A program made the translations under genes and the position numbers. Shown here piece by piece: positions 1 through 64,000 of a stretch of 64,000 nucleotides of DNA. Position 1 is the stretch's first letter; every line of letters starts with the position of its first letter. The DNA lies in assembly GCA_963700145.1 (NCBI GenBank), contig OY969474.1:3776001-3840000 (forward strand), given 5' to 3'. The notes under the pieces were generated by a model. That model did not search any database, was not told where the DNA came from, and was given only the letters and a program-made list of their open reading frames with translations. The stretch comes from an uncultured Acidobacteriota bacterium (GTDB taxonomy: Bacteria > Acidobacteriota > Thermoanaerobaculia > Multivoradales > UBA5704).

Positions 1-282
1 GCGCAGCGCCTTCTGGTAGTACTCGAGGGCCTTGTCGAACTGCCCGTTGGCCTCGTAAGCCACCGCCAGGTTGTTGTAGACGCGCGGGTTGCCCGGGTCC
101 AGCCGCTCGGCCTGGTGGAAGCGGAAGAGCGCCTCCTGCCAGAGGCCGCGGCGCGCCATGTCGACCCCGAACTGGAGCTGCGCGGCGGTGGTGTTGGGGT
201 TGGGGTGGCCGCTGCAGGCGGCGGAGGAGAGGCTGAGGGCGAGGACGAAGACGGCGGTGCAGACGGGCTGGCGCGGTGTCAT
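1..282 (-). CDS. TPR-repeat lipoprotein (partial, 3' end runs off the window)
   Basis: Not in the ORF track. Manual translation from ATG at 282: MTPRQPVCTAVFVLALSLSSAAC (lipobox-like), then GLWQEALFRFHQAERLDPGNPRVYNNLAVAYEANGQFDKALEYYQKALR, a TPR pattern. Confidence 0.85.
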   Translation of the reverse strand, partial: MTPRQPVCTAVFVLALSLSSAACSGHPNPNTTAAQLQFGVDMARRGLWQEALFRFHQAERLDPGNPRVYNNLAVAYEANGQFDKALEYYQKALR

Positions 283-440
283 CGGATGGCCGGTCTCCGC
301 GGGGAGCGCGAAGTATATACGAGCGCCTGCGGGGGTCTCGGCCGGCCCTTCCTGCACGTCCGGTGCCGGCTGTCGGCCGCCGTCGCTGCAATGTTGGATG
401 CGGCATTTTCCGTCTTCCTTCGCGGAGCCGGAAAAAAACG

Positions 441-1580
441 ATGCCTCGACGCTCTGATCCCCGCGAAGCGCTCATCGCGCTCGCCGCCGCGCCAAACCTC
501 GGCCGGCCGCCCTTCTATCGGCTGGCGGAGGAGCTGCCGCTCTTCCTGGCCGGCGCGGCCGAGGGCGCGCCCGCCGCGCTCCTCGCGGCGCGGCTGGGGC
601 TGCCGCCGGGGCCGGTCGAGACGGCGCTCGCGGCGCTCCCTTCGGCCGCCGCCGCCGCGCGCCGCGAGCTGGCGCGCGCGGCGAAGCTGGGCGCGGCCAT
701 CGTGACGCGGCTCGACGCCGACTATCCGCCGGCGCTCCTGCCGCTCGCCCTGGCGCCGCCGGTCCTCTGGCTGCGCGGCGCGCTGCCGGCGGGGCCGGCG
801 CTCGCCGTCGTCGGCTCGCGGCGCGCCGATCCCTACGGCAAGGAGACGGCGGAGCTGCTGGCGCGCGAGCTCGCCGCGGCCGGCGTCGCCATCGTCTCCG
901 GCTTCGCGCGCGGCATCGACGCTGCGGCGCACCGCGGCGCCCTCGCCGCGCCCGGCGGGCGGACGGTGGCGGTCCTGGGCTGCGGCCTCGGCGTCGACTA
1001 CCCGCGCGGCCACCGCAAGCTGGGTGACGAGGTGGCGGCGCGCGGCGCGTTGGTCTCGGAGTTCCCGTGCGGCTGGTCGGCGCTGGCGCGCCACTTCCCG
1101 ATCCGCAACCGCCTGATCGCCGCGCTCTCGGCGGGGACGCTGGTCGTCGAGGCCGCCGCGCGCTCGGGGTCGCTGGTGACCGCGCGTCACGCGCTCGAGC
1201 TCGGGCGCGACGTGCTCGCCGTGCCCGGGCGCATCTTCGACGAGAAAGCGCTCGGCCCCAACAGCCTGCTGCGCGACGGCGCCGTCCTGGTGCGCCATCC
1301 GCGCGACGTGCTCGAAGCGCTCTGGCCGGAGATGCTGGCGCCGCACGCGCGCGCCGCGGGCGCGGCCGAAGACGCGCCGGCGACCTCCGGCCGCGGCGTG
1401 CCGCCGGGCTCGGCCGGCGAGCTGCTCGCCGCGCTGCCGCCGGCGACGGAGATCGCGGCGGAAGAGGCCGCGGCGCGCGCGCGCCGTCCCGTCGCGCAGG
1501 CGCTCGCGGAGCTGCTCGAGCTCGAGCTCGGCGGCTGGGTGCGCCGCCTTCCCGGACCGGTGTACGTGCGCGTGCCATGA
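441..1580 (+). CDS. dprA: DNA-processing protein DprA
   Basis: Motifs AVVGSR, VSGFARGIDAAAH, FPIRNRLI, SGSLVTA. Directly upstream of topA, a conserved pairing. Start moved to ATG 441 within ORF 276..1580. Confidence 0.95.
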   Translation: MPRRSDPREALIALAAAPNLGRPPFYRLAEELPLFLAGAAEGAPAALLAARLGLPPGPVETALAALPSAAAAARRELARAAKLGAAIVTRLDADYPPALLPLALAPPVLWLRGALPAGPALAVVGSRRADPYGKETAELLARELAAAGVAIVSGFARGIDAAAHRGALAAPGGRTVAVLGCGLGVDYPRGHRKLGDEVAARGALVSEFPCGWSALARHFPIRNRLIAALSAGTLVVEAAARSGSLVTARHALELGRDVLAVPGRIFDEKALGPNSLLRDGAVLVRHPRDVLEALWPEMLAPHARAAGAAEDAPATSGRGVPPGSAGELLAALPPATEIAAEEAAARARRPVAQALAELLELELGGWVRRLPGPVYVRVP

Positions 1581-1696
1581 GAGTTGGTTGGAGCCCGGCG
1601 CGAAAGCCTTCGCGCCTCAGTGTGCTACCCTGCGCCGCTCCCGCCGCCCCAGCCGGATGAAATGAACTCGCCGGCGTCCGGCGTTAAACAACCGCC

Positions 1697-4003
1697 ATGC
1701 CCAAGAACCTGCTGATCGTCGAGAGCCCCGCGAAGACCCGGACGCTGAAGAAGTTCCTCGGCCGCGACTACGCCGTCGAGGCGTCGCTCGGGCACATTCG
1801 CGACCTGGTCAAGAAGGACCTCGGCATCGGCGAGAACTACGAGCCGCGCTACGCGGTGCTGCCGGCGAAGAAGGAAGTGGTGCAGAAGCTGCGCAAGGCG
1901 GCGCGTGCGGCCGACGTCGTCTTCCTCGCGCCCGACCCCGACCGCGAAGGCGAGGCGATCGCCTGGCACATCGCCGAGGTGCTGGAGAAGGACCCCGGCG
2001 ACGTCCACCGCGTCACCTTCAACGAGATCACCCGCAACGCCGTGCTGCGCGCCCTCGCCAACCCCGGCGAGATCGACTACAAGAAGGTGGACGCGCAGCA
2101 GGCGCGGCGCCTGCTCGACCGCATGATGGGCTTCAGGCTCTCGCCGCTCCTCTGGGAGAAGGTCAAGCAGGGGCTCTCGGCCGGGCGCGTGCAGTCGGTG
2201 GCGCTCAAGATGGTCTGCGACCGCCAGGCCGAGATCGACGCCTTCGTGCCGCAGGAGTACTGGCTGCTGGGCGCCGACCTCCAGGGCCCCGAGCCGCCGC
2301 CCTTCCGCGCCCGCCTGACGAAGATCGACGGCAAGAAAGCCGAGGTGGCGAACGGCGAGGAGGCCGCGGCCATCGTGCGCGACCTCGAAGCGGGGAGCTT
2401 CACCGTGCGCGAGGTCGAGCGCAAGGAGTCGAAGCAGCGGCCTGGGCCGCCCTTCATCACCAGCCGCCTGCAGCAGGAGGCGGCGCGCCGCTTCGGCTTC
2501 TCGGTCAAGCGCACGATGAGCCTGGCGCAGGGACTCTACGAGGGCCGCGAGGTCGGCGACCGCGGCTCGATTGGCCTCATCACCTACATGCGCACCGACT
2601 CCACACGGGTGGCCGGCGAGGCGCTCGACGCGGTGCGCGAGACGATCGCTTCAACCTACGGCGCCGCGGCGCTGCCCGAGCGTCCCAACTTCTACAGCTC
2701 GAAGAAGGGGGCGCAGGACGCGCACGAGGCGATCCGCCCGACCAGCCTCGACCTGCCGCCGGACGCGGTGCGCGACTCGCTCAAGGCCGACGAGTGGAAG
2801 CTCTACAAGCTGATCTGGGACCGCTTCGTCGCCTCGCAGATGCTGCCGGCGGTCTTCGACGTCACCAACGTGGACGTCGAGAGCGGCCGCTACCTGCTGC
2901 GCGTCTCGGGCAAGGTGATGAAGAGCCCCGGCTACCTCGCGGTCTACCGCGAGGCGCCGGTCGAGGACGAGGCGAAGAACGGCAACGGTGCGGAGGAAGG
3001 CGAAGGGGCGCTGCCGCCGCTCGAGGCCGGCCAAAAGCTCGAGCTCCTCGGCGTCGCCAGCGAGCAGAAGTTCACCCAGCCGCCGCCGGCCTACAGCGAG
3101 GCGACGCTGGTCAAGGCGCTGGAGGAGAACGGCATCGGCCGGCCGTCGACCTACGCCGCGATCCTCTCGACGCTCTCCGAGCGCGAGTACGCGACGAAGG
3201 ACCAGGGGCGCTTCCGCCCGACGGCGCTCGGCCGCATCGTCAACCGCCTCCTCCAGGCGAGCTTCAACGACATCCTCAACGAGGGCTACACCGCCGAGCT
3301 CGAAGGGCAGCTCGACGAGATCGAGGAGGGGAAGGTCGACTGGAAGGCGACCCTCGCCGCCTTCGACAAGAAATTCACCGTCGACCTGGCGAGCGCCGGC
3401 GAGGCGATGCCGAACGTCAAGCGCGAGGGCGTGCCGGTCGGCGAGAGCTGCCCCGAGTGCGGGTCGCCCCTGGTCATGCGCTTCGGCCGCTTCGGGCCCT
3501 TCATCGCCTGCACCAACTACCCCGAGTGCAAGTACACGCGGAACGTCGAGGAGGAGCGCTCGGCGGCCGGCGGCGGGGCGGCGGGCGGCGAGGCGGGCGC
3601 GGGGGGCGCGGAGGGCGAGGAGATCCCGCCGTGCGAGGAGTGCGGGCGGCCGATGATCCTCAAGCGCAGCCGCTTCGGCACCTTCTACGGCTGCAGCGGC
3701 TACCCCGAGTGCAAGAACATCCGCAAGCTCGGCCCCAAGCCCGAGCCGCCGAAACCGACCGGCGTCCCCTGCCCCGAGTGCGGCAAGGGCGAGATGGTCG
3801 AGAAGCGCTCGCGCCGCGGCAAGACCTTCTACTCCTGCGACCGCTACCCCGACTGCAAGTTCGCCCTCTGGGACCGCCCGGTCGCCCGCGCCTGCCCTGA
3901 CTGCGGCGCGCCCTACCTTCTAGAGAAGACCACCAAGCGCGCCGGCACCCGCCTCGTCTGCAACGCCGAAGGGTGCAAGTTCCAGGAGCCGGTGGCGGTC
4001 TAG
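1697..4003 (+). CDS. topA: DNA topoisomerase I (type IA) with three C-terminal zinc ribbons
   Basis: LLIVESPAK TOPRIM start, DPDREGE, SAGRVQS, ITYMRTDS (catalytic Tyr), GIGRPSTY, repeated CPEC...C..YP.C motifs. Confidence 0.98.
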   Translation: MPKNLLIVESPAKTRTLKKFLGRDYAVEASLGHIRDLVKKDLGIGENYEPRYAVLPAKKEVVQKLRKAARAADVVFLAPDPDREGEAIAWHIAEVLEKDPGDVHRVTFNEITRNAVLRALANPGEIDYKKVDAQQARRLLDRMMGFRLSPLLWEKVKQGLSAGRVQSVALKMVCDRQAEIDAFVPQEYWLLGADLQGPEPPPFRARLTKIDGKKAEVANGEEAAAIVRDLEAGSFTVREVERKESKQRPGPPFITSRLQQEAARRFGFSVKRTMSLAQGLYEGREVGDRGSIGLITYMRTDSTRVAGEALDAVRETIASTYGAAALPERPNFYSSKKGAQDAHEAIRPTSLDLPPDAVRDSLKADEWKLYKLIWDRFVASQMLPAVFDVTNVDVESGRYLLRVSGKVMKSPGYLAVYREAPVEDEAKNGNGAEEGEGALPPLEAGQKLELLGVASEQKFTQPPPAYSEATLVKALEENGIGRPSTYAAILSTLSEREYATKDQGRFRPTALGRIVNRLLQASFNDILNEGYTAELEGQLDEIEEGKVDWKATLAAFDKKFTVDLASAGEAMPNVKREGVPVGESCPECGSPLVMRFGRFGPFIACTNYPECKYTRNVEEERSAAGGGAAGGEAGAGGAEGEEIPPCEECGRPMILKRSRFGTFYGCSGYPECKNIRKLGPKPEPPKPTGVPCPECGKGEMVEKRSRRGKTFYSCDRYPDCKFALWDRPVARACPDCGAPYLLEKTTKRAGTRLVCNAEGCKFQEPVAV

Positions 4004-4007
4004 CCGC

Positions 4008-4403
4008 TCAGGGCCGCCGCGGTCGGCGGAAGGCCCCGTCGATGCTCCAGATGCCTGAGCCGCGGGCGGCGATGTAGAGGAAGACGAAGGCGTAGAGCGC
4101 CGCCAGCTCGCCGCCGTTCTGGATCGGCAGGGCGCCGCCCGCCTGGTGCACCATGAAGTAGGCCACCGCCATCTCGCCGCTGGCGAGGAAGGCGGCGATG
4201 CTGGTGAAGAGGCCGAGCAGGACGAGGACCCCCAGGACCAGCTCGAGGACGCCGGCGATGAACGGCAGCGTCGGGCCGGGCGGCACCTTCTCGCCGCCCA
4301 GCGCTCCGAAGACCTTCTGGACGCCGTGGCAGGTGAAGAGGAAGCCCGTCACGATTCGCAGCAAGGCATAGATCGGTTCCGTGTACCTTCCGAGGAAACC
4401 CAT
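4008..4403 (-). CDS. DoxX family membrane protein
   Basis: LLRIVTGFLFTCHGVQKVFG, ASGEMAVAYF, NGGELA, GSGIWSID. GGAG RBS upstream. Confidence 0.9.
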   Translation of the reverse strand: MGFLGRYTEPIYALLRIVTGFLFTCHGVQKVFGALGGEKVPPGPTLPFIAGVLELVLGVLVLLGLFTSIAAFLASGEMAVAYFMVHQAGGALPIQNGGELAALYAFVFLYIAARGSGIWSIDGAFRRPRRP

Positions 4404-4471
4404 GGCCCCACCCTCCTTGCGGTTCCGGCCGGAGTCATCCAGCCGGGCCTTCGTTCGCGTACTCTACGGGC

Positions 4472-5266
4472 ATGAGCCGCCGGAAGCACGCCGCCGCCGT
4501 CCTCGCCGTCGCCGCGGGGTTGGTCCTCGCCCTGGCCGGCCCGGCCGCCGCCCGCGCGGCGGCGCCGGACTACTCGGCCTGGGCCGAGCTCCTGCAGAAG
4601 CACTACGACCCCGCCAAGGGGATGAGCTACAAGGCGCTCAAGGCCGACAAGGCGGCCCTCGACCGCCTCCGCCGAGAGCTGGCGCAGGTGGACGTCGCCG
4701 CCCTTTCCCGCCCCGACCAGCTCGCCTACTGGATCAACCTGTACAACGTCTCGGTCGTCGGGATCGTCGTCGACAACTACCCCGTCGAGTCGATCCGCGA
4801 CCTCTCGACCGACCCGATCATCCGCATCAACGTCTTCAAGAAGCCGTCGGTGGCGGTCAAGGGCGGCAAGATGTCGCTCAACGACATCGAGAACGACAAG
4901 GTCCGCGCCGGCTTCAAGGACTCGCGCATCCACTTCGCCATCAACTGCGCCGCCGAGAGCTGCCCGCCGATCCGCCCCGAGCCCTACGTCGGCGCGCGCG
5001 TCGACCAGCAGCTCGACGACCAGACGCGGAAGTTCCTCAACAGCCCCAAGGGCGTGCGCCTCGAGCAGGACGGCGACACCCTCGTCGTCCACACCACCAA
5101 GGTCATGGACTGGTTCGGCGACGACTTCGAGCAGTGGGGGGGCGGCCGGCGCGCCTTCCTCCAGAAGCACCTGGCGCCGGAGAAGAAGCGCCGCCTGGAG
5201 GCCGCCAAGAAGGTCGAGATCGAGTTCGACGACTACAGCTGGAAGCTCAACGACGCCTCCCGCTAG
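4472..5266 (+). CDS. DUF547 domain secreted protein
   Basis: Signal peptide; QLAYWINLYN, SLNDIEN, RIHFAINCAAESCP, YSWKLND. Confidence 0.9.
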   Translation: MSRRKHAAAVLAVAAGLVLALAGPAAARAAAPDYSAWAELLQKHYDPAKGMSYKALKADKAALDRLRRELAQVDVAALSRPDQLAYWINLYNVSVVGIVVDNYPVESIRDLSTDPIIRINVFKKPSVAVKGGKMSLNDIENDKVRAGFKDSRIHFAINCAAESCPPIRPEPYVGARVDQQLDDQTRKFLNSPKGVRLEQDGDTLVVHTTKVMDWFGDDFEQWGGGRRAFLQKHLAPEKKRRLEAAKKVEIEFDDYSWKLNDASR

Positions 5267-5299
5267 ACTGCGCCCGGAGTTTGCATCGGGAGGGGCAGC

Positions 5300-6697
5300 A
5301 TGGGGCTCGGCTCCCTGCGCAAGGCCTGGCAGCTCTTCCGCGACCCGGTGACGCCGGAGAAGCGGCGCCTCCTGGCCGAGCGCTGGGAGCGGCTCGACCC
5401 CGCCCTCCGCCTCCCCGGCCAGGGCCTCGGCCAGAAGGCCACCGGCTGCGGCGCCACGGTCGGCATCCAGCCGCGCTGCGACTTCGCCTGCACCGGCTGC
5501 TACCTGGGCCGCGAGGCGAACCACGTCCCGGCGCTCCCCACCGCCGCGATCCTCGGCCAGCTCGACGAGTTGCGCCGCTGGCTCGGCCCCAAGAGCAACG
5601 TCCAGATCACCGACGGCGAGGTGACGCTGCGCCCGGTCGAGGAGCTGGTCGAGATCCTCGCCTACGCGCGCTCGATCGGCGTCGTGCCGATGGTGATGAC
5701 CCACGGCGACACCTTCCGCCGCCGCCCGGGTCTCCTCGAGCGGCTGATGATCGAGGGCGGCCTCACCGAGGTGTCGATCCACGTCGACGTCACCCAGCGC
5801 GGGCGCGACGGCTACCGCGCGCCGCGCTCGGAGCTGGAGCTGATGCCGCTGCGCGACGAGCTCGCGGCCATGGTGCGCGCGGCGCGGCGGCGCACCGGCC
5901 GGCCGCTGCGCGCCGCCACGACGCTGACGATCAGCCGCCAGAACCTGCCGCAGGTGGCGGACGTGGTGCGCTGGACGATCCGCAACCGCGACGCCTTCGG
6001 TCTCATCAGCTTTCAGCCGCTGGCGCAAGTGGGGCGGACGCGCAAGAGCCTGCAGGGAGTGAGCGCCGAGGAGCTGTGGGCCGAGGTTGGCAAGGCGACC
6101 GCCGAGCACGGCGCGCCGCTCGCCGGCGCCGGTCCGATGCACTTCGGCCACCCCGAGTGCACGCGCTTCGTCCCCTTCCTCGTCCTCGAGCGGCCGGGCG
6201 AGGCGCCGCGCCTGTTGCAATTCATCCGCGACACGCCGGACGACGTGGCGCTGATGGAAGAGTTCTTCGCCCGCGGCATCGGCGGCATCGCCTTCCGCGA
6301 CGACCGGCCGCTGGAGCTGCTGGGGCGCGGCGCCGGCGTCGTCCTCAACGACCCGCGCTGGCTCCTGGGGCGCGGCCGCCGCTGGCTCGACGCCCGCTTG
6401 CGCGCCGAGGCCGGCACCAGCGTCTGGCGGCTCGCTGCCGACGCCCTCGCCGGCCGCGTGCGGGTGGACGGCGTCACCCTGACCAGCCACCACTTCATGA
6501 GCCCGGCGGAGCTGGCGACCGAGGTCGGCCGGGCGCGCCTCGAGGCCTGCGTCTTCCGCCTCCCCTACCGCGGCGAGATGGTGCCGATGTGCCGGATGAA
6601 CGCCGACGGCGTGCGCGAGGCTTTCTACGCCGAGATCATGGCCGGCGGGGCGCCGAGCGCGGCGGCCGGCTCCCCGGCGCTGCCAGTGGTGCACTAG
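5300..6697 (+). CDS. Radical SAM protein of unknown function (distantly Tes-like C-terminal motifs)
   Basis: CDFACTGC (CxxxCxxC); TDGE in place of the GGE motif; GGAGG RBS upstream. Confidence 0.85.
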   Translation: MGLGSLRKAWQLFRDPVTPEKRRLLAERWERLDPALRLPGQGLGQKATGCGATVGIQPRCDFACTGCYLGREANHVPALPTAAILGQLDELRRWLGPKSNVQITDGEVTLRPVEELVEILAYARSIGVVPMVMTHGDTFRRRPGLLERLMIEGGLTEVSIHVDVTQRGRDGYRAPRSELELMPLRDELAAMVRAARRRTGRPLRAATTLTISRQNLPQVADVVRWTIRNRDAFGLISFQPLAQVGRTRKSLQGVSAEELWAEVGKATAEHGAPLAGAGPMHFGHPECTRFVPFLVLERPGEAPRLLQFIRDTPDDVALMEEFFARGIGGIAFRDDRPLELLGRGAGVVLNDPRWLLGRGRRWLDARLRAEAGTSVWRLAADALAGRVRVDGVTLTSHHFMSPAELATEVGRARLEACVFRLPYRGEMVPMCRMNADGVREAFYAEIMAGGAPSAAAGSPALPVVH

Positions 6698-7542
6698 CGG
6701 ACCGCGTTGACCAGCTCGACGGTGCGGCGCCAGATCGCGCCGCCGTCGCAGTCGCGCACCAGCGTCACCCGCCTCTCGCCCGCTCCCCATTCGATCCACA
6801 GCCGCTCGCGCAGGCGGGCCGGCACGACCACGCGCTCCACCGTCTCCGGCGCGAAGAGGCAGGCCGCGGCGACGAGGTCGTAGGCCGGGAAGGTGGACGA
6901 CGCGTGGCGCAGGCGCGCGCGGCGGAGCCAACGCCGGGAGTCGCGGCGGAGCGCCTCGCCCAGGGCGCCGCGTAGCGCGCCCAGCTCGGCGGCCCCCACG
7001 CGCACCCGCCGCGCCACGTCGAGCGGCACGACGGTGAGCGGCAGCGCGGACTCCCAGACGGCGCGGGTGGCCGGCGGGTCCACGGTCAGGTTGAACTCGT
7101 GCGGCCAGTAGGGCGGCCAGCGGCCGCGCGAATGGAGACTGCCGCCGACGACGAGCACCTCGGCGACGGCGAGGCCCCGTCCCCGCCGCGCCGCCTCGGC
7201 GAGAGCCGCGGCGACGTTGGTGAGCGGGCCGAGGGCGGCGACGGTGAGCGGTCCGGCGCCCGCGTCCTCCGGCCACCAGAGCCAGGACGCGCGGTCCACG
7301 CGCTCCTCGCCGGCCGCGAGGTCACGCGCCGCGGCGCCGCGCAGGTAGGGCCCGGCGAAGCCGCAGAGGGCGCCGAGCCGGCGGTTGTTCTCGTCGGCCC
7401 GCGCCTCCGAGCTGTTGCCGCCGACGCTCGCCACCGCCGCGACCGGGAGGCCGCTGGCGAGGAGCGGCGCCACGGCCAGCGCGTCGTCCACGTCGCCGTG
7501 CGGCGAGCCGAGCGCATTGTCCGTGTCGACAAGGATGCGCAC
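6694..7542 (-). CDS. Inosine/uridine-preferring nucleoside hydrolase family
   Basis: VRILVDTDN...DVDDALA, ALGPLTN, EFNL, VVPLDV. Start set at GTG 7542. Confidence 0.85.
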   Translation of the reverse strand: MRILVDTDNALGSPHGDVDDALAVAPLLASGLPVAAVASVGGNSSEARADENNRRLGALCGFAGPYLRGAAARDLAAGEERVDRASWLWWPEDAGAGPLTVAALGPLTNVAAALAEAARRGRGLAVAEVLVVGGSLHSRGRWPPYWPHEFNLTVDPPATRAVWESALPLTVVPLDVARRVRVGAAELGALRGALGEALRRDSRRWLRRARLRHASSTFPAYDLVAAACLFAPETVERVVVPARLRERLWIEWGAGERRVTLVRDCDGGAIWRRTVELVNAVR

Positions 7543-7561
7543 CGGGCGGGAAACTACACGA

Positions 7562-8221
7562 GTGGACGTCCCGCTCTCCCCGCCGCACCTCCTCCTGCCG
7601 CGGGCGCTACCGGTTTCAGCCTTGCTGGTGCGCAGCGAAGACGGCGCCCCGGCCGAGCAGCGCACGTCGGTCCGCGCCCGCTGGGACGACGAAGCTCTCT
7701 ACGTCCGCTGGGAGTGCGCCGATCGGGACGCCTGGGGGACCTTTACCGAACGCGACGCCCCGCTCTACCAGGAGGAGGTGGTGGAGCTGTTCCTCGCGCC
7801 GGGCGAGGCCGAGCCGCGGCGCTACGCCGAATTCGAGATCGCCCCGACCGGCGTTCTCTTCGACGCGTTGATCGAGAACCCGCGCGGTGAGCGCGCCGGC
7901 ATCACAGCCGACACCGCCTGGGACTGCCCCGGCCTGGTGTGGGAGGTCGGGAAGGGGCAGCGAGACGAGGACTGGTGGGCCGCCCTCGCCGTCCCTTGGC
8001 GCGCCATCCTCGCCGCGCTCGCCCATCCACCCGGCGAGCTGCCGCGGGTCTGGCGCGCCAACCTCTACCGCATCGAGCGTCCGCGCGGCGGCGAGCCCGA
8101 GCACACCGCCTGGTCCCCCACCCTCGCCACCCCGCCCGACTTCCACCGCCCCGCCCGCTTCGGGACGCTCGTCCTCGAACCTTACGGAGTGGTCCTCTCC
8201 TCCGCCAGCAGCCCGCGATAG
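7562..8221 (+). CDS. Carbohydrate-binding family 9-like (DOMON-like) protein
   Basis: RWDDEALYV, LYQEEVVELF, YAEFEIAP, WRANLYR, WSPT...DFHRPARFG. Start set at GTG 7562. Confidence 0.8.
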   Translation: MDVPLSPPHLLLPRALPVSALLVRSEDGAPAEQRTSVRARWDDEALYVRWECADRDAWGTFTERDAPLYQEEVVELFLAPGEAEPRRYAEFEIAPTGVLFDALIENPRGERAGITADTAWDCPGLVWEVGKGQRDEDWWAALAVPWRAILAALAHPPGELPRVWRANLYRIERPRGGEPEHTAWSPTLATPPDFHRPARFGTLVLEPYGVVLSSASSPR

Positions 8222-8868
8222 AGGAGCGCCGCCAGCGCCGCGCCGAGCGCCGGGCCGACGAAGTAGACCCAGAGGTCGGTGAAGTCGCCGGTGGCGATCG
8301 CGGGGCCGAGGCTGCGGGCCGGGTTCAGGCTGGCGCCGGTGAGCGGCCCGCCCATCAGGATCGCGAAGACCAGGGTGAAGCCGACGGCCAGGCCGTCGAG
8401 CGGCGTCGCCTTGCCGCTGATCCCGGCGTTCATGATCGTGTTGACCAGGAAGAAAGTGAGGATCGCCTCGAGCACGACGCCGACCGCCGGGGTGACGTCG
8501 ATCGTCACCGCCCCCAGCACCAGCCCATGCGCCAGCCGGGTCGCCCCCAGGCCGGTCTCGTCGCCGCCGAGGACCCAGCGGAGAGCGAGCGCGCCGGTGA
8601 TTCCGCCGGCGAGCTGTGCGGCCATGTAGGCGAGCGCACGGCCGGGCGCGATCTTGCCGGCCAGCCACACGCCGAGCGTCACCGCCGGGTTGAGGTGCGT
8701 GCCCGAGATGTGGCCGTAGGCGTAGGCGAAGGCGACGATGACGAGCCCGTGGGCGAGCGCCACCCCGACGAGCCCGCCGATCCCCAGGGCGCCGGCGCCG
8801 GCACCGATCAGGATCAGGGCGAAGGTGCCGATGAACTCGGCGATGAACGCGGTCCCCAGCCTGCTCAT
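8182..8868 (-). CDS. Aquaporin (MIP family)
   Basis: Two NPA motifs (HLNPAVT, SLNPARS) and six hydrophobic segments. Confidence 0.95.
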   Translation of the reverse strand: MSRLGTAFIAEFIGTFALILIGAGAGALGIGGLVGVALAHGLVIVAFAYAYGHISGTHLNPAVTLGVWLAGKIAPGRALAYMAAQLAGGITGALALRWVLGGDETGLGATRLAHGLVLGAVTIDVTPAVGVVLEAILTFFLVNTIMNAGISGKATPLDGLAVGFTLVFAILMGGPLTGASLNPARSLGPAIATGDFTDLWVYFVGPALGAALAALLYRGLLAEERTTP

Positions 8869-8881
8869 GGCTTCCTCCCTC

Positions 8882-9535
8882 TCACTGTTTCTTGATGATC
8901 ACCGAGACGCGGCGGTTCTTCTGCCGCCCGGCGTCGTCGTCGTTGGACGCGACCGGCTGGCTCTCCCCCAAGCCGCGGGTCGTCAGCCGCCCGGCGTCGA
9001 GCCCCTCGCGCTCGACGAGCCAGGTCTTGACCGCCGCCGCCCGCCGCTCGGAGAGCCGCTGGTTGTAGCCGTCGTCCCCCTTGGCGTCGGTGTGCCCTTC
9101 GAGCCGCGCCGTGCCGTTGGGGAAGCCGCGCAGCACGGTGGCGAGCTGCCCCAGGGCGCCGGCGGCGTCGGCGCGGATCTCGGCCTTGTCGAAGTCGAAG
9201 AGGACGTCGGCGGGGAGCTCGACCACGACCTCCAGGCCGGTCTCGCGCGCGCCGAGGGCCTGCATGGCGCGGCGGGTCTCCTGGACCGTGGCGACGACGC
9301 CGCGCCCGGCTCCCGCGACGCCGCGCTGGATGCCGACGACGTTCAGCACCACCGGGATGACCCGCAGGGCGCCGCGGTTAGGACCGAGGCGCGCCACCGC
9401 GGCCCGGGCGGCGGCCTCGGTCGTGGGGTGCCAGGGGCCGGGATACGGGACGTCCTGGGCGCCGGCGGCTGCGGCGCCGAGGAGGGCCGCGAGGCCGGCG
9501 CCGGCGAGCGCCCGCCGCTTCGCGCGGAGCTCCAC
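8882..9535 (-). CDS. OmpA C-terminal-like peptidoglycan-binding protein
   Basis: DVLFDFDKA, EGHTDAKG, YNQRLSERRA, GRQKNRRV; signal peptide; no beta-barrel domain. Confidence 0.9.
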   Translation of the reverse strand: MELRAKRRALAGAGLAALLGAAAAGAQDVPYPGPWHPTTEAAARAAVARLGPNRGALRVIPVVLNVVGIQRGVAGAGRGVVATVQETRRAMQALGARETGLEVVVELPADVLFDFDKAEIRADAAGALGQLATVLRGFPNGTARLEGHTDAKGDDGYNQRLSERRAAAVKTWLVEREGLDAGRLTTRGLGESQPVASNDDDAGRQKNRRVSVIIKKQ

Positions 9536-9543
9536 GGCGCCCC

Positions 9544-10167
9544 CTACGAGTCCTGGATCGCCAGGTCGTCGAAGGGCGGCGTGTTGGGGATCTGCAGCGT
9601 CACCACCCGCACCTCGGGCGGCGGCGCCGGGAACTTCATCCAGACGAGGGCGCTCTGCCCGGGCTCGAGGGTGTCGTACCAGCGGTCGCGCCAGCCGGAG
9701 CGGACGCCGCCGATGTAGTTCCCCGCCTCGTCCTTGAGCACCTCGTACTTCTTGCCGCCGGCCGGGTCCATGACGTACATCTGGCTGAAGTAGAAGTCGG
9801 GCTCGGCCTTGGCGCCCCCCTGGTTGCGCACCCGGAGCTTCGCGGTGAGCGTGTTCCCCTTGCGCAGGAACTCCGTCACCTCGACGACGACGCCCGACCA
9901 GTTGGTCTCCTGGCTGGCGAGGACGATGCCGGGCGCGCCCGCGGGCGGCGCGACGGTGGGCGTGCCCGCGGGGGGTCCGCCGGTGGTGTCGGGGACGGCG
10001 CTCATCGCGCCGGCGTCGGTGGAGGCGGCGCCGTTGGGGCTGGCGACCGCGGCGGGCTCGCCGGTCGCGGCGGGGGCCGCCTCCTCGGCGGTGTCTTCGC
10101 GCGGGGAGCAGGCGGCGAACAGGGGCAGGAGCGCGACGAGCGTCAGGGCGAGAGTCTTCGAGCGCAC
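9544..10167 (-). CDS. Hypothetical lipoprotein with a C-terminal beta-sandwich-like domain
   Basis: GTG start after GAGGAGG; lipobox LFAAC; Ala/Pro linker; folded domain containing DPAGGKKYEVLKD...WMKFPAPP. This is the 3' end of ORF 9544..12723. Confidence 0.8.
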   Translation of the reverse strand: MRSKTLALTLVALLPLFAACSPREDTAEEAAPAATGEPAAVASPNGAASTDAGAMSAVPDTTGGPPAGTPTVAPPAGAPGIVLASQETNWSGVVVEVTEFLRKGNTLTAKLRVRNQGGAKAEPDFYFSQMYVMDPAGGKKYEVLKDEAGNYIGGVRSGWRDRWYDTLEPGQSALVWMKFPAPPPEVRVVTLQIPNTPPFDDLAIQDS

Positions 10168-10211
10168 GGCATCCCTCCTCTCGGACGTTGGCGGCGTCCG
10201 AGAGGATACAA

Positions 10212-10967
10212 CTAGCGCGCGGGGACCGTCAGCACCTGCCCGGCCTTGAGCCGGCTCGAGCGCATGCCGTTGGCGCGGCGCAGCCCGTCGACGCTCGTGC
10301 CGTAGCGGCGGGCCAGCGACCAGAGGGTGTCGCCGCTGCGCACCTTGTGGCGGCGGGAGGCGGCGATCTTGATCGTCCCGGTGCCCGCGCCGTCGTCGTC
10401 GCCCCCGCCCAGCCCGGCGACGTAGCGCCGGTAGGGCGCGGGGAAGAGGGCCACGTGGTAGTGCGCCGGCCAGCGCTCGCGGGTGGCCTCGAGGAGGTCG
10501 CGGCGCTCGAGCGCCAGGAGAGTGTCCTCGAGCCAGGCGCGGCAGGCGGCGCGGCGGCTCTGGCGGAGGTCGACCGCCATGCCGGTGGGGTGGACGGAGA
10601 GGTGCGAGGCGTTGTGCGGCTGGCGCGACTTGGGGCGGGTCAGGCTGGTCACCACCAGCCGCTCGCCGCAGGCGGCGCGGTACTGCCGCCCCAGGCGCTC
10701 GACGAAGGTGCGGACCTCGGCGCGCGCATAGGGGAAGGAGACGTCGGCCAGGGTGTAGTCGCGGTTGCCGGCGAGCTCGACCAGCAAGCCCGCCGCGGTG
10801 AAGTCCTTCACTTGGGAGCTGGTGCGGAGGTAGGTGTAATCGTGCTGGCGCGCCATGCGCGCCTGGATGGCGAGGGAGTCGCTCGACCCGCGCAGGCTCG
10901 CGGCGGCGAGCGTCGAGGGGAGCGCCAGGAGGGCGAGGGCGGCGGCGGTGCAGCACTGAGTCCGCAT
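10212..10967 (-). CDS. DUF5715-type (M15-like peptidase) protein with C-terminal LysM domain
   Basis: Signal peptide; VTSLTRP, SVHPTGMAVD, HYHV; LysM HKVRSGDTLWSLARRYGTSVDGLRRAN. Confidence 0.85.
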   Translation of the reverse strand: MRTQCCTAAALALLALPSTLAAASLRGSSDSLAIQARMARQHDYTYLRTSSQVKDFTAAGLLVELAGNRDYTLADVSFPYARAEVRTFVERLGRQYRAACGERLVVTSLTRPKSRQPHNASHLSVHPTGMAVDLRQSRRAACRAWLEDTLLALERRDLLEATRERWPAHYHVALFPAPYRRYVAGLGGGDDDGAGTGTIKIAASRRHKVRSGDTLWSLARRYGTSVDGLRRANGMRSSRLKAGQVLTVPAR

Positions 10968-11114
10968 GGGCTGACGAGCTCTCCTTCTCGGGTTGACGCC
11001 CATTGCCGGCGCCCCTGGAGACGCCGGCCGATCCATAGCGGTAGGTCCGGCCGCGGAGTTTAGCACAGAGGACTGTGCAACTACAGACTGCCTGGCTGCC
11101 GCTCGTACCCTCTC

Positions 11115-12620
11115 TTAACCCTCCGGCCGCGCCTCCTCTTCCCGCGCCGGCCCAGTGGCGAACGGCGGGTGCTCGATCTTGGCCACGCAGGAGGTGTCGA
11201 GGCCGCGCACCGAGGCGCGCTCCAGGAAGTCGTGCATCAGCCGCTCGACGCAGGGGCCGGAGTTGTCGTGGGCGCCGCCGGGCACCTCGACCGAGAGGCC
11301 GTTGGGCAGGCCCGCGGCCACCCGCGCCGCGAACTCGGGCGGCGTCACCGGGTCGATCTCGCCGAAGACCAGCAGCACCGGTGCGTCGCTGCGCAGCGGC
11401 TCCATGTGGCCGGGGGGCGCCGTGCCGCGCGGCCACTCGCCGCAGGCGCGGAGCTGGGTACGGACGCGCTCGTCGCCCAGGAAGGAGCCGCGGGTGCGTG
11501 GCTCGATCGTCGCCGGGTCGAGGAAGGGCAGGTCCTCGGCGCAGGTCACCGACAGCAGCATGCCGAGGGCGAGGAAGCGCGGGATGGCGCGGCGGGTCTC
11601 GACCGCCACCTGCGCGATCGGCCCGAAGTCCCCCTGCGCCGCCTGGTGGATCTTGAGCGGCAGCGCGCGGGCGTTCTCGACCTGGTACATCTGCCAGCGC
11701 ACAGCCTCGACGAAAGCGGCGCGGGAGAGCTGGATCGCCGTCTCCTTGCCGGTCTCCGGGTGCGTCACCTTGGCGGGGACTGGTCCCTCGGCGAGCCGCG
11801 CCATCACCCGCTGGAGCTCGGCGCGCAGCTCGGGGAAGGCCTTGGCGCAGGCCGGGTCGGCGGCGCAGCGGTCGAAGAGCAGGTCGAGCGCCCGCTGCGC
11901 GGCCCGCGAGTGGGAGACGGGGAGCGTCTCGTCGAGCGGCGCCACGCCGAGGAGGATGGTGCTGCGCACCGACTCGGGGTGGCGGCGCAGGTAGACCTGA
12001 GCGGCGCGGGTGCCGTAGGAGCCGCCGAAGAGGTTCACCTTCTCGTAGCCCAGCCACCGGCGGACCTCGTCGAAGTCGTCGATCGCGCGGTCGGTCGTGT
12101 AGAGCCGCAGGTCGGCCTTCTTCTCCAGCTCCGCGCGGCAGCGCCGCACCTCCGCCAGCGGGAACTGCTCGCCGATGTAGGTCTGGAGGTCGGCGTCGGT
12201 GCCGCCCAGCGAGCACATCAGCGGGTTGGCGCCGAGGCTGCCGCGCTGGTCGATGAAGAGGAAGTCGCGCCGCTCGCGGATCAGCGGCGAGAACTCGGCG
12301 AAGCCGGCGGCGCTGTTGCTCGAGGCATCGCCGGGTCCGCCGGCGAGCCAGAGGACCGGATCGGGCGCCGGGTCCTTGCCGGTGGCGGGGAGGAGGATGA
12401 CCTGGATCGGGATCTTGCGGCCGCTTTGCGCCGCCCGGTCCTCCCACACCTCGTAGGTGCCGCAGCGCGCCTCGGGCGGCAGCCCTTCGCGGGTGCAGGG
12501 GCCGAGCTTGGCGGCGGGGCCGCCGGCGGCCGGCGGCGCCGGGCCGTTGGCGCACGCCGGAGCGGCGGCGGCGGCGAGCGCGAGGACGAGAGCGACGGCG
12601 AACGACTGGACTCTGGGCAT
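11115..12620 (-). CDS. Secreted alpha/beta hydrolase (TAP-like peptidase)
   Basis: GGPG, IDQRG, nucleophile GGSYG, DPVTP, C-terminal GAH. Confidence 0.9.
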   Translation of the reverse strand: MPRVQSFAVALVLALAAAAAPACANGPAPPAAGGPAAKLGPCTREGLPPEARCGTYEVWEDRAAQSGRKIPIQVILLPATGKDPAPDPVLWLAGGPGDASSNSAAGFAEFSPLIRERRDFLFIDQRGSLGANPLMCSLGGTDADLQTYIGEQFPLAEVRRCRAELEKKADLRLYTTDRAIDDFDEVRRWLGYEKVNLFGGSYGTRAAQVYLRRHPESVRSTILLGVAPLDETLPVSHSRAAQRALDLLFDRCAADPACAKAFPELRAELQRVMARLAEGPVPAKVTHPETGKETAIQLSRAAFVEAVRWQMYQVENARALPLKIHQAAQGDFGPIAQVAVETRRAIPRFLALGMLLSVTCAEDLPFLDPATIEPRTRGSFLGDERVRTQLRACGEWPRGTAPPGHMEPLRSDAPVLLVFGEIDPVTPPEFAARVAAGLPNGLSVEVPGGAHDNSGPCVERLMHDFLERASVRGLDTSCVAKIEHPPFATGPAREEEARPEG

Positions 12621-12716
12621 GCGGGGTCTCCTGCGTGGTGGCGGGGAAGTTTACGCAGTCGCGGCGCGCCGGTTTCATCGCTCTAGGAACCAAGGGCACG
12701 TACAATCGGACCCGCG

Positions 12717-13756
12717 ATGGCACTCTTTCGCCGCAAGTTCCGCCTCACCGCCTGCGCCACCACCGGCGGCTGAGCCGCCAAGGTCGGTCCGGGGGACCTG
12801 GCCAACCTGGTGGCGCCCCTCGTCGGCGGCCGCGCCGACGAGCGGGTGCTCGTCGGCCCGGAAACGGCCGACGATGCGGGCGTGTACCTGCTCGGCGACC
12901 GCGCCCTCGTCGCCACTGCCGACTTCATCACCCCGGTCTGCGACGACGCGCGCCTCTTCGGCCGCATCGCCGCCTGCAACGCGCTTTCGGACGTCTACGC
13001 GATGGGCGGGAAGCCCCTCTTCGCGCTCAACCTCTGCTGCTTCCCGCCGGAGGTGCCGGACGAGGCGCTGGCGGGGATCCTGGGCGGCGCCGTCGAGGCG
13101 CTCGCCGAGGCCGGCGCGGCTCTCCTCGGCGGCCACTCGGTGCGCGACCCGGAGCTCAAGTTCGGGCTCGCGGTGGTCGGCGAGGCGGACCGCGACCGGC
13201 TGCTGACCAACGCCGGCGCCCGCCCCGGCGACCGCCTGCTGCTCACCAAGCCGCTCGGCACCGGCGTCCTGATCAACGCCTTCAAGGCCGACAAGCTGGA
13301 CGAGACGGGGCTGGCCCCGGCGCTCGCCGAGATGGCGCGGCTCAACGCCGCGGCCGGCGCGCTGGCCCTCGAGCACGGCGTGCGCGCCGCCACCGACGTC
13401 ACCGGCTTCGGCCTCCTCGGCCACGCGCTTGGCATGGCGCGCGCCTCGGCCGCCGCCCTGCGCTTCGTCTTCGCGCGCCTGCCGGTCTACGACGGCTTCC
13501 ACCGCTTGGCGAAGGCGGGGATCACGACCGGCTGCACCGACGCCAACGAGGAGAACGTGCGGCCCTTCCTCGACGAGCGCGCCGGCCTCGACCGCTCGCA
13601 GCGCGAGCTGCTCTTCGACCCGCAGACCTCGGGCGGCCTGCTCCTCTCGACGCCCGCCGACCGCGCCGACGCCCTCCTCGCCGCGCTCCTCGCCGCCGGC
13701 CACCGCGCCGCCGAGGTCGGCGAGGTGCTCCCTGGGCCGGTGCGGCTCGAGATCGT

Positions 13757-13760
<4 letters not shown>
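12717..13760 (+). CDS. selD: Selenide, water dikinase SelD (selenoprotein, Sec at codon 19)
   Basis: ATG 12717 reads MALFRRKFRLTACATTGG-TGA(12771-12773)-AAKVGPGDL, in frame with ORF 12810..13760 (DDAGVY, NALSDVYAMGG, TDVTGFGLLGH, DPQTSGGLL). Confidence 0.95.
12774..12810 (+). promoter_or_regulatory. Putative bacterial SECIS hairpin
   Basis: Just 3' of the UGA: GGTC-GGTCC-GGG-GGACC-T-GGCC can fold into a stem with a G-rich apical loop and a bulged U. Confidence 0.65.
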
Positions 13761-15001
<1,241 letters not shown>

Positions 15002-15076
15002 GGGCGCCGGCATTCTCTACCAGCGCGCTAGACTCCCGGGCCTTCCATGACCCTTCCGGTCCAGGAGCCCGCGCCG

Positions 15077-16837
<1,761 letters not shown>

Positions 16838-16908
16838 GGAATTCGCCCCCCCGGCCGGCGGTTCTCCGGGCTTCGGGCACCACGCCCCAAGCAGCAGGAG
16901 CACCGCCG

Positions 16909-19191
16909 ATGCAACGTCTTTCCCTCGCGGCCTTTGCCGCGGCCCTCTGGTTCCTCCCGCAGCCGGCCTCGGCGCGGGCGGTGGAGCCGGCCGCGCTGCT
17001 GGCCGACCTCGTCCCCGGGCCCGCGGGCTCCGTTCCATCGACTTTCACGAGCGTCGGCGACGTCGCCTTTTTCCGTACCGTCGATGCCTACCAGAACCCC
17101 GTCGAGCTGTGGCGCAGCGACGGGACGGCGGAAGGGACCTTCGGCCTCGGCGTCTGCCCCGCCGGCGCGCAGTATTCGCTGGCCTGGACCGAGGAGCACC
17201 TCTACTTCCTCGGCTTCGACGGCGGCTGCGTGATTGGCGAGTCCGCGGCCCTCTTCCGCACCGACGGCAGCCGCGAAGGGACCGTCAAGCTGACCCAGGG
17301 GCTCGCCTTCCCGCAGCCGACGGACGGCTGGCCGGCGGTCCGCTACGTGCCCGCGCTGCAGCGGCTCTTCTTCCGCGCCGACGACGGCGCGCACGGGCCG
17401 GAGCTCTGGGCGACGGACGGATCAGCGGGCGGAGCGGTGCCGCTCGGCGACCTGCGGCCCGGGCCCTCGGGTTCCACCCCGCGGCTGTTCCAGGAGCACG
17501 GCGGCGAGCTTTACTTCTGGGCCGAGCTGGAGCCGCAGTCGTTCTGGCTCTACCGGAGCGACGGCACGCCGGGCGGAACGGTCGCGGTGAAGGGGCCGTT
17601 TTCGGCGCCGAGGCAGGCGGTGACCCTTGGCGGCGCTCTCTACTTCCTGGCCTACTCGGGAAACGAGGCGGGCCTCTGGCGCTCCGACGGGACCCCCGCG
17701 GGCACGACCCTCGTAGCCGCGTTCCCAGGCGGGAGCTCGCTCTCCGCGCCGACGGCCGCCAACGGCCGTCTGTATTTCTCCCTCGAGACGCCCGACCACG
17801 CACAGGAGCTCTGGGTGAGCAACGGGACCGCCGCCGGTACGCGGCGGCTCACCGACTTCGCCAACCCGGAGGTGTTCGCCTCGGGCCCCCGCGTCACCGG
17901 CCTCGGCTCGCGCACGGTCTTCATCGCCGATCAGGGGTCGGACCTGGGGCAGGTATGGGGCACCGACGGCACGCCGGCCGGCACGCGGCGCCTCGTCCCC
18001 TGCGACGGCTGTGGCACCTCCTGGCTGGTCCAGGACGGCAGCCTCGCCTACTTCGCGTCGCGCGACGCCGTGCATGGCGAGGAGCTGTGGCGGACCGACG
18101 GCACGCCCCAGGGGACGCGCCTGCTGGCCGACGTCGCTCCCGGCGCCACCGGCTCCTCGCCCTTCGCGCCGTTCGCTCTCGGCGGGGGCGTCGCCTACCT
18201 GGCCGACGCGGACGGCCCGCAGGGCCCCGCCCGGTACCAGATGTGGTGGGTGCCGCGCGAGGGCGGCACGGCACGCAAGCTGACCGACCTTCCCGGGGAC
18301 TGGTGGGCCGCCCAGCTGGACGGTGCGTTCAACGGCGTCGCGATCGGCAGCCGCCTCCTCTTCCGCGCCAACGACGGTGTCCACGGCCCCGAGCTGTGGA
18401 GCGTCGCGGCGGAGGTCCCGGCCTGCGGCGGCGACGTCCTCTGCCTCGGCGCCGGGGACCGCTTCGCGCTCGAGATCTCCTGGCGCCTCGCCGACGGCAC
18501 GAGCGGCCGCGGCCACCCGCAGCGGCTCACCGCCGACACCGGCACCTTCTGGTTCTTCGGGCCGGACAACGTCGAGGTCGTCGCCAAGGTGCTCGACGGC
18601 CGCACCGTCAACCGCAGCTTCTGGCTCTTCTACGGCGCGCTCTCGGACGTCGAGTACACCCTGACGCTCACCGACCGGACGACGGGCGTCGTGCGCGAGT
18701 ACCGCAACCCTCGCGGCCGCATGGCCAGCGTCGCCGACACCGGGGCGATCGTGGACGCGGCGGCCGCGACGGGTGCGCTGGCGCTGGGCGGCGCGGCGGA
18801 GGAGATCGCGGCCGAGCTCGGCGCGGCGGTCGCGGCGGCCGGCGGCTCCTGCGTCGCCGACGCGCAGACCTTGTGCCTCCAGGACGGCCGCTTCCGCGTG
18901 CGGGCGACGTGGACCGACTTCTCGGGCAACCAGGGCGTCGGCAAGGCCGTGCGCCTCACCGCCGACACCGGCTACTTCTGGTTCTTCGGCGCCGATAACG
19001 TGGAGGTGGTGCTCAAGGTGCTGGACGGGCGGCCGGTCAACGACCACTTCTGGGTTTTCTACGGCGCGCTCTCTAGCGTCGAGTACGTGCTGACGGTCAC
19101 CGACACCGTGACCGGCGTCTCGCGCACTTACCGCAACCCCTCGGGGGAGCTGGCGAGCCGAGCCGACACCCGCGCCCTGCCCGCGGAGTAG
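16909..19191 (+). CDS. ELWxxDGT-repeat secreted protein with two copies of a conserved C-terminal domain
   Basis: AGGAG RBS and signal peptide; repeats ELWRSDGT, ELWATDGS, GLWRSDGT, ELWVSNGT, ELWRTDGT; two FWFF...NVEVV.KVLDG domains. This is the 3' part of ORF 15181..19191. Confidence 0.9.
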   Translation: MQRLSLAAFAAALWFLPQPASARAVEPAALLADLVPGPAGSVPSTFTSVGDVAFFRTVDAYQNPVELWRSDGTAEGTFGLGVCPAGAQYSLAWTEEHLYFLGFDGGCVIGESAALFRTDGSREGTVKLTQGLAFPQPTDGWPAVRYVPALQRLFFRADDGAHGPELWATDGSAGGAVPLGDLRPGPSGSTPRLFQEHGGELYFWAELEPQSFWLYRSDGTPGGTVAVKGPFSAPRQAVTLGGALYFLAYSGNEAGLWRSDGTPAGTTLVAAFPGGSSLSAPTAANGRLYFSLETPDHAQELWVSNGTAAGTRRLTDFANPEVFASGPRVTGLGSRTVFIADQGSDLGQVWGTDGTPAGTRRLVPCDGCGTSWLVQDGSLAYFASRDAVHGEELWRTDGTPQGTRLLADVAPGATGSSPFAPFALGGGVAYLADADGPQGPARYQMWWVPREGGTARKLTDLPGDWWAAQLDGAFNGVAIGSRLLFRANDGVHGPELWSVAAEVPACGGDVLCLGAGDRFALEISWRLADGTSGRGHPQRLTADTGTFWFFGPDNVEVVAKVLDGRTVNRSFWLFYGALSDVEYTLTLTDRTTGVVREYRNPRGRMASVADTGAIVDAAAATGALALGGAAEEIAAELGAAVAAAGGSCVADAQTLCLQDGRFRVRATWTDFSGNQGVGKAVRLTADTGYFWFFGADNVEVVLKVLDGRPVNDHFWVFYGALSSVEYVLTVTDTVTGVSRTYRNPSGELASRADTRALPAE

Positions 19192-19193
19192 CC

Positions 19194-20537
19194 TCAGGGC
19201 GCGGCGCGGGCGCTCGGCTCCATCCGGTCGATGAAGAACGCCGCGTCGAGCAGGCGCGGCCAGTCGCGCTCGATCGGCTCGTGGAAGTTGAAGCCGGCGG
19301 CGAGCGGCGCGCGCAGCCAGTGGTCGGCCGGCAGCGAGCGGAAATCCACGAACAGGTACGGCTTGCCGGTGCGGTGGAGGAAGTCCTCGAGCGCGCCGGG
19401 AGCGGACGCGATCTCGACCGGCCCTTCGTCGAGCGCGGCGTCGGCGTAGCGGTAGACGCCGGAGTGGGAGCTGAAGCCGATCGTGTAGAGCGCCTCCCCG
19501 AGCGCTTGCTCGAGGAACCTGCCGGTCGAGCCGGCGTGAGGGCGGCCGGGATCGGGGCCGCGCGGCGAGAAGGCGTCGGTGAAGACGTGGTAGTTGTGCG
19601 CCCAGACGATGGCCTTACGGTCGCGCAGCGGGCCGTTCAGCCACCAGAGGAGGTTCTCGGCCATCGCGGTGTCGCGGCTGTAGCCGTCGGCGTTGCCGGC
19701 TTCGACGTCGGCGGGCAGAGCGCGGTCCATCGCCAGGAGGCTGACCAGGCCCTGGCGGGCGAAGTCGATCTCGCGCGGGGCGACGAAGCGGAGGAGCTCA
19801 TCGCGCCGGGCATCGATCGTCGCGATGAGCCGCTTGGGCAGCGCGCGGTTGTAGTGGCGCTCGCCGGGGCGATCCCAGTGGTCCTTCGGCACCAGGCCGG
19901 CGGACATGGCGGTCAGGTCCGCGCGCTCCCGCGCGGAGAGCAGCGCCGGGTCGAGCCGGTCAAAGAAGGCGAAGACGAAGGCCGGGAAGCGCTCGTTCCG
20001 CCCCGACGCGGTCGAGACCCGGCAGTCGAAGCCGACGACCTCGATGGGTCGGGCGGTGGCCTGCGTGGCGCGCAGGTAGGCGAGCGTCGGCTGCACCTGC
20101 GCGCTCTGCCGCCAGATGCCGTAGAGGCAGAGCGCGGCGGCCTCCTCGAGCGGCGCGCCGCCGCGCAGCGCCGCCGCCATGTCGCGGCAGTCGAAGAACC
20201 CCGCCTCCCAGGCCAGCGCGTCGAACCCCATCCTCTGGTGCAGGAAGCGGATGAGCCGCGCCTTGGCGAGGAAGGCCGAGCCGTCGCCGTGCGTGGCCTC
20301 GCCGAGCTGCACGACGCGGGCGTTGCCGATCGCCGCCGCCAGTGGCGCGAGGTCCGAGAAGTCCTCGTCCGCCGGGTCGATCGAGCGCACCGCGACGGCG
20401 TGGTCGCGCAGCCACTCGATGCGCTCGGCGGCGGGATCGGCGGGCGGCCCGTTAGCCGGCGCCGGCGGCGCGGCGAGCGCGCCAGCGGCCAGCAGGAGCC
20501 CGTGGATGGAGCGGCGCCAGGGCGGTATGGTGAGCAC
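19194..20537 (-). CDS. Erythromycin esterase family protein (secreted)
   Basis: VVQLGEATHGD, RDTAMAENL, IVWAHNYH. Start uncertain (GTG 20537). Confidence 0.85.
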   Translation of the reverse strand: MLTIPPWRRSIHGLLLAAGALAAPPAPANGPPADPAAERIEWLRDHAVAVRSIDPADEDFSDLAPLAAAIGNARVVQLGEATHGDGSAFLAKARLIRFLHQRMGFDALAWEAGFFDCRDMAAALRGGAPLEEAAALCLYGIWRQSAQVQPTLAYLRATQATARPIEVVGFDCRVSTASGRNERFPAFVFAFFDRLDPALLSARERADLTAMSAGLVPKDHWDRPGERHYNRALPKRLIATIDARRDELLRFVAPREIDFARQGLVSLLAMDRALPADVEAGNADGYSRDTAMAENLLWWLNGPLRDRKAIVWAHNYHVFTDAFSPRGPDPGRPHAGSTGRFLEQALGEALYTIGFSSHSGVYRYADAALDEGPVEIASAPGALEDFLHRTGKPYLFVDFRSLPADHWLRAPLAAGFNFHEPIERDWPRLLDAAFFIDRMEPSARAAP

Positions 20538-20618
20538 CTCCGAAAAGCAGGCGCATTGTACGAGGGCCGCCGCAGGAAACCGCCGCTCCGGCGGTTCCTG
20601 GGTCCCGAGGAGGTTGCA

Positions 20619-20891
20619 ATGAGCACGAACCCGCGCACTCGTTGGAAACAGTGGACCAAGCTGCTGGCGCTGGCGGCGGTGCTCGCCGCCTTGGTCCTGG
20701 GAGCGGCGGCGCAGCGCGCCGCGGCCGATCAGCCGCACATGCAGGCGGCGCTCGACGCGCTCGAGGTCGCCGAGAACCAGCTCGAGCAAGCCGACAACGA
20801 CAAGGGCGGCCACAAGCGGCGCGCCCTCGAGCTGGTGCGCCGGGCGCAGGCGCAGGTGCGGGCAGGGATCGGCTTCGACCGCCGGCGCTGA
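20619..20891 (+). CDS. Small secreted helical protein
   Basis: GAGGAGG RBS; signal peptide; mature DQPHMQAALDAL...DNDKGGHKRRALELV. Confidence 0.8.
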   Translation: MSTNPRTRWKQWTKLLALAAVLAALVLGAAAQRAAADQPHMQAALDALEVAENQLEQADNDKGGHKRRALELVRRAQAQVRAGIGFDRRR

Positions 20892-20895
20892 GCGC

Positions 20896-21564
20896 CTAGC
20901 CGAGCAGCGACTTCAGCTCGTCGAGGTCGCGGGTGAGCTGGGCGACGAGGTCTTCGAGGCGGGCGACGCGGTCGGCGAGGGGCTGGCGGGTCGGTGCGGC
21001 GGGGGCGGCATCTTCACTTGCGCTTGCCGTGGCGGACGGCGCCGCGCGCTCGGCCTCGACCGAGGCCTCGCCCACCAGGTGCGCCCACCTTGTCTCCTTC
21101 TGCCCCGCCCGCCGCGGCAGCTCGGCAACGAGCGGCTCCTCCATCGCCGCCAGCCGGCGCAGCGTCTCCTCGACCTCCTCGAGCGAGGCGAAGGCGTGCA
21201 GCCTCTCGCTGCGCGAGCGCAGCTCGCCGGCGGTCTGCGGGCCGCGCAACAGCACCAGCGTCATCAGCGCCTTCCCGGCCGCGTCGAGCCCCCAGCGCCG
21301 CGACACGCTCTGCTTCCAGCGCTCGGCGCGCGCGCCCTCGCTGCGCCAGACGAGCACTTCCTGCCGCAGCCGCTCGAGCGCCTCCCACACCGCCGCCTCG
21401 GAGAGCTGCAGCACCGGCTCGCGGTTCGTCTTCTGGTTGCAGGCGGTGAGCAGGGCGTTGACGGTCAGCGGGTAGAGCTCGGGCGTCGTCTGCTCCTTCT
21501 CGAGCAGCGCGCCGAGCACCCGGACCTCCACCGCGTCGAGCGGCCGCGGGATGAGGGTCGACAC
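20896..21564 (-). CDS. yceH: YceH / DUF480 family protein
   Basis: RVLGALLEKEQTTPELYPLTVNAL..ACNQKTNREPV, LLRGPQTAGELR. Confidence 0.92.
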   Translation of the reverse strand: MSTLIPRPLDAVEVRVLGALLEKEQTTPELYPLTVNALLTACNQKTNREPVLQLSEAAVWEALERLRQEVLVWRSEGARAERWKQSVSRRWGLDAAGKALMTLVLLRGPQTAGELRSRSERLHAFASLEEVEETLRRLAAMEEPLVAELPRRAGQKETRWAHLVGEASVEAERAAPSATASASEDAAPAAPTRQPLADRVARLEDLVAQLTRDLDELKSLLG

Positions 21565-21593
21565 GCCCCGACAGTACCCATCGCGGCGGGGAC

Positions 21594-21622
21594 TTGCAAT
21601 CCGGTTTGAAGGCGTCTAAGCT
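21594..21622 (+). promoter_or_regulatory. Sigma70-type promoter of the cold-shock gene
   Basis: TTGCAA (21594-21599), 17-nt spacer, TAAGCT (21617-21622). Implies a 5' UTR of about 230 nt. Confidence 0.6.
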
Positions 21623-21857
21623 CCGCGCCAACCGATCCGGACAAGCAGGGCTTCGACGACCACTTCCGCTCAACTACTCTCCAGTAGACCGTCGGCTCGC
21701 TTCAGCTCCAGAGGGACACGCACCACGTCGTACACCGTGAGCTCCCCGGCAATCGAGGGAACGAGTTCACCATCCGTACTCCCGTGTGGGAGTGGAGGAG
21801 AGCCGGACTGAGTCCGGCATATATCAACAACCTGTCTTATGAAGGAGCTGGGAGAGT

Positions 21858-22061
21858 ATGGCTGAGCAAGGTACCGTGAAGTGGTTCAACGACGCCAAGG
21901 GCTTCGGGTTCATCGTGCGCGAGCGGGGGGCGGACGTCTTCGTCCACCACACCGCGATCCTCGCCGAGGGGTTCCGCACGCTCAATGAGGGAGACCGCGT
22001 CTCCTTCGAGGTGGTGGAGGGCCCGAAAGGACTCCAGGCACGGAACGTCGTCCGCGTCTGA
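21858..22061 (+). CDS. Cold-shock protein (CspA family)
   Basis: [15 protein letters not shown] (RNP1), DVFVHH (RNP2), [10 protein letters not shown]. Confidence 0.97.
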
Positions 22062-22085
22062 GCCGCTTCCGACGACCATAACGTG

Positions 22086-22122
22086 CCCCGGCCGGGCGGT
22101 CCCGGCCGGGGTTTCGTGTTTC
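22086..22122 (+). terminator. Rho-independent terminator
   Basis: CCCCGGCCGGG-CGGT-CCCGGCCGGGG followed by TTTCGTGTTT. Confidence 0.8.
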
Positions 22123-22138
22123 TGGGGGTTTTGCTGCG

Positions 22139-22963
22139 CTAGCCGCGAAGCTGCGAGCGGAAGCGCTGGTAGTTCGGGGTGTCGTGGGTGAGCGAGGCCT
22201 TGCGCGGCAGCTTGGCGATCGAGGCGTCGATGTTGCGGATGCGGTCCTCGGTCAGCGGGTGGCTGGAGAAGAACTGCGTCACCGAGTTGGGCCGGCTGCG
22301 GCGCAACGACAGCAGCTCCTTCATGAACGAGGACGCGCCGCGCGGGTCGTAGCCCGCCTGGTACATGTAGGCGACGCCGAGTCGGTCGGACTCGTTCTCC
22401 GCGTCGCGGCTGTAGTTGGTCAGGATGCCGGTGCCCACGAGCTGCGCGAGCAGCTGCTGGGTCTGGCCGGAGTTGCGCCCCAGCAGCAGGCCGGCGATGG
22501 CGTTGTAGCCGTAGGCGCGGGTCATGAGCTGGGTGCCGTGGCGCGAGGCGCCGTGGCCGATCTCATGCGCCAGGACGCTGGCCAGCTCGTCGAGCGTGTC
22601 GGCCTCGCGCACCAGGCCGGCGTTGACGTAGACCAGGCCGCCGGGCAGGTTGAAGGCGTTGACCTGGTCGTTCTGCACCAGGTAGAAGTCCCAGCGCCGG
22701 TTGCCGAGCGCGGTCTGGCCGGCAATCCGCCGGCCGACGGTGTTGAGGTAGTCGCTCGAGCTGACGCGCATCTCCTTGCGGACCTGCGCGTGCAGCTCAT
22801 CGCGCATCGCCCACTCCTCGTCCACCGAGACCAGGTTGAATCCCCCCTGGCGGACGCCGGCGCTGCCGCAGGCGGCCAGGGAGAGGGACGCGGAGACGAC
22901 GAGGAGCGCGAGCGCCGCGGCCCGTGCCTGTCGGAATGTCGTGTGCGGATGGGGTGCGAGCAT
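22139..22963 (-). CDS. M48 family metallopeptidase lipoprotein
   Basis: Lipobox LAAC; VNAFNLPGG, LAHEIGH (HExxH), YSRDAENESD, SSHP. Confidence 0.93.
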   Translation of the reverse strand: MLAPHPHTTFRQARAAALALLVVSASLSLAACGSAGVRQGGFNLVSVDEEWAMRDELHAQVRKEMRVSSSDYLNTVGRRIAGQTALGNRRWDFYLVQNDQVNAFNLPGGLVYVNAGLVREADTLDELASVLAHEIGHGASRHGTQLMTRAYGYNAIAGLLLGRNSGQTQQLLAQLVGTGILTNYSRDAENESDRLGVAYMYQAGYDPRGASSFMKELLSLRRSRPNSVTQFFSSHPLTEDRIRNIDASIAKLPRKASLTHDTPNYQRFRSQLRG

Positions 22964-23068
22964 GGTGTGCCTCCTCTCGAAGCTCCTGCGGCCGCTCGCG
23001 GGTCGGCCTACGGGGTGGGTAAAGGCAAGGGGGATGCCAGGGCACGCCCCGGGGAGCGGAGCCCGGGC

Positions 23069-24961
23069 TCAGCGGCGGGGCGTCCCCTTCAGAGGACGGA
23101 CGATGCGAATGGTCTCCGCGTCCTGCTCCCAGCCGTAGCCGTTGCAGCGCAACGCCTGGGTCAGGAGGTCCGGCCAGGGCGTGTCCTCCACCTCCGCCGA
23201 GAAGCTGCCCGTGACGCCTTCGGCGCCGGCCAGCTCGAGTTGGCCGATCGCGGCGAAGGACCGCAGGAGCTCCGTGAGCCCGGCGTCGCGCAGCTTCAGC
23301 GTGACGCGGTCGTCGAAACAGGAGGGCGCGGTCGATTCCTCGGGCAGCTCCGGCTCGGGCTCCTTCTTCTCCTTCCAGGCGGCGGCCAGGCGCTTCGACG
23401 CTTCGATCTGCGCCGGGCTGAGCAGGCGGGCCTGGTTTGGGCGCCGCGCGACGGCGAAGGACGCGCCGTCGGCCTCGCCGAGGAGGTACCAGAAGTGGGC
23501 CCGCACCGGGTCGCGCGGCACGCCGCGCCCCTCTTCGTAGAGCCGGCCGAGCGCCGCCTGGGCGATGCCTGACCCCTGCTCGGCGGCGCGGCGGTACCAG
23601 CGCGCCGCCTCGGCGTCGTTCCGCTCGACGCCGCGCCCCTCGGCGTAGAGCTCGGCGAGGTCGCGCTGCGCCGAGCTCTCCCCCTGCTCGGCCGCCTTGC
23701 GGTACCACCTCGCCGCCTCCGCCTCGTCGCGGCGCACGCCCTCGCCTTCGGCGTAGAGCTCGGCAAGCGAGAGCTGGGCGTCCCGGTTGCCCTGCTCGGC
23801 GGCGCGGCGATACCAGCGCGCCGCTGCCGCGGCGTCGGCGGGCACTCCGCGCCCGATCTTGTACGAGACGCCGAGGGAGTACTGGGAGAGAGCGTCCCCC
23901 TGCTCGGCGGCGCGCCGCGTCCATTGCACCGCGCGCGCGTGATCGACGGCGACGCCGAAGCCGTGCTCGTAGGACATTGCGACGTGCCGCTGCGCGTCCA
24001 GGAGGCCCTGCTCGGCGGCCAGCCGGTGCCACTTGAAGGCCTCGACCAGGTTGCGCGGCAGGGCGTAGCCGTCCTCGAAGGCCCGCCCGAGGCAGTGGTT
24101 CCAGAGCGCGTCGCCGATCTCGGGGCCGCGCAGGAACCAGGGGCTCGGAGAGGCCGCGGCGTGCCCCGGGGCGCGGCCGGTCTCGTGCAGGTAGGCGAGC
24201 GCCACCTGGGCGGCGGGGTGTCCGCGCCCGGCCGCCTGCGCCAGCCAGCGCGCCGCCTGGGCGTTGTCGCGCGGGCCGCCGTAACCGGTGGCGTGCGCCT
24301 CCCCGACGACGTACGCCGCGTGGACGATGCCGAGCTCGGCGGCGTGCCGCCAGTCGGGCAGCACCTCCTTCGGGTCGTCGGGGAAGACGTCCTCGCCGAG
24401 GGGCTCGAGCACCGGCTCCAGCGTCAGGCCCTGGCGCTCGGCGAGGAGGAGCGCGGCCGCCGCGCTGCCGTGGGCGTCGGCGCCGCGCAGCCAGACGAGC
24501 CCCTGCTCCTCGTCCTGCGGCAGGCCGTGCGCGGCCGAGCCGGCGAGGTAGAGCTTGGCGAGGGCGAGCTCCGCTTCCCTCTGCCCCTGCTCGGCGGCCC
24601 GCCGCAGCCACTCGAGGCTCGCGGCCGGGTCCTTCGCTACGCCCAAGCCGGCCTCGTGCAGCGCGGCGAGTCGGCGCTGCGCCCCGGCGTGCCCCTGCTC
24701 GGCGGCGCGGCGGTACCAGGCGGCGGCGCGGGCGGGGTCCTGCGCCACGCCGTCGCAGGTCTCGAAGCGCCGGGCGAGCTCGACCTGCGCCGCGGCCTCG
24801 CCGGCCGCGGCGGCAGTGCGCAGCTCCGGAAGCGGCCGCGGCGCGGGCGCGCGGGGGTCTTCCGGCGGCGCCTCCGGCGCGGCGGCCTTCTGATTGGCGC
24901 GGCAGCCCGCCGGCGCGAGCGCGGCGATCAGCAGCAGCGGCAGGAGCAGCGCGCGGGTCAT
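23069..24961 (-). CDS. Sel1-repeat lipoprotein with C-terminal secretin N0/STN-like domain
   Basis: MTRALLLPLLLIAALAPAGC lipoprotein signal; many WYRRAAEQG..AQ..L..LY..G.GV repeats; C-terminal VTLKLRDA...VEDTPWPDLL. Confidence 0.88.
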   Translation of the reverse strand: MTRALLLPLLLIAALAPAGCRANQKAAAPEAPPEDPRAPAPRPLPELRTAAAAGEAAAQVELARRFETCDGVAQDPARAAAWYRRAAEQGHAGAQRRLAALHEAGLGVAKDPAASLEWLRRAAEQGQREAELALAKLYLAGSAAHGLPQDEEQGLVWLRGADAHGSAAAALLLAERQGLTLEPVLEPLGEDVFPDDPKEVLPDWRHAAELGIVHAAYVVGEAHATGYGGPRDNAQAARWLAQAAGRGHPAAQVALAYLHETGRAPGHAAASPSPWFLRGPEIGDALWNHCLGRAFEDGYALPRNLVEAFKWHRLAAEQGLLDAQRHVAMSYEHGFGVAVDHARAVQWTRRAAEQGDALSQYSLGVSYKIGRGVPADAAAAARWYRRAAEQGNRDAQLSLAELYAEGEGVRRDEAEAARWYRKAAEQGESSAQRDLAELYAEGRGVERNDAEAARWYRRAAEQGSGIAQAALGRLYEEGRGVPRDPVRAHFWYLLGEADGASFAVARRPNQARLLSPAQIEASKRLAAAWKEKKEPEPELPEESTAPSCFDDRVTLKLRDAGLTELLRSFAAIGQLELAGAEGVTGSFSAEVEDTPWPDLLTQALRCNGYGWEQDAETIRIVRPLKGTPRR

Positions 24962-24984
24962 TGGGAACTGGAGCGGCGGCGATC

Positions 24985-26478
24985 CTAGCGCAGGCGCCAG
25001 ACGGCGACGGTGCGGCCGGGGGCGCCGCCGCGGCCGGCCGGGGCGAGCCAGGGCGCGGGGGGCGCCGGGCCCAAAAGCGTGCGCGGGCGGTCGCGGAGGT
25101 CGATCTCGCCGGCGACTACGTGGCGCGCGCCGGAAGCGGCGAGGAAGCGGCGCAGCTTCGCCAGGTAGAGGGCCGGCTCGGCGGTCTCGCGGCCGAAGGC
25201 GTCGGGCAGCGCGACGTAGGGGCGGCGCACGTAGCGGCCGAGGAACGGCGAGGTGCCGGCGGCCGGCTGCCCGGGCGGGAGAGCGGCGTCGAGGCGCCGC
25301 AGGGTGGCGACCTCGACGTACGGATGATTGGCGACGAAGGCCGGCAGGCGGTAGGCGAAGGTCTTGACCGCGAGGAGGGCGACGAGGACGGCGGCGACGG
25401 CGGGGATCAGGTAGGAGAGGCGCTGACGTCCCCTCTCGACCAGCATGCCCCACGGCGCAAAGCCGAGCGCGTTGCCGATCGGCAGCAGCACGAGAAGCAG
25501 CCTTCCCCACGTGAAAAAGCTGAAGGCGGTCGCGATCAGGAAGAACGCCGCGGAGCCGAGCAGCCACCCCGCGGCGCGCCGGCGGAAGCGCACGGCCAGC
25601 GCGGCACCGACCATCAGGAGCGCCACGTGCGCCCAGGTGCCGAAGAGCTGCGGCAGCCCCTCGACGGCGAAGCGCGCGAGCTCCGCGAGCCCGCCGCGCA
25701 CGACGGCGCCGGGATCGGCGCGCACGACGTCCAGCAAACCCCGGAACGGCACCCGCTCCAGGTACGACCAGTCCGGATAGCCGTAGAGCTTCCAGGCCAG
25801 GTTCTTCCAGTTCTCGTCGTGGAAGGGGTCGCCGAAGGCGGCGGCGCGGAGCGCCCAGTGAGCGGCCAGCGGCGGCAGCGCCGCGGCGGCGGCGACAGCG
25901 AGGTGGGCGAGGCGGCGCCCGGCGCGCGGCGCCAGGAGCCAGGCGGCGGCGAGCGCCGGCAGGAGGAAGAGGGCGTTGCTCCGGGTGAAGGCGGCAAGCC
26001 CCCAGGCGAGCCCGGCAAGTGCCGCGGTGCGCGCTGCCGGCCGCTCGAGGTAGGCGAGGCCGGCGAGGAGGGCCGCCCCGGCGAGCGCCGCGAACGGCAT
26101 GTCGGTCGTCACGTGCTGGCCGATGCGCCAGAGGTTGGGGTTAACGGCGGTGAGCGCGAACGCCCAGAGGCCGGCACCCGGCCCGGCGACCCGGCGGCCG
26201 AAGCCGAAGGCGAGGAGCGCCAGCGCCGCGGCGGCGAGGTTGGCGAGGAGGCGCGCGGCGGTGAAGGGCGCGAGGCCCGTGGCGCGCGCCAGCGCGGCGG
26301 TGGCGAGCGGGTAAAGGAGCGGCCGGTAGGGATCGCGCGGCAGCCGCCCGGCGAGGATCTCCTCGGCCTGCGCCACGTAGCCGTCGCGCTCCGCGGTCCC
26401 CGCCTCCTCGACCCAGTGAACGCGGGCGCCGAAGAGCGCGAGGGCCGCGAAGAGCGCCACGGCCGCCGCTGCTACCAT
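24985..26478 (-). CDS. GT-C fold membrane glycosyltransferase (ArnT/PMT_2-like)
   Basis: TAERDGY after the first TM, YRPLLYP, TTDMPF, AFTRSN; polytopic. Start uncertain (26478 or 26514). Confidence 0.75.
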   Translation of the reverse strand: MVAAAAVALFAALALFGARVHWVEEAGTAERDGYVAQAEEILAGRLPRDPYRPLLYPLATAALARATGLAPFTAARLLANLAAAALALLAFGFGRRVAGPGAGLWAFALTAVNPNLWRIGQHVTTDMPFAALAGAALLAGLAYLERPAARTAALAGLAWGLAAFTRSNALFLLPALAAAWLLAPRAGRRLAHLAVAAAAALPPLAAHWALRAAAFGDPFHDENWKNLAWKLYGYPDWSYLERVPFRGLLDVVRADPGAVVRGGLAELARFAVEGLPQLFGTWAHVALLMVGAALAVRFRRRAAGWLLGSAAFFLIATAFSFFTWGRLLLVLLPIGNALGFAPWGMLVERGRQRLSYLIPAVAAVLVALLAVKTFAYRLPAFVANHPYVEVATLRRLDAALPPGQPAAGTSPFLGRYVRRPYVALPDAFGRETAEPALYLAKLRRFLAASGARHVVAGEIDLRDRPRTLLGPAPPAPWLAPAGRGGAPGRTVAVWRLR

Positions 26479-26485
26479 CGGCGCG

Positions 26486-27871
26486 ATGCGCCGCACGCTC
26501 GCCGCTCTCGCCATCGCCGGTGGCCTGATCGTACTGCGCGGCGGCGCGCTGGCGGGGCCCGCCGTGCCCGTGCCGGTCGATCCCGCCACCTCCGCCGCGG
26601 CGACGGCCGCGCCGGCGGAGGCCGCCGAGGAGTCCCACGGCGGCCCGGTCGTGCCGGTCCTCCTCGGGCTGGTGGTGATCCTCGCCGCCGCCAAGCTCGG
26701 CGGCGAGCTGTTCGAGCGCATCGGCCAGCCGGCGGTCCTCGGCGAGCTGGTCTTCGGCGTCGTCCTCGGCAACCTCGCGCTGCTCGGCATCGACGACTTT
26801 GAGTTCCTCGGCACCAACGGGGGGCTCGAGGTGCTCGCCCAGCTCGGGGTCATCCTGCTGCTCTTCGAGGTGGGACTGGAGTCCGACACCCGCGACATGC
26901 TCGCGGTCGGCTGGTCGAGCCTGCTCGTCGCCTGCCTCGGGGTGGTGGCGCCGTTCTTCCTCGGCTGGGGCGTGGCGGCGTGGCTCCTGCCCGAGGAGCA
27001 CACCCTCGCCCACGTCTTCATCGGCGCCACCCTCTGCGCCACCAGCGTCGGCATCACCGCGCGCGTCCTCACCGACCTCGGCAAGGTGGCGACGCGCGAG
27101 GCGCGCATCGTCCTCGGCGCGGCGGTGATCGACGACGTCCTCGGGCTGGTCATCCTCGCCGTCGTCGCCGGGGTCATCGCCGCGGCCGACACGGGCGGCG
27201 CCCTCGCCTGGCTGGACGTGGCGCTCATCGTGCTCAAGGCGGTCGCCTTCCTCGGCGGCGCCCTCCTCGCCGGCGGCTGGGCGGCGCCGCGCCTCTTCCG
27301 CCTCGCCGGCCGGCTCAAGATCCGCGGCATGCTGCTGACCGTGGCGCTGGTCGTCTGCTTCCTACTCTCCTGGGTCGCCGACCTGATCGGCCTCGCCCCG
27401 ATCGTCGGCGCCTTCGCCGCCGGCCTCATCCTCGACGAGGTCCAGTACCGCGACTTCCGCGAGCGCGGCGAGCACAAGCTCGAGGAGCTGCTGCGGCCGA
27501 TCACCACCTTCCTGGTGCCGGTCTTCTTCGTGCTGATGGGGGTGCGCGTGGACCTCGCGAGCTTCGCGCGCGTCGAGGTGCTGGGCTTCGCCGCGCTCCT
27601 GACCCTCGCCGCCATCGCCGGCAAGATGCTCTGCGCCGCCGGCGTCCTCGAGCGCGGGCTGGACCGGCTGTCGGTGGCGGTCGGGATGGTGCCGCGCGGC
27701 GAGGTGGGGCTGATCTTCGCCGGCTTCGGCGCCCAGCTCGTCCTCGGGGGGGAGCGGGTGATCGTGCCGGCGGTCTACGCGGCGATCGTCATCATGGTGA
27801 TCGTCACGACGCTCATCACCCCGCCGGCCTTGAAGCTCACCCTGGCGCGCGGGGAAAGGAAAGGTCGCTAG
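26486..27871 (+). CDS. Cation:proton antiporter (CPA2/NapA-like)
   Basis: GQPAVLGEL, ATSVGITARVL, AAVIDDVLG, GMVPRGEVGL. Confidence 0.93.
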   Translation: MRRTLAALAIAGGLIVLRGGALAGPAVPVPVDPATSAAATAAPAEAAEESHGGPVVPVLLGLVVILAAAKLGGELFERIGQPAVLGELVFGVVLGNLALLGIDDFEFLGTNGGLEVLAQLGVILLLFEVGLESDTRDMLAVGWSSLLVACLGVVAPFFLGWGVAAWLLPEEHTLAHVFIGATLCATSVGITARVLTDLGKVATREARIVLGAAVIDDVLGLVILAVVAGVIAAADTGGALAWLDVALIVLKAVAFLGGALLAGGWAAPRLFRLAGRLKIRGMLLTVALVVCFLLSWVADLIGLAPIVGAFAAGLILDEVQYRDFRERGEHKLEELLRPITTFLVPVFFVLMGVRVDLASFARVEVLGFAALLTLAAIAGKMLCAAGVLERGLDRLSVAVGMVPRGEVGLIFAGFGAQLVLGGERVIVPAVYAAIVIMVIVTTLITPPALKLTLARGERKGR

Positions 27872-27883
27872 CAGCCAGCCTCT

Positions 27884-29553
<1,670 letters not shown>

Positions 29554-29667
29554 TCAGGATCACAAGGCTTGCGGCGCCGCAGTGATCGGCGCCGCTACCC
29601 GTAGGGTCGCCGGCCGGAGCCGGCGATCGATCTCGATTGCGGGTTGTGGGTGCTAGATTGCCGCGCC

Positions 29668-30306
29668 GTGCCGCTCTTCGCGCGCGACGCGCCGCCGCAG
29701 CCGCCCGTCCGGCTCCACGTCGGCAGCGGCCGCGCGCGGCTCGAAGGGTGGGTCAACATCGACAACCAGGCGCTCCCCGGCGTCGACGTCGTCGCCGACG
29801 TCACCAAGGGGCTCGAGTTCAGCGACGTCGAGGCGGTCTTCGCCGAGCACTTCCTCGAGCACCTGCCGGTCGACGCCGCGCTCGACTTCCTGCTCGAGAC
29901 GCGGCGGGTGCTGGCCGACACGGGCTGGCTCCGCCTCTCGACCCCCAACCTCGACTGGGTCTGGGCGACGCACTACCGCCTGGAGGCCGACGCCGAGACG
30001 AAGCGCTTGGCGGCGCTGCAGCTCAACCGCGCCTTCCACGGCTGGGAGCACAAGTTCCTGTGGAACCGCGAGCTGCTCGGCGAGGCCCTCCTTGCCTGCG
30101 GCTTCCGCGCGCCGCGCTGGTGCCGCTGGGGGGAGAGCGAGCTGCCGGTCTTCCAGGGGATCGAACGGCACGAGACCTACGGCGACACCCCCGAGCTGCC
30201 GCACGTCCTGATCGCCGAGGCGTGCAAGGGCGACCCGCAGCCGGAGCGCCTCGCCTCCCTCCGCGACCTCCTCCAGCGCGAGTTCCTGCTCCACCTCAAG
30301 GGTTAG
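29668..30306 (+). CDS. Class I SAM-dependent methyltransferase (Methyltransf_11-like)
   Basis: RLHVGSG..LEGWVNID, EHFLEHL, RVL..GWLRLSTP. Start set at GTG 29668. Confidence 0.8.
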   Translation: MPLFARDAPPQPPVRLHVGSGRARLEGWVNIDNQALPGVDVVADVTKGLEFSDVEAVFAEHFLEHLPVDAALDFLLETRRVLADTGWLRLSTPNLDWVWATHYRLEADAETKRLAALQLNRAFHGWEHKFLWNRELLGEALLACGFRAPRWCRWGESELPVFQGIERHETYGDTPELPHVLIAEACKGDPQPERLASLRDLLQREFLLHLKG

Positions 30307-30368
30307 CGGCGCTACACTGGCCGCGACCCGGGCCACCCCATCCCTCAAGGCTCGGGAGGGGGGTTCCG

Positions 30369-31361
30369 ATGCCTTTGCGCCGCGCCGTCCTCTCCCTCGC
30401 GCTCGCCGGTCTCGCCGCTCCCACCGCCGCGGCCGAGCCGGTCCATCAGGGCGCCACGTCCGTCCTGGCCGAGCCGGTCGCCACCCCCCAGTGTGGGGGC
30501 GGCGTGGTCTACGACGACGGCGTCTTCAACATCGGGTACACGGTGGGCCCGGGAGACGCCGCGATCGTGATGAAGCTCAATCTGCTGGCCGGCACGACGA
30601 CGCTCGACCAGGCTTGCATCTGCTTTTTCCGCGACGGGTCCGGCCCGTCGTTCATGTACTTCGAGGTCGTCGTCTACGACGACAATGGTGCGGGCGGTCA
30701 GCCGGGCACGCCGCTGGGGACGGTGGCCGCGACGGCGAGCTCCCTCGGCATCAACGACCCGGAGTTCTTCTCGGTGGACCTGACGGGCTCGGGGATCGTG
30801 CTGCCGGACACCAGCGTCTTTGTCGGCGCGCGCTTCCCGGGCTTCGCGGGGATCTTCCTGTGCGGCGACACCTCGCCGGCGACGGCGCAGCGCACCCAGT
30901 TCGGCAGCGGCAACGGCGGAGCGACGTGGAGCAACATGACGGCGCTCAACGTCGGGAACCCCCCGCGCGCCATGGGCATCCGGGCGGACCCCGCGGCGGC
31001 CACCGCCGCCTGCGTGCCGAGCGCGACGGCGATGTGCCTGAACAACGACCGCTTCCGCGTCTCGGCCACCTTCGACACCGGCACCCAGTCCGGGCAGGCG
31101 CACGCGGTCGAGCTGACCGACGACACCGGCTACCTCTGGTTCTTCAGCGCCACTAACGTCGAGGTGGTGATCAAGATCCTCAACGCCTGCGTTCCGGCGG
31201 TCGGCAACCGCTACTGGGTTTTCGCCGGCGGGCTGACGAACGTCAACACGGTGATCACCGTCACCGACACCCAGGCGGGGATCTCGAAGACCTACACCAA
31301 CCCGCCCAACACGAAGTTCCAGCCGATCCAGGACACCGCCGCCTTCGCCACCTGCCCGTGA
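30369..31361 (+). CDS. Secreted protein with the conserved C-terminal domain ending in TCP
   Basis: GGAGG RBS; signal peptide MPLRRAVLSLALAGLAAPTAAA; VVYDDG beta-rich N-domain; C-terminal DTGYLWFF..NVEVVIK domain. Confidence 0.85.
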   Translation: MPLRRAVLSLALAGLAAPTAAAEPVHQGATSVLAEPVATPQCGGGVVYDDGVFNIGYTVGPGDAAIVMKLNLLAGTTTLDQACICFFRDGSGPSFMYFEVVVYDDNGAGGQPGTPLGTVAATASSLGINDPEFFSVDLTGSGIVLPDTSVFVGARFPGFAGIFLCGDTSPATAQRTQFGSGNGGATWSNMTALNVGNPPRAMGIRADPAAATAACVPSATAMCLNNDRFRVSATFDTGTQSGQAHAVELTDDTGYLWFFSATNVEVVIKILNACVPAVGNRYWVFAGGLTNVNTVITVTDTQAGISKTYTNPPNTKFQPIQDTAAFATCP

Positions 31362-31394
31362 GCCGGGGCAGGAGCTAAACGGTGTCGTTTCGGC

Positions 31395-31424
31395 TTGACT
31401 CGGCTTGGGGCGGCGTGGCAAACT
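31395..31424 (+). promoter_or_regulatory. Putative tRNA promoter
   Basis: TTGACT, 18-nt spacer, TG-G-CAAACT upstream of the tRNA. Confidence 0.45.
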
Positions 31425-31458
31425 GCCCCTCCCCGGAGCTTCCGGGGCGCAGCCGTGA

Positions 31459-31535
<77 letters not shown>

Positions 31536-31544
31536 CCGCCTTCC

Positions 31545-31575
31545 AGGGGCCGCCGATCGGCGGCCCTCTTGGTTT
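31545..31575 (+). terminator. Terminator hairpin after the tRNA
   Basis: GGGCCGCCG-AT-CGGCGGCCC followed by TCTTGGTTT. Confidence 0.65.
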
Positions 31576-31720
31576 GGGGAAGAGGGGTCCGCTTCCTCGC
31601 CTTCAGAAGCGACCGCCCGCGCCCTGACCAAGGAGAAGCTGGAGCTCGCGGCGGCCCTGGAGAAGGTGGCGTAACGCCCGCGTTCCACCTGCGATGCCTT
31701 CCGGCGCCCCTCCAATGGCA

Positions 31721-31972
31721 TGCGGCGGCTCGGCATTCGAGTGCGGTCATTCCGCATTCCAAGGCGGCGGCTCCGCATTGCTTTGCGGCGACCCCGCAAT
31801 CCATTGCGCCGGCTCCGTAATACCCTGCGGCGGCTCCGCACTCGATTGCGCCGGCTCCGCAATCCATTGCGGCGGCTCCGCAATGTCCTGCGGCGGCTCC
31901 GCATTCGATTGCGCCGGCTCCGCAACCCATTGCGGCGGCTCCGCACGCGATTGCGCGGCCCGCGCACGCCAG
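31721..31972. repeat. Tandem array of 12 x 21-bp units (15-bp core TGCGGCGGCTCCGCA plus 6 variable nt)
   Basis: Units start every 21 nt from 31721 to 31952 with no indel; the core is self-complementary (TGCGG...CCGCA). Confidence 0.95.
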
Positions 31973-32030
31973 TTTGGCGCGCTCGGAGGTAACAACACCT
32001 TCCAAGGAGACCGGCCGCCAGAGGGGGTAG

Positions 32031-33272
32031 CTAAGAAATCCCTTCCGGAGCTGTGGCTTCGGCCGGTACCGCCGCCGGGCGCGTCGGCTCCTCGCGCACC
32101 TGGCGGGTGAGGACCGAGACGCCGAGCATCAGCGTCGCGGCGATCCAAAAGGGGTAGCGCGGGTCGAGCTGGTAGGCGAGGCCGGCCATGAGCGGGCCGA
32201 CCATCTTTGAGACGCCGCCGAAGGACTGCTGGACGCCGAGCGCCTGGCCAACCTCGCGCCGGGGCACCAGGCGCGAGACGAGCGCGGTGGTCGCGGGGAA
32301 GAGGAGGGCGGTGCCCACGGGCACGAGGACGACGGCGAGGGCGAGCAGCGGCAAAGTCTTCATCAACGGCAGCACGAGCAACCCGGCGATCAGGGCCAGC
32401 GCTCCCAGCCGCAGCGCGCCGACCTCGCCGAAGCGGCGCACCGCCGGCCCGAGGAGGAAGGCGCGCATCACGACGTTGAGGCCGCCGATGTAGACGAAGA
32501 AGTAGCCGATCGTGTTCTCGGTGATCTTGAAGAGGTTGCCGAGGTAGAGCCCGAAGATAGTGTTCATGGCGAAGAAGGCCATCATCCCGACGGCGTAGAC
32601 CCAGACCAGCGAGGAGACCGGCGCGAGCGGGTGGCGGAGCACCTCGAAAATCGAGCGGCGCACCGAGCGGCGGGCGGCCGGCGCCGGGGCGCCGGCCGGC
32701 TCCTCATGCGGCGGAGGCTCGGAGAGCCACAAGAAGCCGGCGGCGATGTTGACGAAGCAGATGGTGGCGGCGACGAAGCCGGGGGCGTGGGGACCGAGGT
32801 TGCGCGACAGCGAGCCGGCGGCGGCGCCGAGCGTGACGCCGATGTTGGTCGCCACGGTCAGCCAGCCGAGCGCCTGCGTGCGGTCGCGCGACGGCACCGA
32901 GTCGGTGACATAGGCCTGGACGACGCCTACGATGCCGCCCCCCACCCCCTGCAGCAGGCGCATGAGGAAGAGCACAGGCAGGGTGTCCGCGAGGCCGAAG
33001 GCGAGATAGGCGAGCGCCGAGGCGGTGAGACCGGCGAGGATCATCGGCCGCCGCCCGTAGCGGTCGGAGAGGCGCCCCCAGAGCGGCGCGGTGGCGAGCT
33101 GGGCAAAGGGGTAGCAGGCGTAGAGGACGCCGTAGAGCGCCGGGCTGGCGCCGAAGCGGGTGGCGTAGAAGGGGAGCAGCGGCACGACGATCATCGTGCC
33201 GAACATGTCGGCGCCGAAGATCGCCATCAGCACCCAGAGGCTACGCAGCGAGGCCCGGTCGGAGGTGGTCAC
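32031..33272 (-). CDS. MFS transporter (TetA/DHA1-like)
   Basis: Motif A WGRLSDRYGRRP; IVVPLLPFYA; GTGA overlap with the upstream permease. Confidence 0.92.
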   Translation of the reverse strand: MTTSDRASLRSLWVLMAIFGADMFGTMIVVPLLPFYATRFGASPALYGVLYACYPFAQLATAPLWGRLSDRYGRRPMILAGLTASALAYLAFGLADTLPVLFLMRLLQGVGGGIVGVVQAYVTDSVPSRDRTQALGWLTVATNIGVTLGAAAGSLSRNLGPHAPGFVAATICFVNIAAGFLWLSEPPPHEEPAGAPAPAARRSVRRSIFEVLRHPLAPVSSLVWVYAVGMMAFFAMNTIFGLYLGNLFKITENTIGYFFVYIGGLNVVMRAFLLGPAVRRFGEVGALRLGALALIAGLLVLPLMKTLPLLALAVVLVPVGTALLFPATTALVSRLVPRREVGQALGVQQSFGGVSKMVGPLMAGLAYQLDPRYPFWIAATLMLGVSVLTRQVREEPTRPAAVPAEATAPEGIS

Positions 33273-34924
33273 AGCTCGCGCCCCTCGCCGCGCAGCGCGA
33301 AGGCGCCGGCCGAGGCCGCCATCAGCAGCACGCCGTAGGCGGCGGCGAGCCCCAGCTCCTGGAGGCGCAGGCCGGAGAGGATCTCGATGGCGATCGGGCG
33401 GGTCTCGAAGGTGTAGAGGACGATCGAGGTCACGAAGTCCCCCAGCGCGGTGACGAACGCCAGGGCGGCGCCGGCGGCGACGGCCGGGCGGAGCAGCGGC
33501 AGGGTGATACGGCGCAGCCGGCGGAAGGTTCCGGCGCCGAGCGAGGCGGCGGCCTCGTCGAGCGCCGGGTCGAGCTGGCGCAAGCCCGCCAGCGCCGCGC
33601 GGCCGGTCAGCGGCAGGCCGCGCACCAGGTAGGCGAGCGGCAGGATGAGCGGCGTGCCGATGAGCAGGAACCGCCCCTGCCAGGGGGCGTTGACGCTCAT
33701 CGCCACCGCCAGCGCCACCGCGAAGACGGTGCCGGGGAGCGCCCAGGGGACGGCGAGGAGCCCTTCGAGGAGCGTCGCCAGCCGCCCGCCGCGCCGGCGG
33801 GCGACGAGCGCGGCCGCCAGCCCCAGCGCCAGCGCGGCGGCGGTGGCGGCGGTCGCCATCCACAAGGAGTTGGCGATCGGGCGCAGGCGCTCGGCCGAAG
33901 AGAAAAGGGTGCGCCAGTTGCCGAGGTCGAGGACCGGCGGGAAGGGCTCGGCGGTCCAGGTGAAGGGCGGCACGAAGGAGAGGAGGACGAGAACCGCGTG
34001 CGGCAGCAGCAGGAAGGCCGCCGCCAGGACCGCCAAGCCGCCGACCGCCCAGCGCGCCGGGCCGGCGAGCCGGCGCCGCCGGGGCGGCACCCCGCGGGTG
34101 CCAGCGACGCGCTCGGCGCGGCGGTCCGCGCGGCGCATGGCGGCCAGGCCGAGCAACGCCAGCGCCGCCAGCGTCACCGTCTCGACCTGCGCCAGCGCGT
34201 CGTCGCCGTTGAGCTTCGAGGCCACGATCTGCGTCGTCATCACCCGGAACGAGCCGCCGAAGAGGTAGGGCGCCGAGAAGGAGGCCAGCGCGGTCATGAA
34301 GGTGAGGAGCGCCGCGGTCGAGAGCGCCGGCCGCAGCAGCGGCAGGGTGACACGCCGGAGCGTGCGCAGCCGCCCGGCGCCGAGCGAGGCGGCAGCCTCG
34401 AGGAGCGACCCGTCCATGCGCGCCAGCGCGGCGCGGGTGAAGAGGTAGAAGAAGACGTAGAACGAGTAGGTGTGGACCAGCAGGATCGCCCCCGGCCCGG
34501 CGAGCCGCCAGGGGGGCGCCGCCAGGCCGAGCGCGGCCTGCACGGCGCGGGTCGCGAAGCCGCTCTCGCCGAAGAGGAAGAGGAAGGCGATCACCCCGAC
34601 GAGCGGCGGCAGGGCAACCGGCAGCGCCGCCGCGGCGCCGAGGAAGCGGCGGCCGGGGAAGTCGGCGCGCTCGAAGGCGAAGCCGAGCGGCACGCCGACG
34701 GCGGCGGCGAGGACGACCGAAGCGGCCGAGGTCCAGAGACTGCGCCAGAGGGCCAGCCACTCGTCGGGCCGGGCGGCGAAGGCGCGCAGGTGGGCCAGCG
34801 TCCAGCCGCCGGGGCCGCCGAGCGCCTCGCCGAAGGTGACGAGGAGCGGCCAGCCGACCAGCCAGGCGAGCAGGACGGCGAGGGCGGCGGCCGCGAGGGT
34901 CAGCGCGCGGCGGCGGCCGGTCAT
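33269..34924 (-). CDS. ABC transporter permease (FbpB/ThiP-like, duplicated domain)
   Basis: Two EAA motifs (LLEAAASLGA, LDEAAASLGA); ALPPLVG. Confidence 0.92.
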   Translation of the reverse strand: MTGRRRALTLAAAALAVLLAWLVGWPLLVTFGEALGGPGGWTLAHLRAFAARPDEWLALWRSLWTSAASVVLAAAVGVPLGFAFERADFPGRRFLGAAAALPVALPPLVGVIAFLFLFGESGFATRAVQAALGLAAPPWRLAGPGAILLVHTYSFYVFFYLFTRAALARMDGSLLEAAASLGAGRLRTLRRVTLPLLRPALSTAALLTFMTALASFSAPYLFGGSFRVMTTQIVASKLNGDDALAQVETVTLAALALLGLAAMRRADRRAERVAGTRGVPPRRRRLAGPARWAVGGLAVLAAAFLLLPHAVLVLLSFVPPFTWTAEPFPPVLDLGNWRTLFSSAERLRPIANSLWMATAATAAALALGLAAALVARRRGGRLATLLEGLLAVPWALPGTVFAVALAVAMSVNAPWQGRFLLIGTPLILPLAYLVRGLPLTGRAALAGLRQLDPALDEAAASLGAGTFRRLRRITLPLLRPAVAAGAALAFVTALGDFVTSIVLYTFETRPIAIEILSGLRLQELGLAAAYGVLLMAASAGAFALRGEGREL

Positions 34925-36003
34925 GCTCCCTCGCGGCGAAAGATCCTGGGCAAGGCGGCGCCGGCGCGCGGGCCGACGTGCACCGTCTCTCCCGCCGCCG
35001 CCGCGTGCGGGCCGGAGAGCACCTCCAGCTCCGCGCCGTTCGCGAGCGCCACGGTGTAGTAGGTCCCCTGCCCGGCGTAGCGCCGCTCGACGACGCGGCC
35101 GGGAAGGGCCTCGAAGCCGCCGCGCGGGCGGAGCTCCAGCGCCTCCGGCCTCACCAGCAGCTCGACCGCATCGCCGGGCGCCAGGCCCTCCGCCGTCTCC
35201 TCCCCTGCCCAGACAACTTCGCTGTCGCCGGCCGCAATCCGCACCCGCCCCGCGCCGCCGTCCCGGCCCGCGAACGTCCCCGCCAGCGCACTCGCCCGCC
35301 CGACGAAGCCGGCGACGAAGCGCGTCTCCGGCCGCTCGTACAGCTCCTCCGGCGTCCCCACCTGGTGGAGCCGCCCGCCGCCGAGCACCGCCACCCGGTC
35401 GCCGAGGTGGAACGCCTCCTCCTGCTCGTGGGTCACCAGCACGGTCGTGATCCCCACCCGGGCCAGCGTCCGCCGCAGCTCGCGGCGGGTGCGCTCGCGC
35501 AGCGACGGGTCGAGGTTCGAGAGCGGCTCGTCGAGGAGCAGGAGGCGCGGCTCGGGGGCGAGGGCGCGGGCCAGCGCCACGCGCTGCTGCTGCCCGCCCG
35601 AGATCTCGCCGACGCGGCGGTCCTCGAAGCCGGGGAGGTCGACGCTCCCGAGCGCCGCCGCCACCCGCGCCGCCGCCTCGGCGCGCGGCAGGCGCAGGCC
35701 GAAGGCCACGTTCTCGCCCACCGACAGGTGCGGGAAGAGGGCGTAGTGCTGGAAGACCATGCCGACGTTGCGGCGCGCCGGCGGCAGCGGGTCGAGCCGC
35801 TCGCCGTCCACCAGGATGCGCCCGGCGTCGGGCGTCTCGAAGCCGGCGAGGAGGCGGAGGAGGGTGGTCTTGCCGCTGCCGGAGGGGCCGAGGAGGGCCA
35901 GCACCTCGCCGCGCCCGACGGCGAGGGCGACGCCGTCGAGCACCTTGTGGCCGCCGAAGCGCTTGCTCAGCCCGTCGAGGACGAGGAACGGCGGCGGCGT
36001 CAT
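34921..36003 (-). CDS. ABC transporter ATP-binding protein (FbpC/PotA-like)
   Basis: [31 protein letters not shown]-like tail. Start ATG 36003. Confidence 0.93.
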
Positions 36004-37016
36004 CCCCGGCCGCGCACCGTGCGGTCCCAGGTCGCCATCCACTCCTGGGAGCGCGCTTCGATGAGCTTCCAGTCGACCGGCGCCGGCACGAGCTGCGCCG
36101 AAACCTCGCGCGCCCAGGCCGGCAGCCGCTCGGGCGGGATGTCGGTGCGCGCCGGCAGGCGGAAGGCCTCGCGCGCGGCGAGGAGCTGCGCCTCCTCGCT
36201 CCCCACCCACTCGACGAAGGCGCGCGCCGGCTCGGGGTGGCGGGCGCCGCGCACCAGGCCGAGCGAGTCGTCGATCACCGGCGTGCCGCTCGCGGGGAAG
36301 GTGAAGGCGAGCGGCGAGCCGCGCTTCTGCTGCCAGAGCATGTCGGTCAGCTCCCAGACCGTGATCAGCCCCTCGCGGCGGTTGAGCTTCTCGAGCAGCA
36401 GCGCGGGGTTGAGGACGTACTCCTTGGTCTGCGCGTCGAGGCGGCGGAGGAACTGCCAGCCGGTCTCCTCGCTGCCGGTCTCCTGCACCGAGAGCGCGAG
36501 CACCATGCCGAAGAGGATGCGCATGGTGCCGCTCGCCAGCGGGTCGCGGATCAGCATCTTCTTGCGCCAGCGCGGGTCGAGGAGGTCCCCCCAGTCGCGC
36601 GGCGCCTCGGCCGGCGGCACCACCGCGGCGTTGTAGACCAGGACCGGGGCGGTGCGGTAGGAGGCGAGGTAGCGGTCCTGCGGATCGCGGCTTCCCGCAG
36701 GCACGGCCTCGGCCCAGCTCGGCCGGAACGGCGCCAGCAGCCCCTCGCGGGCGCCGCGCGCGAAGATCGTCTGCGGGCCGCCGAACCAGACGTCGGCCTG
36801 CGGGTTGGCGGCCTCGGAGCGCAGGCGGTCGTAGACCTCCTGCGAGCCCATGTCGAGCCAGCGCACGTCCACCTCCGGATGGCGCTCCTCAAAGCTGCGC
36901 TCCATGAGCTGCAGGAGGTCGCGGCCGTGCGGCGAGTAGACGACCAGCGGGGTCTTGCCGTCGCCGCAGCCGAAGAGGGCGGCGGCGAGGACGGCCGCGG
37001 CGAGAGACGGGCGCAT
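36000..37016 (-). CDS. ABC transporter substrate-binding lipoprotein (Fe3+/thiamine class)
   Basis: Lipobox LFGC; [34 protein letters not shown]. Confidence 0.9.
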
Positions 37017-37030
37017 GGCGAGCGGGCAGT

Positions 37031-38470
37031 TTACCGTGGCGGCAGCATCGTCCCGGGGCGGCGGCGGTAGATCGTCAGCTCCCCCGGCCCGTCGCGGTCG
37101 CGGAAGCGCACCGCCTCCTCGAAGGCGGCAGGGAACCAGGGCTGCCGCACGAGCGGGCGCATCCGGCCGCGGGTGTGGAAGACGACGACGTCGGCCGGCG
37201 CGGCGAGGAAGGCGCCGGCGATGTCGCGGCTCGCCACGTAGGGGCGCGCCGCGCGCGTCACCAGGCCCATCAGGTCGACGATCCGGCGCTCGCTCTCCCA
37301 GCCGAGGACGCCGATCTCGACGTAGGCGACGGAGGTCTCCGGCGGCGTCCGCTCGCGCAGCCAGGCGCCGGCGCGGCGGTAGGTGTCGAGGTGGCCGTAG
37401 CCGTTGAAGCCGCGCGCCCAGGTCCAGGCGGAGCGGACGACGGGCCAGGCGAGGAGGACGGCGAGGAGCGCCGCCGCCGCGAAGCCGGCGGCGGGTCGCC
37501 AAGCGCCGAGCCGCCGCGCGACGGCGAACGGCACCGCCGCGAGGCCGTAGAGGAGCGCCGCCGCGAGCGGCACCAGGTACCAGGAGAAGAACGGCACGCC
37601 GAGCAGCGTGTAGGCGAGCGCCACGGCGCCGGCGTAGAGCACGAGGAGGCGCCCGGCGCGGCCGCTCTCGCGCCAGAAGGGGACGAGGCCGGCGGCGCCG
37701 AGCGCCAGGAGCCACCCCCACCAGGCTCCGAAGTGACGCGGCGCCAGGCGCGCGGCGCGTTGCCAGAAGAAGCGCGCCGCCTCGACGCCGCCGCCGGTCG
37801 CGGCGAAGGCGTCGGCGCGCTTGGCCGCCGCGGTCTCCGGCAGCGGCGTCCCGAACCAGGCCCAGGCGGCGAGCAGGCCGGCGGCGACGACGGCGCCCGC
37901 GGCGACGGCGTAGCGGCGCGGGAAGCGCCGCTCCTCCCACCAGACGAGGAGACCGAGGAGCGCGGCGCCGGCGAGGGCGTCGGGGCGGCACCAGGCGGCG
38001 GCGCCGGCGAGGAGCCCGGCCAGTGCCGGCCGGTCGCGGGAGGCGAGCGCGGCGCCGGCGAGGAGCGCCAGGACGAGCGTGGCCGCCGAGCCGTGGTTGG
38101 TCCAGACGTAGGACGAGGCGAGGAGCAGGGTGCCGCCGAGCGCGGCCGGCGCGCGCGCCCGCGCGTCGAGGAGGAGCAACACAGCGAGCGCCACGAGCGC
38201 GGCGGCGTAGACCACGCTGCCGAGCCGCGGCAGGTCGGCGCCCGTCGCCGCGTGGACCGCCGCCAGCAGCAGGCCGAGCCCCGGCTCGGAGAGGCCGAAG
38301 ACGCGCTCGCCCGGATTGAACACCAGCCCTTCGCCGCGCGCCACATTCCGTGCGTAGCAGTAGGTGATGTAGAGGTCGTCCTGGGCGCGGCCGTCGAGGT
38401 GGAGGACGAAGAGCGCGGCGAGGAGGCCCCAGAGAGCGAGCAGCGCGGCGGCGGCGATCCTCCTCGTCAC
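37031..38470 (-). CDS. GT-C membrane glycosyltransferase (AftB-like)
   Basis: [49 protein letters not shown]. Confidence 0.8.
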
Positions 38471-40101
38471 GGCGCGCCGGCCCCGCTCGCCGGCCGGTCC
38501 CACTCCCGCCGCCGCTCGAGCTTCCGGCAGGAGTCCGCGGCGGCGCCGCGCCGGCGGCGGTAGACGACGGTCTGGTAGCCGTCGTCGTACAGCTCGGGCG
38601 CGGGGCGGCCGAAGCGGAGCCAGCCCTCTTCGGGCGGCCGCGCGCCGCGCACCTTGATCAAGAGGAAGGGCGCGTAGCAGGCGCGCAGCCGCACCGGCGT
38701 GCGCCCCAGCCCGGCGGTGCGCGGCACGCCGTCGCGCCGCACGCCGCTCAACAGCAGGTCGGGGCGGCGGTCGAGCACGTAGTGCGGGTCGTACTTCTCG
38801 TGCGCCACGGTGCGGAAGCCGCTGGTCAGCGGCGGCAGGTGGGCGATGTGCTCGTCGGCCAGGCCGTACATGTCCACCGTCGGCCGTCGCGAGTAGTAGG
38901 GGACGATGCCGGCGCCCCCGGTCGCCACCAGGGCGCCGGGGGGCGTCTTCTCGCGGATCCAGTGGGCGAGGCGGGTCCAGGACTCCATCTCCAGGGCCAG
39001 CCCCTCGAGGCGCGACAGCCGCTCCGGCCAGGAGAGCCAGAGGGCGGCGGCGACGAGCGCCGCGGCGGCCGCGGCGCGCACCGCCGCCGCGGGGCGCGGC
39101 GCCAGCGCGGCGGTCACACGCCCCAGGCCTTGCGCCGCGAGGATGAGCAGGAAGGGAAGCGCCGGCAGCAGGAAGCGCGGCCCGAAGAAGGGCAGGAAAT
39201 CGCCGCCCACCCAGAGGAAGTAGGCCACCGTCGCCGCGATCCAGCCCCAGCCGAGGAGCGCGAAGCAGTCGCGGCGGAGCGCCGGCAGGGTGACGAGCGC
39301 CAGCAGAAGCAGCGGCCAGGCGTTCCACTGCCCCATGAGGACGAGGAGCTGCTCGGCGCCGCGCCCGATCCGGCTCCAGGTGAAGCCGGTGGCCTTGACG
39401 TAGAACGTGTTGGGCAGGAGCCACCCGTAGTAGGCCCAGCGCCAGAGGAAGTAAGGAAGGTAGAGCGCGGTGAAGGCGGCGCCGAGGCGCAGCGCGCCGC
39501 GCCGCCGCTCCCTGACGTCGCCCGGCCCCCGGAGCAGCGCCCAGGCCGCGGTCAGCAGCCAGTAGACCCCGCCCTCCGGCCGTGTCATCGCGGCGAGCGC
39601 GAAGGCGACACCGGAGGCGATGGGCCGCCGCGCCACGAGCAGCCGCTCGAGGGCGAGGAGGAGGAGCGCCGCGAAGAGGAGGGTCTCCATCCCCGAGACG
39701 ACGAAGCGCGGCTGCGAGCCGAGGGCGGCCCAGAGGAGCGGCGGCAGTGCGGCGAGGAGCGGGCTCTCTGGCAGCACCGTGCGCGCCAGCCGCGCCAGCA
39801 GCACGATCGCCGCGATCCCCGCCGCCCCCGCGAGTGCCACCGAGAGCAGCGGCAGGTCGAGCCCCAGCGCGGCGCCGCCGGCGAGGAGCAGGGTCCAGAG
39901 GAAGTTGGTGTAGCCCTCGACCTTCTCTCCTACATTGAAGACGAGGCCGTGCCCCTCCGCCAGGTTGGCGGCGTAGCGGAAGGAGATGAAGGCGTCGTCG
40001 ACGAGGAGGTAAGGGTCCCAGAGGTGGGCGGCGCGCGCCAGCAGCAGCGCCGCCGCGGCCGCCGCGGCGAGAAGCGCGGCGCTAGCGCCCTGCGCCCGCA
40101 C
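38467..40101 (-). CDS. GT-C membrane glycosyltransferase (AftB-like)
   Basis: [61 protein letters not shown]. Confidence 0.85.
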
Positions 40102-42739
40102 GGTCGGCCAGCGCCAGCAGGTTCGCCAGCAGCCGGTAGGCGCCGGGGACGCCGGCGGGGATCTGCCGGAAGAAGGCGAGGCCCGTGTAGACGTAGGTGC
40201 CCTCGCCGAGCGGCGCCACCAGCAGGCCGCCGCGCAGCTCCGGCCCGCCGGGGTCGGCCATGGCGAGGAGCGGCGTGTAGGCTGGGTCCCAGGTGTTGGC
40301 GAAGTAGAGGCCGCGCTCCTGCACCCACCCCTCCCAGTCCGCCGGCCCCAGCCGGTTGGGCGTGGTGAAGACCGGATGGTCGGGGACGAGCGGCACGACC
40401 GGCGCGTTCTCGTCGGTGACGCGGTCGTGCGGCCGGGCGATCTCCAGCGGGTAGGGCGTGAGCTTCCCCTCGACGAACGCATACTGCTGGTACTGGACGA
40501 CGAGCAACCCGCCCCGTCGTACGTAGTCGAGCAGGCGGGCGTTGGCCCGCGCCAGCGCCGGCTCGGTCTCGTAGGCGCGGCTGCCGACGACGATCGCGTC
40601 GTAGCCCGCGAGGTCGCCGGCGGCCAGCTCCTCGGCCGCGAGCAGCTCGATCGGCAGCCCGACGGCGCGCAGGAACTCCGGCACGCGGTCGGAGGCGCCG
40701 CGCACGTAACCGACACGCTGCAGGCGCGGCAGCGCCAGCTCGGTGGCGCTGATCTCGACCCGCGCCGGCCGCAGCGTCGGCGTCGGCGGCACGTGCTCGT
40801 GCTCGACGAGCGGCAGCGCGGCGGCGAAGCGGCGGCCGTCGGCGAGCACGGCCTCGACCGCGTAGGCGGAGCGCCCGGGCGCCAGCTCCCGCGGCGGCGT
40901 GAGCTGCAGCGCGACCGTCTGCCGCTCGCCGGGCGCCAGGGTGAAGGGGCGCGGCGGCACCGGCGGCCAGCCCGGCGCGGGCGGGCGCGGCACCGGGTCG
41001 GGCCGGGCACTGACCTCGCCCTGAAGCGGGACCGCGGCGCGCGAGACGAGCGTCACCTCGACGATGCGCGGCGCGCGTTGGTCGATCGGCCAGAGGATGA
41101 GCGCGGGCTCGACCGTCACCTCGACCGCCGGCACCACCCGCAGCGGCCGGCGGATCTCGCCGCGCGCCTGGTCGCCGACGCGGTAGACCACCTCGCGCTC
41201 GAGCGTCACCGGCTGGCCGGCGATCTCGAAGTCGAAGCGGGCGACGAGCGGCGGCGGCTCGAACGGCTCGCCGCGCACCTCCGCCGGCGCGCCGCTCCAG
41301 TCGTAGAGCGCGTCGCGCAGCGGCGCGCGCAGGAAGTAGGGGAGGGTGGGCTCGGCGCCGGCGGGGACCGGCAGCGCGAGGTCGAAAGTGGCCAGCTCGC
41401 CGGCCGCGACCGCCTTGACGCCGCCGACGACCGGCCACTCCGCCGCCGGCACCAGCGCGACGTTGACCGCGGCGAGCGGCTCGGCGCCGCTGTTCCAGAG
41501 TGCCAGCTGCACCTTCAGCTCTTCGCCGGCGGTGACCGTCTCGCGCGCCGCCGCGGCCTCGACGGCGATCCCCGCCGCTGCGGCCAGCCCGGACTCGGCG
41601 ATCGCCGCCTTCTCGGCGACGAGCTCCGCCGCCTGCCGCTCGGCGTCGCCGGCGCCCGGACCCTCCAGCTCGGCCTGCGCCGCCCGCAGGTGCCCGAGCG
41701 CCGCGGCGAGCCCCGGCACCGCCGCCGCCAGCCGCGCCGGGTTGAGCTCGGCGCGAGTACGCGCCGCCGCCTCCTCGGCGGCCGCGAGGTGCGCCGCCAC
41801 GCGCTCCCGCCGCGCCGCGTTCGCGATCCCCGCCGCGATGCCCTGCAGACGCGTGTCGACGCCGGCGAAGAGGTCCTTGGCCGCGGCGCCCTCCCCGCCC
41901 TCGACCCACGCGACGCGCGCCTGCCGCGGCCCGAGGTCGAGCAGCCGCCCCATGTCCTGCGAGCGGTGCTCGCTGCGGCTCGCCATAGCGAGCTGGAAGA
42001 TCGAGCGGCCGGTGAGCCAGTCGATGACGCCGGTCTCGAGGGTCAGCGTCGTCGCCTCGCGGTCGAAGCCGGTCGAGCGGTAGAGCGCCCGCGGCCGCCA
42101 GGGCGGCAGCCCTTCGGCCAGGAGCTGCGGCACGGCCGCCGGATCGCCGGCGGCGCGATAGCCCTCGTGCGCCATCACCCCGGCCGCCTGGTGCTGACCG
42201 TGGTTGGGGTGCGGCGTGCCGCGGAAGACCGACACCACGACCTGCGGCTTGAAGCGGCGGACGACGCGCACCACGTCCTCGAGCAGCACCTCGCGCGGCC
42301 AGCGCGCGAGCGTCTCCTCGAGCGACCGGGTGTAGCCGAAGTCGTAGGCGCGGGTGAAGAACTGCCGGCCGCCGTCGATCGTGCGCGCCGCGAGGAGCTC
42401 CCGGCTGCGCAGGATGCCGAGCTCGACGCCCAGTTCCGAACCGATCAGGTTCTGCCCCCCCTCGCCGCGCGACAGCGACAGGTATGCCGCCTCGCCGCCC
42501 CGGCCGCGCGCCACGAGCGTCAGGAGCTGTGTGTCCTCGTCGTCGGGGTGCGCGCCGACGACCAGCAGCCGTTGGTGCGTGACGAGCCGCGCCAGTGCCC
42601 GCTCGACGGCCGGGAAGCCGCCGGTCCCCGGCGGCTCGAGCGCCGGCGGCGCCGCGCCGGCCCCGGCGCGCGGCGGCGCGGCGAAGGCGGCGCTGAGGAA
42701 GAGAAGAAGGGCGGCGAGCGCCCGCACGGTTCGCGGCAT
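40082..42739 (-). CDS. PIG-L/LmbE family deacetylase, secreted, multidomain
   Basis: [26 protein letters not shown]; C-terminal [10 protein letters not shown]; signal peptide. Confidence 0.92.
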
Positions 42740-42862
42740 GAGGTCTCCGGGGTGGCGCGGCGCGGCAGTCTAGCAGCGCACTCCTCAACGCATTGACGGC
42801 CGGCGGCGTAGACCTTGCAGCAAGAACACGCCACACCTCGTGGCACCCACAGGAGAAAATCG

Positions 42863-44371
42863 ATGCACCGGAGTCCCCTTCTCTTCCCCCGGCAGCCGCA
42901 CGCCCTCGTCCTGGCCGGCGCGCTGCTCCTCGCCGCGCTGCCCGCGCAGGCGGCCCTCTTCACCCCGACGCAGACCGCCGACGACGACGGCGCCTGCGAC
43001 GCCTCCTGCTCGCTGCGCGAGGCGATCCTCGCCGCCAACGACAACCCCGGGGCCGACGTGATCCTGCTCGGCCCGGGTGTCTACAGCCTCTCGCTCGCCG
43101 GCGCCGGCGAGGACGGCGGCGAGACCGGCGACCTCGACGTCACCGGCGACTTGACGCTCGTCGGCGACAGTGCCGCGAGCACCGTCATCGACGGCACCGG
43201 CAGCGGCGACCGCCTGATCGACGTCCACGGCGCCCGCCTCGAGCTGACCGGCGTCACCCTGCGCGACGGCGGCGGCGCCGGCAACGGCGGCCTGCTCCAC
43301 AACCTGGGCGGCGAGCTGATCGTCTCGCGCAGCATCCTGACCGCCGGACGGGTACTGGGCGCCGGCTCCTTCGGCGGCGCGATCTACAGCGACGGCGCCC
43401 TCTCCGTGGCCGAGAGCACGCTGCGCGGCAACACGACCGGCGGCAGCGGCGGCGCCGTCGCCGTCAAGGAAGAGCTCGCTCTCGTCAACTCGACGCTCTC
43501 CGACAACCAGGCGGGCGCCTTCGGCGGCGGCCTCTACGTCTTCGCCGACGTCGCCGGCGACGTGTCGAACACGACGATCGCGGCGAACGCGGCCGGCCAG
43601 GGCGCCGGCGGCGTCTTCGTCGAGAGCGCCGCGTTCCTCGGCGGCAGCCCCAAGTTCCACAACACGATCGTCGCCGGCAACACCGCCCTCGCCGACCCCG
43701 ACTGCAGCGGCTCGGCGGACTCGCTCGGCTTCAACCTCGTGGGGGTCGGCGGCGGGTGCTTCGACTTCACCGCCGCGCACCAGGACCTCGTCGGCACGGC
43801 GGCCGCGCCGCTCAACCCGCAGATCGGCGCGCTCGGCGCCAACGGCGGCCCCACCCCGACCCACCTGCCGGCGGCGGCCAGCCCGGCGGTCAACGCCGGC
43901 AACCCGGCGGCGCCGGGCAGCGGCGGCGCGGCCTGCCAGCCGATCGACCAGCGCGGCGCCGACCGGCCCGGCACCCCCGGCACCCGCTGCGACGTCGGCG
44001 CCGTCGAGCGCACCACGGCCTGCGTCCCCGGCGGCGCCAACCTCTGCCTGGAGCAGGGCCGCTTCCAGGTCACCGCGAAGTGGACGATCCAGTCGGGCCA
44101 GACCGGCGCCGCGCAGGCCGTGCAGCTCACCGACGACGCCGGCTACTTCTGGTTCTTCTCGCGGGAGAACATCGAGGTGACGGCGAAGGTGGTCAATGCC
44201 TGCGTCCCGGCCTTCAACCGCTTCTGGGTCTTCCTCGCGGGCATGACCAACGTCAAGGTCGACATCACCGTCACCGACACCAAGACCGGCCAGGTGAAGA
44301 CCTACACCAACCCCCAGGGCCGCACCTTCCGCACCATCCTCGACACCCAGGCCTTCAACACCTGCCCCTAG
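42863..44371 (+). CDS. CSLREA / choice-of-anchor Q beta-helix surface protein with the conserved C-terminal domain
   Basis: CSLREAI, GDLDV, GGAIY repeats, NGGPTPTH...DQRG...CDVGAVE; C-terminal domain ending AFNTCP; AGGAG RBS. Confidence 0.9.
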   Translation: MHRSPLLFPRQPHALVLAGALLLAALPAQAALFTPTQTADDDGACDASCSLREAILAANDNPGADVILLGPGVYSLSLAGAGEDGGETGDLDVTGDLTLVGDSAASTVIDGTGSGDRLIDVHGARLELTGVTLRDGGGAGNGGLLHNLGGELIVSRSILTAGRVLGAGSFGGAIYSDGALSVAESTLRGNTTGGSGGAVAVKEELALVNSTLSDNQAGAFGGGLYVFADVAGDVSNTTIAANAAGQGAGGVFVESAAFLGGSPKFHNTIVAGNTALADPDCSGSADSLGFNLVGVGGGCFDFTAAHQDLVGTAAAPLNPQIGALGANGGPTPTHLPAAASPAVNAGNPAAPGSGGAACQPIDQRGADRPGTPGTRCDVGAVERTTACVPGGANLCLEQGRFQVTAKWTIQSGQTGAAQAVQLTDDAGYFWFFSRENIEVTAKVVNACVPAFNRFWVFLAGMTNVKVDITVTDTKTGQVKTYTNPQGRTFRTILDTQAFNTCP

Positions 44372-44438
44372 GTATTCGCCCCGGGCCGCCGGCGCCTCAG
44401 CCGGCGGCCCGCGGCGGCCGATCCGTTATCCTCCCCCC

Positions 44439-46922
44439 GTGGACATGAGCCAGGCGATCCTGGAGGCCCAGCGGGCGGAGGGGACTGAGGATCAAATCCT
44501 CGAAACGTTCCGCCGCTGGGGCTATCTCGCGGCGGACCTCGACCCGCTCGACCGGCTGGCGCCCGAGCCGCTGCCGGGGCTCGACGCGGAGGAAGCCGCC
44601 GCCGCCGAGCGCGCCCGCGCCTGGTACGCGGGGCCGATCGGCGCCGAGTTCATGCACATCCCCGACCCCGAGCGGCGGCGCTGGGTGCAGGAGCGGATGG
44701 AAGGGCCGGCGCCGGCGGTGGACCGCGACCGCGTCCTCGAAGAGCTGATGCAGGCCGACCTCTTCGAGCAGGTCCTCCAGGCCCGCTACCTCGGCACCAA
44801 GCGCTTCTCGATCGAAGGGGTGGACGCTCTGCTGCCGCTGCTCACCGAGATGCTCGAAGGGTGCGCGGCGCGCCAGGGCGAGCAGGTGGTCGTGGCGATG
44901 AGCCACCGCGGGCGGCTCAACGTCATGGTGCATACCGTCGGCCGGCCGGCGGCCGAGATCTTCGCCGGCTTCGAGGACGTCGACCCGCGCAGCGTCATGG
45001 GGGCCGGCGACGTCAAGTACCACATGGGCGCGACCGGCACCTTCCGCGCCCGCAACGGCCGCGAGCTGGCGATCCACCTGGTCTCGAACCCCAGCCACCT
45101 CGAGGCGGTCGATCCGATCGCCGTCGGCCGGGTGCGCGCCAAGCAGGCGCGGCGCGGCGGCGACGCGCGGCGGCAGGTGGTGCCGATCCTCCTCCACGGC
45201 GACGCCGCCTTCGCCGGCCAGGGGGTGCTCGCCGAGACGCTCAACATGGCCGACCTCGCCGGCTTCGACGTCGGCGGCACGGTCCACGTCATCGTCAACA
45301 ACCTGATCGGCTTCACCACCGAGCCCAAGAACCTGCACTCCTCGCGCTTCGCCTCCGACGTCGCGCGGCGGCTGCCGATCCCGATCTTCCACGTCAACGG
45401 CGAGGAGCTCGAGGCGGTCGCCAAGGTGGCGGCGATGGCGGTCGACTACCGCGCCGCCTTCGCCGACGACGTCGTCGTCGACCTCATCGGCTACCGCCGC
45501 CACGGCCACAGCGAGGTGGACGACCCGACGATCACCCAGCCGCTGCTCTACAAGAAGATCGGCGCGCGGCCGCCGCTCTGGCGGCTCTACGCCGAGCGGC
45601 TGGGGCTGCCGGCGGCGGAGGTCGAGGCGCGGGCGGCGCGGGTCAAGGCGCGTTTCGAGGAGGAGCACAAGCGGGCGGAGGCGATCGAGAAGAAGCCAAC
45701 GCTGCGCACGCTCCCGGCCTACTGGGACCGCTTCCCCGGCGGCCGCTGGAAGCCCGAGTACGAGGTGGCGACCGGCCTGCCGGCCGAGGAGGCGGCGCGG
45801 CTCGGCGCGCGGCTGGCCGCCGCCCCCGCCGGTTTCGCCGTCCACGAGAAGATCAAGCGCCTCCTCGAGCAGCGCGCCGAGATGGCCGCCGGCAAGCGCC
45901 CCATCGACTACGGCATGGCCGAGGCGCTGGCGTTCGCTTCCCTCGTCGCCGGCGGCGTGCCGGTGCGCTTCAGCGGCCAGGACAGCCGCCGCGGCACGTT
46001 CAACCAGCGCCACGCCGTGCTGATCGACGTCGCCAACAACGCCGAGCACCTGCCGCTCCAGCACGTCGCGCCCGACCAGGCGCGCTTCGAGATCTACGAC
46101 TCCAGCCTCTCGGAGGCCGCGGTCCTCGGCTTCGAGTACGGCTACAGCCGCGACTACCCCGAGACGCTGGTGCTCTGGGAGGCGCAGTTCGGCGACTTCG
46201 CCAACGGCGCGCAGATCGTCATCGACCAGTTCGTCACCGCCGGCGAGGACAAGTGGGGGCTGCTTTCGGGGGTCGTGCTGCTCCTGCCGCACGGCTACGA
46301 GGGGCAGGGGCCGGAGCACTCCAGCGCGCGGCTCGAGCGGTTCCTCCAGCTCGCCGCCGAGGACAACATCCAGGTCTGCCAGCCCTCGACCGCGGCGCAG
46401 TACTTCCACCTGCTGCGCCGGCAGGCGCTCCGCCCCTGGCGCAAGCCGCTCGTCGTCTTCACCCCCAAGAGCATGCTGCGGCACAAGGAGAGCGGCTCGA
46501 CGGTGGCGGACTTGGGCCGCGAGCGCTTCGCCAACGTGCTGGGCGAGCCGGGGATCGAGGGAGCGGAGCGCGTGCTGCTCGGGACCGGCAAGATCGTCCA
46601 CGAGCTGCGCCGCGAGCGCGAGCGGCTGGGCGAGAAGGCGACCGCGGTCGTCGCCCTCGAGCAGCTCTACCCCTTCCCGCGGCAGGAGCTCGAAGCCGAG
46701 CTCGCCCGCCACCCCGCGGCGCGCGACCTGGTCTGGGTGCAGGAGGAGCCCGCCAACATGGGCGCCCTGTTCTTCGTCCTCCCCCGCCTGGAGCACGTCG
46801 CCGGCCGCCCGGTCCGCTCGGTCAAGCGGTCGGCGTCGGGCAGCCCGGCCACCGGCTCGGCCAAGGCGCACGCGCTGGAGCAAAAGACGCTCCTGGCACT
46901 GGCGTTCGGGAGCGGGGCATGA
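44439..46922 (+). CDS. sucA: 2-oxoglutarate dehydrogenase E1 component
   Basis: KRFSIEG, GDVKYHMG, NPSHLEAV, LHGDAAFAGQG, SGQDSRRGTF, WEAQFGDFAN, GPEHSSARLERFLQ. Confidence 0.96.
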   Translation: MDMSQAILEAQRAEGTEDQILETFRRWGYLAADLDPLDRLAPEPLPGLDAEEAAAAERARAWYAGPIGAEFMHIPDPERRRWVQERMEGPAPAVDRDRVLEELMQADLFEQVLQARYLGTKRFSIEGVDALLPLLTEMLEGCAARQGEQVVVAMSHRGRLNVMVHTVGRPAAEIFAGFEDVDPRSVMGAGDVKYHMGATGTFRARNGRELAIHLVSNPSHLEAVDPIAVGRVRAKQARRGGDARRQVVPILLHGDAAFAGQGVLAETLNMADLAGFDVGGTVHVIVNNLIGFTTEPKNLHSSRFASDVARRLPIPIFHVNGEELEAVAKVAAMAVDYRAAFADDVVVDLIGYRRHGHSEVDDPTITQPLLYKKIGARPPLWRLYAERLGLPAAEVEARAARVKARFEEEHKRAEAIEKKPTLRTLPAYWDRFPGGRWKPEYEVATGLPAEEAARLGARLAAAPAGFAVHEKIKRLLEQRAEMAAGKRPIDYGMAEALAFASLVAGGVPVRFSGQDSRRGTFNQRHAVLIDVANNAEHLPLQHVAPDQARFEIYDSSLSEAAVLGFEYGYSRDYPETLVLWEAQFGDFANGAQIVIDQFVTAGEDKWGLLSGVVLLLPHGYEGQGPEHSSARLERFLQLAAEDNIQVCQPSTAAQYFHLLRRQALRPWRKPLVVFTPKSMLRHKESGSTVADLGRERFANVLGEPGIEGAERVLLGTGKIVHELRRERERLGEKATAVVALEQLYPFPRQELEAELARHPAARDLVWVQEEPANMGALFFVLPRLEHVAGRPVRSVKRSASGSPATGSAKAHALEQKTLLALAFGSGA

Positions 46923-47812
46923 GGGGACGCCCGATCGCCGTCCTGCCGCTGCTCGCCGCCACGCTGCTCGGGCCGGCGCTGGCGGGCGCCGAGACGATCT
47001 ACGGCACGACCTTCGCGGGCATGGGGCTCACCACCTTCGACAGCGCCACGCCGGGCACCACCACGGGGGTCGGTCCGTTCCCCCCCGCGAGCCAGATCCA
47101 CGCGCTCGACTTCCGGCCGGCGACCGGAGAGCTCTACGGGATCATCTTCAGGGGCCAGCCGGCCGACTTCAACTACCGGCTGGTGAAGATCGACAAGACG
47201 AACGCGGCGATCACCTGGACCGGCCCGCCCCTGCCGATCTCGGGCTCGTCGTTCGCGCTCTCCTTCCCCTTCGCCGGCGACGTGGCCCGGATCGTCACCT
47301 TGTTTCAGCACGTCCTCGTCGATCCGGATACCGGGGTGGCCACCGCGGTCACCGACCTGCCGAGCGGGGAGCAAGTCGCGGCGATCGCCGACGCGCCGTC
47401 GCTGACCCTCTACGGCATCGAGGTCAACCTCGACGAGCTGGTCCGCATCGGCGGTTTCGGCGGCTTCCCCTCCCCCGATGCCGGCGCCGTGACCACGGTG
47501 GGGGCGCTCAACACCCCCGTCGGGCCGCCCAGCGGCTTCGACACCGCCAGCTTCGACATCTCGGCGTCGTCGGGCGTGGCGTACGCCGCGCTGACCGCGA
47601 TGTCGAACGCACCGTCCCAGCTCTTCACCGTGAACCTGCAGACCGGCGCCGCGACCCTGGTCGGGACGATCGGCAATCCTGCCGTGAACGCGATCGCCGT
47701 GGAGCCGGCGCCGCTGGCGGCCCCGCCGATCCCCACCGCCGCGGAGTGGATGCTCTTCGCCTTCGCCGCCATCCTCGCGGCCCTCGCTTTACGGCGCCTG
47801 GCGGCGCCGTAA
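46919..47812 (+). CDS. DUF4394-like secreted protein with IPTL-CTERM-type sorting signal
   Basis: Signal peptide; LDFRPATGELYG; LFTVNLQTGAATLVG; C-terminal IPTAAEW + TM + RR. ATGA overlap with the sucA stop. Confidence 0.82.
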   Translation: MRGRPIAVLPLLAATLLGPALAGAETIYGTTFAGMGLTTFDSATPGTTTGVGPFPPASQIHALDFRPATGELYGIIFRGQPADFNYRLVKIDKTNAAITWTGPPLPISGSSFALSFPFAGDVARIVTLFQHVLVDPDTGVATAVTDLPSGEQVAAIADAPSLTLYGIEVNLDELVRIGGFGGFPSPDAGAVTTVGALNTPVGPPSGFDTASFDISASSGVAYAALTAMSNAPSQLFTVNLQTGAATLVGTIGNPAVNAIAVEPAPLAAPPIPTAAEWMLFAFAAILAALALRRLAAP

Positions 47813-47850
47813 AGCGGGGGGCATCGCCCGACACGCTCCCGATCGGCGGG

Positions 47851-48396
47851 GGAACGCGGGGAAGGAGGTCCGGAAAGCTCCCCGCGCTGTCCGGAAGGCG
47901 GACGTGGACGGCGGGAAGGCTCCCCGAGGCTGGGGAAAAACGGCGGAAGCGCGGGGGAAAGCTCTGCGGGCGCGTCGGAACGCTCCCCGTCGCGCCCGGA
48001 GCGCTCTGCGCTGCGCCGGGAGCACGCCGGCGCTCTGTGAAAGCCCGCCGGCGCTCCGGCGGAGGGTTCTGGCGGTGCGTAGGAGTTGGCAGCGGCCGTC
48101 GCGGACCCCGGCGCGTGTCGGCGGGAGGTCACGCCCGCTCGGCGGGCCGGCTCGTGCGCTCGGCGAGAGCCGGCGCCGCGTCGGTCGGAATTACGCCACC
48201 GACGGCGGGAACGCTCCCGCGGTCGCCGGGAGCATTTCCTCGTCGTGCGGGAGAGTTCCCGGCCGTCCAAAGAACGCTCCCGGCCTCGCTGGGAGAATTT
48301 CGGAGGGGGTCGGAAAGGCTCTGGCCGGACGCGGGAGCATTCCCGCCCGCTCGGGGAGCTTTCCAGGGCGCGCCGGGAGTCTTCCGTGGGCGTTCC
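47851..48396. repeat. Degenerate array of 26 x 21-bp units (consensus about GGAR-N-GCTCCC)
   Basis: Cutting every 21 nt from 47851, 20 of 26 units begin with GGA; examples ggaaagctcccc, ggaacgctcccc, ggagcattcccg. No indels. Confidence 0.85.
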
Positions 48397-48463
48397 GCTG
48401 AATTTCCGCTCTCTGCCAGAGGTACTTGGCTCTCGGACGGGGCAGAAGCGGAGCTAGGCGCGG

Positions 48464-48941
<478 letters not shown>

Positions 48942-48944
48942 TCA

Positions 48945-49030
48945 GTACGCTTGTACTTCCCGAAGGTACGCTTGCACCTCATAAAAGTACCGGTACCTAG
49001 CGAAAGTACCAACGTACCGGCCGTTCGTAC
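48945..49030. promoter_or_regulatory. Array of GTAC-N9-GTAC palindromic sites (putative operator cluster)
   Basis: GTAC at 48945, 48953, 48966, 48987, 48993, 49006, 49014 and 49027 (GCAC at 48974), between two divergent genes. Confidence 0.65.
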
Positions 49031-49131
49031 AAGCGATTTTTGCCTGCGCGCGGCCCCCTCGCGCGGCACCGCCGTTGTAACGACCCGCTCCCCGCCCCCG
49101 CCTAAGCACGACACCAACGGAGGATGTGTCG

Positions 49132-50743
49132 ATGCCCAAAGAACCTGCCGAAACCCATCGCACGATCGATCTCGAAGTCCGCGCCGACCTGGCGGACGCG
49201 AAGGACGCGCCGAAGCGCCCGGAAGCGGCCGCCTACGTCTTTTCACAGGGCGGGAAGCTGCTGACCGTCGCCGACCTCGACGCCGAAGGCGCCGCGCGGG
49301 TGAGCCTGCCCGTCGCCGGCGAGTCGACCCAGGTGCGCGTCTTCGTGGGGCCGCGCCTCGAGAAGGGCGCTCGGGCCACCCTGTCGGAGCTCAGGCGCCG
49401 CGGCGCCCGCGAGCGGCACGTCCGCCTCGGCCGCGACCAGCGTCTCGAGCCCCTCGAGTTCCGCATCCTGCCCGACACCTGGCACTGCTGGCTGCTCGGG
49501 CTCTGCGTCGTCCGCGGCACGCTGGTCAAGCGCGTCACGACCGACGGCTACCCGGTCGAGTTCCCGGTCTGCGACGCGACCGTCGAGATCTACGAAGTCG
49601 ACCCCTTCCACATCTTCATCAGCAAGCTCCCCAAGGTCGAGCTCGACCGGCTGCGCGACTACATCCTGCACCCGCGCCCGCTGCCCGAGCCGCCGCCCGA
49701 GGAGCTGCCGGGGCCGTTCCCCGGTCCGTTCCCGGGCCCGGCGCCGATCCCCGACCGGGTGCCGCCCTCCTTCCGCCGCGCCGGGCTGAGGGCGACGGCG
49801 GAGCACTCGCACCGCGACGCGGCCTTCGCGCTGGCCGACAGCGCCGGCGCGAGCGACCTCCGCCTCGCGGCCCGCGGCGGCAACCGGCAGGTCTTCGAGC
49901 AGGCGCTGGTCGCCAAGGCCGACGTCGTGCGGCCCCTCCTCTGCGTCCTCTTTCCGAAGCTCGTCTGGATGCAGAAGATCGGCACCGCGACGACCGACGA
50001 GTGCGGCCACTTCGAGGAGCTCCTCTTCCTCGGCTGCCACGGCGGCGACAAGCCCGACCTCTACTTCAAGGCCAAGCAGAAGTTCCTCGGGATCTTCGAC
50101 ATCACGATCTACGCGCCGAAGCCGGTGTCCTGCTACACCCACTGGAATTACAAGTGCGGCACCGAAGTGAAGCTCGTCACCTACCACCCGCTGGCGAGCA
50201 CCTGCGCGCCCTGCCAGGGGGTCAACGCGGAGGGCAACTGGGTGCTCTTCGCCGCCGTCGGCAACGTCTCGCTGGCACGCATCTACGGCGCCTCGGACGA
50301 CCTCCAGGCGACCGTGCACGTCGACAACAACCCGACCTACGCCGAGATCGACGCGCCGACCATCGGCCTGGCGTCCGCCGACCCCTGCTGCGGCGTGCTC
50401 GAGTTCACGCCCGGAGACATGGTGACGATCCCCTGGCGCGCCAAGCACAAGAACGGCTTCGCCACCTACGGGTTCCAGGTCAAGCGGGTGGCCGAGCTGG
50501 TGTTCTCGACCGGCGGCCCGGTGGGGCTGGTGGGCAACCACTCCACGGTGCAGTCGGCCGCCACGCTGCTCAACACCAACCTGCCGCTCGGGTGCGCGCC
50601 GGACGGCTGCGACGTGGCGGGCTTCGCGTCGTGGCTCGACGTTCAACGCGCTCGCCACCGACGGGTGGTCAAGGCTCTCGGGCTACGACCGCGGGGACTT
50701 CGAAGCCTTCGTGCTGTCCAACGAAGCAACGGCAGCTCGGTGA
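49132..50743 (+). CDS. Cys-rich hypothetical protein, frameshifted near its 3' end
   Basis: GGAGG RBS and typical codon usage to about 50640. Removing one T at 50642/3 restores ...DVNALATDGWSRLSGYDRGDFEAFVLSNEATAAR-stop (50741-50743). Confidence 0.7.
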
Positions 50744-51768
50744 CGAAGCGCCAGCCGAAGGCCTTCGAGGGAGTCCAGGCGCCGGGCGGGACGCGGCCGG
50801 CTGCGACCCGCTCGGCGCACTCGACGGCGGAGACGGCGGTGAAGGCGTAGGCCTCGGGGGTCTCGAGGGTGCCGGTCACCGCAGCGCCGGCGGCGTCGCG
50901 GACCTCGCCCCAGAGGCACATCCGGCCGCGCGTCCGCGCCCGCTCGTCGGGGCCGGTGACCGTGCGCTCGACCCGGCGGCGCAGGAAGCTCTTGACCGGG
51001 CGGAGGGCGAGGAGCGGCAGGAGCGGGCGGACTAGCCGCGCGCGGCGGATCGCCTTCGGCGGCGTGCCCGAGTAGACGCGGATGTTGGGGATGCCGGTCG
51101 AGTGGTAGGCGGTCGAGACGTCGCCCCAGGCGATCGTCATCGCCCAGCGCTTGCCGCAGGAGAAGGGGATCTCGCGCGCGTCCCAGGCCAGCGGCACCGG
51201 CACGATCCGGCCGTCGCGGCGGATCGCGCCGGCGTGCGGCAGCGCCTCGATCATGGTCTTGAGCGTGCCGCGGCTCATGCTGGTGCCTTCGGCGTAGAAG
51301 GCGAGCGCCAGCTCGACCGCGCCGGGGAGCGCCTCGGCCAGGCGCGCCGCCAGGCAGTCGCTGGGGACGACGTCGAAGCCGGCGCCGGGCAGCAGCACGA
51401 CGCCGGCCCGCCGCGCCGCCTCGCCCTGCGCCAGGACGGCCTCGAAGACGGCGATCTCGCCGGTGATGTCGAGGTAGTGGACGCCGCTCTGCGAGGCAGG
51501 CGGCGACGAGCGGCGCGCTGGTGCGCACGAACGGGCCGGCGCAGTGGAGGACGGCGGCGACGCCGTCGAGGCCGCGGCGGAGGGCGGCGGGGTCGTCGAG
51601 CCCGAAGGCACGGTGGGGGAGGCCGAGCTCGGCGGCGAGGGCGGCGACCGCCGCGGCGTTGCGGCCGGCGAGGACGGGCGCCAGGCCGCGCCGCGCCGCC
51701 TCGCGCGCCACCAGCTCGCCGGTGTAGCCGTTGGCGCCGTAGAGGAGCCAGGGCGCGCCGGCGCTCAC
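50730..51768 (-). pseudogene. Saccharopine dehydrogenase-like NAD(P)-binding oxidoreductase, frameshifted at about 51490 (or a sequence error)
   Basis: N-half LLYGANGYTG...HCAGPF...VAACL in ORF 50683..51768; C-half GVHYLDITGE, GFDVVPSD, TPSKAFG in ORF 50643..51611. One extra base at the join; 3' end unclear. Confidence 0.85.
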
Positions 51769-52274
51769 GGGCCGCCGGCGCCGGGCAGCTCTTCGCGGAG
51801 GACCGCCGCCGCCTGCTCGGCGGCGTAGCGGCGGAGGCTCTCGCGCAGCTCGGGGCGGGAGAGGGCGAGGACGCGGACGGCGAGGAGCGCGGCGTTGACC
51901 GCGCCGGCCTTGCCGATCGCCAGCGTGCCGACCGGCACGCCTCCCGGCATCTGCACGGTCGAGAGCAGGGCGTCGAGGCCGTTCAAGGCCCAGCCCTGCA
52001 TCGGCACGCCGAAGACGGGCAGCAGCGTGTGGGCGGCGACGACGCCCGCCAGGTGCGCCGCCCCGCCGGCCGCGGCGACGATGACCTCGACCCCCCGCCC
52101 CGGCGCCGCCAGCACGTACTCGCGCGTGGCGTCCGGCGTCCGGTGGGCCGAGAGCACCCGCGCCTCGTGCGCCACCTCGAACCGCCCCAGCGTCTCGGCG
52201 GTGTGCCGCATCGTCTCCCAGTCCGACCGGCTCCCCATCAGCACGGCGACCAGCGGGCGTTCGGAATTCGTCAT
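51765..52274 (-). CDS. purE: N5-carboxyaminoimidazole ribonucleotide mutase
   Basis: [38 protein letters not shown]. Confidence 0.97.
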
Positions 52275-52277
52275 GCG

Positions 52278-52616
52278 CTAGAGCTCCAAAACCAGCCGCA
52301 CGCCCTGCTCGACTCGTTCGAGCAGCCTGGACGGTAGCTCGCCGACCCGCTCGGTGAGTTGGCGCTTGTTGACGGTCAGGACCTGCGACACGTTCGCGAC
52401 GGAATCCTTCGGCAGATCCGTCGCGCGGCGCGGCAGAAGAACGTTGCCCGGCGCGTCGGCAAGGCGCAGGTTCGTGGTGACGGTGACGACGATCACCGTC
52501 CCGATGGCAGTCTTGGTGAAGCGATCACTCTGCAGGATCAGGAGCGGCCGCCGGTAGCCTGGCTCGGAGCCTTCCGGCTCCGGCAGGTTTCCCCACCAGA
52601 TCTCGCCCCGCCGCAT
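52278..52616 (-). CDS. mazF: PemK/MazF family toxin
   Basis: RRGEIWW..L..P.GSEPGYRRP.LILQ, TTNL...PGNV, DSVANVSQ. Confidence 0.93.
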   Translation of the reverse strand: MRRGEIWWGNLPEPEGSEPGYRRPLLILQSDRFTKTAIGTVIVVTVTTNLRLADAPGNVLLPRRATDLPKDSVANVSQVLTVNKRQLTERVGELPSRLLERVEQGVRLVLEL

Positions 52617-52852
52617 TACCAGTCGTCACGCGGCAAGGACAGAGACTGGAGGCGTGCCAGCGCTGGGTCCAGCTCGGAAGGCTCGTCCGCATAGATCCGG
52701 TTGAGCGCCTCGGTGATGTCCGCTTGCCGTTGCGCATCGACATAGCTCCGGAGCGCCACGGCGTAGAGCTGGCTGCGGGACATCCCGGTCTTCTCGGCGA
52801 GCTCGTCCGCCTCTTCGAACAGGGCGTCTGGAATCGAGACCGCGGTCTTCAT
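52616..52852 (-). CDS. Ribbon-helix-helix antitoxin (ChpI-like)
   Basis: [27 protein letters not shown]; TAATG stop/start coupling to the toxin. Confidence 0.88.
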
Positions 52853-52858
52853 GGCGAG

Positions 52859-52877
52859 AGTATAACCAGCGTCATAC
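52859..52877 (-). promoter_or_regulatory. TA operator palindrome overlapping a -10 box
   Basis: GTATAAC-CAGC-GTCATAC inverted repeat; minus-strand TATACT lies 6 nt before the antitoxin ATG. Confidence 0.7.
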
Positions 52878-52929
52878 CCCGATCGCAACTTCGACCAGCC
52901 GCACCTCGTGTACGATCCTCGCCGCCGCA

Positions 52930-54870
<1,941 letters not shown>

Positions 54871-54936
54871 CCCCAGCGCCGAATCACAACCGCAGCTCGC
54901 CGGCGGCCGCCCCCTGGGCCGCGCAGGAGGTGCCCG

Positions 54937-57582
54937 ATGGGAATCGGGGTGGTACTGCTGGTCGCGGTGATCGGCATGGCCCTGGCCTGGGGCGCCCTGC
55001 GCGAGGCGCGCGGCGCCCAGCGGACGATCGCGGAGCTGCGCGCCGAGCTGGCGGCGCTGCGGGCCGAGATCTGGTCGCTCGCCGCGCAGCTCAAGCAGCT
55101 CCGGCTCCGGCAGGGCGCGCCGGCGCGGGAAGCGGAAGCGCCGGCGGAGGCTGACGCCGCCGCGGCGCCCGTTCCGGAGGCCGCCGCGCCCGCACCCTCT
55201 CCTGTGCCACCGGCCGCCGCGCCGGAGCCGCTCGTCCCCGAGGAGCCGACGCCTGCCGCAGTCCCCGAGCCCCTCCTCACCCCGCCGTCTTTTTACCCGC
55301 CGCCACCACCGCCCCGGCCCGCCCCCGCCGTCAGCCTCGAAGAACGCCTCGGCGCCCGCGCCTTCGTCTGGATCGGCGCCATCGCCCTGGCGCTGGCCGG
55401 CGCCTTCCTGGTCAAGTACTCCGTCGACCAGGGCTGGATCGGCCCGGCCGTGCGCTTCGCGCTCGCCGTCCTCTTCGGCGTCGTGCTGCTCGGCGCCGGC
55501 GAGGTGCTGCGGCGCCGCGCCGAGCGCATCGCCTCGGGCCTCTCGGCGGCGGGCGTCGCCGTCCTCTTCGCCGCCTGGCTCGCGGGCACCAACCTCTACG
55601 GCCTGATCTCGCCGGCGCTCGGCTTCGCCTTCATCGGCCTGACCGCTCTCGTCGCCGTCTGGCTGTCGCTGCGGCAGGGGGTCATCGTGGCCCTCGTCGG
55701 GCTGGTCGGCGGCTTCCTCACCCCCGCCTGGATCGGCGCGGCCGAGCCCGATCCGCGGCTCCTCTTCGGTTACCTCCTCTTCCTCCAGCTCGCCCTCCTC
55801 GCCGTCTCCCGCCGCCGGCTCTGGACCGGCGTGCCGGAGCTGGCGCTCGCCGCCGGGCTCGTCTGGGTCTTCGGCTGGGTGGCGGCGGCGTTCGCGCCGG
55901 GTGACGCGCTCTGGCTGGGGCTCTTCCTGCTCGGCATGTTCGTCCTCGGCGTCGTCCTCGGGCGCGACCGCGCCGTGCTGCCGGCCCTGGCCGCGGGAGG
56001 GGGGCTCGTGGCCATGGCGCTGGTCGCCGGGCGCGCCGGCTACGGGCCGCTGGAATGGGGGCTCCTGGCCGTGCTCGCGGCTGCCACGCTGGCGCTCGCC
56101 CGCCGGCGCGAGGAGCTGCAGGGCCTCGCCTGGCTGGCGTGCGCGGCCGTCGCCGGGCTCCTCCTCGTCTGGGGCTGGGACCTGCCGGCCGCGGCGGCGC
56201 CGCGCTTCCTCTGGACGGCGCTCGGGATGGGCGCCCTCTGCGCCGGCGGCGCCTACCTCGCGCACTGGGGCGCCGTGCGCCCCGACCGCTGGACCGGCCT
56301 CGCCACCGCCTCCGGCGTGGCCGTCTTCGTCATCGCCTGGGCCAGCGTGCGCGGGGAGGGGGAGTGGCCGGACCTGCCGTGGGGCGCCCTGGCGCTCGCG
56401 GCCGCCGCGCTCTACCTCGTGGCGGCGCTGCCGGTGGCGCGGCGGCGCGGCGCCGCCGGCGAGGGGACGCCGCTCGACGCGGCGCTCGCCTGGCTGGCCG
56501 TGGGCGTGACCGCCTTCGTCAGCCTCGCCGTGCCGCTCGAGCTCGAGCGGCAGTGGTGGACCGTGGCCTGGGCGCTGGAGGTGCCGGCGCTCGTCTGGCT
56601 CGGGGGACGCTTCGGCCTCTCCGTCCTGCGCCGCCTCGCCGCGGCGCTCGTCGCCGCCGTCGCGGTGCGCCTGCTCCTGAACCCGGACGTTCTGAGCTAC
56701 CCGATCGGCCCGCGCCCCGTCCTCAACTGGCTGCTCTACGGCTACGGGCTCTCGCTCCTGGCGATCGCCGGCGCCGCCGTCCTCGCCCGCCGCGATCCCC
56801 GCTTCGGCCCCGGCCGCTTGGCCACCGGCCTCGAGGCGCTCGCCGTCGCCCTCGCCTTCGCGCTGGTGACGCTCGAGGTGCGGCAGGCCTTCCACCCCGG
56901 AGCGCTCGGCCGGGGCGAGCCGACGCTCGCCGAGTGCGCGACCTATGCCGTCGCCTGGCTGCTCCTCGGTCTCGGGCTCCTGGCGCTCGACCGGCGGTGG
57001 CCGCGCCTGGCGTTGGAGCTCGGCGGCCAGGTCGGAGCGCTCGGCGGCCTGGCGATGGCCCTCTTCGGCTGCGGCCTGCTGCTCAACCCGCTCTGGGAGC
57101 ACGCGCCGATCGGCGACACCCCGGTCGTGAACCTCCTCCTCTGGTGCTACGGCGCGCCGGCCGTCCTCGCGGCGCTCGCCGGCCGCGTGCTCCGCCGCCG
57201 CGGCCCGGCCTGGGCCGCAGTCGCCTGCTCGACCGGCGCGCTCGTCCTCGCTTTCCTCCTCGTCACCCTCGAGGTCACCCAGGCCTTCCACGGCACCTTC
57301 CTCGACGACACGCCGGCGACGGTGGCCGAGAAGTACGCCTACTCGCTGGCCTGGCTGCTCTTCGGCATCGCGCTCCTGGTCCTGGGGATCGCGCGCCGCG
57401 TGCGCGCCCTGCGCTACGCCTCGCTGGCGGTGATGGCCCTGACCGTCGTCAAGGTCTTCCTCTTCGACATGGGGAACCTGACCGACCTCTGGCGTGTCCT
57501 CTCCTTCCTCGGCCTCGGCGTCGCGCTGCTGCTCCTCGCCTTCCTCTACCAGCGCTTCGTCTTCCGCGAGCCGGCGGCGTGA
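54937..57582 (+). CDS. DUF2339 family polytopic membrane protein
   Basis: SLEERLGARAFVWIG, FLVKYS, C-terminal KVFLFDM..L...RVLSFLGLG..LL...FLYQR. Confidence 0.9.
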   Translation: MGIGVVLLVAVIGMALAWGALREARGAQRTIAELRAELAALRAEIWSLAAQLKQLRLRQGAPAREAEAPAEADAAAAPVPEAAAPAPSPVPPAAAPEPLVPEEPTPAAVPEPLLTPPSFYPPPPPPRPAPAVSLEERLGARAFVWIGAIALALAGAFLVKYSVDQGWIGPAVRFALAVLFGVVLLGAGEVLRRRAERIASGLSAAGVAVLFAAWLAGTNLYGLISPALGFAFIGLTALVAVWLSLRQGVIVALVGLVGGFLTPAWIGAAEPDPRLLFGYLLFLQLALLAVSRRRLWTGVPELALAAGLVWVFGWVAAAFAPGDALWLGLFLLGMFVLGVVLGRDRAVLPALAAGGGLVAMALVAGRAGYGPLEWGLLAVLAAATLALARRREELQGLAWLACAAVAGLLLVWGWDLPAAAAPRFLWTALGMGALCAGGAYLAHWGAVRPDRWTGLATASGVAVFVIAWASVRGEGEWPDLPWGALALAAAALYLVAALPVARRRGAAGEGTPLDAALAWLAVGVTAFVSLAVPLELERQWWTVAWALEVPALVWLGGRFGLSVLRRLAAALVAAVAVRLLLNPDVLSYPIGPRPVLNWLLYGYGLSLLAIAGAAVLARRDPRFGPGRLATGLEALAVALAFALVTLEVRQAFHPGALGRGEPTLAECATYAVAWLLLGLGLLALDRRWPRLALELGGQVGALGGLAMALFGCGLLLNPLWEHAPIGDTPVVNLLLWCYGAPAVLAALAGRVLRRRGPAWAAVACSTGALVLAFLLVTLEVTQAFHGTFLDDTPATVAEKYAYSLAWLLFGIALLVLGIARRVRALRYASLAVMALTVVKVFLFDMGNLTDLWRVLSFLGLGVALLLLAFLYQRFVFREPAA

Positions 57583-59480
57583 GAGCGGCGGTCCGGCGCG
57601 CGGCGCCCTGGCTGCTCCTGCTCGCCGCGGCGCGCGCCGCGGCGGCGGCGGACGCGGGCGCCTACCTCTACACGCGCCCGCTCGACGTCCCCGCCGCCGG
57701 GCCGGTGGCGGCGCCGCTCGACCTCGCCACCCTGCGGCACCTCGGCGGCGAGAAGACCGCCGTCTTCGCCTCAGATGGAACTGAGGTGCCGTCGCGGTGG
57801 CAGCACGACTGCTGCCGCGTGCTCGCGGACCTGGTCGAAGCGCGCCGAGAAGGGGAGAGCTGGCGCCTGTTGCTCGACCTCGGGGCGGAGCCGCCGCTCC
57901 ACCAGCAGCTCCACTTCCGGCTCGGGCGCGTGGCTGCGGCCGCGGCGGTGCGTCTCGAGGGGAGCGACGACCGGGTGACCTGGCGCCCGCTGACCGAGGG
58001 CAACCTCTTCCGTCTGGGGAGCGCCGACGAGCTGGAGCGCACCGCTCTCGTGTATGCCCCCAACCGCCACCGCTGGCTGCGGTTGACCTGGCCGGCCGCG
58101 GCGGGCACGCCGGAGCTGCGCCAGATCGAGGTCGTCGGCGCCAGCGGTCCCACTCTCGCCGTGCGCACCGCGCCGCCGGTCTGCCGGCGGGAGGGCACCG
58201 CCGTCGTCTGCGGTGTGCCGGTCCCCTCGAAATACGCGATCGGGCTTCGCTTGCACCTCCGCCTCGCCCCGGCGGCGGCTGGCGCCGGGGGAGGGCGCGT
58301 GGGGTACCGGCTGTTGCGGCCCTCGAGGGGCACATGGGAGCAGGTCCTGGAGGGCACGGCCCGGATCGGCGGAGGTGCGCTCGCCCTACCGCTCCCCACC
58401 GAGTCCCTCTGGGCCGAGTCGCTGCGGCTCGAGCTTTACGGCGCCCCGGCGCCGCCCCGGCCGTCTGAATTGACGCTCGAGCTGGCCCAGCCGGTCGTCG
58501 TCTTCGACGCGCCGCGGGCGGGGCGCTACACGCTGGCCTACGGCGGCGGCACGGAGCCGGCGCCGCCCCGGCCGGCCGTCGAGGCCGCCGGGGCCCTCCG
58601 CGTCGTGCCCGGCCCCGAACGCCGCCAGGCCCCGCCGCCGCTGCCCGCGGCCGCGGCCGCTCCCGGCGAGGCGCTCGACGCGCGGTCGTTCGACACCTCT
58701 TGGCCGGTGCGCGCGCCGCGGGCGAGAGCCGGAGAGGTCGTGCGCCTCGAGCTGCCGCCCGCGATCCTTGCCGTCTCCCGGCGCCGGCTCAACGACCTGC
58801 GCCTCGCCGCCGGCGGGCGCCAGCTTCCCTACGTGCGCCTCGAGCCGGAGACGCCCATCCTCGCGCTGGACCGCCGCGGGCTGCGGCCGCGCCCGGAGCG
58901 CGGCGGCCGGACGAGCCGCGTGGCCTTCGACGTGAACCCCGGGCTGAGCTACAGCGCGCTCGTGCTCACCGCGGCGCCGCCCTTCCGGCGCCCGCTCACG
59001 GTGACGCACCACGCCGCCGGTCGTCCTTACGGCGGCAGCGAGCTCGAGGCGGCGCGCGGCGACTGGGACTGCTCCGCGCAGCCGCCGCTCCCCTGCCACT
59101 GGCAAGACGACATCGGGGTCGGGGAGGGCGTGGACCGCGTCGCCGTCCGCTTCGACGACGGCGACAACCCGCCGCTCCCGCGGGTCGACGCCGCCCTCTG
59201 GCGCGAGCGCCTCCTCCTCGCCTTCGTCTGGCCCGCCGACGGCGAGGTGCGGCTGCTGGCCGGCAACCCGGACCTGGGCCGGCCGCGCTACGACCTCGAG
59301 CCGCTCACGCCGCAGCTCCTGGCGCGCCCCTGGCGGGCGGCGGCGGTGGACGTCGGCGGCGGGACGCACGGCGAGGAGCGCGACCCCGCGTGGCTGCCGC
59401 TCTTGATCCCCGCGGTGCTCGCCCTGGCCGCCGTCGTGCTCGTCGCCATCCTCGCGCAGGTGATCGGCAAGCGGCCCTGA
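57579..59480 (+). CDS. DUF3999-like exported protein with C-terminal TM anchor
   Basis: GTGA overlap with DUF2339; LEGSDD..TW, YTLAYG, DGDNPPL, PRYDL, C-terminal TM. This is the 3' part of ORF 56055..59480. Confidence 0.75.
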   Translation: MRAAVRRAAPWLLLLAAARAAAAADAGAYLYTRPLDVPAAGPVAAPLDLATLRHLGGEKTAVFASDGTEVPSRWQHDCCRVLADLVEARREGESWRLLLDLGAEPPLHQQLHFRLGRVAAAAAVRLEGSDDRVTWRPLTEGNLFRLGSADELERTALVYAPNRHRWLRLTWPAAAGTPELRQIEVVGASGPTLAVRTAPPVCRREGTAVVCGVPVPSKYAIGLRLHLRLAPAAAGAGGGRVGYRLLRPSRGTWEQVLEGTARIGGGALALPLPTESLWAESLRLELYGAPAPPRPSELTLELAQPVVVFDAPRAGRYTLAYGGGTEPAPPRPAVEAAGALRVVPGPERRQAPPPLPAAAAAPGEALDARSFDTSWPVRAPRARAGEVVRLELPPAILAVSRRRLNDLRLAAGGRQLPYVRLEPETPILALDRRGLRPRPERGGRTSRVAFDVNPGLSYSALVLTAAPPFRRPLTVTHHAAGRPYGGSELEAARGDWDCSAQPPLPCHWQDDIGVGEGVDRVAVRFDDGDNPPLPRVDAALWRERLLLAFVWPADGEVRLLAGNPDLGRPRYDLEPLTPQLLARPWRAAAVDVGGGTHGEERDPAWLPLLIPAVLALAAVVLVAILAQVIGKRP

Positions 59481-59483
59481 GCG

Positions 59484-59518
59484 CCGTTCACCGGCCGGCG
59501 ACCACCGTTCGCCGGCCG
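59484..59518 (+). promoter_or_regulatory. LytTR-type direct-repeat binding site
   Basis: CCGTTCACCGGCCG (59484) and CCGTTCGCCGGCCG (59505), 21 bp apart, upstream of the liaF-like/kinase/LytTR operon. Confidence 0.75.
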
Positions 59519-59598
59519 CGCCGCGCCGGGCGGGCCGCGCCGCCGTACCGTGTCTCGCGGGCGGCGATCCCGCCGCCCCGCGAACGGAGACAGAGACG

Positions 59599-60327
59599 AT
59601 GAAAACCGCCGACAGCAACGCCGAGTCCCTCGGCTTCCGCCTCACCCCGCGCCTGGTCCTCGGGCTCTTCGCCCTGGTGGCCGGGTCGCTGCTGATCCTC
59701 GACAACATGGGGGTCCTCCTGGCCTGGGACTACCTGCGCTTCTGGCCCGCCCTGCTGATCCTGGTCGGGCTGATCAAGATGACGCAGCCCGGCAGCGGCC
59801 GTGTCTTCGGCCTGCTGCTCGCCCTGGTCGGCGCCTGGCTCCTGGCCGACGTGCTCGACGTCGCCGAGTTCGACTTCGACTACATCTGGCCGGTGATCCT
59901 GGTGATCGGGGGGCTCAACCTCCTCGTGTCCGAGGTCTTCCGCCGCAGCCGCCGCGAAGGCCCGCCGGAGACCGACGCCGAGATCGACGCCCTCGCTCTC
60001 CTCGGCGGCGTCAAGCGCGCCAGCGCCTCGCAGCGCTTCCGCGGCGGCAGCGCCACCGCCATCATGGGCGGCTGCGAGATCGACCTGCGGAATGCGGCGA
60101 TCGCCGAGGGCGAGACCGCGGTCTTCGACACCTTCGCGATGTGGGGCGGCATCGAGTTCGTGGTGCCCGAGACCTGGGTCGTCGAGCTCAAGGGCTTCCC
60201 GATCATGGGCGCCTTCGAGGACAACACTCGGCAGACGGCCGGCTCGACCCAGCGCCTGGTGATCAAGGGGATGGCGATCATGGGCGGGGTGGAAGTCAAG
60301 AGCGCGCCGCGCCGCGAGGCGGCGTAG
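59599..60327 (+). CDS. LiaF-like membrane protein (DUF5668 TM region plus DUF2154-like domain)
   Basis: FWPALLILVG, IWPVILVIGG, GGCEIDLR, AMWGGIEFVVPETW, IMGGVEVK. Confidence 0.82.
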   Translation: MKTADSNAESLGFRLTPRLVLGLFALVAGSLLILDNMGVLLAWDYLRFWPALLILVGLIKMTQPGSGRVFGLLLALVGAWLLADVLDVAEFDFDYIWPVILVIGGLNLLVSEVFRRSRREGPPETDAEIDALALLGGVKRASASQRFRGGSATAIMGGCEIDLRNAAIAEGETAVFDTFAMWGGIEFVVPETWVVELKGFPIMGAFEDNTRQTAGSTQRLVIKGMAIMGGVEVKSAPRREAA

Positions 60328-60336
60328 GAGCCCGAC

Positions 60337-61422
60337 GTGCACCCGATCCTCGCGCGGCGCGAGCGGGCCGGCCTCTACCTGGCCGGCTGGCTGCCGCTCG
60401 TGCCGCTCGTGGCCCTGCTGTTCGTCTGGGGCGGCGGCCTGCCGTGGGGCTGGGCCGCCGCCCTCGCGTTGCCGCTGGTCCTGCTCTACGCCCAGCTCTG
60501 CCTGGCGGCCTGGTACCCGTGCCGCGCCGTGCCGCTGCGGCAATCCCGCTTCTGGTGGCTGATCGCCGCGCACCTCCTCGGGGCCCTCCTGTCGAGCGGC
60601 CTCTGGGTGCTCCTCGGCTGGACCCTGGCGGCCGTCCTCGCCGGCCTGCCTTACTTCCACGGCCTCGACGAGCGCTTCGCGCCCCTCGCCCTGCCGCTCT
60701 TCGCCCTCGGCGTGCCGCTCTACCTGGTGGCGGTCGCGGTGCACTACCTGATCCTCGCCTTCGAGGCCTCGCGCGAGGCCGAGGCGCGGGCGCTGGCCGC
60801 GCAGGTCGAGGCGCGCGAGGCCGAGCTGCGCGCCCTGCGCGCCCAGCTCGATCCGCACTTCCTCTTCAACAGCCTCAACGCCGTCGCCGCGCTCGCCGGC
60901 TCCGACCCGGCCGGGGCGCGCAAGATGGCGATCCTGCTGGCCGAGTTCCTGCGCGGCAGCCTGAGGCTCTCGGCGCGCCCCAGCGTCCCACTCGCCGAGG
61001 AGCTGGCGCACGCCGCGGCGTACCTGGCGGTCGAGCGCGCCCGCTTCGGCGAGCGGCTGGCGGTCGAGGAGGAGATCGAGGAGGAAGCGCTCGGATGTCT
61101 CGTGCCGGCGCTCATCCTCCAGCCGCTGGTCGAGAACGCCGTCCGCCACGGCGTCGCCCAGCTCCTCGACGGCGGCGTCGTGCGGCTGGCGGCGCGGCGC
61201 GCCGGCGGCCGGCTCCACCTCGCGGTCGAGAACCCCTGCGACCCCGATCGGCGGCCGTCCCGCCGCGGCAGCGGCGAGAGCGTCGGCCTGGCCAACGTCG
61301 CGGCGCGGCTCGCCACCCGCTACGGCGAGGCGGCGCGGCTGGAGGTGCGAGCGGAGGAGGGGCGGTTCCGGGTGGAGCTGGCGCTGCCCGCGGAGGAGGC
61401 GCCCGAAACGCCCGGCACGTAG
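60337..61422 (+). CDS. LytS/YehU-family sensor histidine kinase
   Basis: LRAQLDPHFLFNSLN, LQPLVENAVRHG, VGLANV. Confidence 0.93.
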   Translation: MHPILARRERAGLYLAGWLPLVPLVALLFVWGGGLPWGWAAALALPLVLLYAQLCLAAWYPCRAVPLRQSRFWWLIAAHLLGALLSSGLWVLLGWTLAAVLAGLPYFHGLDERFAPLALPLFALGVPLYLVAVAVHYLILAFEASREAEARALAAQVEAREAELRALRAQLDPHFLFNSLNAVAALAGSDPAGARKMAILLAEFLRGSLRLSARPSVPLAEELAHAAAYLAVERARFGERLAVEEEIEEEALGCLVPALILQPLVENAVRHGVAQLLDGGVVRLAARRAGGRLHLAVENPCDPDRRPSRRGSGESVGLANVAARLATRYGEAARLEVRAEEGRFRVELALPAEEAPETPGT

Positions 61423-61441
61423 GCCGGGCGCTACGGAACTG

Positions 61442-62179
61442 ATGACAACCCTGCGCGTGGTGATCGTCGACGACGAGCCGGGGGCACGCTCGCTCCTCGC
61501 CGAGTACCTGGCCGCGGAGCCGGACGTCGAGCTCGTCGCCGCCTGCGCCAACGGCTTCGAGGCGGTCAAGGCGGTCGGCGAGCTGCGCCCCGACCTCCTC
61601 CTCCTCGACGTCCAGATGCCCAAGCTCGACGGCTTCGAGGTGCTGGAGCTGCTCGAGGCGCCGCCGGCCGTCGTCTTCGTCACCGCCTACGACGAGCACG
61701 CGGTGCGCGCCTTCGAGGTGCACGCCGTCGATTACCTGGTCAAGCCCTTCCCGCCGGAGCGGCTGGCGGCGGCCCTCGACCGGGTGCGCGAGCGGATGGC
61801 GCGCGGCGAGGCGGGCGCGCCGCCGGCCCGCGCCGCGACCGCGGCGCGCGGCCGGCCGCTGGAGCGCCTGGTGGTGCGCGCCGGCGAGCGCATCCACGTC
61901 CTGCCGCTCGACCGCGTCGACTACGTCGAGGCGCGCGACGACGCCGTCCGCATCCGCGCCGGCAAGGAGGACCACTTCAAGCCGCAGACGCTCGCCGACC
62001 TCGAAGCGACCCTGCCGCCGGGCCGCTTCGTCCGCATCCACCGCTCCTACCTGCTCAACCTGGACCGCCTAGCCCGCCTCGAGCGCTACGCCAAGGACAG
62101 CCACCTGGCGATCCTCCAGGACGGCACCCGCCTCCCCGTCAGCCGCGCCGGCTACGCGCGGCTCAAGACGCTCCTGTAA
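61442..62179 (+). CDS. LytTR-family response regulator
   Basis: IVDDE, LDVQMP, FVTAYD, DYLVKP; LytTR motifs FVRIHRSY and LPVSR. Confidence 0.95.
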   Translation: MTTLRVVIVDDEPGARSLLAEYLAAEPDVELVAACANGFEAVKAVGELRPDLLLLDVQMPKLDGFEVLELLEAPPAVVFVTAYDEHAVRAFEVHAVDYLVKPFPPERLAAALDRVRERMARGEAGAPPARAATAARGRPLERLVVRAGERIHVLPLDRVDYVEARDDAVRIRAGKEDHFKPQTLADLEATLPPGRFVRIHRSYLLNLDRLARLERYAKDSHLAILQDGTRLPVSRAGYARLKTLL

Positions 62180-62206
62180 GCCGCCCGGCGCGGACGCCGG
62201 CCCCGA

Positions 62207-64000
62207 TCAATCCCGCGCCAGCCGCGCCGAGATCCCCAGCGTGTAGCTCCTGCCGACCGCCCGGTCGGCGGTCTCGTCCGGCGAGGCGATGTAGCGCTTG
62301 TCGCCGAGGTTGCGGGCGGCGAGGCGCAGCTCGATCCCGTCGCCGATCGTGTAGCCGGCCCCGACGTCGAAGGTCGTGAACCCCGGACGCGCCAGCTCGG
62401 TCGGGCCGGGCTCGTCGTGCTCGAGGAAGGTCGCCGTGCGGCCGTAGACGTAGCCGCGCGGCATCGAGCGCCGCACCGTCACCCAGCCGTTGGGCGCGGA
62501 GATGTCGTCGATCGCGTCGCCGCCGTCGGCCTCGCCGCGGGCCCAGGCGAAGCCGAGGTCGCCGCTCCAGTGCTCGCCGAGCGCCGTCTGCGCCTCCACC
62601 TCGAGGCCCTCGATCGTCGCCTCGCCGCGGTTGCGGAAGAAGAAGCTGTCGCCGTCGGCGAAGCGCTCGATGAGGTCGTCGATGCGGTAGCGGTAGGCGT
62701 AGAAACCGAGGGCGCTGCGGCCGCGGCCGTAGCGCGTCGAGAGGTCGACCTGGAGGCTCGTCTCGGGCGCGAGGGCCGGGTTGCCGGTGACGAAGCCGCG
62801 GCCCGAGGGGCCGCGGAAGTAGCGGTCGGAAAGCGTCGGCGAGCGGAAGCCGCGCGCCACCTGCAGCGTCGTCGTCCAGTGCGCGAGCGGTCCGGCGGTG
62901 AGCGCCAGGTGGCCGGTGACGGCCGAGTCGCTCTCCGCCCGGTCGCCGAAGAAGCCGCCGGTGTTCTCGGTGTCCACGTAGTCGCCGCGCAGCCCGCTGC
63001 CCAGCGAGAGCCAGGTGCCGAGCGGCCGGCTCCAGGTGGCGAAGACGCCGCTGGTGAGCTGGCGGGCGTCCTCGATCGACGGCGTCCGCTGCTCGCGCGT
63101 CACCGTCGTCCGGTCGGCGGCGAAGTCGGTGCGGCCGGTGATCGCCTGCAGGTTGAAGCGGCTGTGAACGTCGATGCCGAGCTGCAGGAAGCCGCCGCCC
63201 AGCCCGCGCCCGGCGACGGTGCGCAGCGCGGCGTCGTCGGCGTCGGTGTCGGCGCGGTCGATGCGCCGGTTCGAGGTCGCGGTCGGCTCGCGGTCGCGGT
63301 CGAGGACGATGTGGTAGCGGCCGGCGAAGAGCGACGCCTCCAGCGCGTCCCAACCGCCGCCCGGCACGCCGATCCAGGAAGCGGTGAGCCGCTCCGAGGT
63401 CTCCTCGGGGTAGACGGCGCGGATCAGCCGCGAGTCGATCGCCGCCTTGCCGAGGTCCTCCGTCGTGTTGCGGGCGAGGCCCAGCCGCAGCCTCCCTTGC
63501 CCCGCGTCGCGGACGTAGCGCACGCCGCCGCCCCAGCCGTCGAACGAGGAGTTGAAGATCTCCTCGCCGCCGCCGGCCTCGGCGTCGTCGGCCTGCCGCG
63601 CGTGCCCCTCGACGAGGACGGCGCCGCGCCCGACGTCGGCCGACGCCGCGAGGTAGCCCGAGCGCTGGTCGAGAGCGCCCGCCGCCCCTTCCAGGCTGGC
63701 GCGCAGCACGAACCGCCCAGGCTCGGGATCGCGCGAGATGGCGTTGAGCACGCCGCCCAGGGCGTCGGAGCCGTAGACGACCGAGCCCGGCCCGCGCAGC
63801 ACCTCGACCGAGGCCAGGCTCGCCGGCTCGATGAAGGTGGCCGAGGGCCCGGCCCGCCGCTCGGCGGTCACCCGCGCGCCGTCGAGCAGGATCAGGGTGC
63901 GCCCGCGGCCGAGGCCGCGCAGCGCCGGCACGCTGTCGGCGCCTTCGCCGAGCTTCGAGGCGCCGGCGACCGACTCCAGCACCTGGTAGAGCCGCTGCGG
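62207..64000 (-). CDS. TonB-dependent receptor (partial, 5' end outside the window)
   Basis: Plug motif VEVLRGPGSVVYGSDALGGVLN; GFRSPTL, GNPALAPE, RNLGDKRY. Confidence 0.93.
   Translation of the reverse strand, partial: PQRLYQVLESVAGASKLGEGADSVPALRGLGRGRTLILLDGARVTAERRAGPSATFIEPASLASVEVLRGPGSVVYGSDALGGVLNAISRDPEPGRFVLRASLEGAAGALDQRSGYLAASADVGRGAVLVEGHARQADDAEAGGGEEIFNSSFDGWGGGVRYVRDAGQGRLRLGLARNTTEDLGKAAIDSRLIRAVYPEETSERLTASWIGVPGGGWDALEASLFAGRYHIVLDRDREPTATSNRRIDRADTDADDAALRTVAGRGLGGGFLQLGIDVHSRFNLQAITGRTDFAADRTTVTREQRTPSIEDARQLTSGVFATWSRPLGTWLSLGSGLRGDYVDTENTGGFFGDRAESDSAVTGHLALTAGPLAHWTTTLQVARGFRSPTLSDRYFRGPSGRGFVTGNPALAPETSLQVDLSTRYGRGRSALGFYAYRYRIDDLIERFADGDSFFFRNRGEATIEGLEVEAQTALGEHWSGDLGFAWARGEADGGDAIDDISAPNGWVTVRRSMPRGYVYGRTATFLEHDEPGPTELARPGFTTFDVGAGYTIGDGIELRLAARNLGDKRYIASPDETADRAVGRSYTLGISARLARD

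Follow-up and report, generated by a model that had tools for sequence, protein, structure and literature searches.

An unnamed terminal module on secreted proteins of Thermoanaerobaculia and its possible role as a paired attachment handle

Three otherwise unrelated genes of an uncultured Acidobacteriota bacterium encode secreted proteins that end in the same domain. What is this domain, how widely is it used, and is it a signal for export, a means of attachment or a device for self-assembly? These questions are addressed here starting from the window, that is, the whole analysed stretch of 64,000 nucleotides.

Module copies and carrier genes in the window

The features are listed in Table 1. 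The other three copies are 60, 36 and 41% identical to the first one (18415-18753), and the similarity is beyond chance, since a profile of the four finds 40 further copies in the same genome (see below). The four copies on three Sec-type secreted proteins, initially noticed in the sequence alone, are real, and their coordinates agree within about 10 bases. The Sec signal peptide and the unrelated passenger described ahead of the module were likewise seen in the carriers.

Table 1. Module copies, carrier genes and the adjoining anchor-family domain (positions in the window)
Feature	Position	Strand	Evidence
ELWxxDGT-repeat protein gene, secreted, 760 aa	16909..19191	+	ELWxxDGT_rpt TIGR04534, E 3.4e-79
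Module copy 1, tandem subtype, 2 Cys	18415-18753	+	translation; profile E 7.9e-52
Module copy 2, tandem subtype, 2 Cys	18841-19188	+	profile E 5.8e-58; stop codon 3 residues on
Secreted-protein gene, 330 aa, one C-terminal module	30369..31361	+	signal peptide; translation
Module copy, single subtype, 4 Cys, TCP directly before stop	31002-31358	+	E 2.3e-60
CSLREA / choice-of-anchor Q protein gene, secreted, 502 aa, one C-terminal module	42863..44371	+	
Choice-of-anchor Q domain, abuts module	43814..44011	+	G000:C1:3819814-3820011, 61.9 bits, above curated cut-off
Module copy, single subtype, 4 Cys, TCP end	44012-44368	+	E 3.5e-61

Sec-like N-termini were observed in all three carriers: MQRLSLAAFAAALWFLPQPASARA in the ELWxxDGT protein (start 16909), MPLRRAVLSLALAGLAAPTAAAEP in the 330-aa protein (start 30369) and MHRSPLLF...ALPAQAA in the CSLREA protein (start 42863). 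Signal peptides were called by our own hydrophobicity heuristic and by eye rather than with SignalP. In the ELWxxDGT protein the signal peptide at the N-terminus is complemented by a tandem pair of modules at the C-terminus. The passenger of the 330-aa protein matches no family in Pfam and NCBIfam (0 families). The CSLREA protein matches CSLREA_Nterm (E 7e-08) and choice_anch_Q (E 6.6e-16) in NCBIfam, and its module starts at 44012, directly after the end of the choice-of-anchor Q domain at 44011. Hence, it has the choice-of-anchor architecture, with an anchor-family domain immediately ahead of the C-terminal module. The beta-helix family PF13229 is present in close homologues of this protein.

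The two subtypes distinguished earlier are recovered from the cysteine patterns. Tandem copies mostly contain two cysteines (positions 4 and 12), whereas 14 of 18 single copies contain four (positions 4, 12, ~64 and ~117), the second pair being characteristic of this subtype, and most of these 14 end in TCP. The N-terminal cysteines, spaced Cys-x6-7-Cys, are probably joined by a disulfide. Conserved aromatic residues of the module are FWFF, W72, F74 and Y98. C-terminal copies in the window's own genome end in ...TCP or ...DTxAF, 0–9 residues ahead of the stop codon, and the module has neither a transmembrane helix nor a basic tail. First and second copies of the tandem pairs do not form separate clades and thus give no visible sign that the pair is an old, fixed arrangement.

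Searches for a known family or fold

Only Pfam (2025) and NCBIfam 20.0 were used as sequence-family libraries. The four window copies match no relevant family there at E≤0.1, the sole rows being DUF7867 (13.8 bits at a cut-off of 27) and PRK05965 (12.7 bits at a cut-off of 729). Any one family is matched by at most three of the 44 copies of the own genome (see below), and the best E in the search of PDB sequences was 0.33. At the outset no named family was recognised for the module, and a search of Pfam, NCBIfam and PDB sequences provides none either.

The copy at 44012-44368 was the input sequence for structure and dimer predictions. Its AlphaFold model has pLDDT 97.3 and pTM 0.90, and the module is predicted to be an all-beta domain of ~115 aa with 9–10 strands. 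Foldseek yielded no PDB matches at E≤1e-3, with TM-scores of 0.39 or less. In the comparison with ~48,000 chains by VIA-align, the best score for the single module (Z 6.9, rmsd 2.8, 81 residues) was at the background level of the tool, and the tandem model (rmsd 2.6, 83 residues aligned) also stayed within the background range. The weak neighbours, all with background-level scores, were 7vma_B (Z 6.9), 5xq3_B (6.2) and 6ptm_A (5.7). The nearest ESM Atlas clusters comprise hypothetical proteins without a name or a common Pfam family. The structural check suggested along with the first description thus gave a confident fold and no clear structural match.

The module could be a very divergent member of a characterised fold or family, e.g. 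half of a beta-supersandwich or an Ig-like accessory domain. The weak VIA-align likeness (Z 5–6.9) to supersandwich domains and to the coat proteins of leviviruses points in this direction, as does the restriction of the sequence search to two libraries. However, neither the four copies (at E≤0.1) nor the 44 gave a sequence family in Pfam and NCBIfam, even a consistent weak one, and the low Foldseek TM-scores and the unnamed ESM Atlas neighbours further argue against this reading, which we consider very improbable.

Occurrence, passengers and position in the protein

The sequence-only reading proposed to build a profile from the four copies and to count its matches per genome. In the window's own genome (5.46 Mb, single contig) this profile finds 44 copies in 31 ORFs, the 40 further copies having E from 7e-47 to 2e-4. 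Among 41 genomes of the order, the own genome included, 40 have matches (2–84 per genome). The complete genome G028 of this order contains no copy and several genomes contain only two, hence the module is dispensable. A metagenome protein library contains 10,735 matching cluster representatives at E≤1e-3, 6,408 of them at E≤1e-30. All 76 loci kept in the scan of named genomes belong to uncultured Acidobacteriota or Thermoanaerobaculia, and every named carrier comes from uncultured metagenome-assembled genomes. Both the genomes of the order and the named-genome scan agree with the lineage specificity claimed initially. The module is real, abundant, lineage-restricted and without a name in the libraries searched.

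Thermoanaerobaculia are widespread, almost entirely uncultured Acidobacteriota of soil and sediment. In this genome ~31 secreted proteins carry one and the same unnamed module, the genome of a relative yields up to 84 matches, and the protein clusters containing the module number more than 10,000. With a family model one could annotate much of the predicted exoproteome of the lineage, identify the occupant of the "anchor" position in the choice-of-anchor proteins found here and define a testable target, the ligand of the paired module.

The passengers are diverse. Proteases are represented by metzincins with FN3 domains, an S8 subtilase and a trypsin-like protease; other passengers include a PHB-depolymerase-like esterase, a GH39-like enzyme, PAP2, LamG and plastocyanin-Calx-FN3. 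Carriers of choice-of-anchor B (E 5e-119, locus L051) and P (E 3.4e-18, locus L033) domains have the module at the C-terminus; the NCBIfam names of these families presumably reflect the alternative C-terminal anchors that they carry. A clear Sec-like N-terminus was found by our heuristic in 27 of the 31 own-genome ORFs, and these N-termini together with the conserved Cys pairs suggest that the module is extracytoplasmic.

A C-terminal position of the module was seen in 30 of the 31 own-genome ORFs, in 127 of the best 150 library representatives (of 10,735) and in 55 of 57 homologues. In the rest of the best 150 it is located right behind the signal peptide (18 proteins) or internally (4), or makes up most of the protein (1); N-terminal pairs are followed by ~100–660 further residues. 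At the loci from named metagenome-assembled genomes, the module is not C-terminal in 11 of 83 ORFs. The claim that it is always C-terminal therefore stands for the window (3 of 3 proteins) and fails for the family, given 18/150 N-terminal and 4/150 internal cases. Tandem pairs occur in 13 of the 31 own-genome ORFs; among the best 150 representatives, 147 have two copies and three have four. Three of ten short proteins inspected (P0237, P0254 and P0261) consist of a signal peptide and the module alone.

The module could act as a folded C-terminal signal for export or sorting that a putative outer-membrane translocon or sortase of Thermoanaerobaculia would recognise, with possible cleavage and replacement by a lipid or glycan anchor. 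The C-terminal bias (85–97% of proteins), with the last copy 0–9 residues before the stop codon in the own genome, would also suit such a signal. Moreover, single-copy forms end exactly at TCP and the stop codon, the module follows choice-of-anchor domains, ~31 substrates per genome include T9SS-like cargo (proteases, glycosidases, adhesin-like repeats), and in a diderm lineage Sec substrates need a route across the outer membrane. On the other hand, the tandem pairs, the four-copy proteins, the pair at the mature N-terminus in 18 of 150 representatives and the domain-only proteins without cargo argue against a T9SS-like export tag. The genomic neighbourhood also provides no partner: no neighbour family recurs at more than 4 of the 31 own-genome loci, no candidate cognate enzyme is conserved beside them, and no export machinery is encoded near the three window genes. 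The export option of the sequence-only reading thus lost ground, and we regard it as quite unlikely.

The closest known analogues of such a signal are the C-terminal domains of T9SS (Por_Secre_tail TIGR04183/PF18962; type B CHU_C). Like the module, they are folded, all-beta, ~80–120 aa long and C-terminal, mark dozens of Sec-dependent hydrolases and adhesins per genome, are lineage-restricted and may follow choice-of-anchor domains. In contrast to their one copy at the extreme C-terminus, the module is found in tandem, in fours, at the N-terminus and alone. T9SS is known from Bacteroidota and allies, and the lineage of the module is Acidobacteriota. The module has no match to TIGR04183/PF18962, nor has the whole genome at E≤0.01; SprA_N (PF14349) gave no hit in the genome, the control of this search being likewise silent in all 14 control genomes.

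Behind the choice-of-anchor B, P and Q domains, the module takes the usual place of the short tripartite sorting signals PEP-CTERM/exosortase, LPXTG/sortase, GlyGly-CTERM and MYXO-CTERM. It differs from them in being predicted as a folded beta domain with the ...TCP or ...DTxAF end and no motif-helix-basic tail. A regular-expression search revealed no credible PEP-CTERM tail in the genome; the PEP-CTERM HMM search gave zero matches, with the search control silent too. One exosortase-like gene is present in the genome.

Pairing of modules and candidate functions

The homodimer prediction scored 0.55, the best control being 0.01. In the calibration, the 0.55 mark was reached by 20 of 30 solved one-chain pairs and by 1 of 23 solved single chains; these counts are only a rough guide since the prediction used our own alignment, and up to ~19 in 100 monomers may pass. 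The dimer runs share at least 95% of their contacts, and partner pLDDT is 92 or higher. The model of the tandem pair has pTM 0.85 despite a disordered linker, and, with pTM taken as an indirect proxy for domain packing, this suggests to us that the two copies are packed in a fixed arrangement. The dimer interface (mean column identity 0.52) shows no stronger conservation than the remainder of the module (0.54, Mann-Whitney p 0.66), hence conservation gives no backing to a universal pairing surface. Judging by the models, the working unit of the module appears to be a pair, and the homodimer prediction, having passed its controls, speaks for the self-assembly option suggested earlier.

The homodimer score and the tandem pTM, as well as the Cys pairs suggesting a rigid extracellular fold, could also be explained by a pure oligomerisation or stabilising domain, which may pair different carriers and has no separate ligand. 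However, in the tandem proteins, the commonest high-scoring architecture, the interface is satisfied within one chain and no oligomer results. Moreover, the interface shows no special conservation, and it is not obvious why monomeric enzymes such as subtilases would need to dimerise. This makes a purely oligomeric role improbable.

We favour, with a probability of roughly 45%, a paired attachment handle, that is, Sec-exported terminal modules holding diverse secreted proteins on one shared target. Sec would export the module together with its carrier. In the mature protein the module would be terminal, as a rule at the C-terminus and in some cases right after the signal peptide. The pair would be formed within one chain in tandem-type proteins and by dimerisation in single-copy ones. 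It would serve secreted hydrolases, proteins with adhesin-like repeats and choice-of-anchor proteins as a common handle, in the manner of SLH, dockerin or carbohydrate-binding modules, and the shared target would most likely be an envelope or matrix polymer of the producing cell itself. Fold and pairing in this scheme are model predictions; attachment as the function and the ligand are inferred. A handle of this kind for surface display or secretion would show how proteases, esterases and glycosidases stay at the cell surface, and a possibly new fold would join the protein-anchoring modules.

A bolder version, which seems doubtful to us, is that the module is a new-fold recognition handle of an undescribed surface-display system of Thermoanaerobaculia, its pair docking in a receptor or envelope polymer, or else being taken up by a new outer-membrane export route. 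If so, an acidobacterial counterpart of the dockerin-cohesin or T9SS C-terminal-domain system, homologous to neither, would arrange dozens of hydrolases and adhesins on the surface of each cell.

The target might instead be external, the module being a lectin- or CBM-type domain that aims enzymes at plant, fungal or microbial polymers, other outside surfaces or mineral-bound organic matter instead of the envelope of the producer. The terminal position, 1–4 copies, the many hydrolase passengers and the conserved aromatic residues are consistent with this, and most of the weak structural neighbours are accessory domains of the beta-sandwich type from glycoside hydrolases and lyases. But those structural scores are at the background level, no Pfam CBM family is matched, and the cupredoxin, PAP2, protease, choice-of-anchor and ELWxxDGT propeller-like passengers have no obvious common substrate. 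We hold external targeting to be unlikely.

As for the attachment handle favoured here, dockerins of cellulosomal enzymes are similar in that a terminal module is common to many unrelated secreted enzymes of one genome, is mostly C-terminal and sometimes N-terminal or internal, has a duplicated or paired binding unit and, as we read the module, serves assembly or attachment rather than export. Dockerins are ~70-aa calcium-binding helical EF-hand-like repeats, whereas the module has 115 aa and is predicted to be all-beta. The neighbour analysis of own-genome loci, which yielded no recurrent family, gave no candidate for a cohesin-like partner. SLH, LysM, CBM and PPC domains likewise form 1–4 terminal repeats, at the N- or the C-terminus of secreted or surface proteins, and bind an envelope polymer or substrate non-covalently, so that diverse passengers are tethered to it. 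The use of the module may be likened to this, although the module has no sequence or clear structural similarity to these domains. PPC (PF04151) itself is found in some relatives alongside the module, not replacing it.

Module copies in the window and in its genome

Translation of the three ORFs agrees with the sequence-only reading, which had described them as secreted proteins sharing a C-terminal domain. All three begin with a Sec-like signal sequence, as judged by a hydrophobicity heuristic and by eye rather than by SignalP. In the alignment of the four module copies, some 115 residues long, 30 columns are invariant and identity to the first copy is 36–60%. In the CSLREA protein the choice-of-anchor Q domain ends at window position 44011, where the module adjoins it. 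The coordinates are collected in the table.

The four-copy profile was run against the window's own genome (a single contig of 5.46 Mb, about 73–75% G+C) and yielded 44 copies. These occupy 31 ORFs (read stop to stop), of which 13 hold a tandem pair and 18 a single copy. The module is thus a real family and not a chance resemblance. A signal-peptide-like start was clear in 27 of the 31 ORFs and ambiguous in one. The remaining three (L035, L037 and L058) have no recognisable start; their upstream parts resemble out-of-frame translation rich in Arg, Ser and Thr, and they may be frameshifted genes or genes whose starts were missed.

Two subtypes, anticipated from the window copies, are borne out at this scale. 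Tandem copies usually have just the Cys4/Cys12 pair and a YGALS-like strand, whereas 14 of the 18 single copies have a second Cys pair (Cys~64 in NAC/DGC and Cys~117), most of these ending in TCP at the stop. On the maximum-likelihood tree the copies of the single type group together (4 label changes vs 14.1 with shuffled labels); no such separation is seen between first and second tandem copies.

Coordinates of module-bearing genes, module copies and related ORFs (window, the 64,000-nt stretch; C1, the contig of the window's genome, G000)
Feature	Sequence	Position	Strand	Basis or remark
ELWxxDGT-repeat protein gene	window	16909-19191		TIGR04534, E 3.4e-79
Module copy	window	18415-18753		translation and alignment
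Module copy	window	18841-19188		translation and alignment
233-aa ORF	window	29605-30303	+	strong coding periodicity
Gene of 330-aa module protein, passenger matching no family	window	30369-31361		family searches
Module copy	window	31002-31358		translation and alignment
CSLREA and choice-of-anchor Q gene	window	42863-44371		CSLREA_Nterm E 7e-08; choice-of-anchor Q E 6.6e-16
Module copy	window	44012-44368		translation and alignment
DUF4394 protein	window	about 47000-47809	+	PF14339, E 1.1e-21
ORF with module directly behind signal peptide	C1	40759-41898	minus
L035	C1	326612-328693		no recognisable start or signal peptide
L037	C1	493785-496217		no recognisable start or signal peptide
L038 and L039, adjacent paralogues	C1	661586-663281		overlapping ORFs
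L049 and L050, adjacent ELWxxDGT-repeat genes	C1	2547405-2554476		about 1,185 aa
L058	C1	3999778-4002036		no recognisable start or signal peptide
Second choice-of-anchor Q protein	C1	4301928-4303550	minus	541-aa open frame, outside the window

Placement, passengers and taxonomic range

The module had been said to be always C-terminal. This holds for 30 of the 31 own-genome ORFs, where the last copy ends 0–9 residues from the stop; in the exception the module stands directly behind the signal peptide and is followed by about 227 residues. Across the family the rule fails. Among the best 150 library representatives, a set skewed to tandem proteins because two copies give a higher score, 127 are C-terminal, 18 have an N-terminal tandem pair right behind the signal peptide followed by about 100–660 residues, four are internal and one is nearly domain-only. 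Homologues of the single-copy type are C-terminal in 55 of 57 cases, and of the 83 ORFs at loci of named metagenome-assembled genomes, 72 have it C-terminally and about seven N-terminally. The library protein P0004 carries four copies. Ten short proteins were inspected: three (P0237, P0254 and P0261) are complete and consist of a signal peptide and one module only, while the other seven resemble internal-start or partial gene calls.

The passengers are diverse. In the own genome they include ELWxxDGT repeats (four of six such proteins carry the module), the choice-of-anchor families B, P and Q, TSP3 repeats, proteases (three or four metzincin-FN3 proteins, an S8 subtilase and a trypsin-like protease), other enzymes (a PHB-depolymerase-like esterase, a GH39-like enzyme and PAP2), LamG_3, a plastocyanin-Calx-FN3 protein and several matching no family. 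LRR, PPC, BNR, PKD, NHL, M64 and DUF4394 were recorded in relatives, whose NCBI names (CSLREA, choice-of-anchor Q, M64 peptidase) reflect the passengers only.

In each of the paralogues L038 and L039 the module is combined with a signal peptide and a small Ig-like passenger. The two module copies hardly differ (tree branch lengths 0 and 0.06), which points to tandem gene duplication in the very recent past. L049 and L050 each have a C-terminal tandem pair, and similar gene pairs lie about 3.5 kb apart in relatives (e.g. G009:C328, G015:C24 and G023:C4).

The module is restricted to one lineage. With the profile of all 44 own-genome copies, it was found in 40 of 41 genomes of the same order, the window's own included, at 2–84 matches each; G034 and G039 have two matches each, and only G028 (100% complete, 4.9 Mb) has none. 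Across the phylum, evenly sampled, just 14 of 151 genomes have it, a count that takes in G063, flagged as unpublished. Beyond this order and a single additional family of the class, the genomes that have it show 1–3 matches each, and outside the order the presence of the module follows relatedness. Among the 1.84 billion cluster representatives of a protein library, 10,735 match at E<=1e-3, 6,408 of them at E<=1e-30. The scan of one-genome-per-species contigs confirmed 453 out of 537 candidate stretches; the 76 loci retained all belong to uncultured metagenome-assembled genomes labelled Acidobacteriota, Thermoanaerobaculia or (NCBI) 'Holophagales'.

Predicted fold and pairing of modules

The absence of a named family, noted from the window, was confirmed against Pfam-A, NCBIfam and PDB sequences. 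The four window copies had no relevant match in Pfam-A and NCBIfam at E<=0.1; at E<=1 no Pfam family matched more than three of the 44 own-genome copies, and a profile search of PDB sequences gave chance rows only (E 0.33 and 1.3). In the titles and abstracts of the literature matches listed we found no description of the module and nothing relevant on ELWxxDGT or choice-of-anchor proteins, on C-terminal or uncharacterised secreted domains of Thermoanaerobaculia, or on C-terminal sorting domains of Acidobacteriota; the CSLREA papers among the matches listed concern Acinetobacter only. The module is therefore undescribed in these libraries and at the title and abstract level of this literature.

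AlphaFold2 with the 44-row alignment predicted an all-beta domain of 9–10 mostly sequential strands (pLDDT 97.3, pTM 0.90). Foldseek found no PDB match to the single module model at E<=1e-3 (TM-scores <=0.39). An exhaustive VIA-align comparison with 48,161 chains was topped by 7vma_B (Z 6.9, rmsd 2.8, 81 residues aligned), a background level according to the tool notes, followed at Z about 5–6, also background, by supersandwich accessory domains and levivirus coat proteins. Neither tool gave a clear fold for the tandem model, and the ESM Atlas matches are unnamed Acidobacteriota clusters of 122–161 aa. The modelled fold may be new; a weak or absent PDB match is no proof, and a divergent known fold, compatible with any reading of function, seems very unlikely.

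The model of the window's tandem pair (67-row alignment) reached pLDDT 90.9 and pTM 0.85, with pLDDT below 50 in the linker (residues about 121–131). We take the high pTM as an indirect indication that the two copies would be packed in a fixed mutual arrangement. For the single-type module a homodimer prediction passed its controls (score 0.55 vs 0.01 for the best control), with contact agreement between runs of at least 95% and partner pLDDT of at least 92. Of 30 proteins solved as one-chain pairs 20 attained that mark, as did 1 of 23 single-chain structures; these counts are only rough here because our own alignment was the input. The predicted symmetric interface comprises residues 39–45, 52–54, 57, 59, 74–78, 80, 105–108 and 110. 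It was rejected as the conserved surface of the domain (conservation 0.52 vs 0.54 for the rest, p 0.66); being no better conserved than the rest, it gives the pairing no independent support from conservation. A pure dimeriser, which the dimer prediction taken by itself would suit, seems very unlikely.

Possible role in attachment or export, and gene context

The sequence-only reading had proposed a sorting, export or anchoring module. Tandem and quadruple copies, occasional N-terminal placement, cargo-free proteins and the lack of a linked enzyme count against a tag dedicated to export at the C-terminus, as in the T9SS. Neighbouring genes up to 8 kb away show no family shared by more than four of the 31 loci. 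The own genome has no match to the T9SS C-terminal domain, none to SprA_N (control silent too) and none to the PEP-CTERM HMM (control silent too); 15 raw matches to the PEP-CTERM regular expression included none credible. One exosortase-like match and two secretins were found. An export or sorting signal appears improbable. The same four features are typical of non-covalent binding and assembly modules such as SLH, dockerin and CBMs. A lectin or CBM for an external substrate would share them and is unlikely: given how varied the passengers are, and that the module follows domains of three choice-of-anchor families, it more plausibly retains its carriers on a target that they share on the cell's own surface or in its matrix than directs them to a single external substrate. 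From this context we infer anchoring, and we regard the module as a paired attachment handle with a probability of about 0.45. It belongs to the shared terminal modules of secreted proteins, among which it stands out because it is abundant, confined to one lineage and confidently modelled without a clear structural relative.

The second choice-of-anchor Q protein of the own genome lacks the module and ends in a different stretch of about 130 aa, which includes 'TPCRVVDTR' and closes with 'VGYFQ'; the 'anchor' position is thus also taken by a second, unrelated folded element.

The neighbours of the three window genes are housekeeping and transport genes (among them DUF885, an erythromycin-esterase-like gene, enolase, an ABC transporter, PIG-L and the 2-oxoglutarate dehydrogenase E1 component). 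The 233-aa ORF, which has no Pfam match, lies directly 5' of the 330-aa module protein gene on the same strand, and the two may be co-transcribed. The window DUF4394 protein, downstream of the 2-oxoglutarate dehydrogenase gene, lacks the module; a homologue elsewhere, P0193, is annotated with DUF4394 and was hit by the module query as well. AT skew is strong at window 32001-40000 and 56001-60000 (+0.30 and +0.22 across the minus-strand transporter gene block, -0.25 across 56–60 kb) and probably reflects strand-specific codon usage in this G+C-rich genome.
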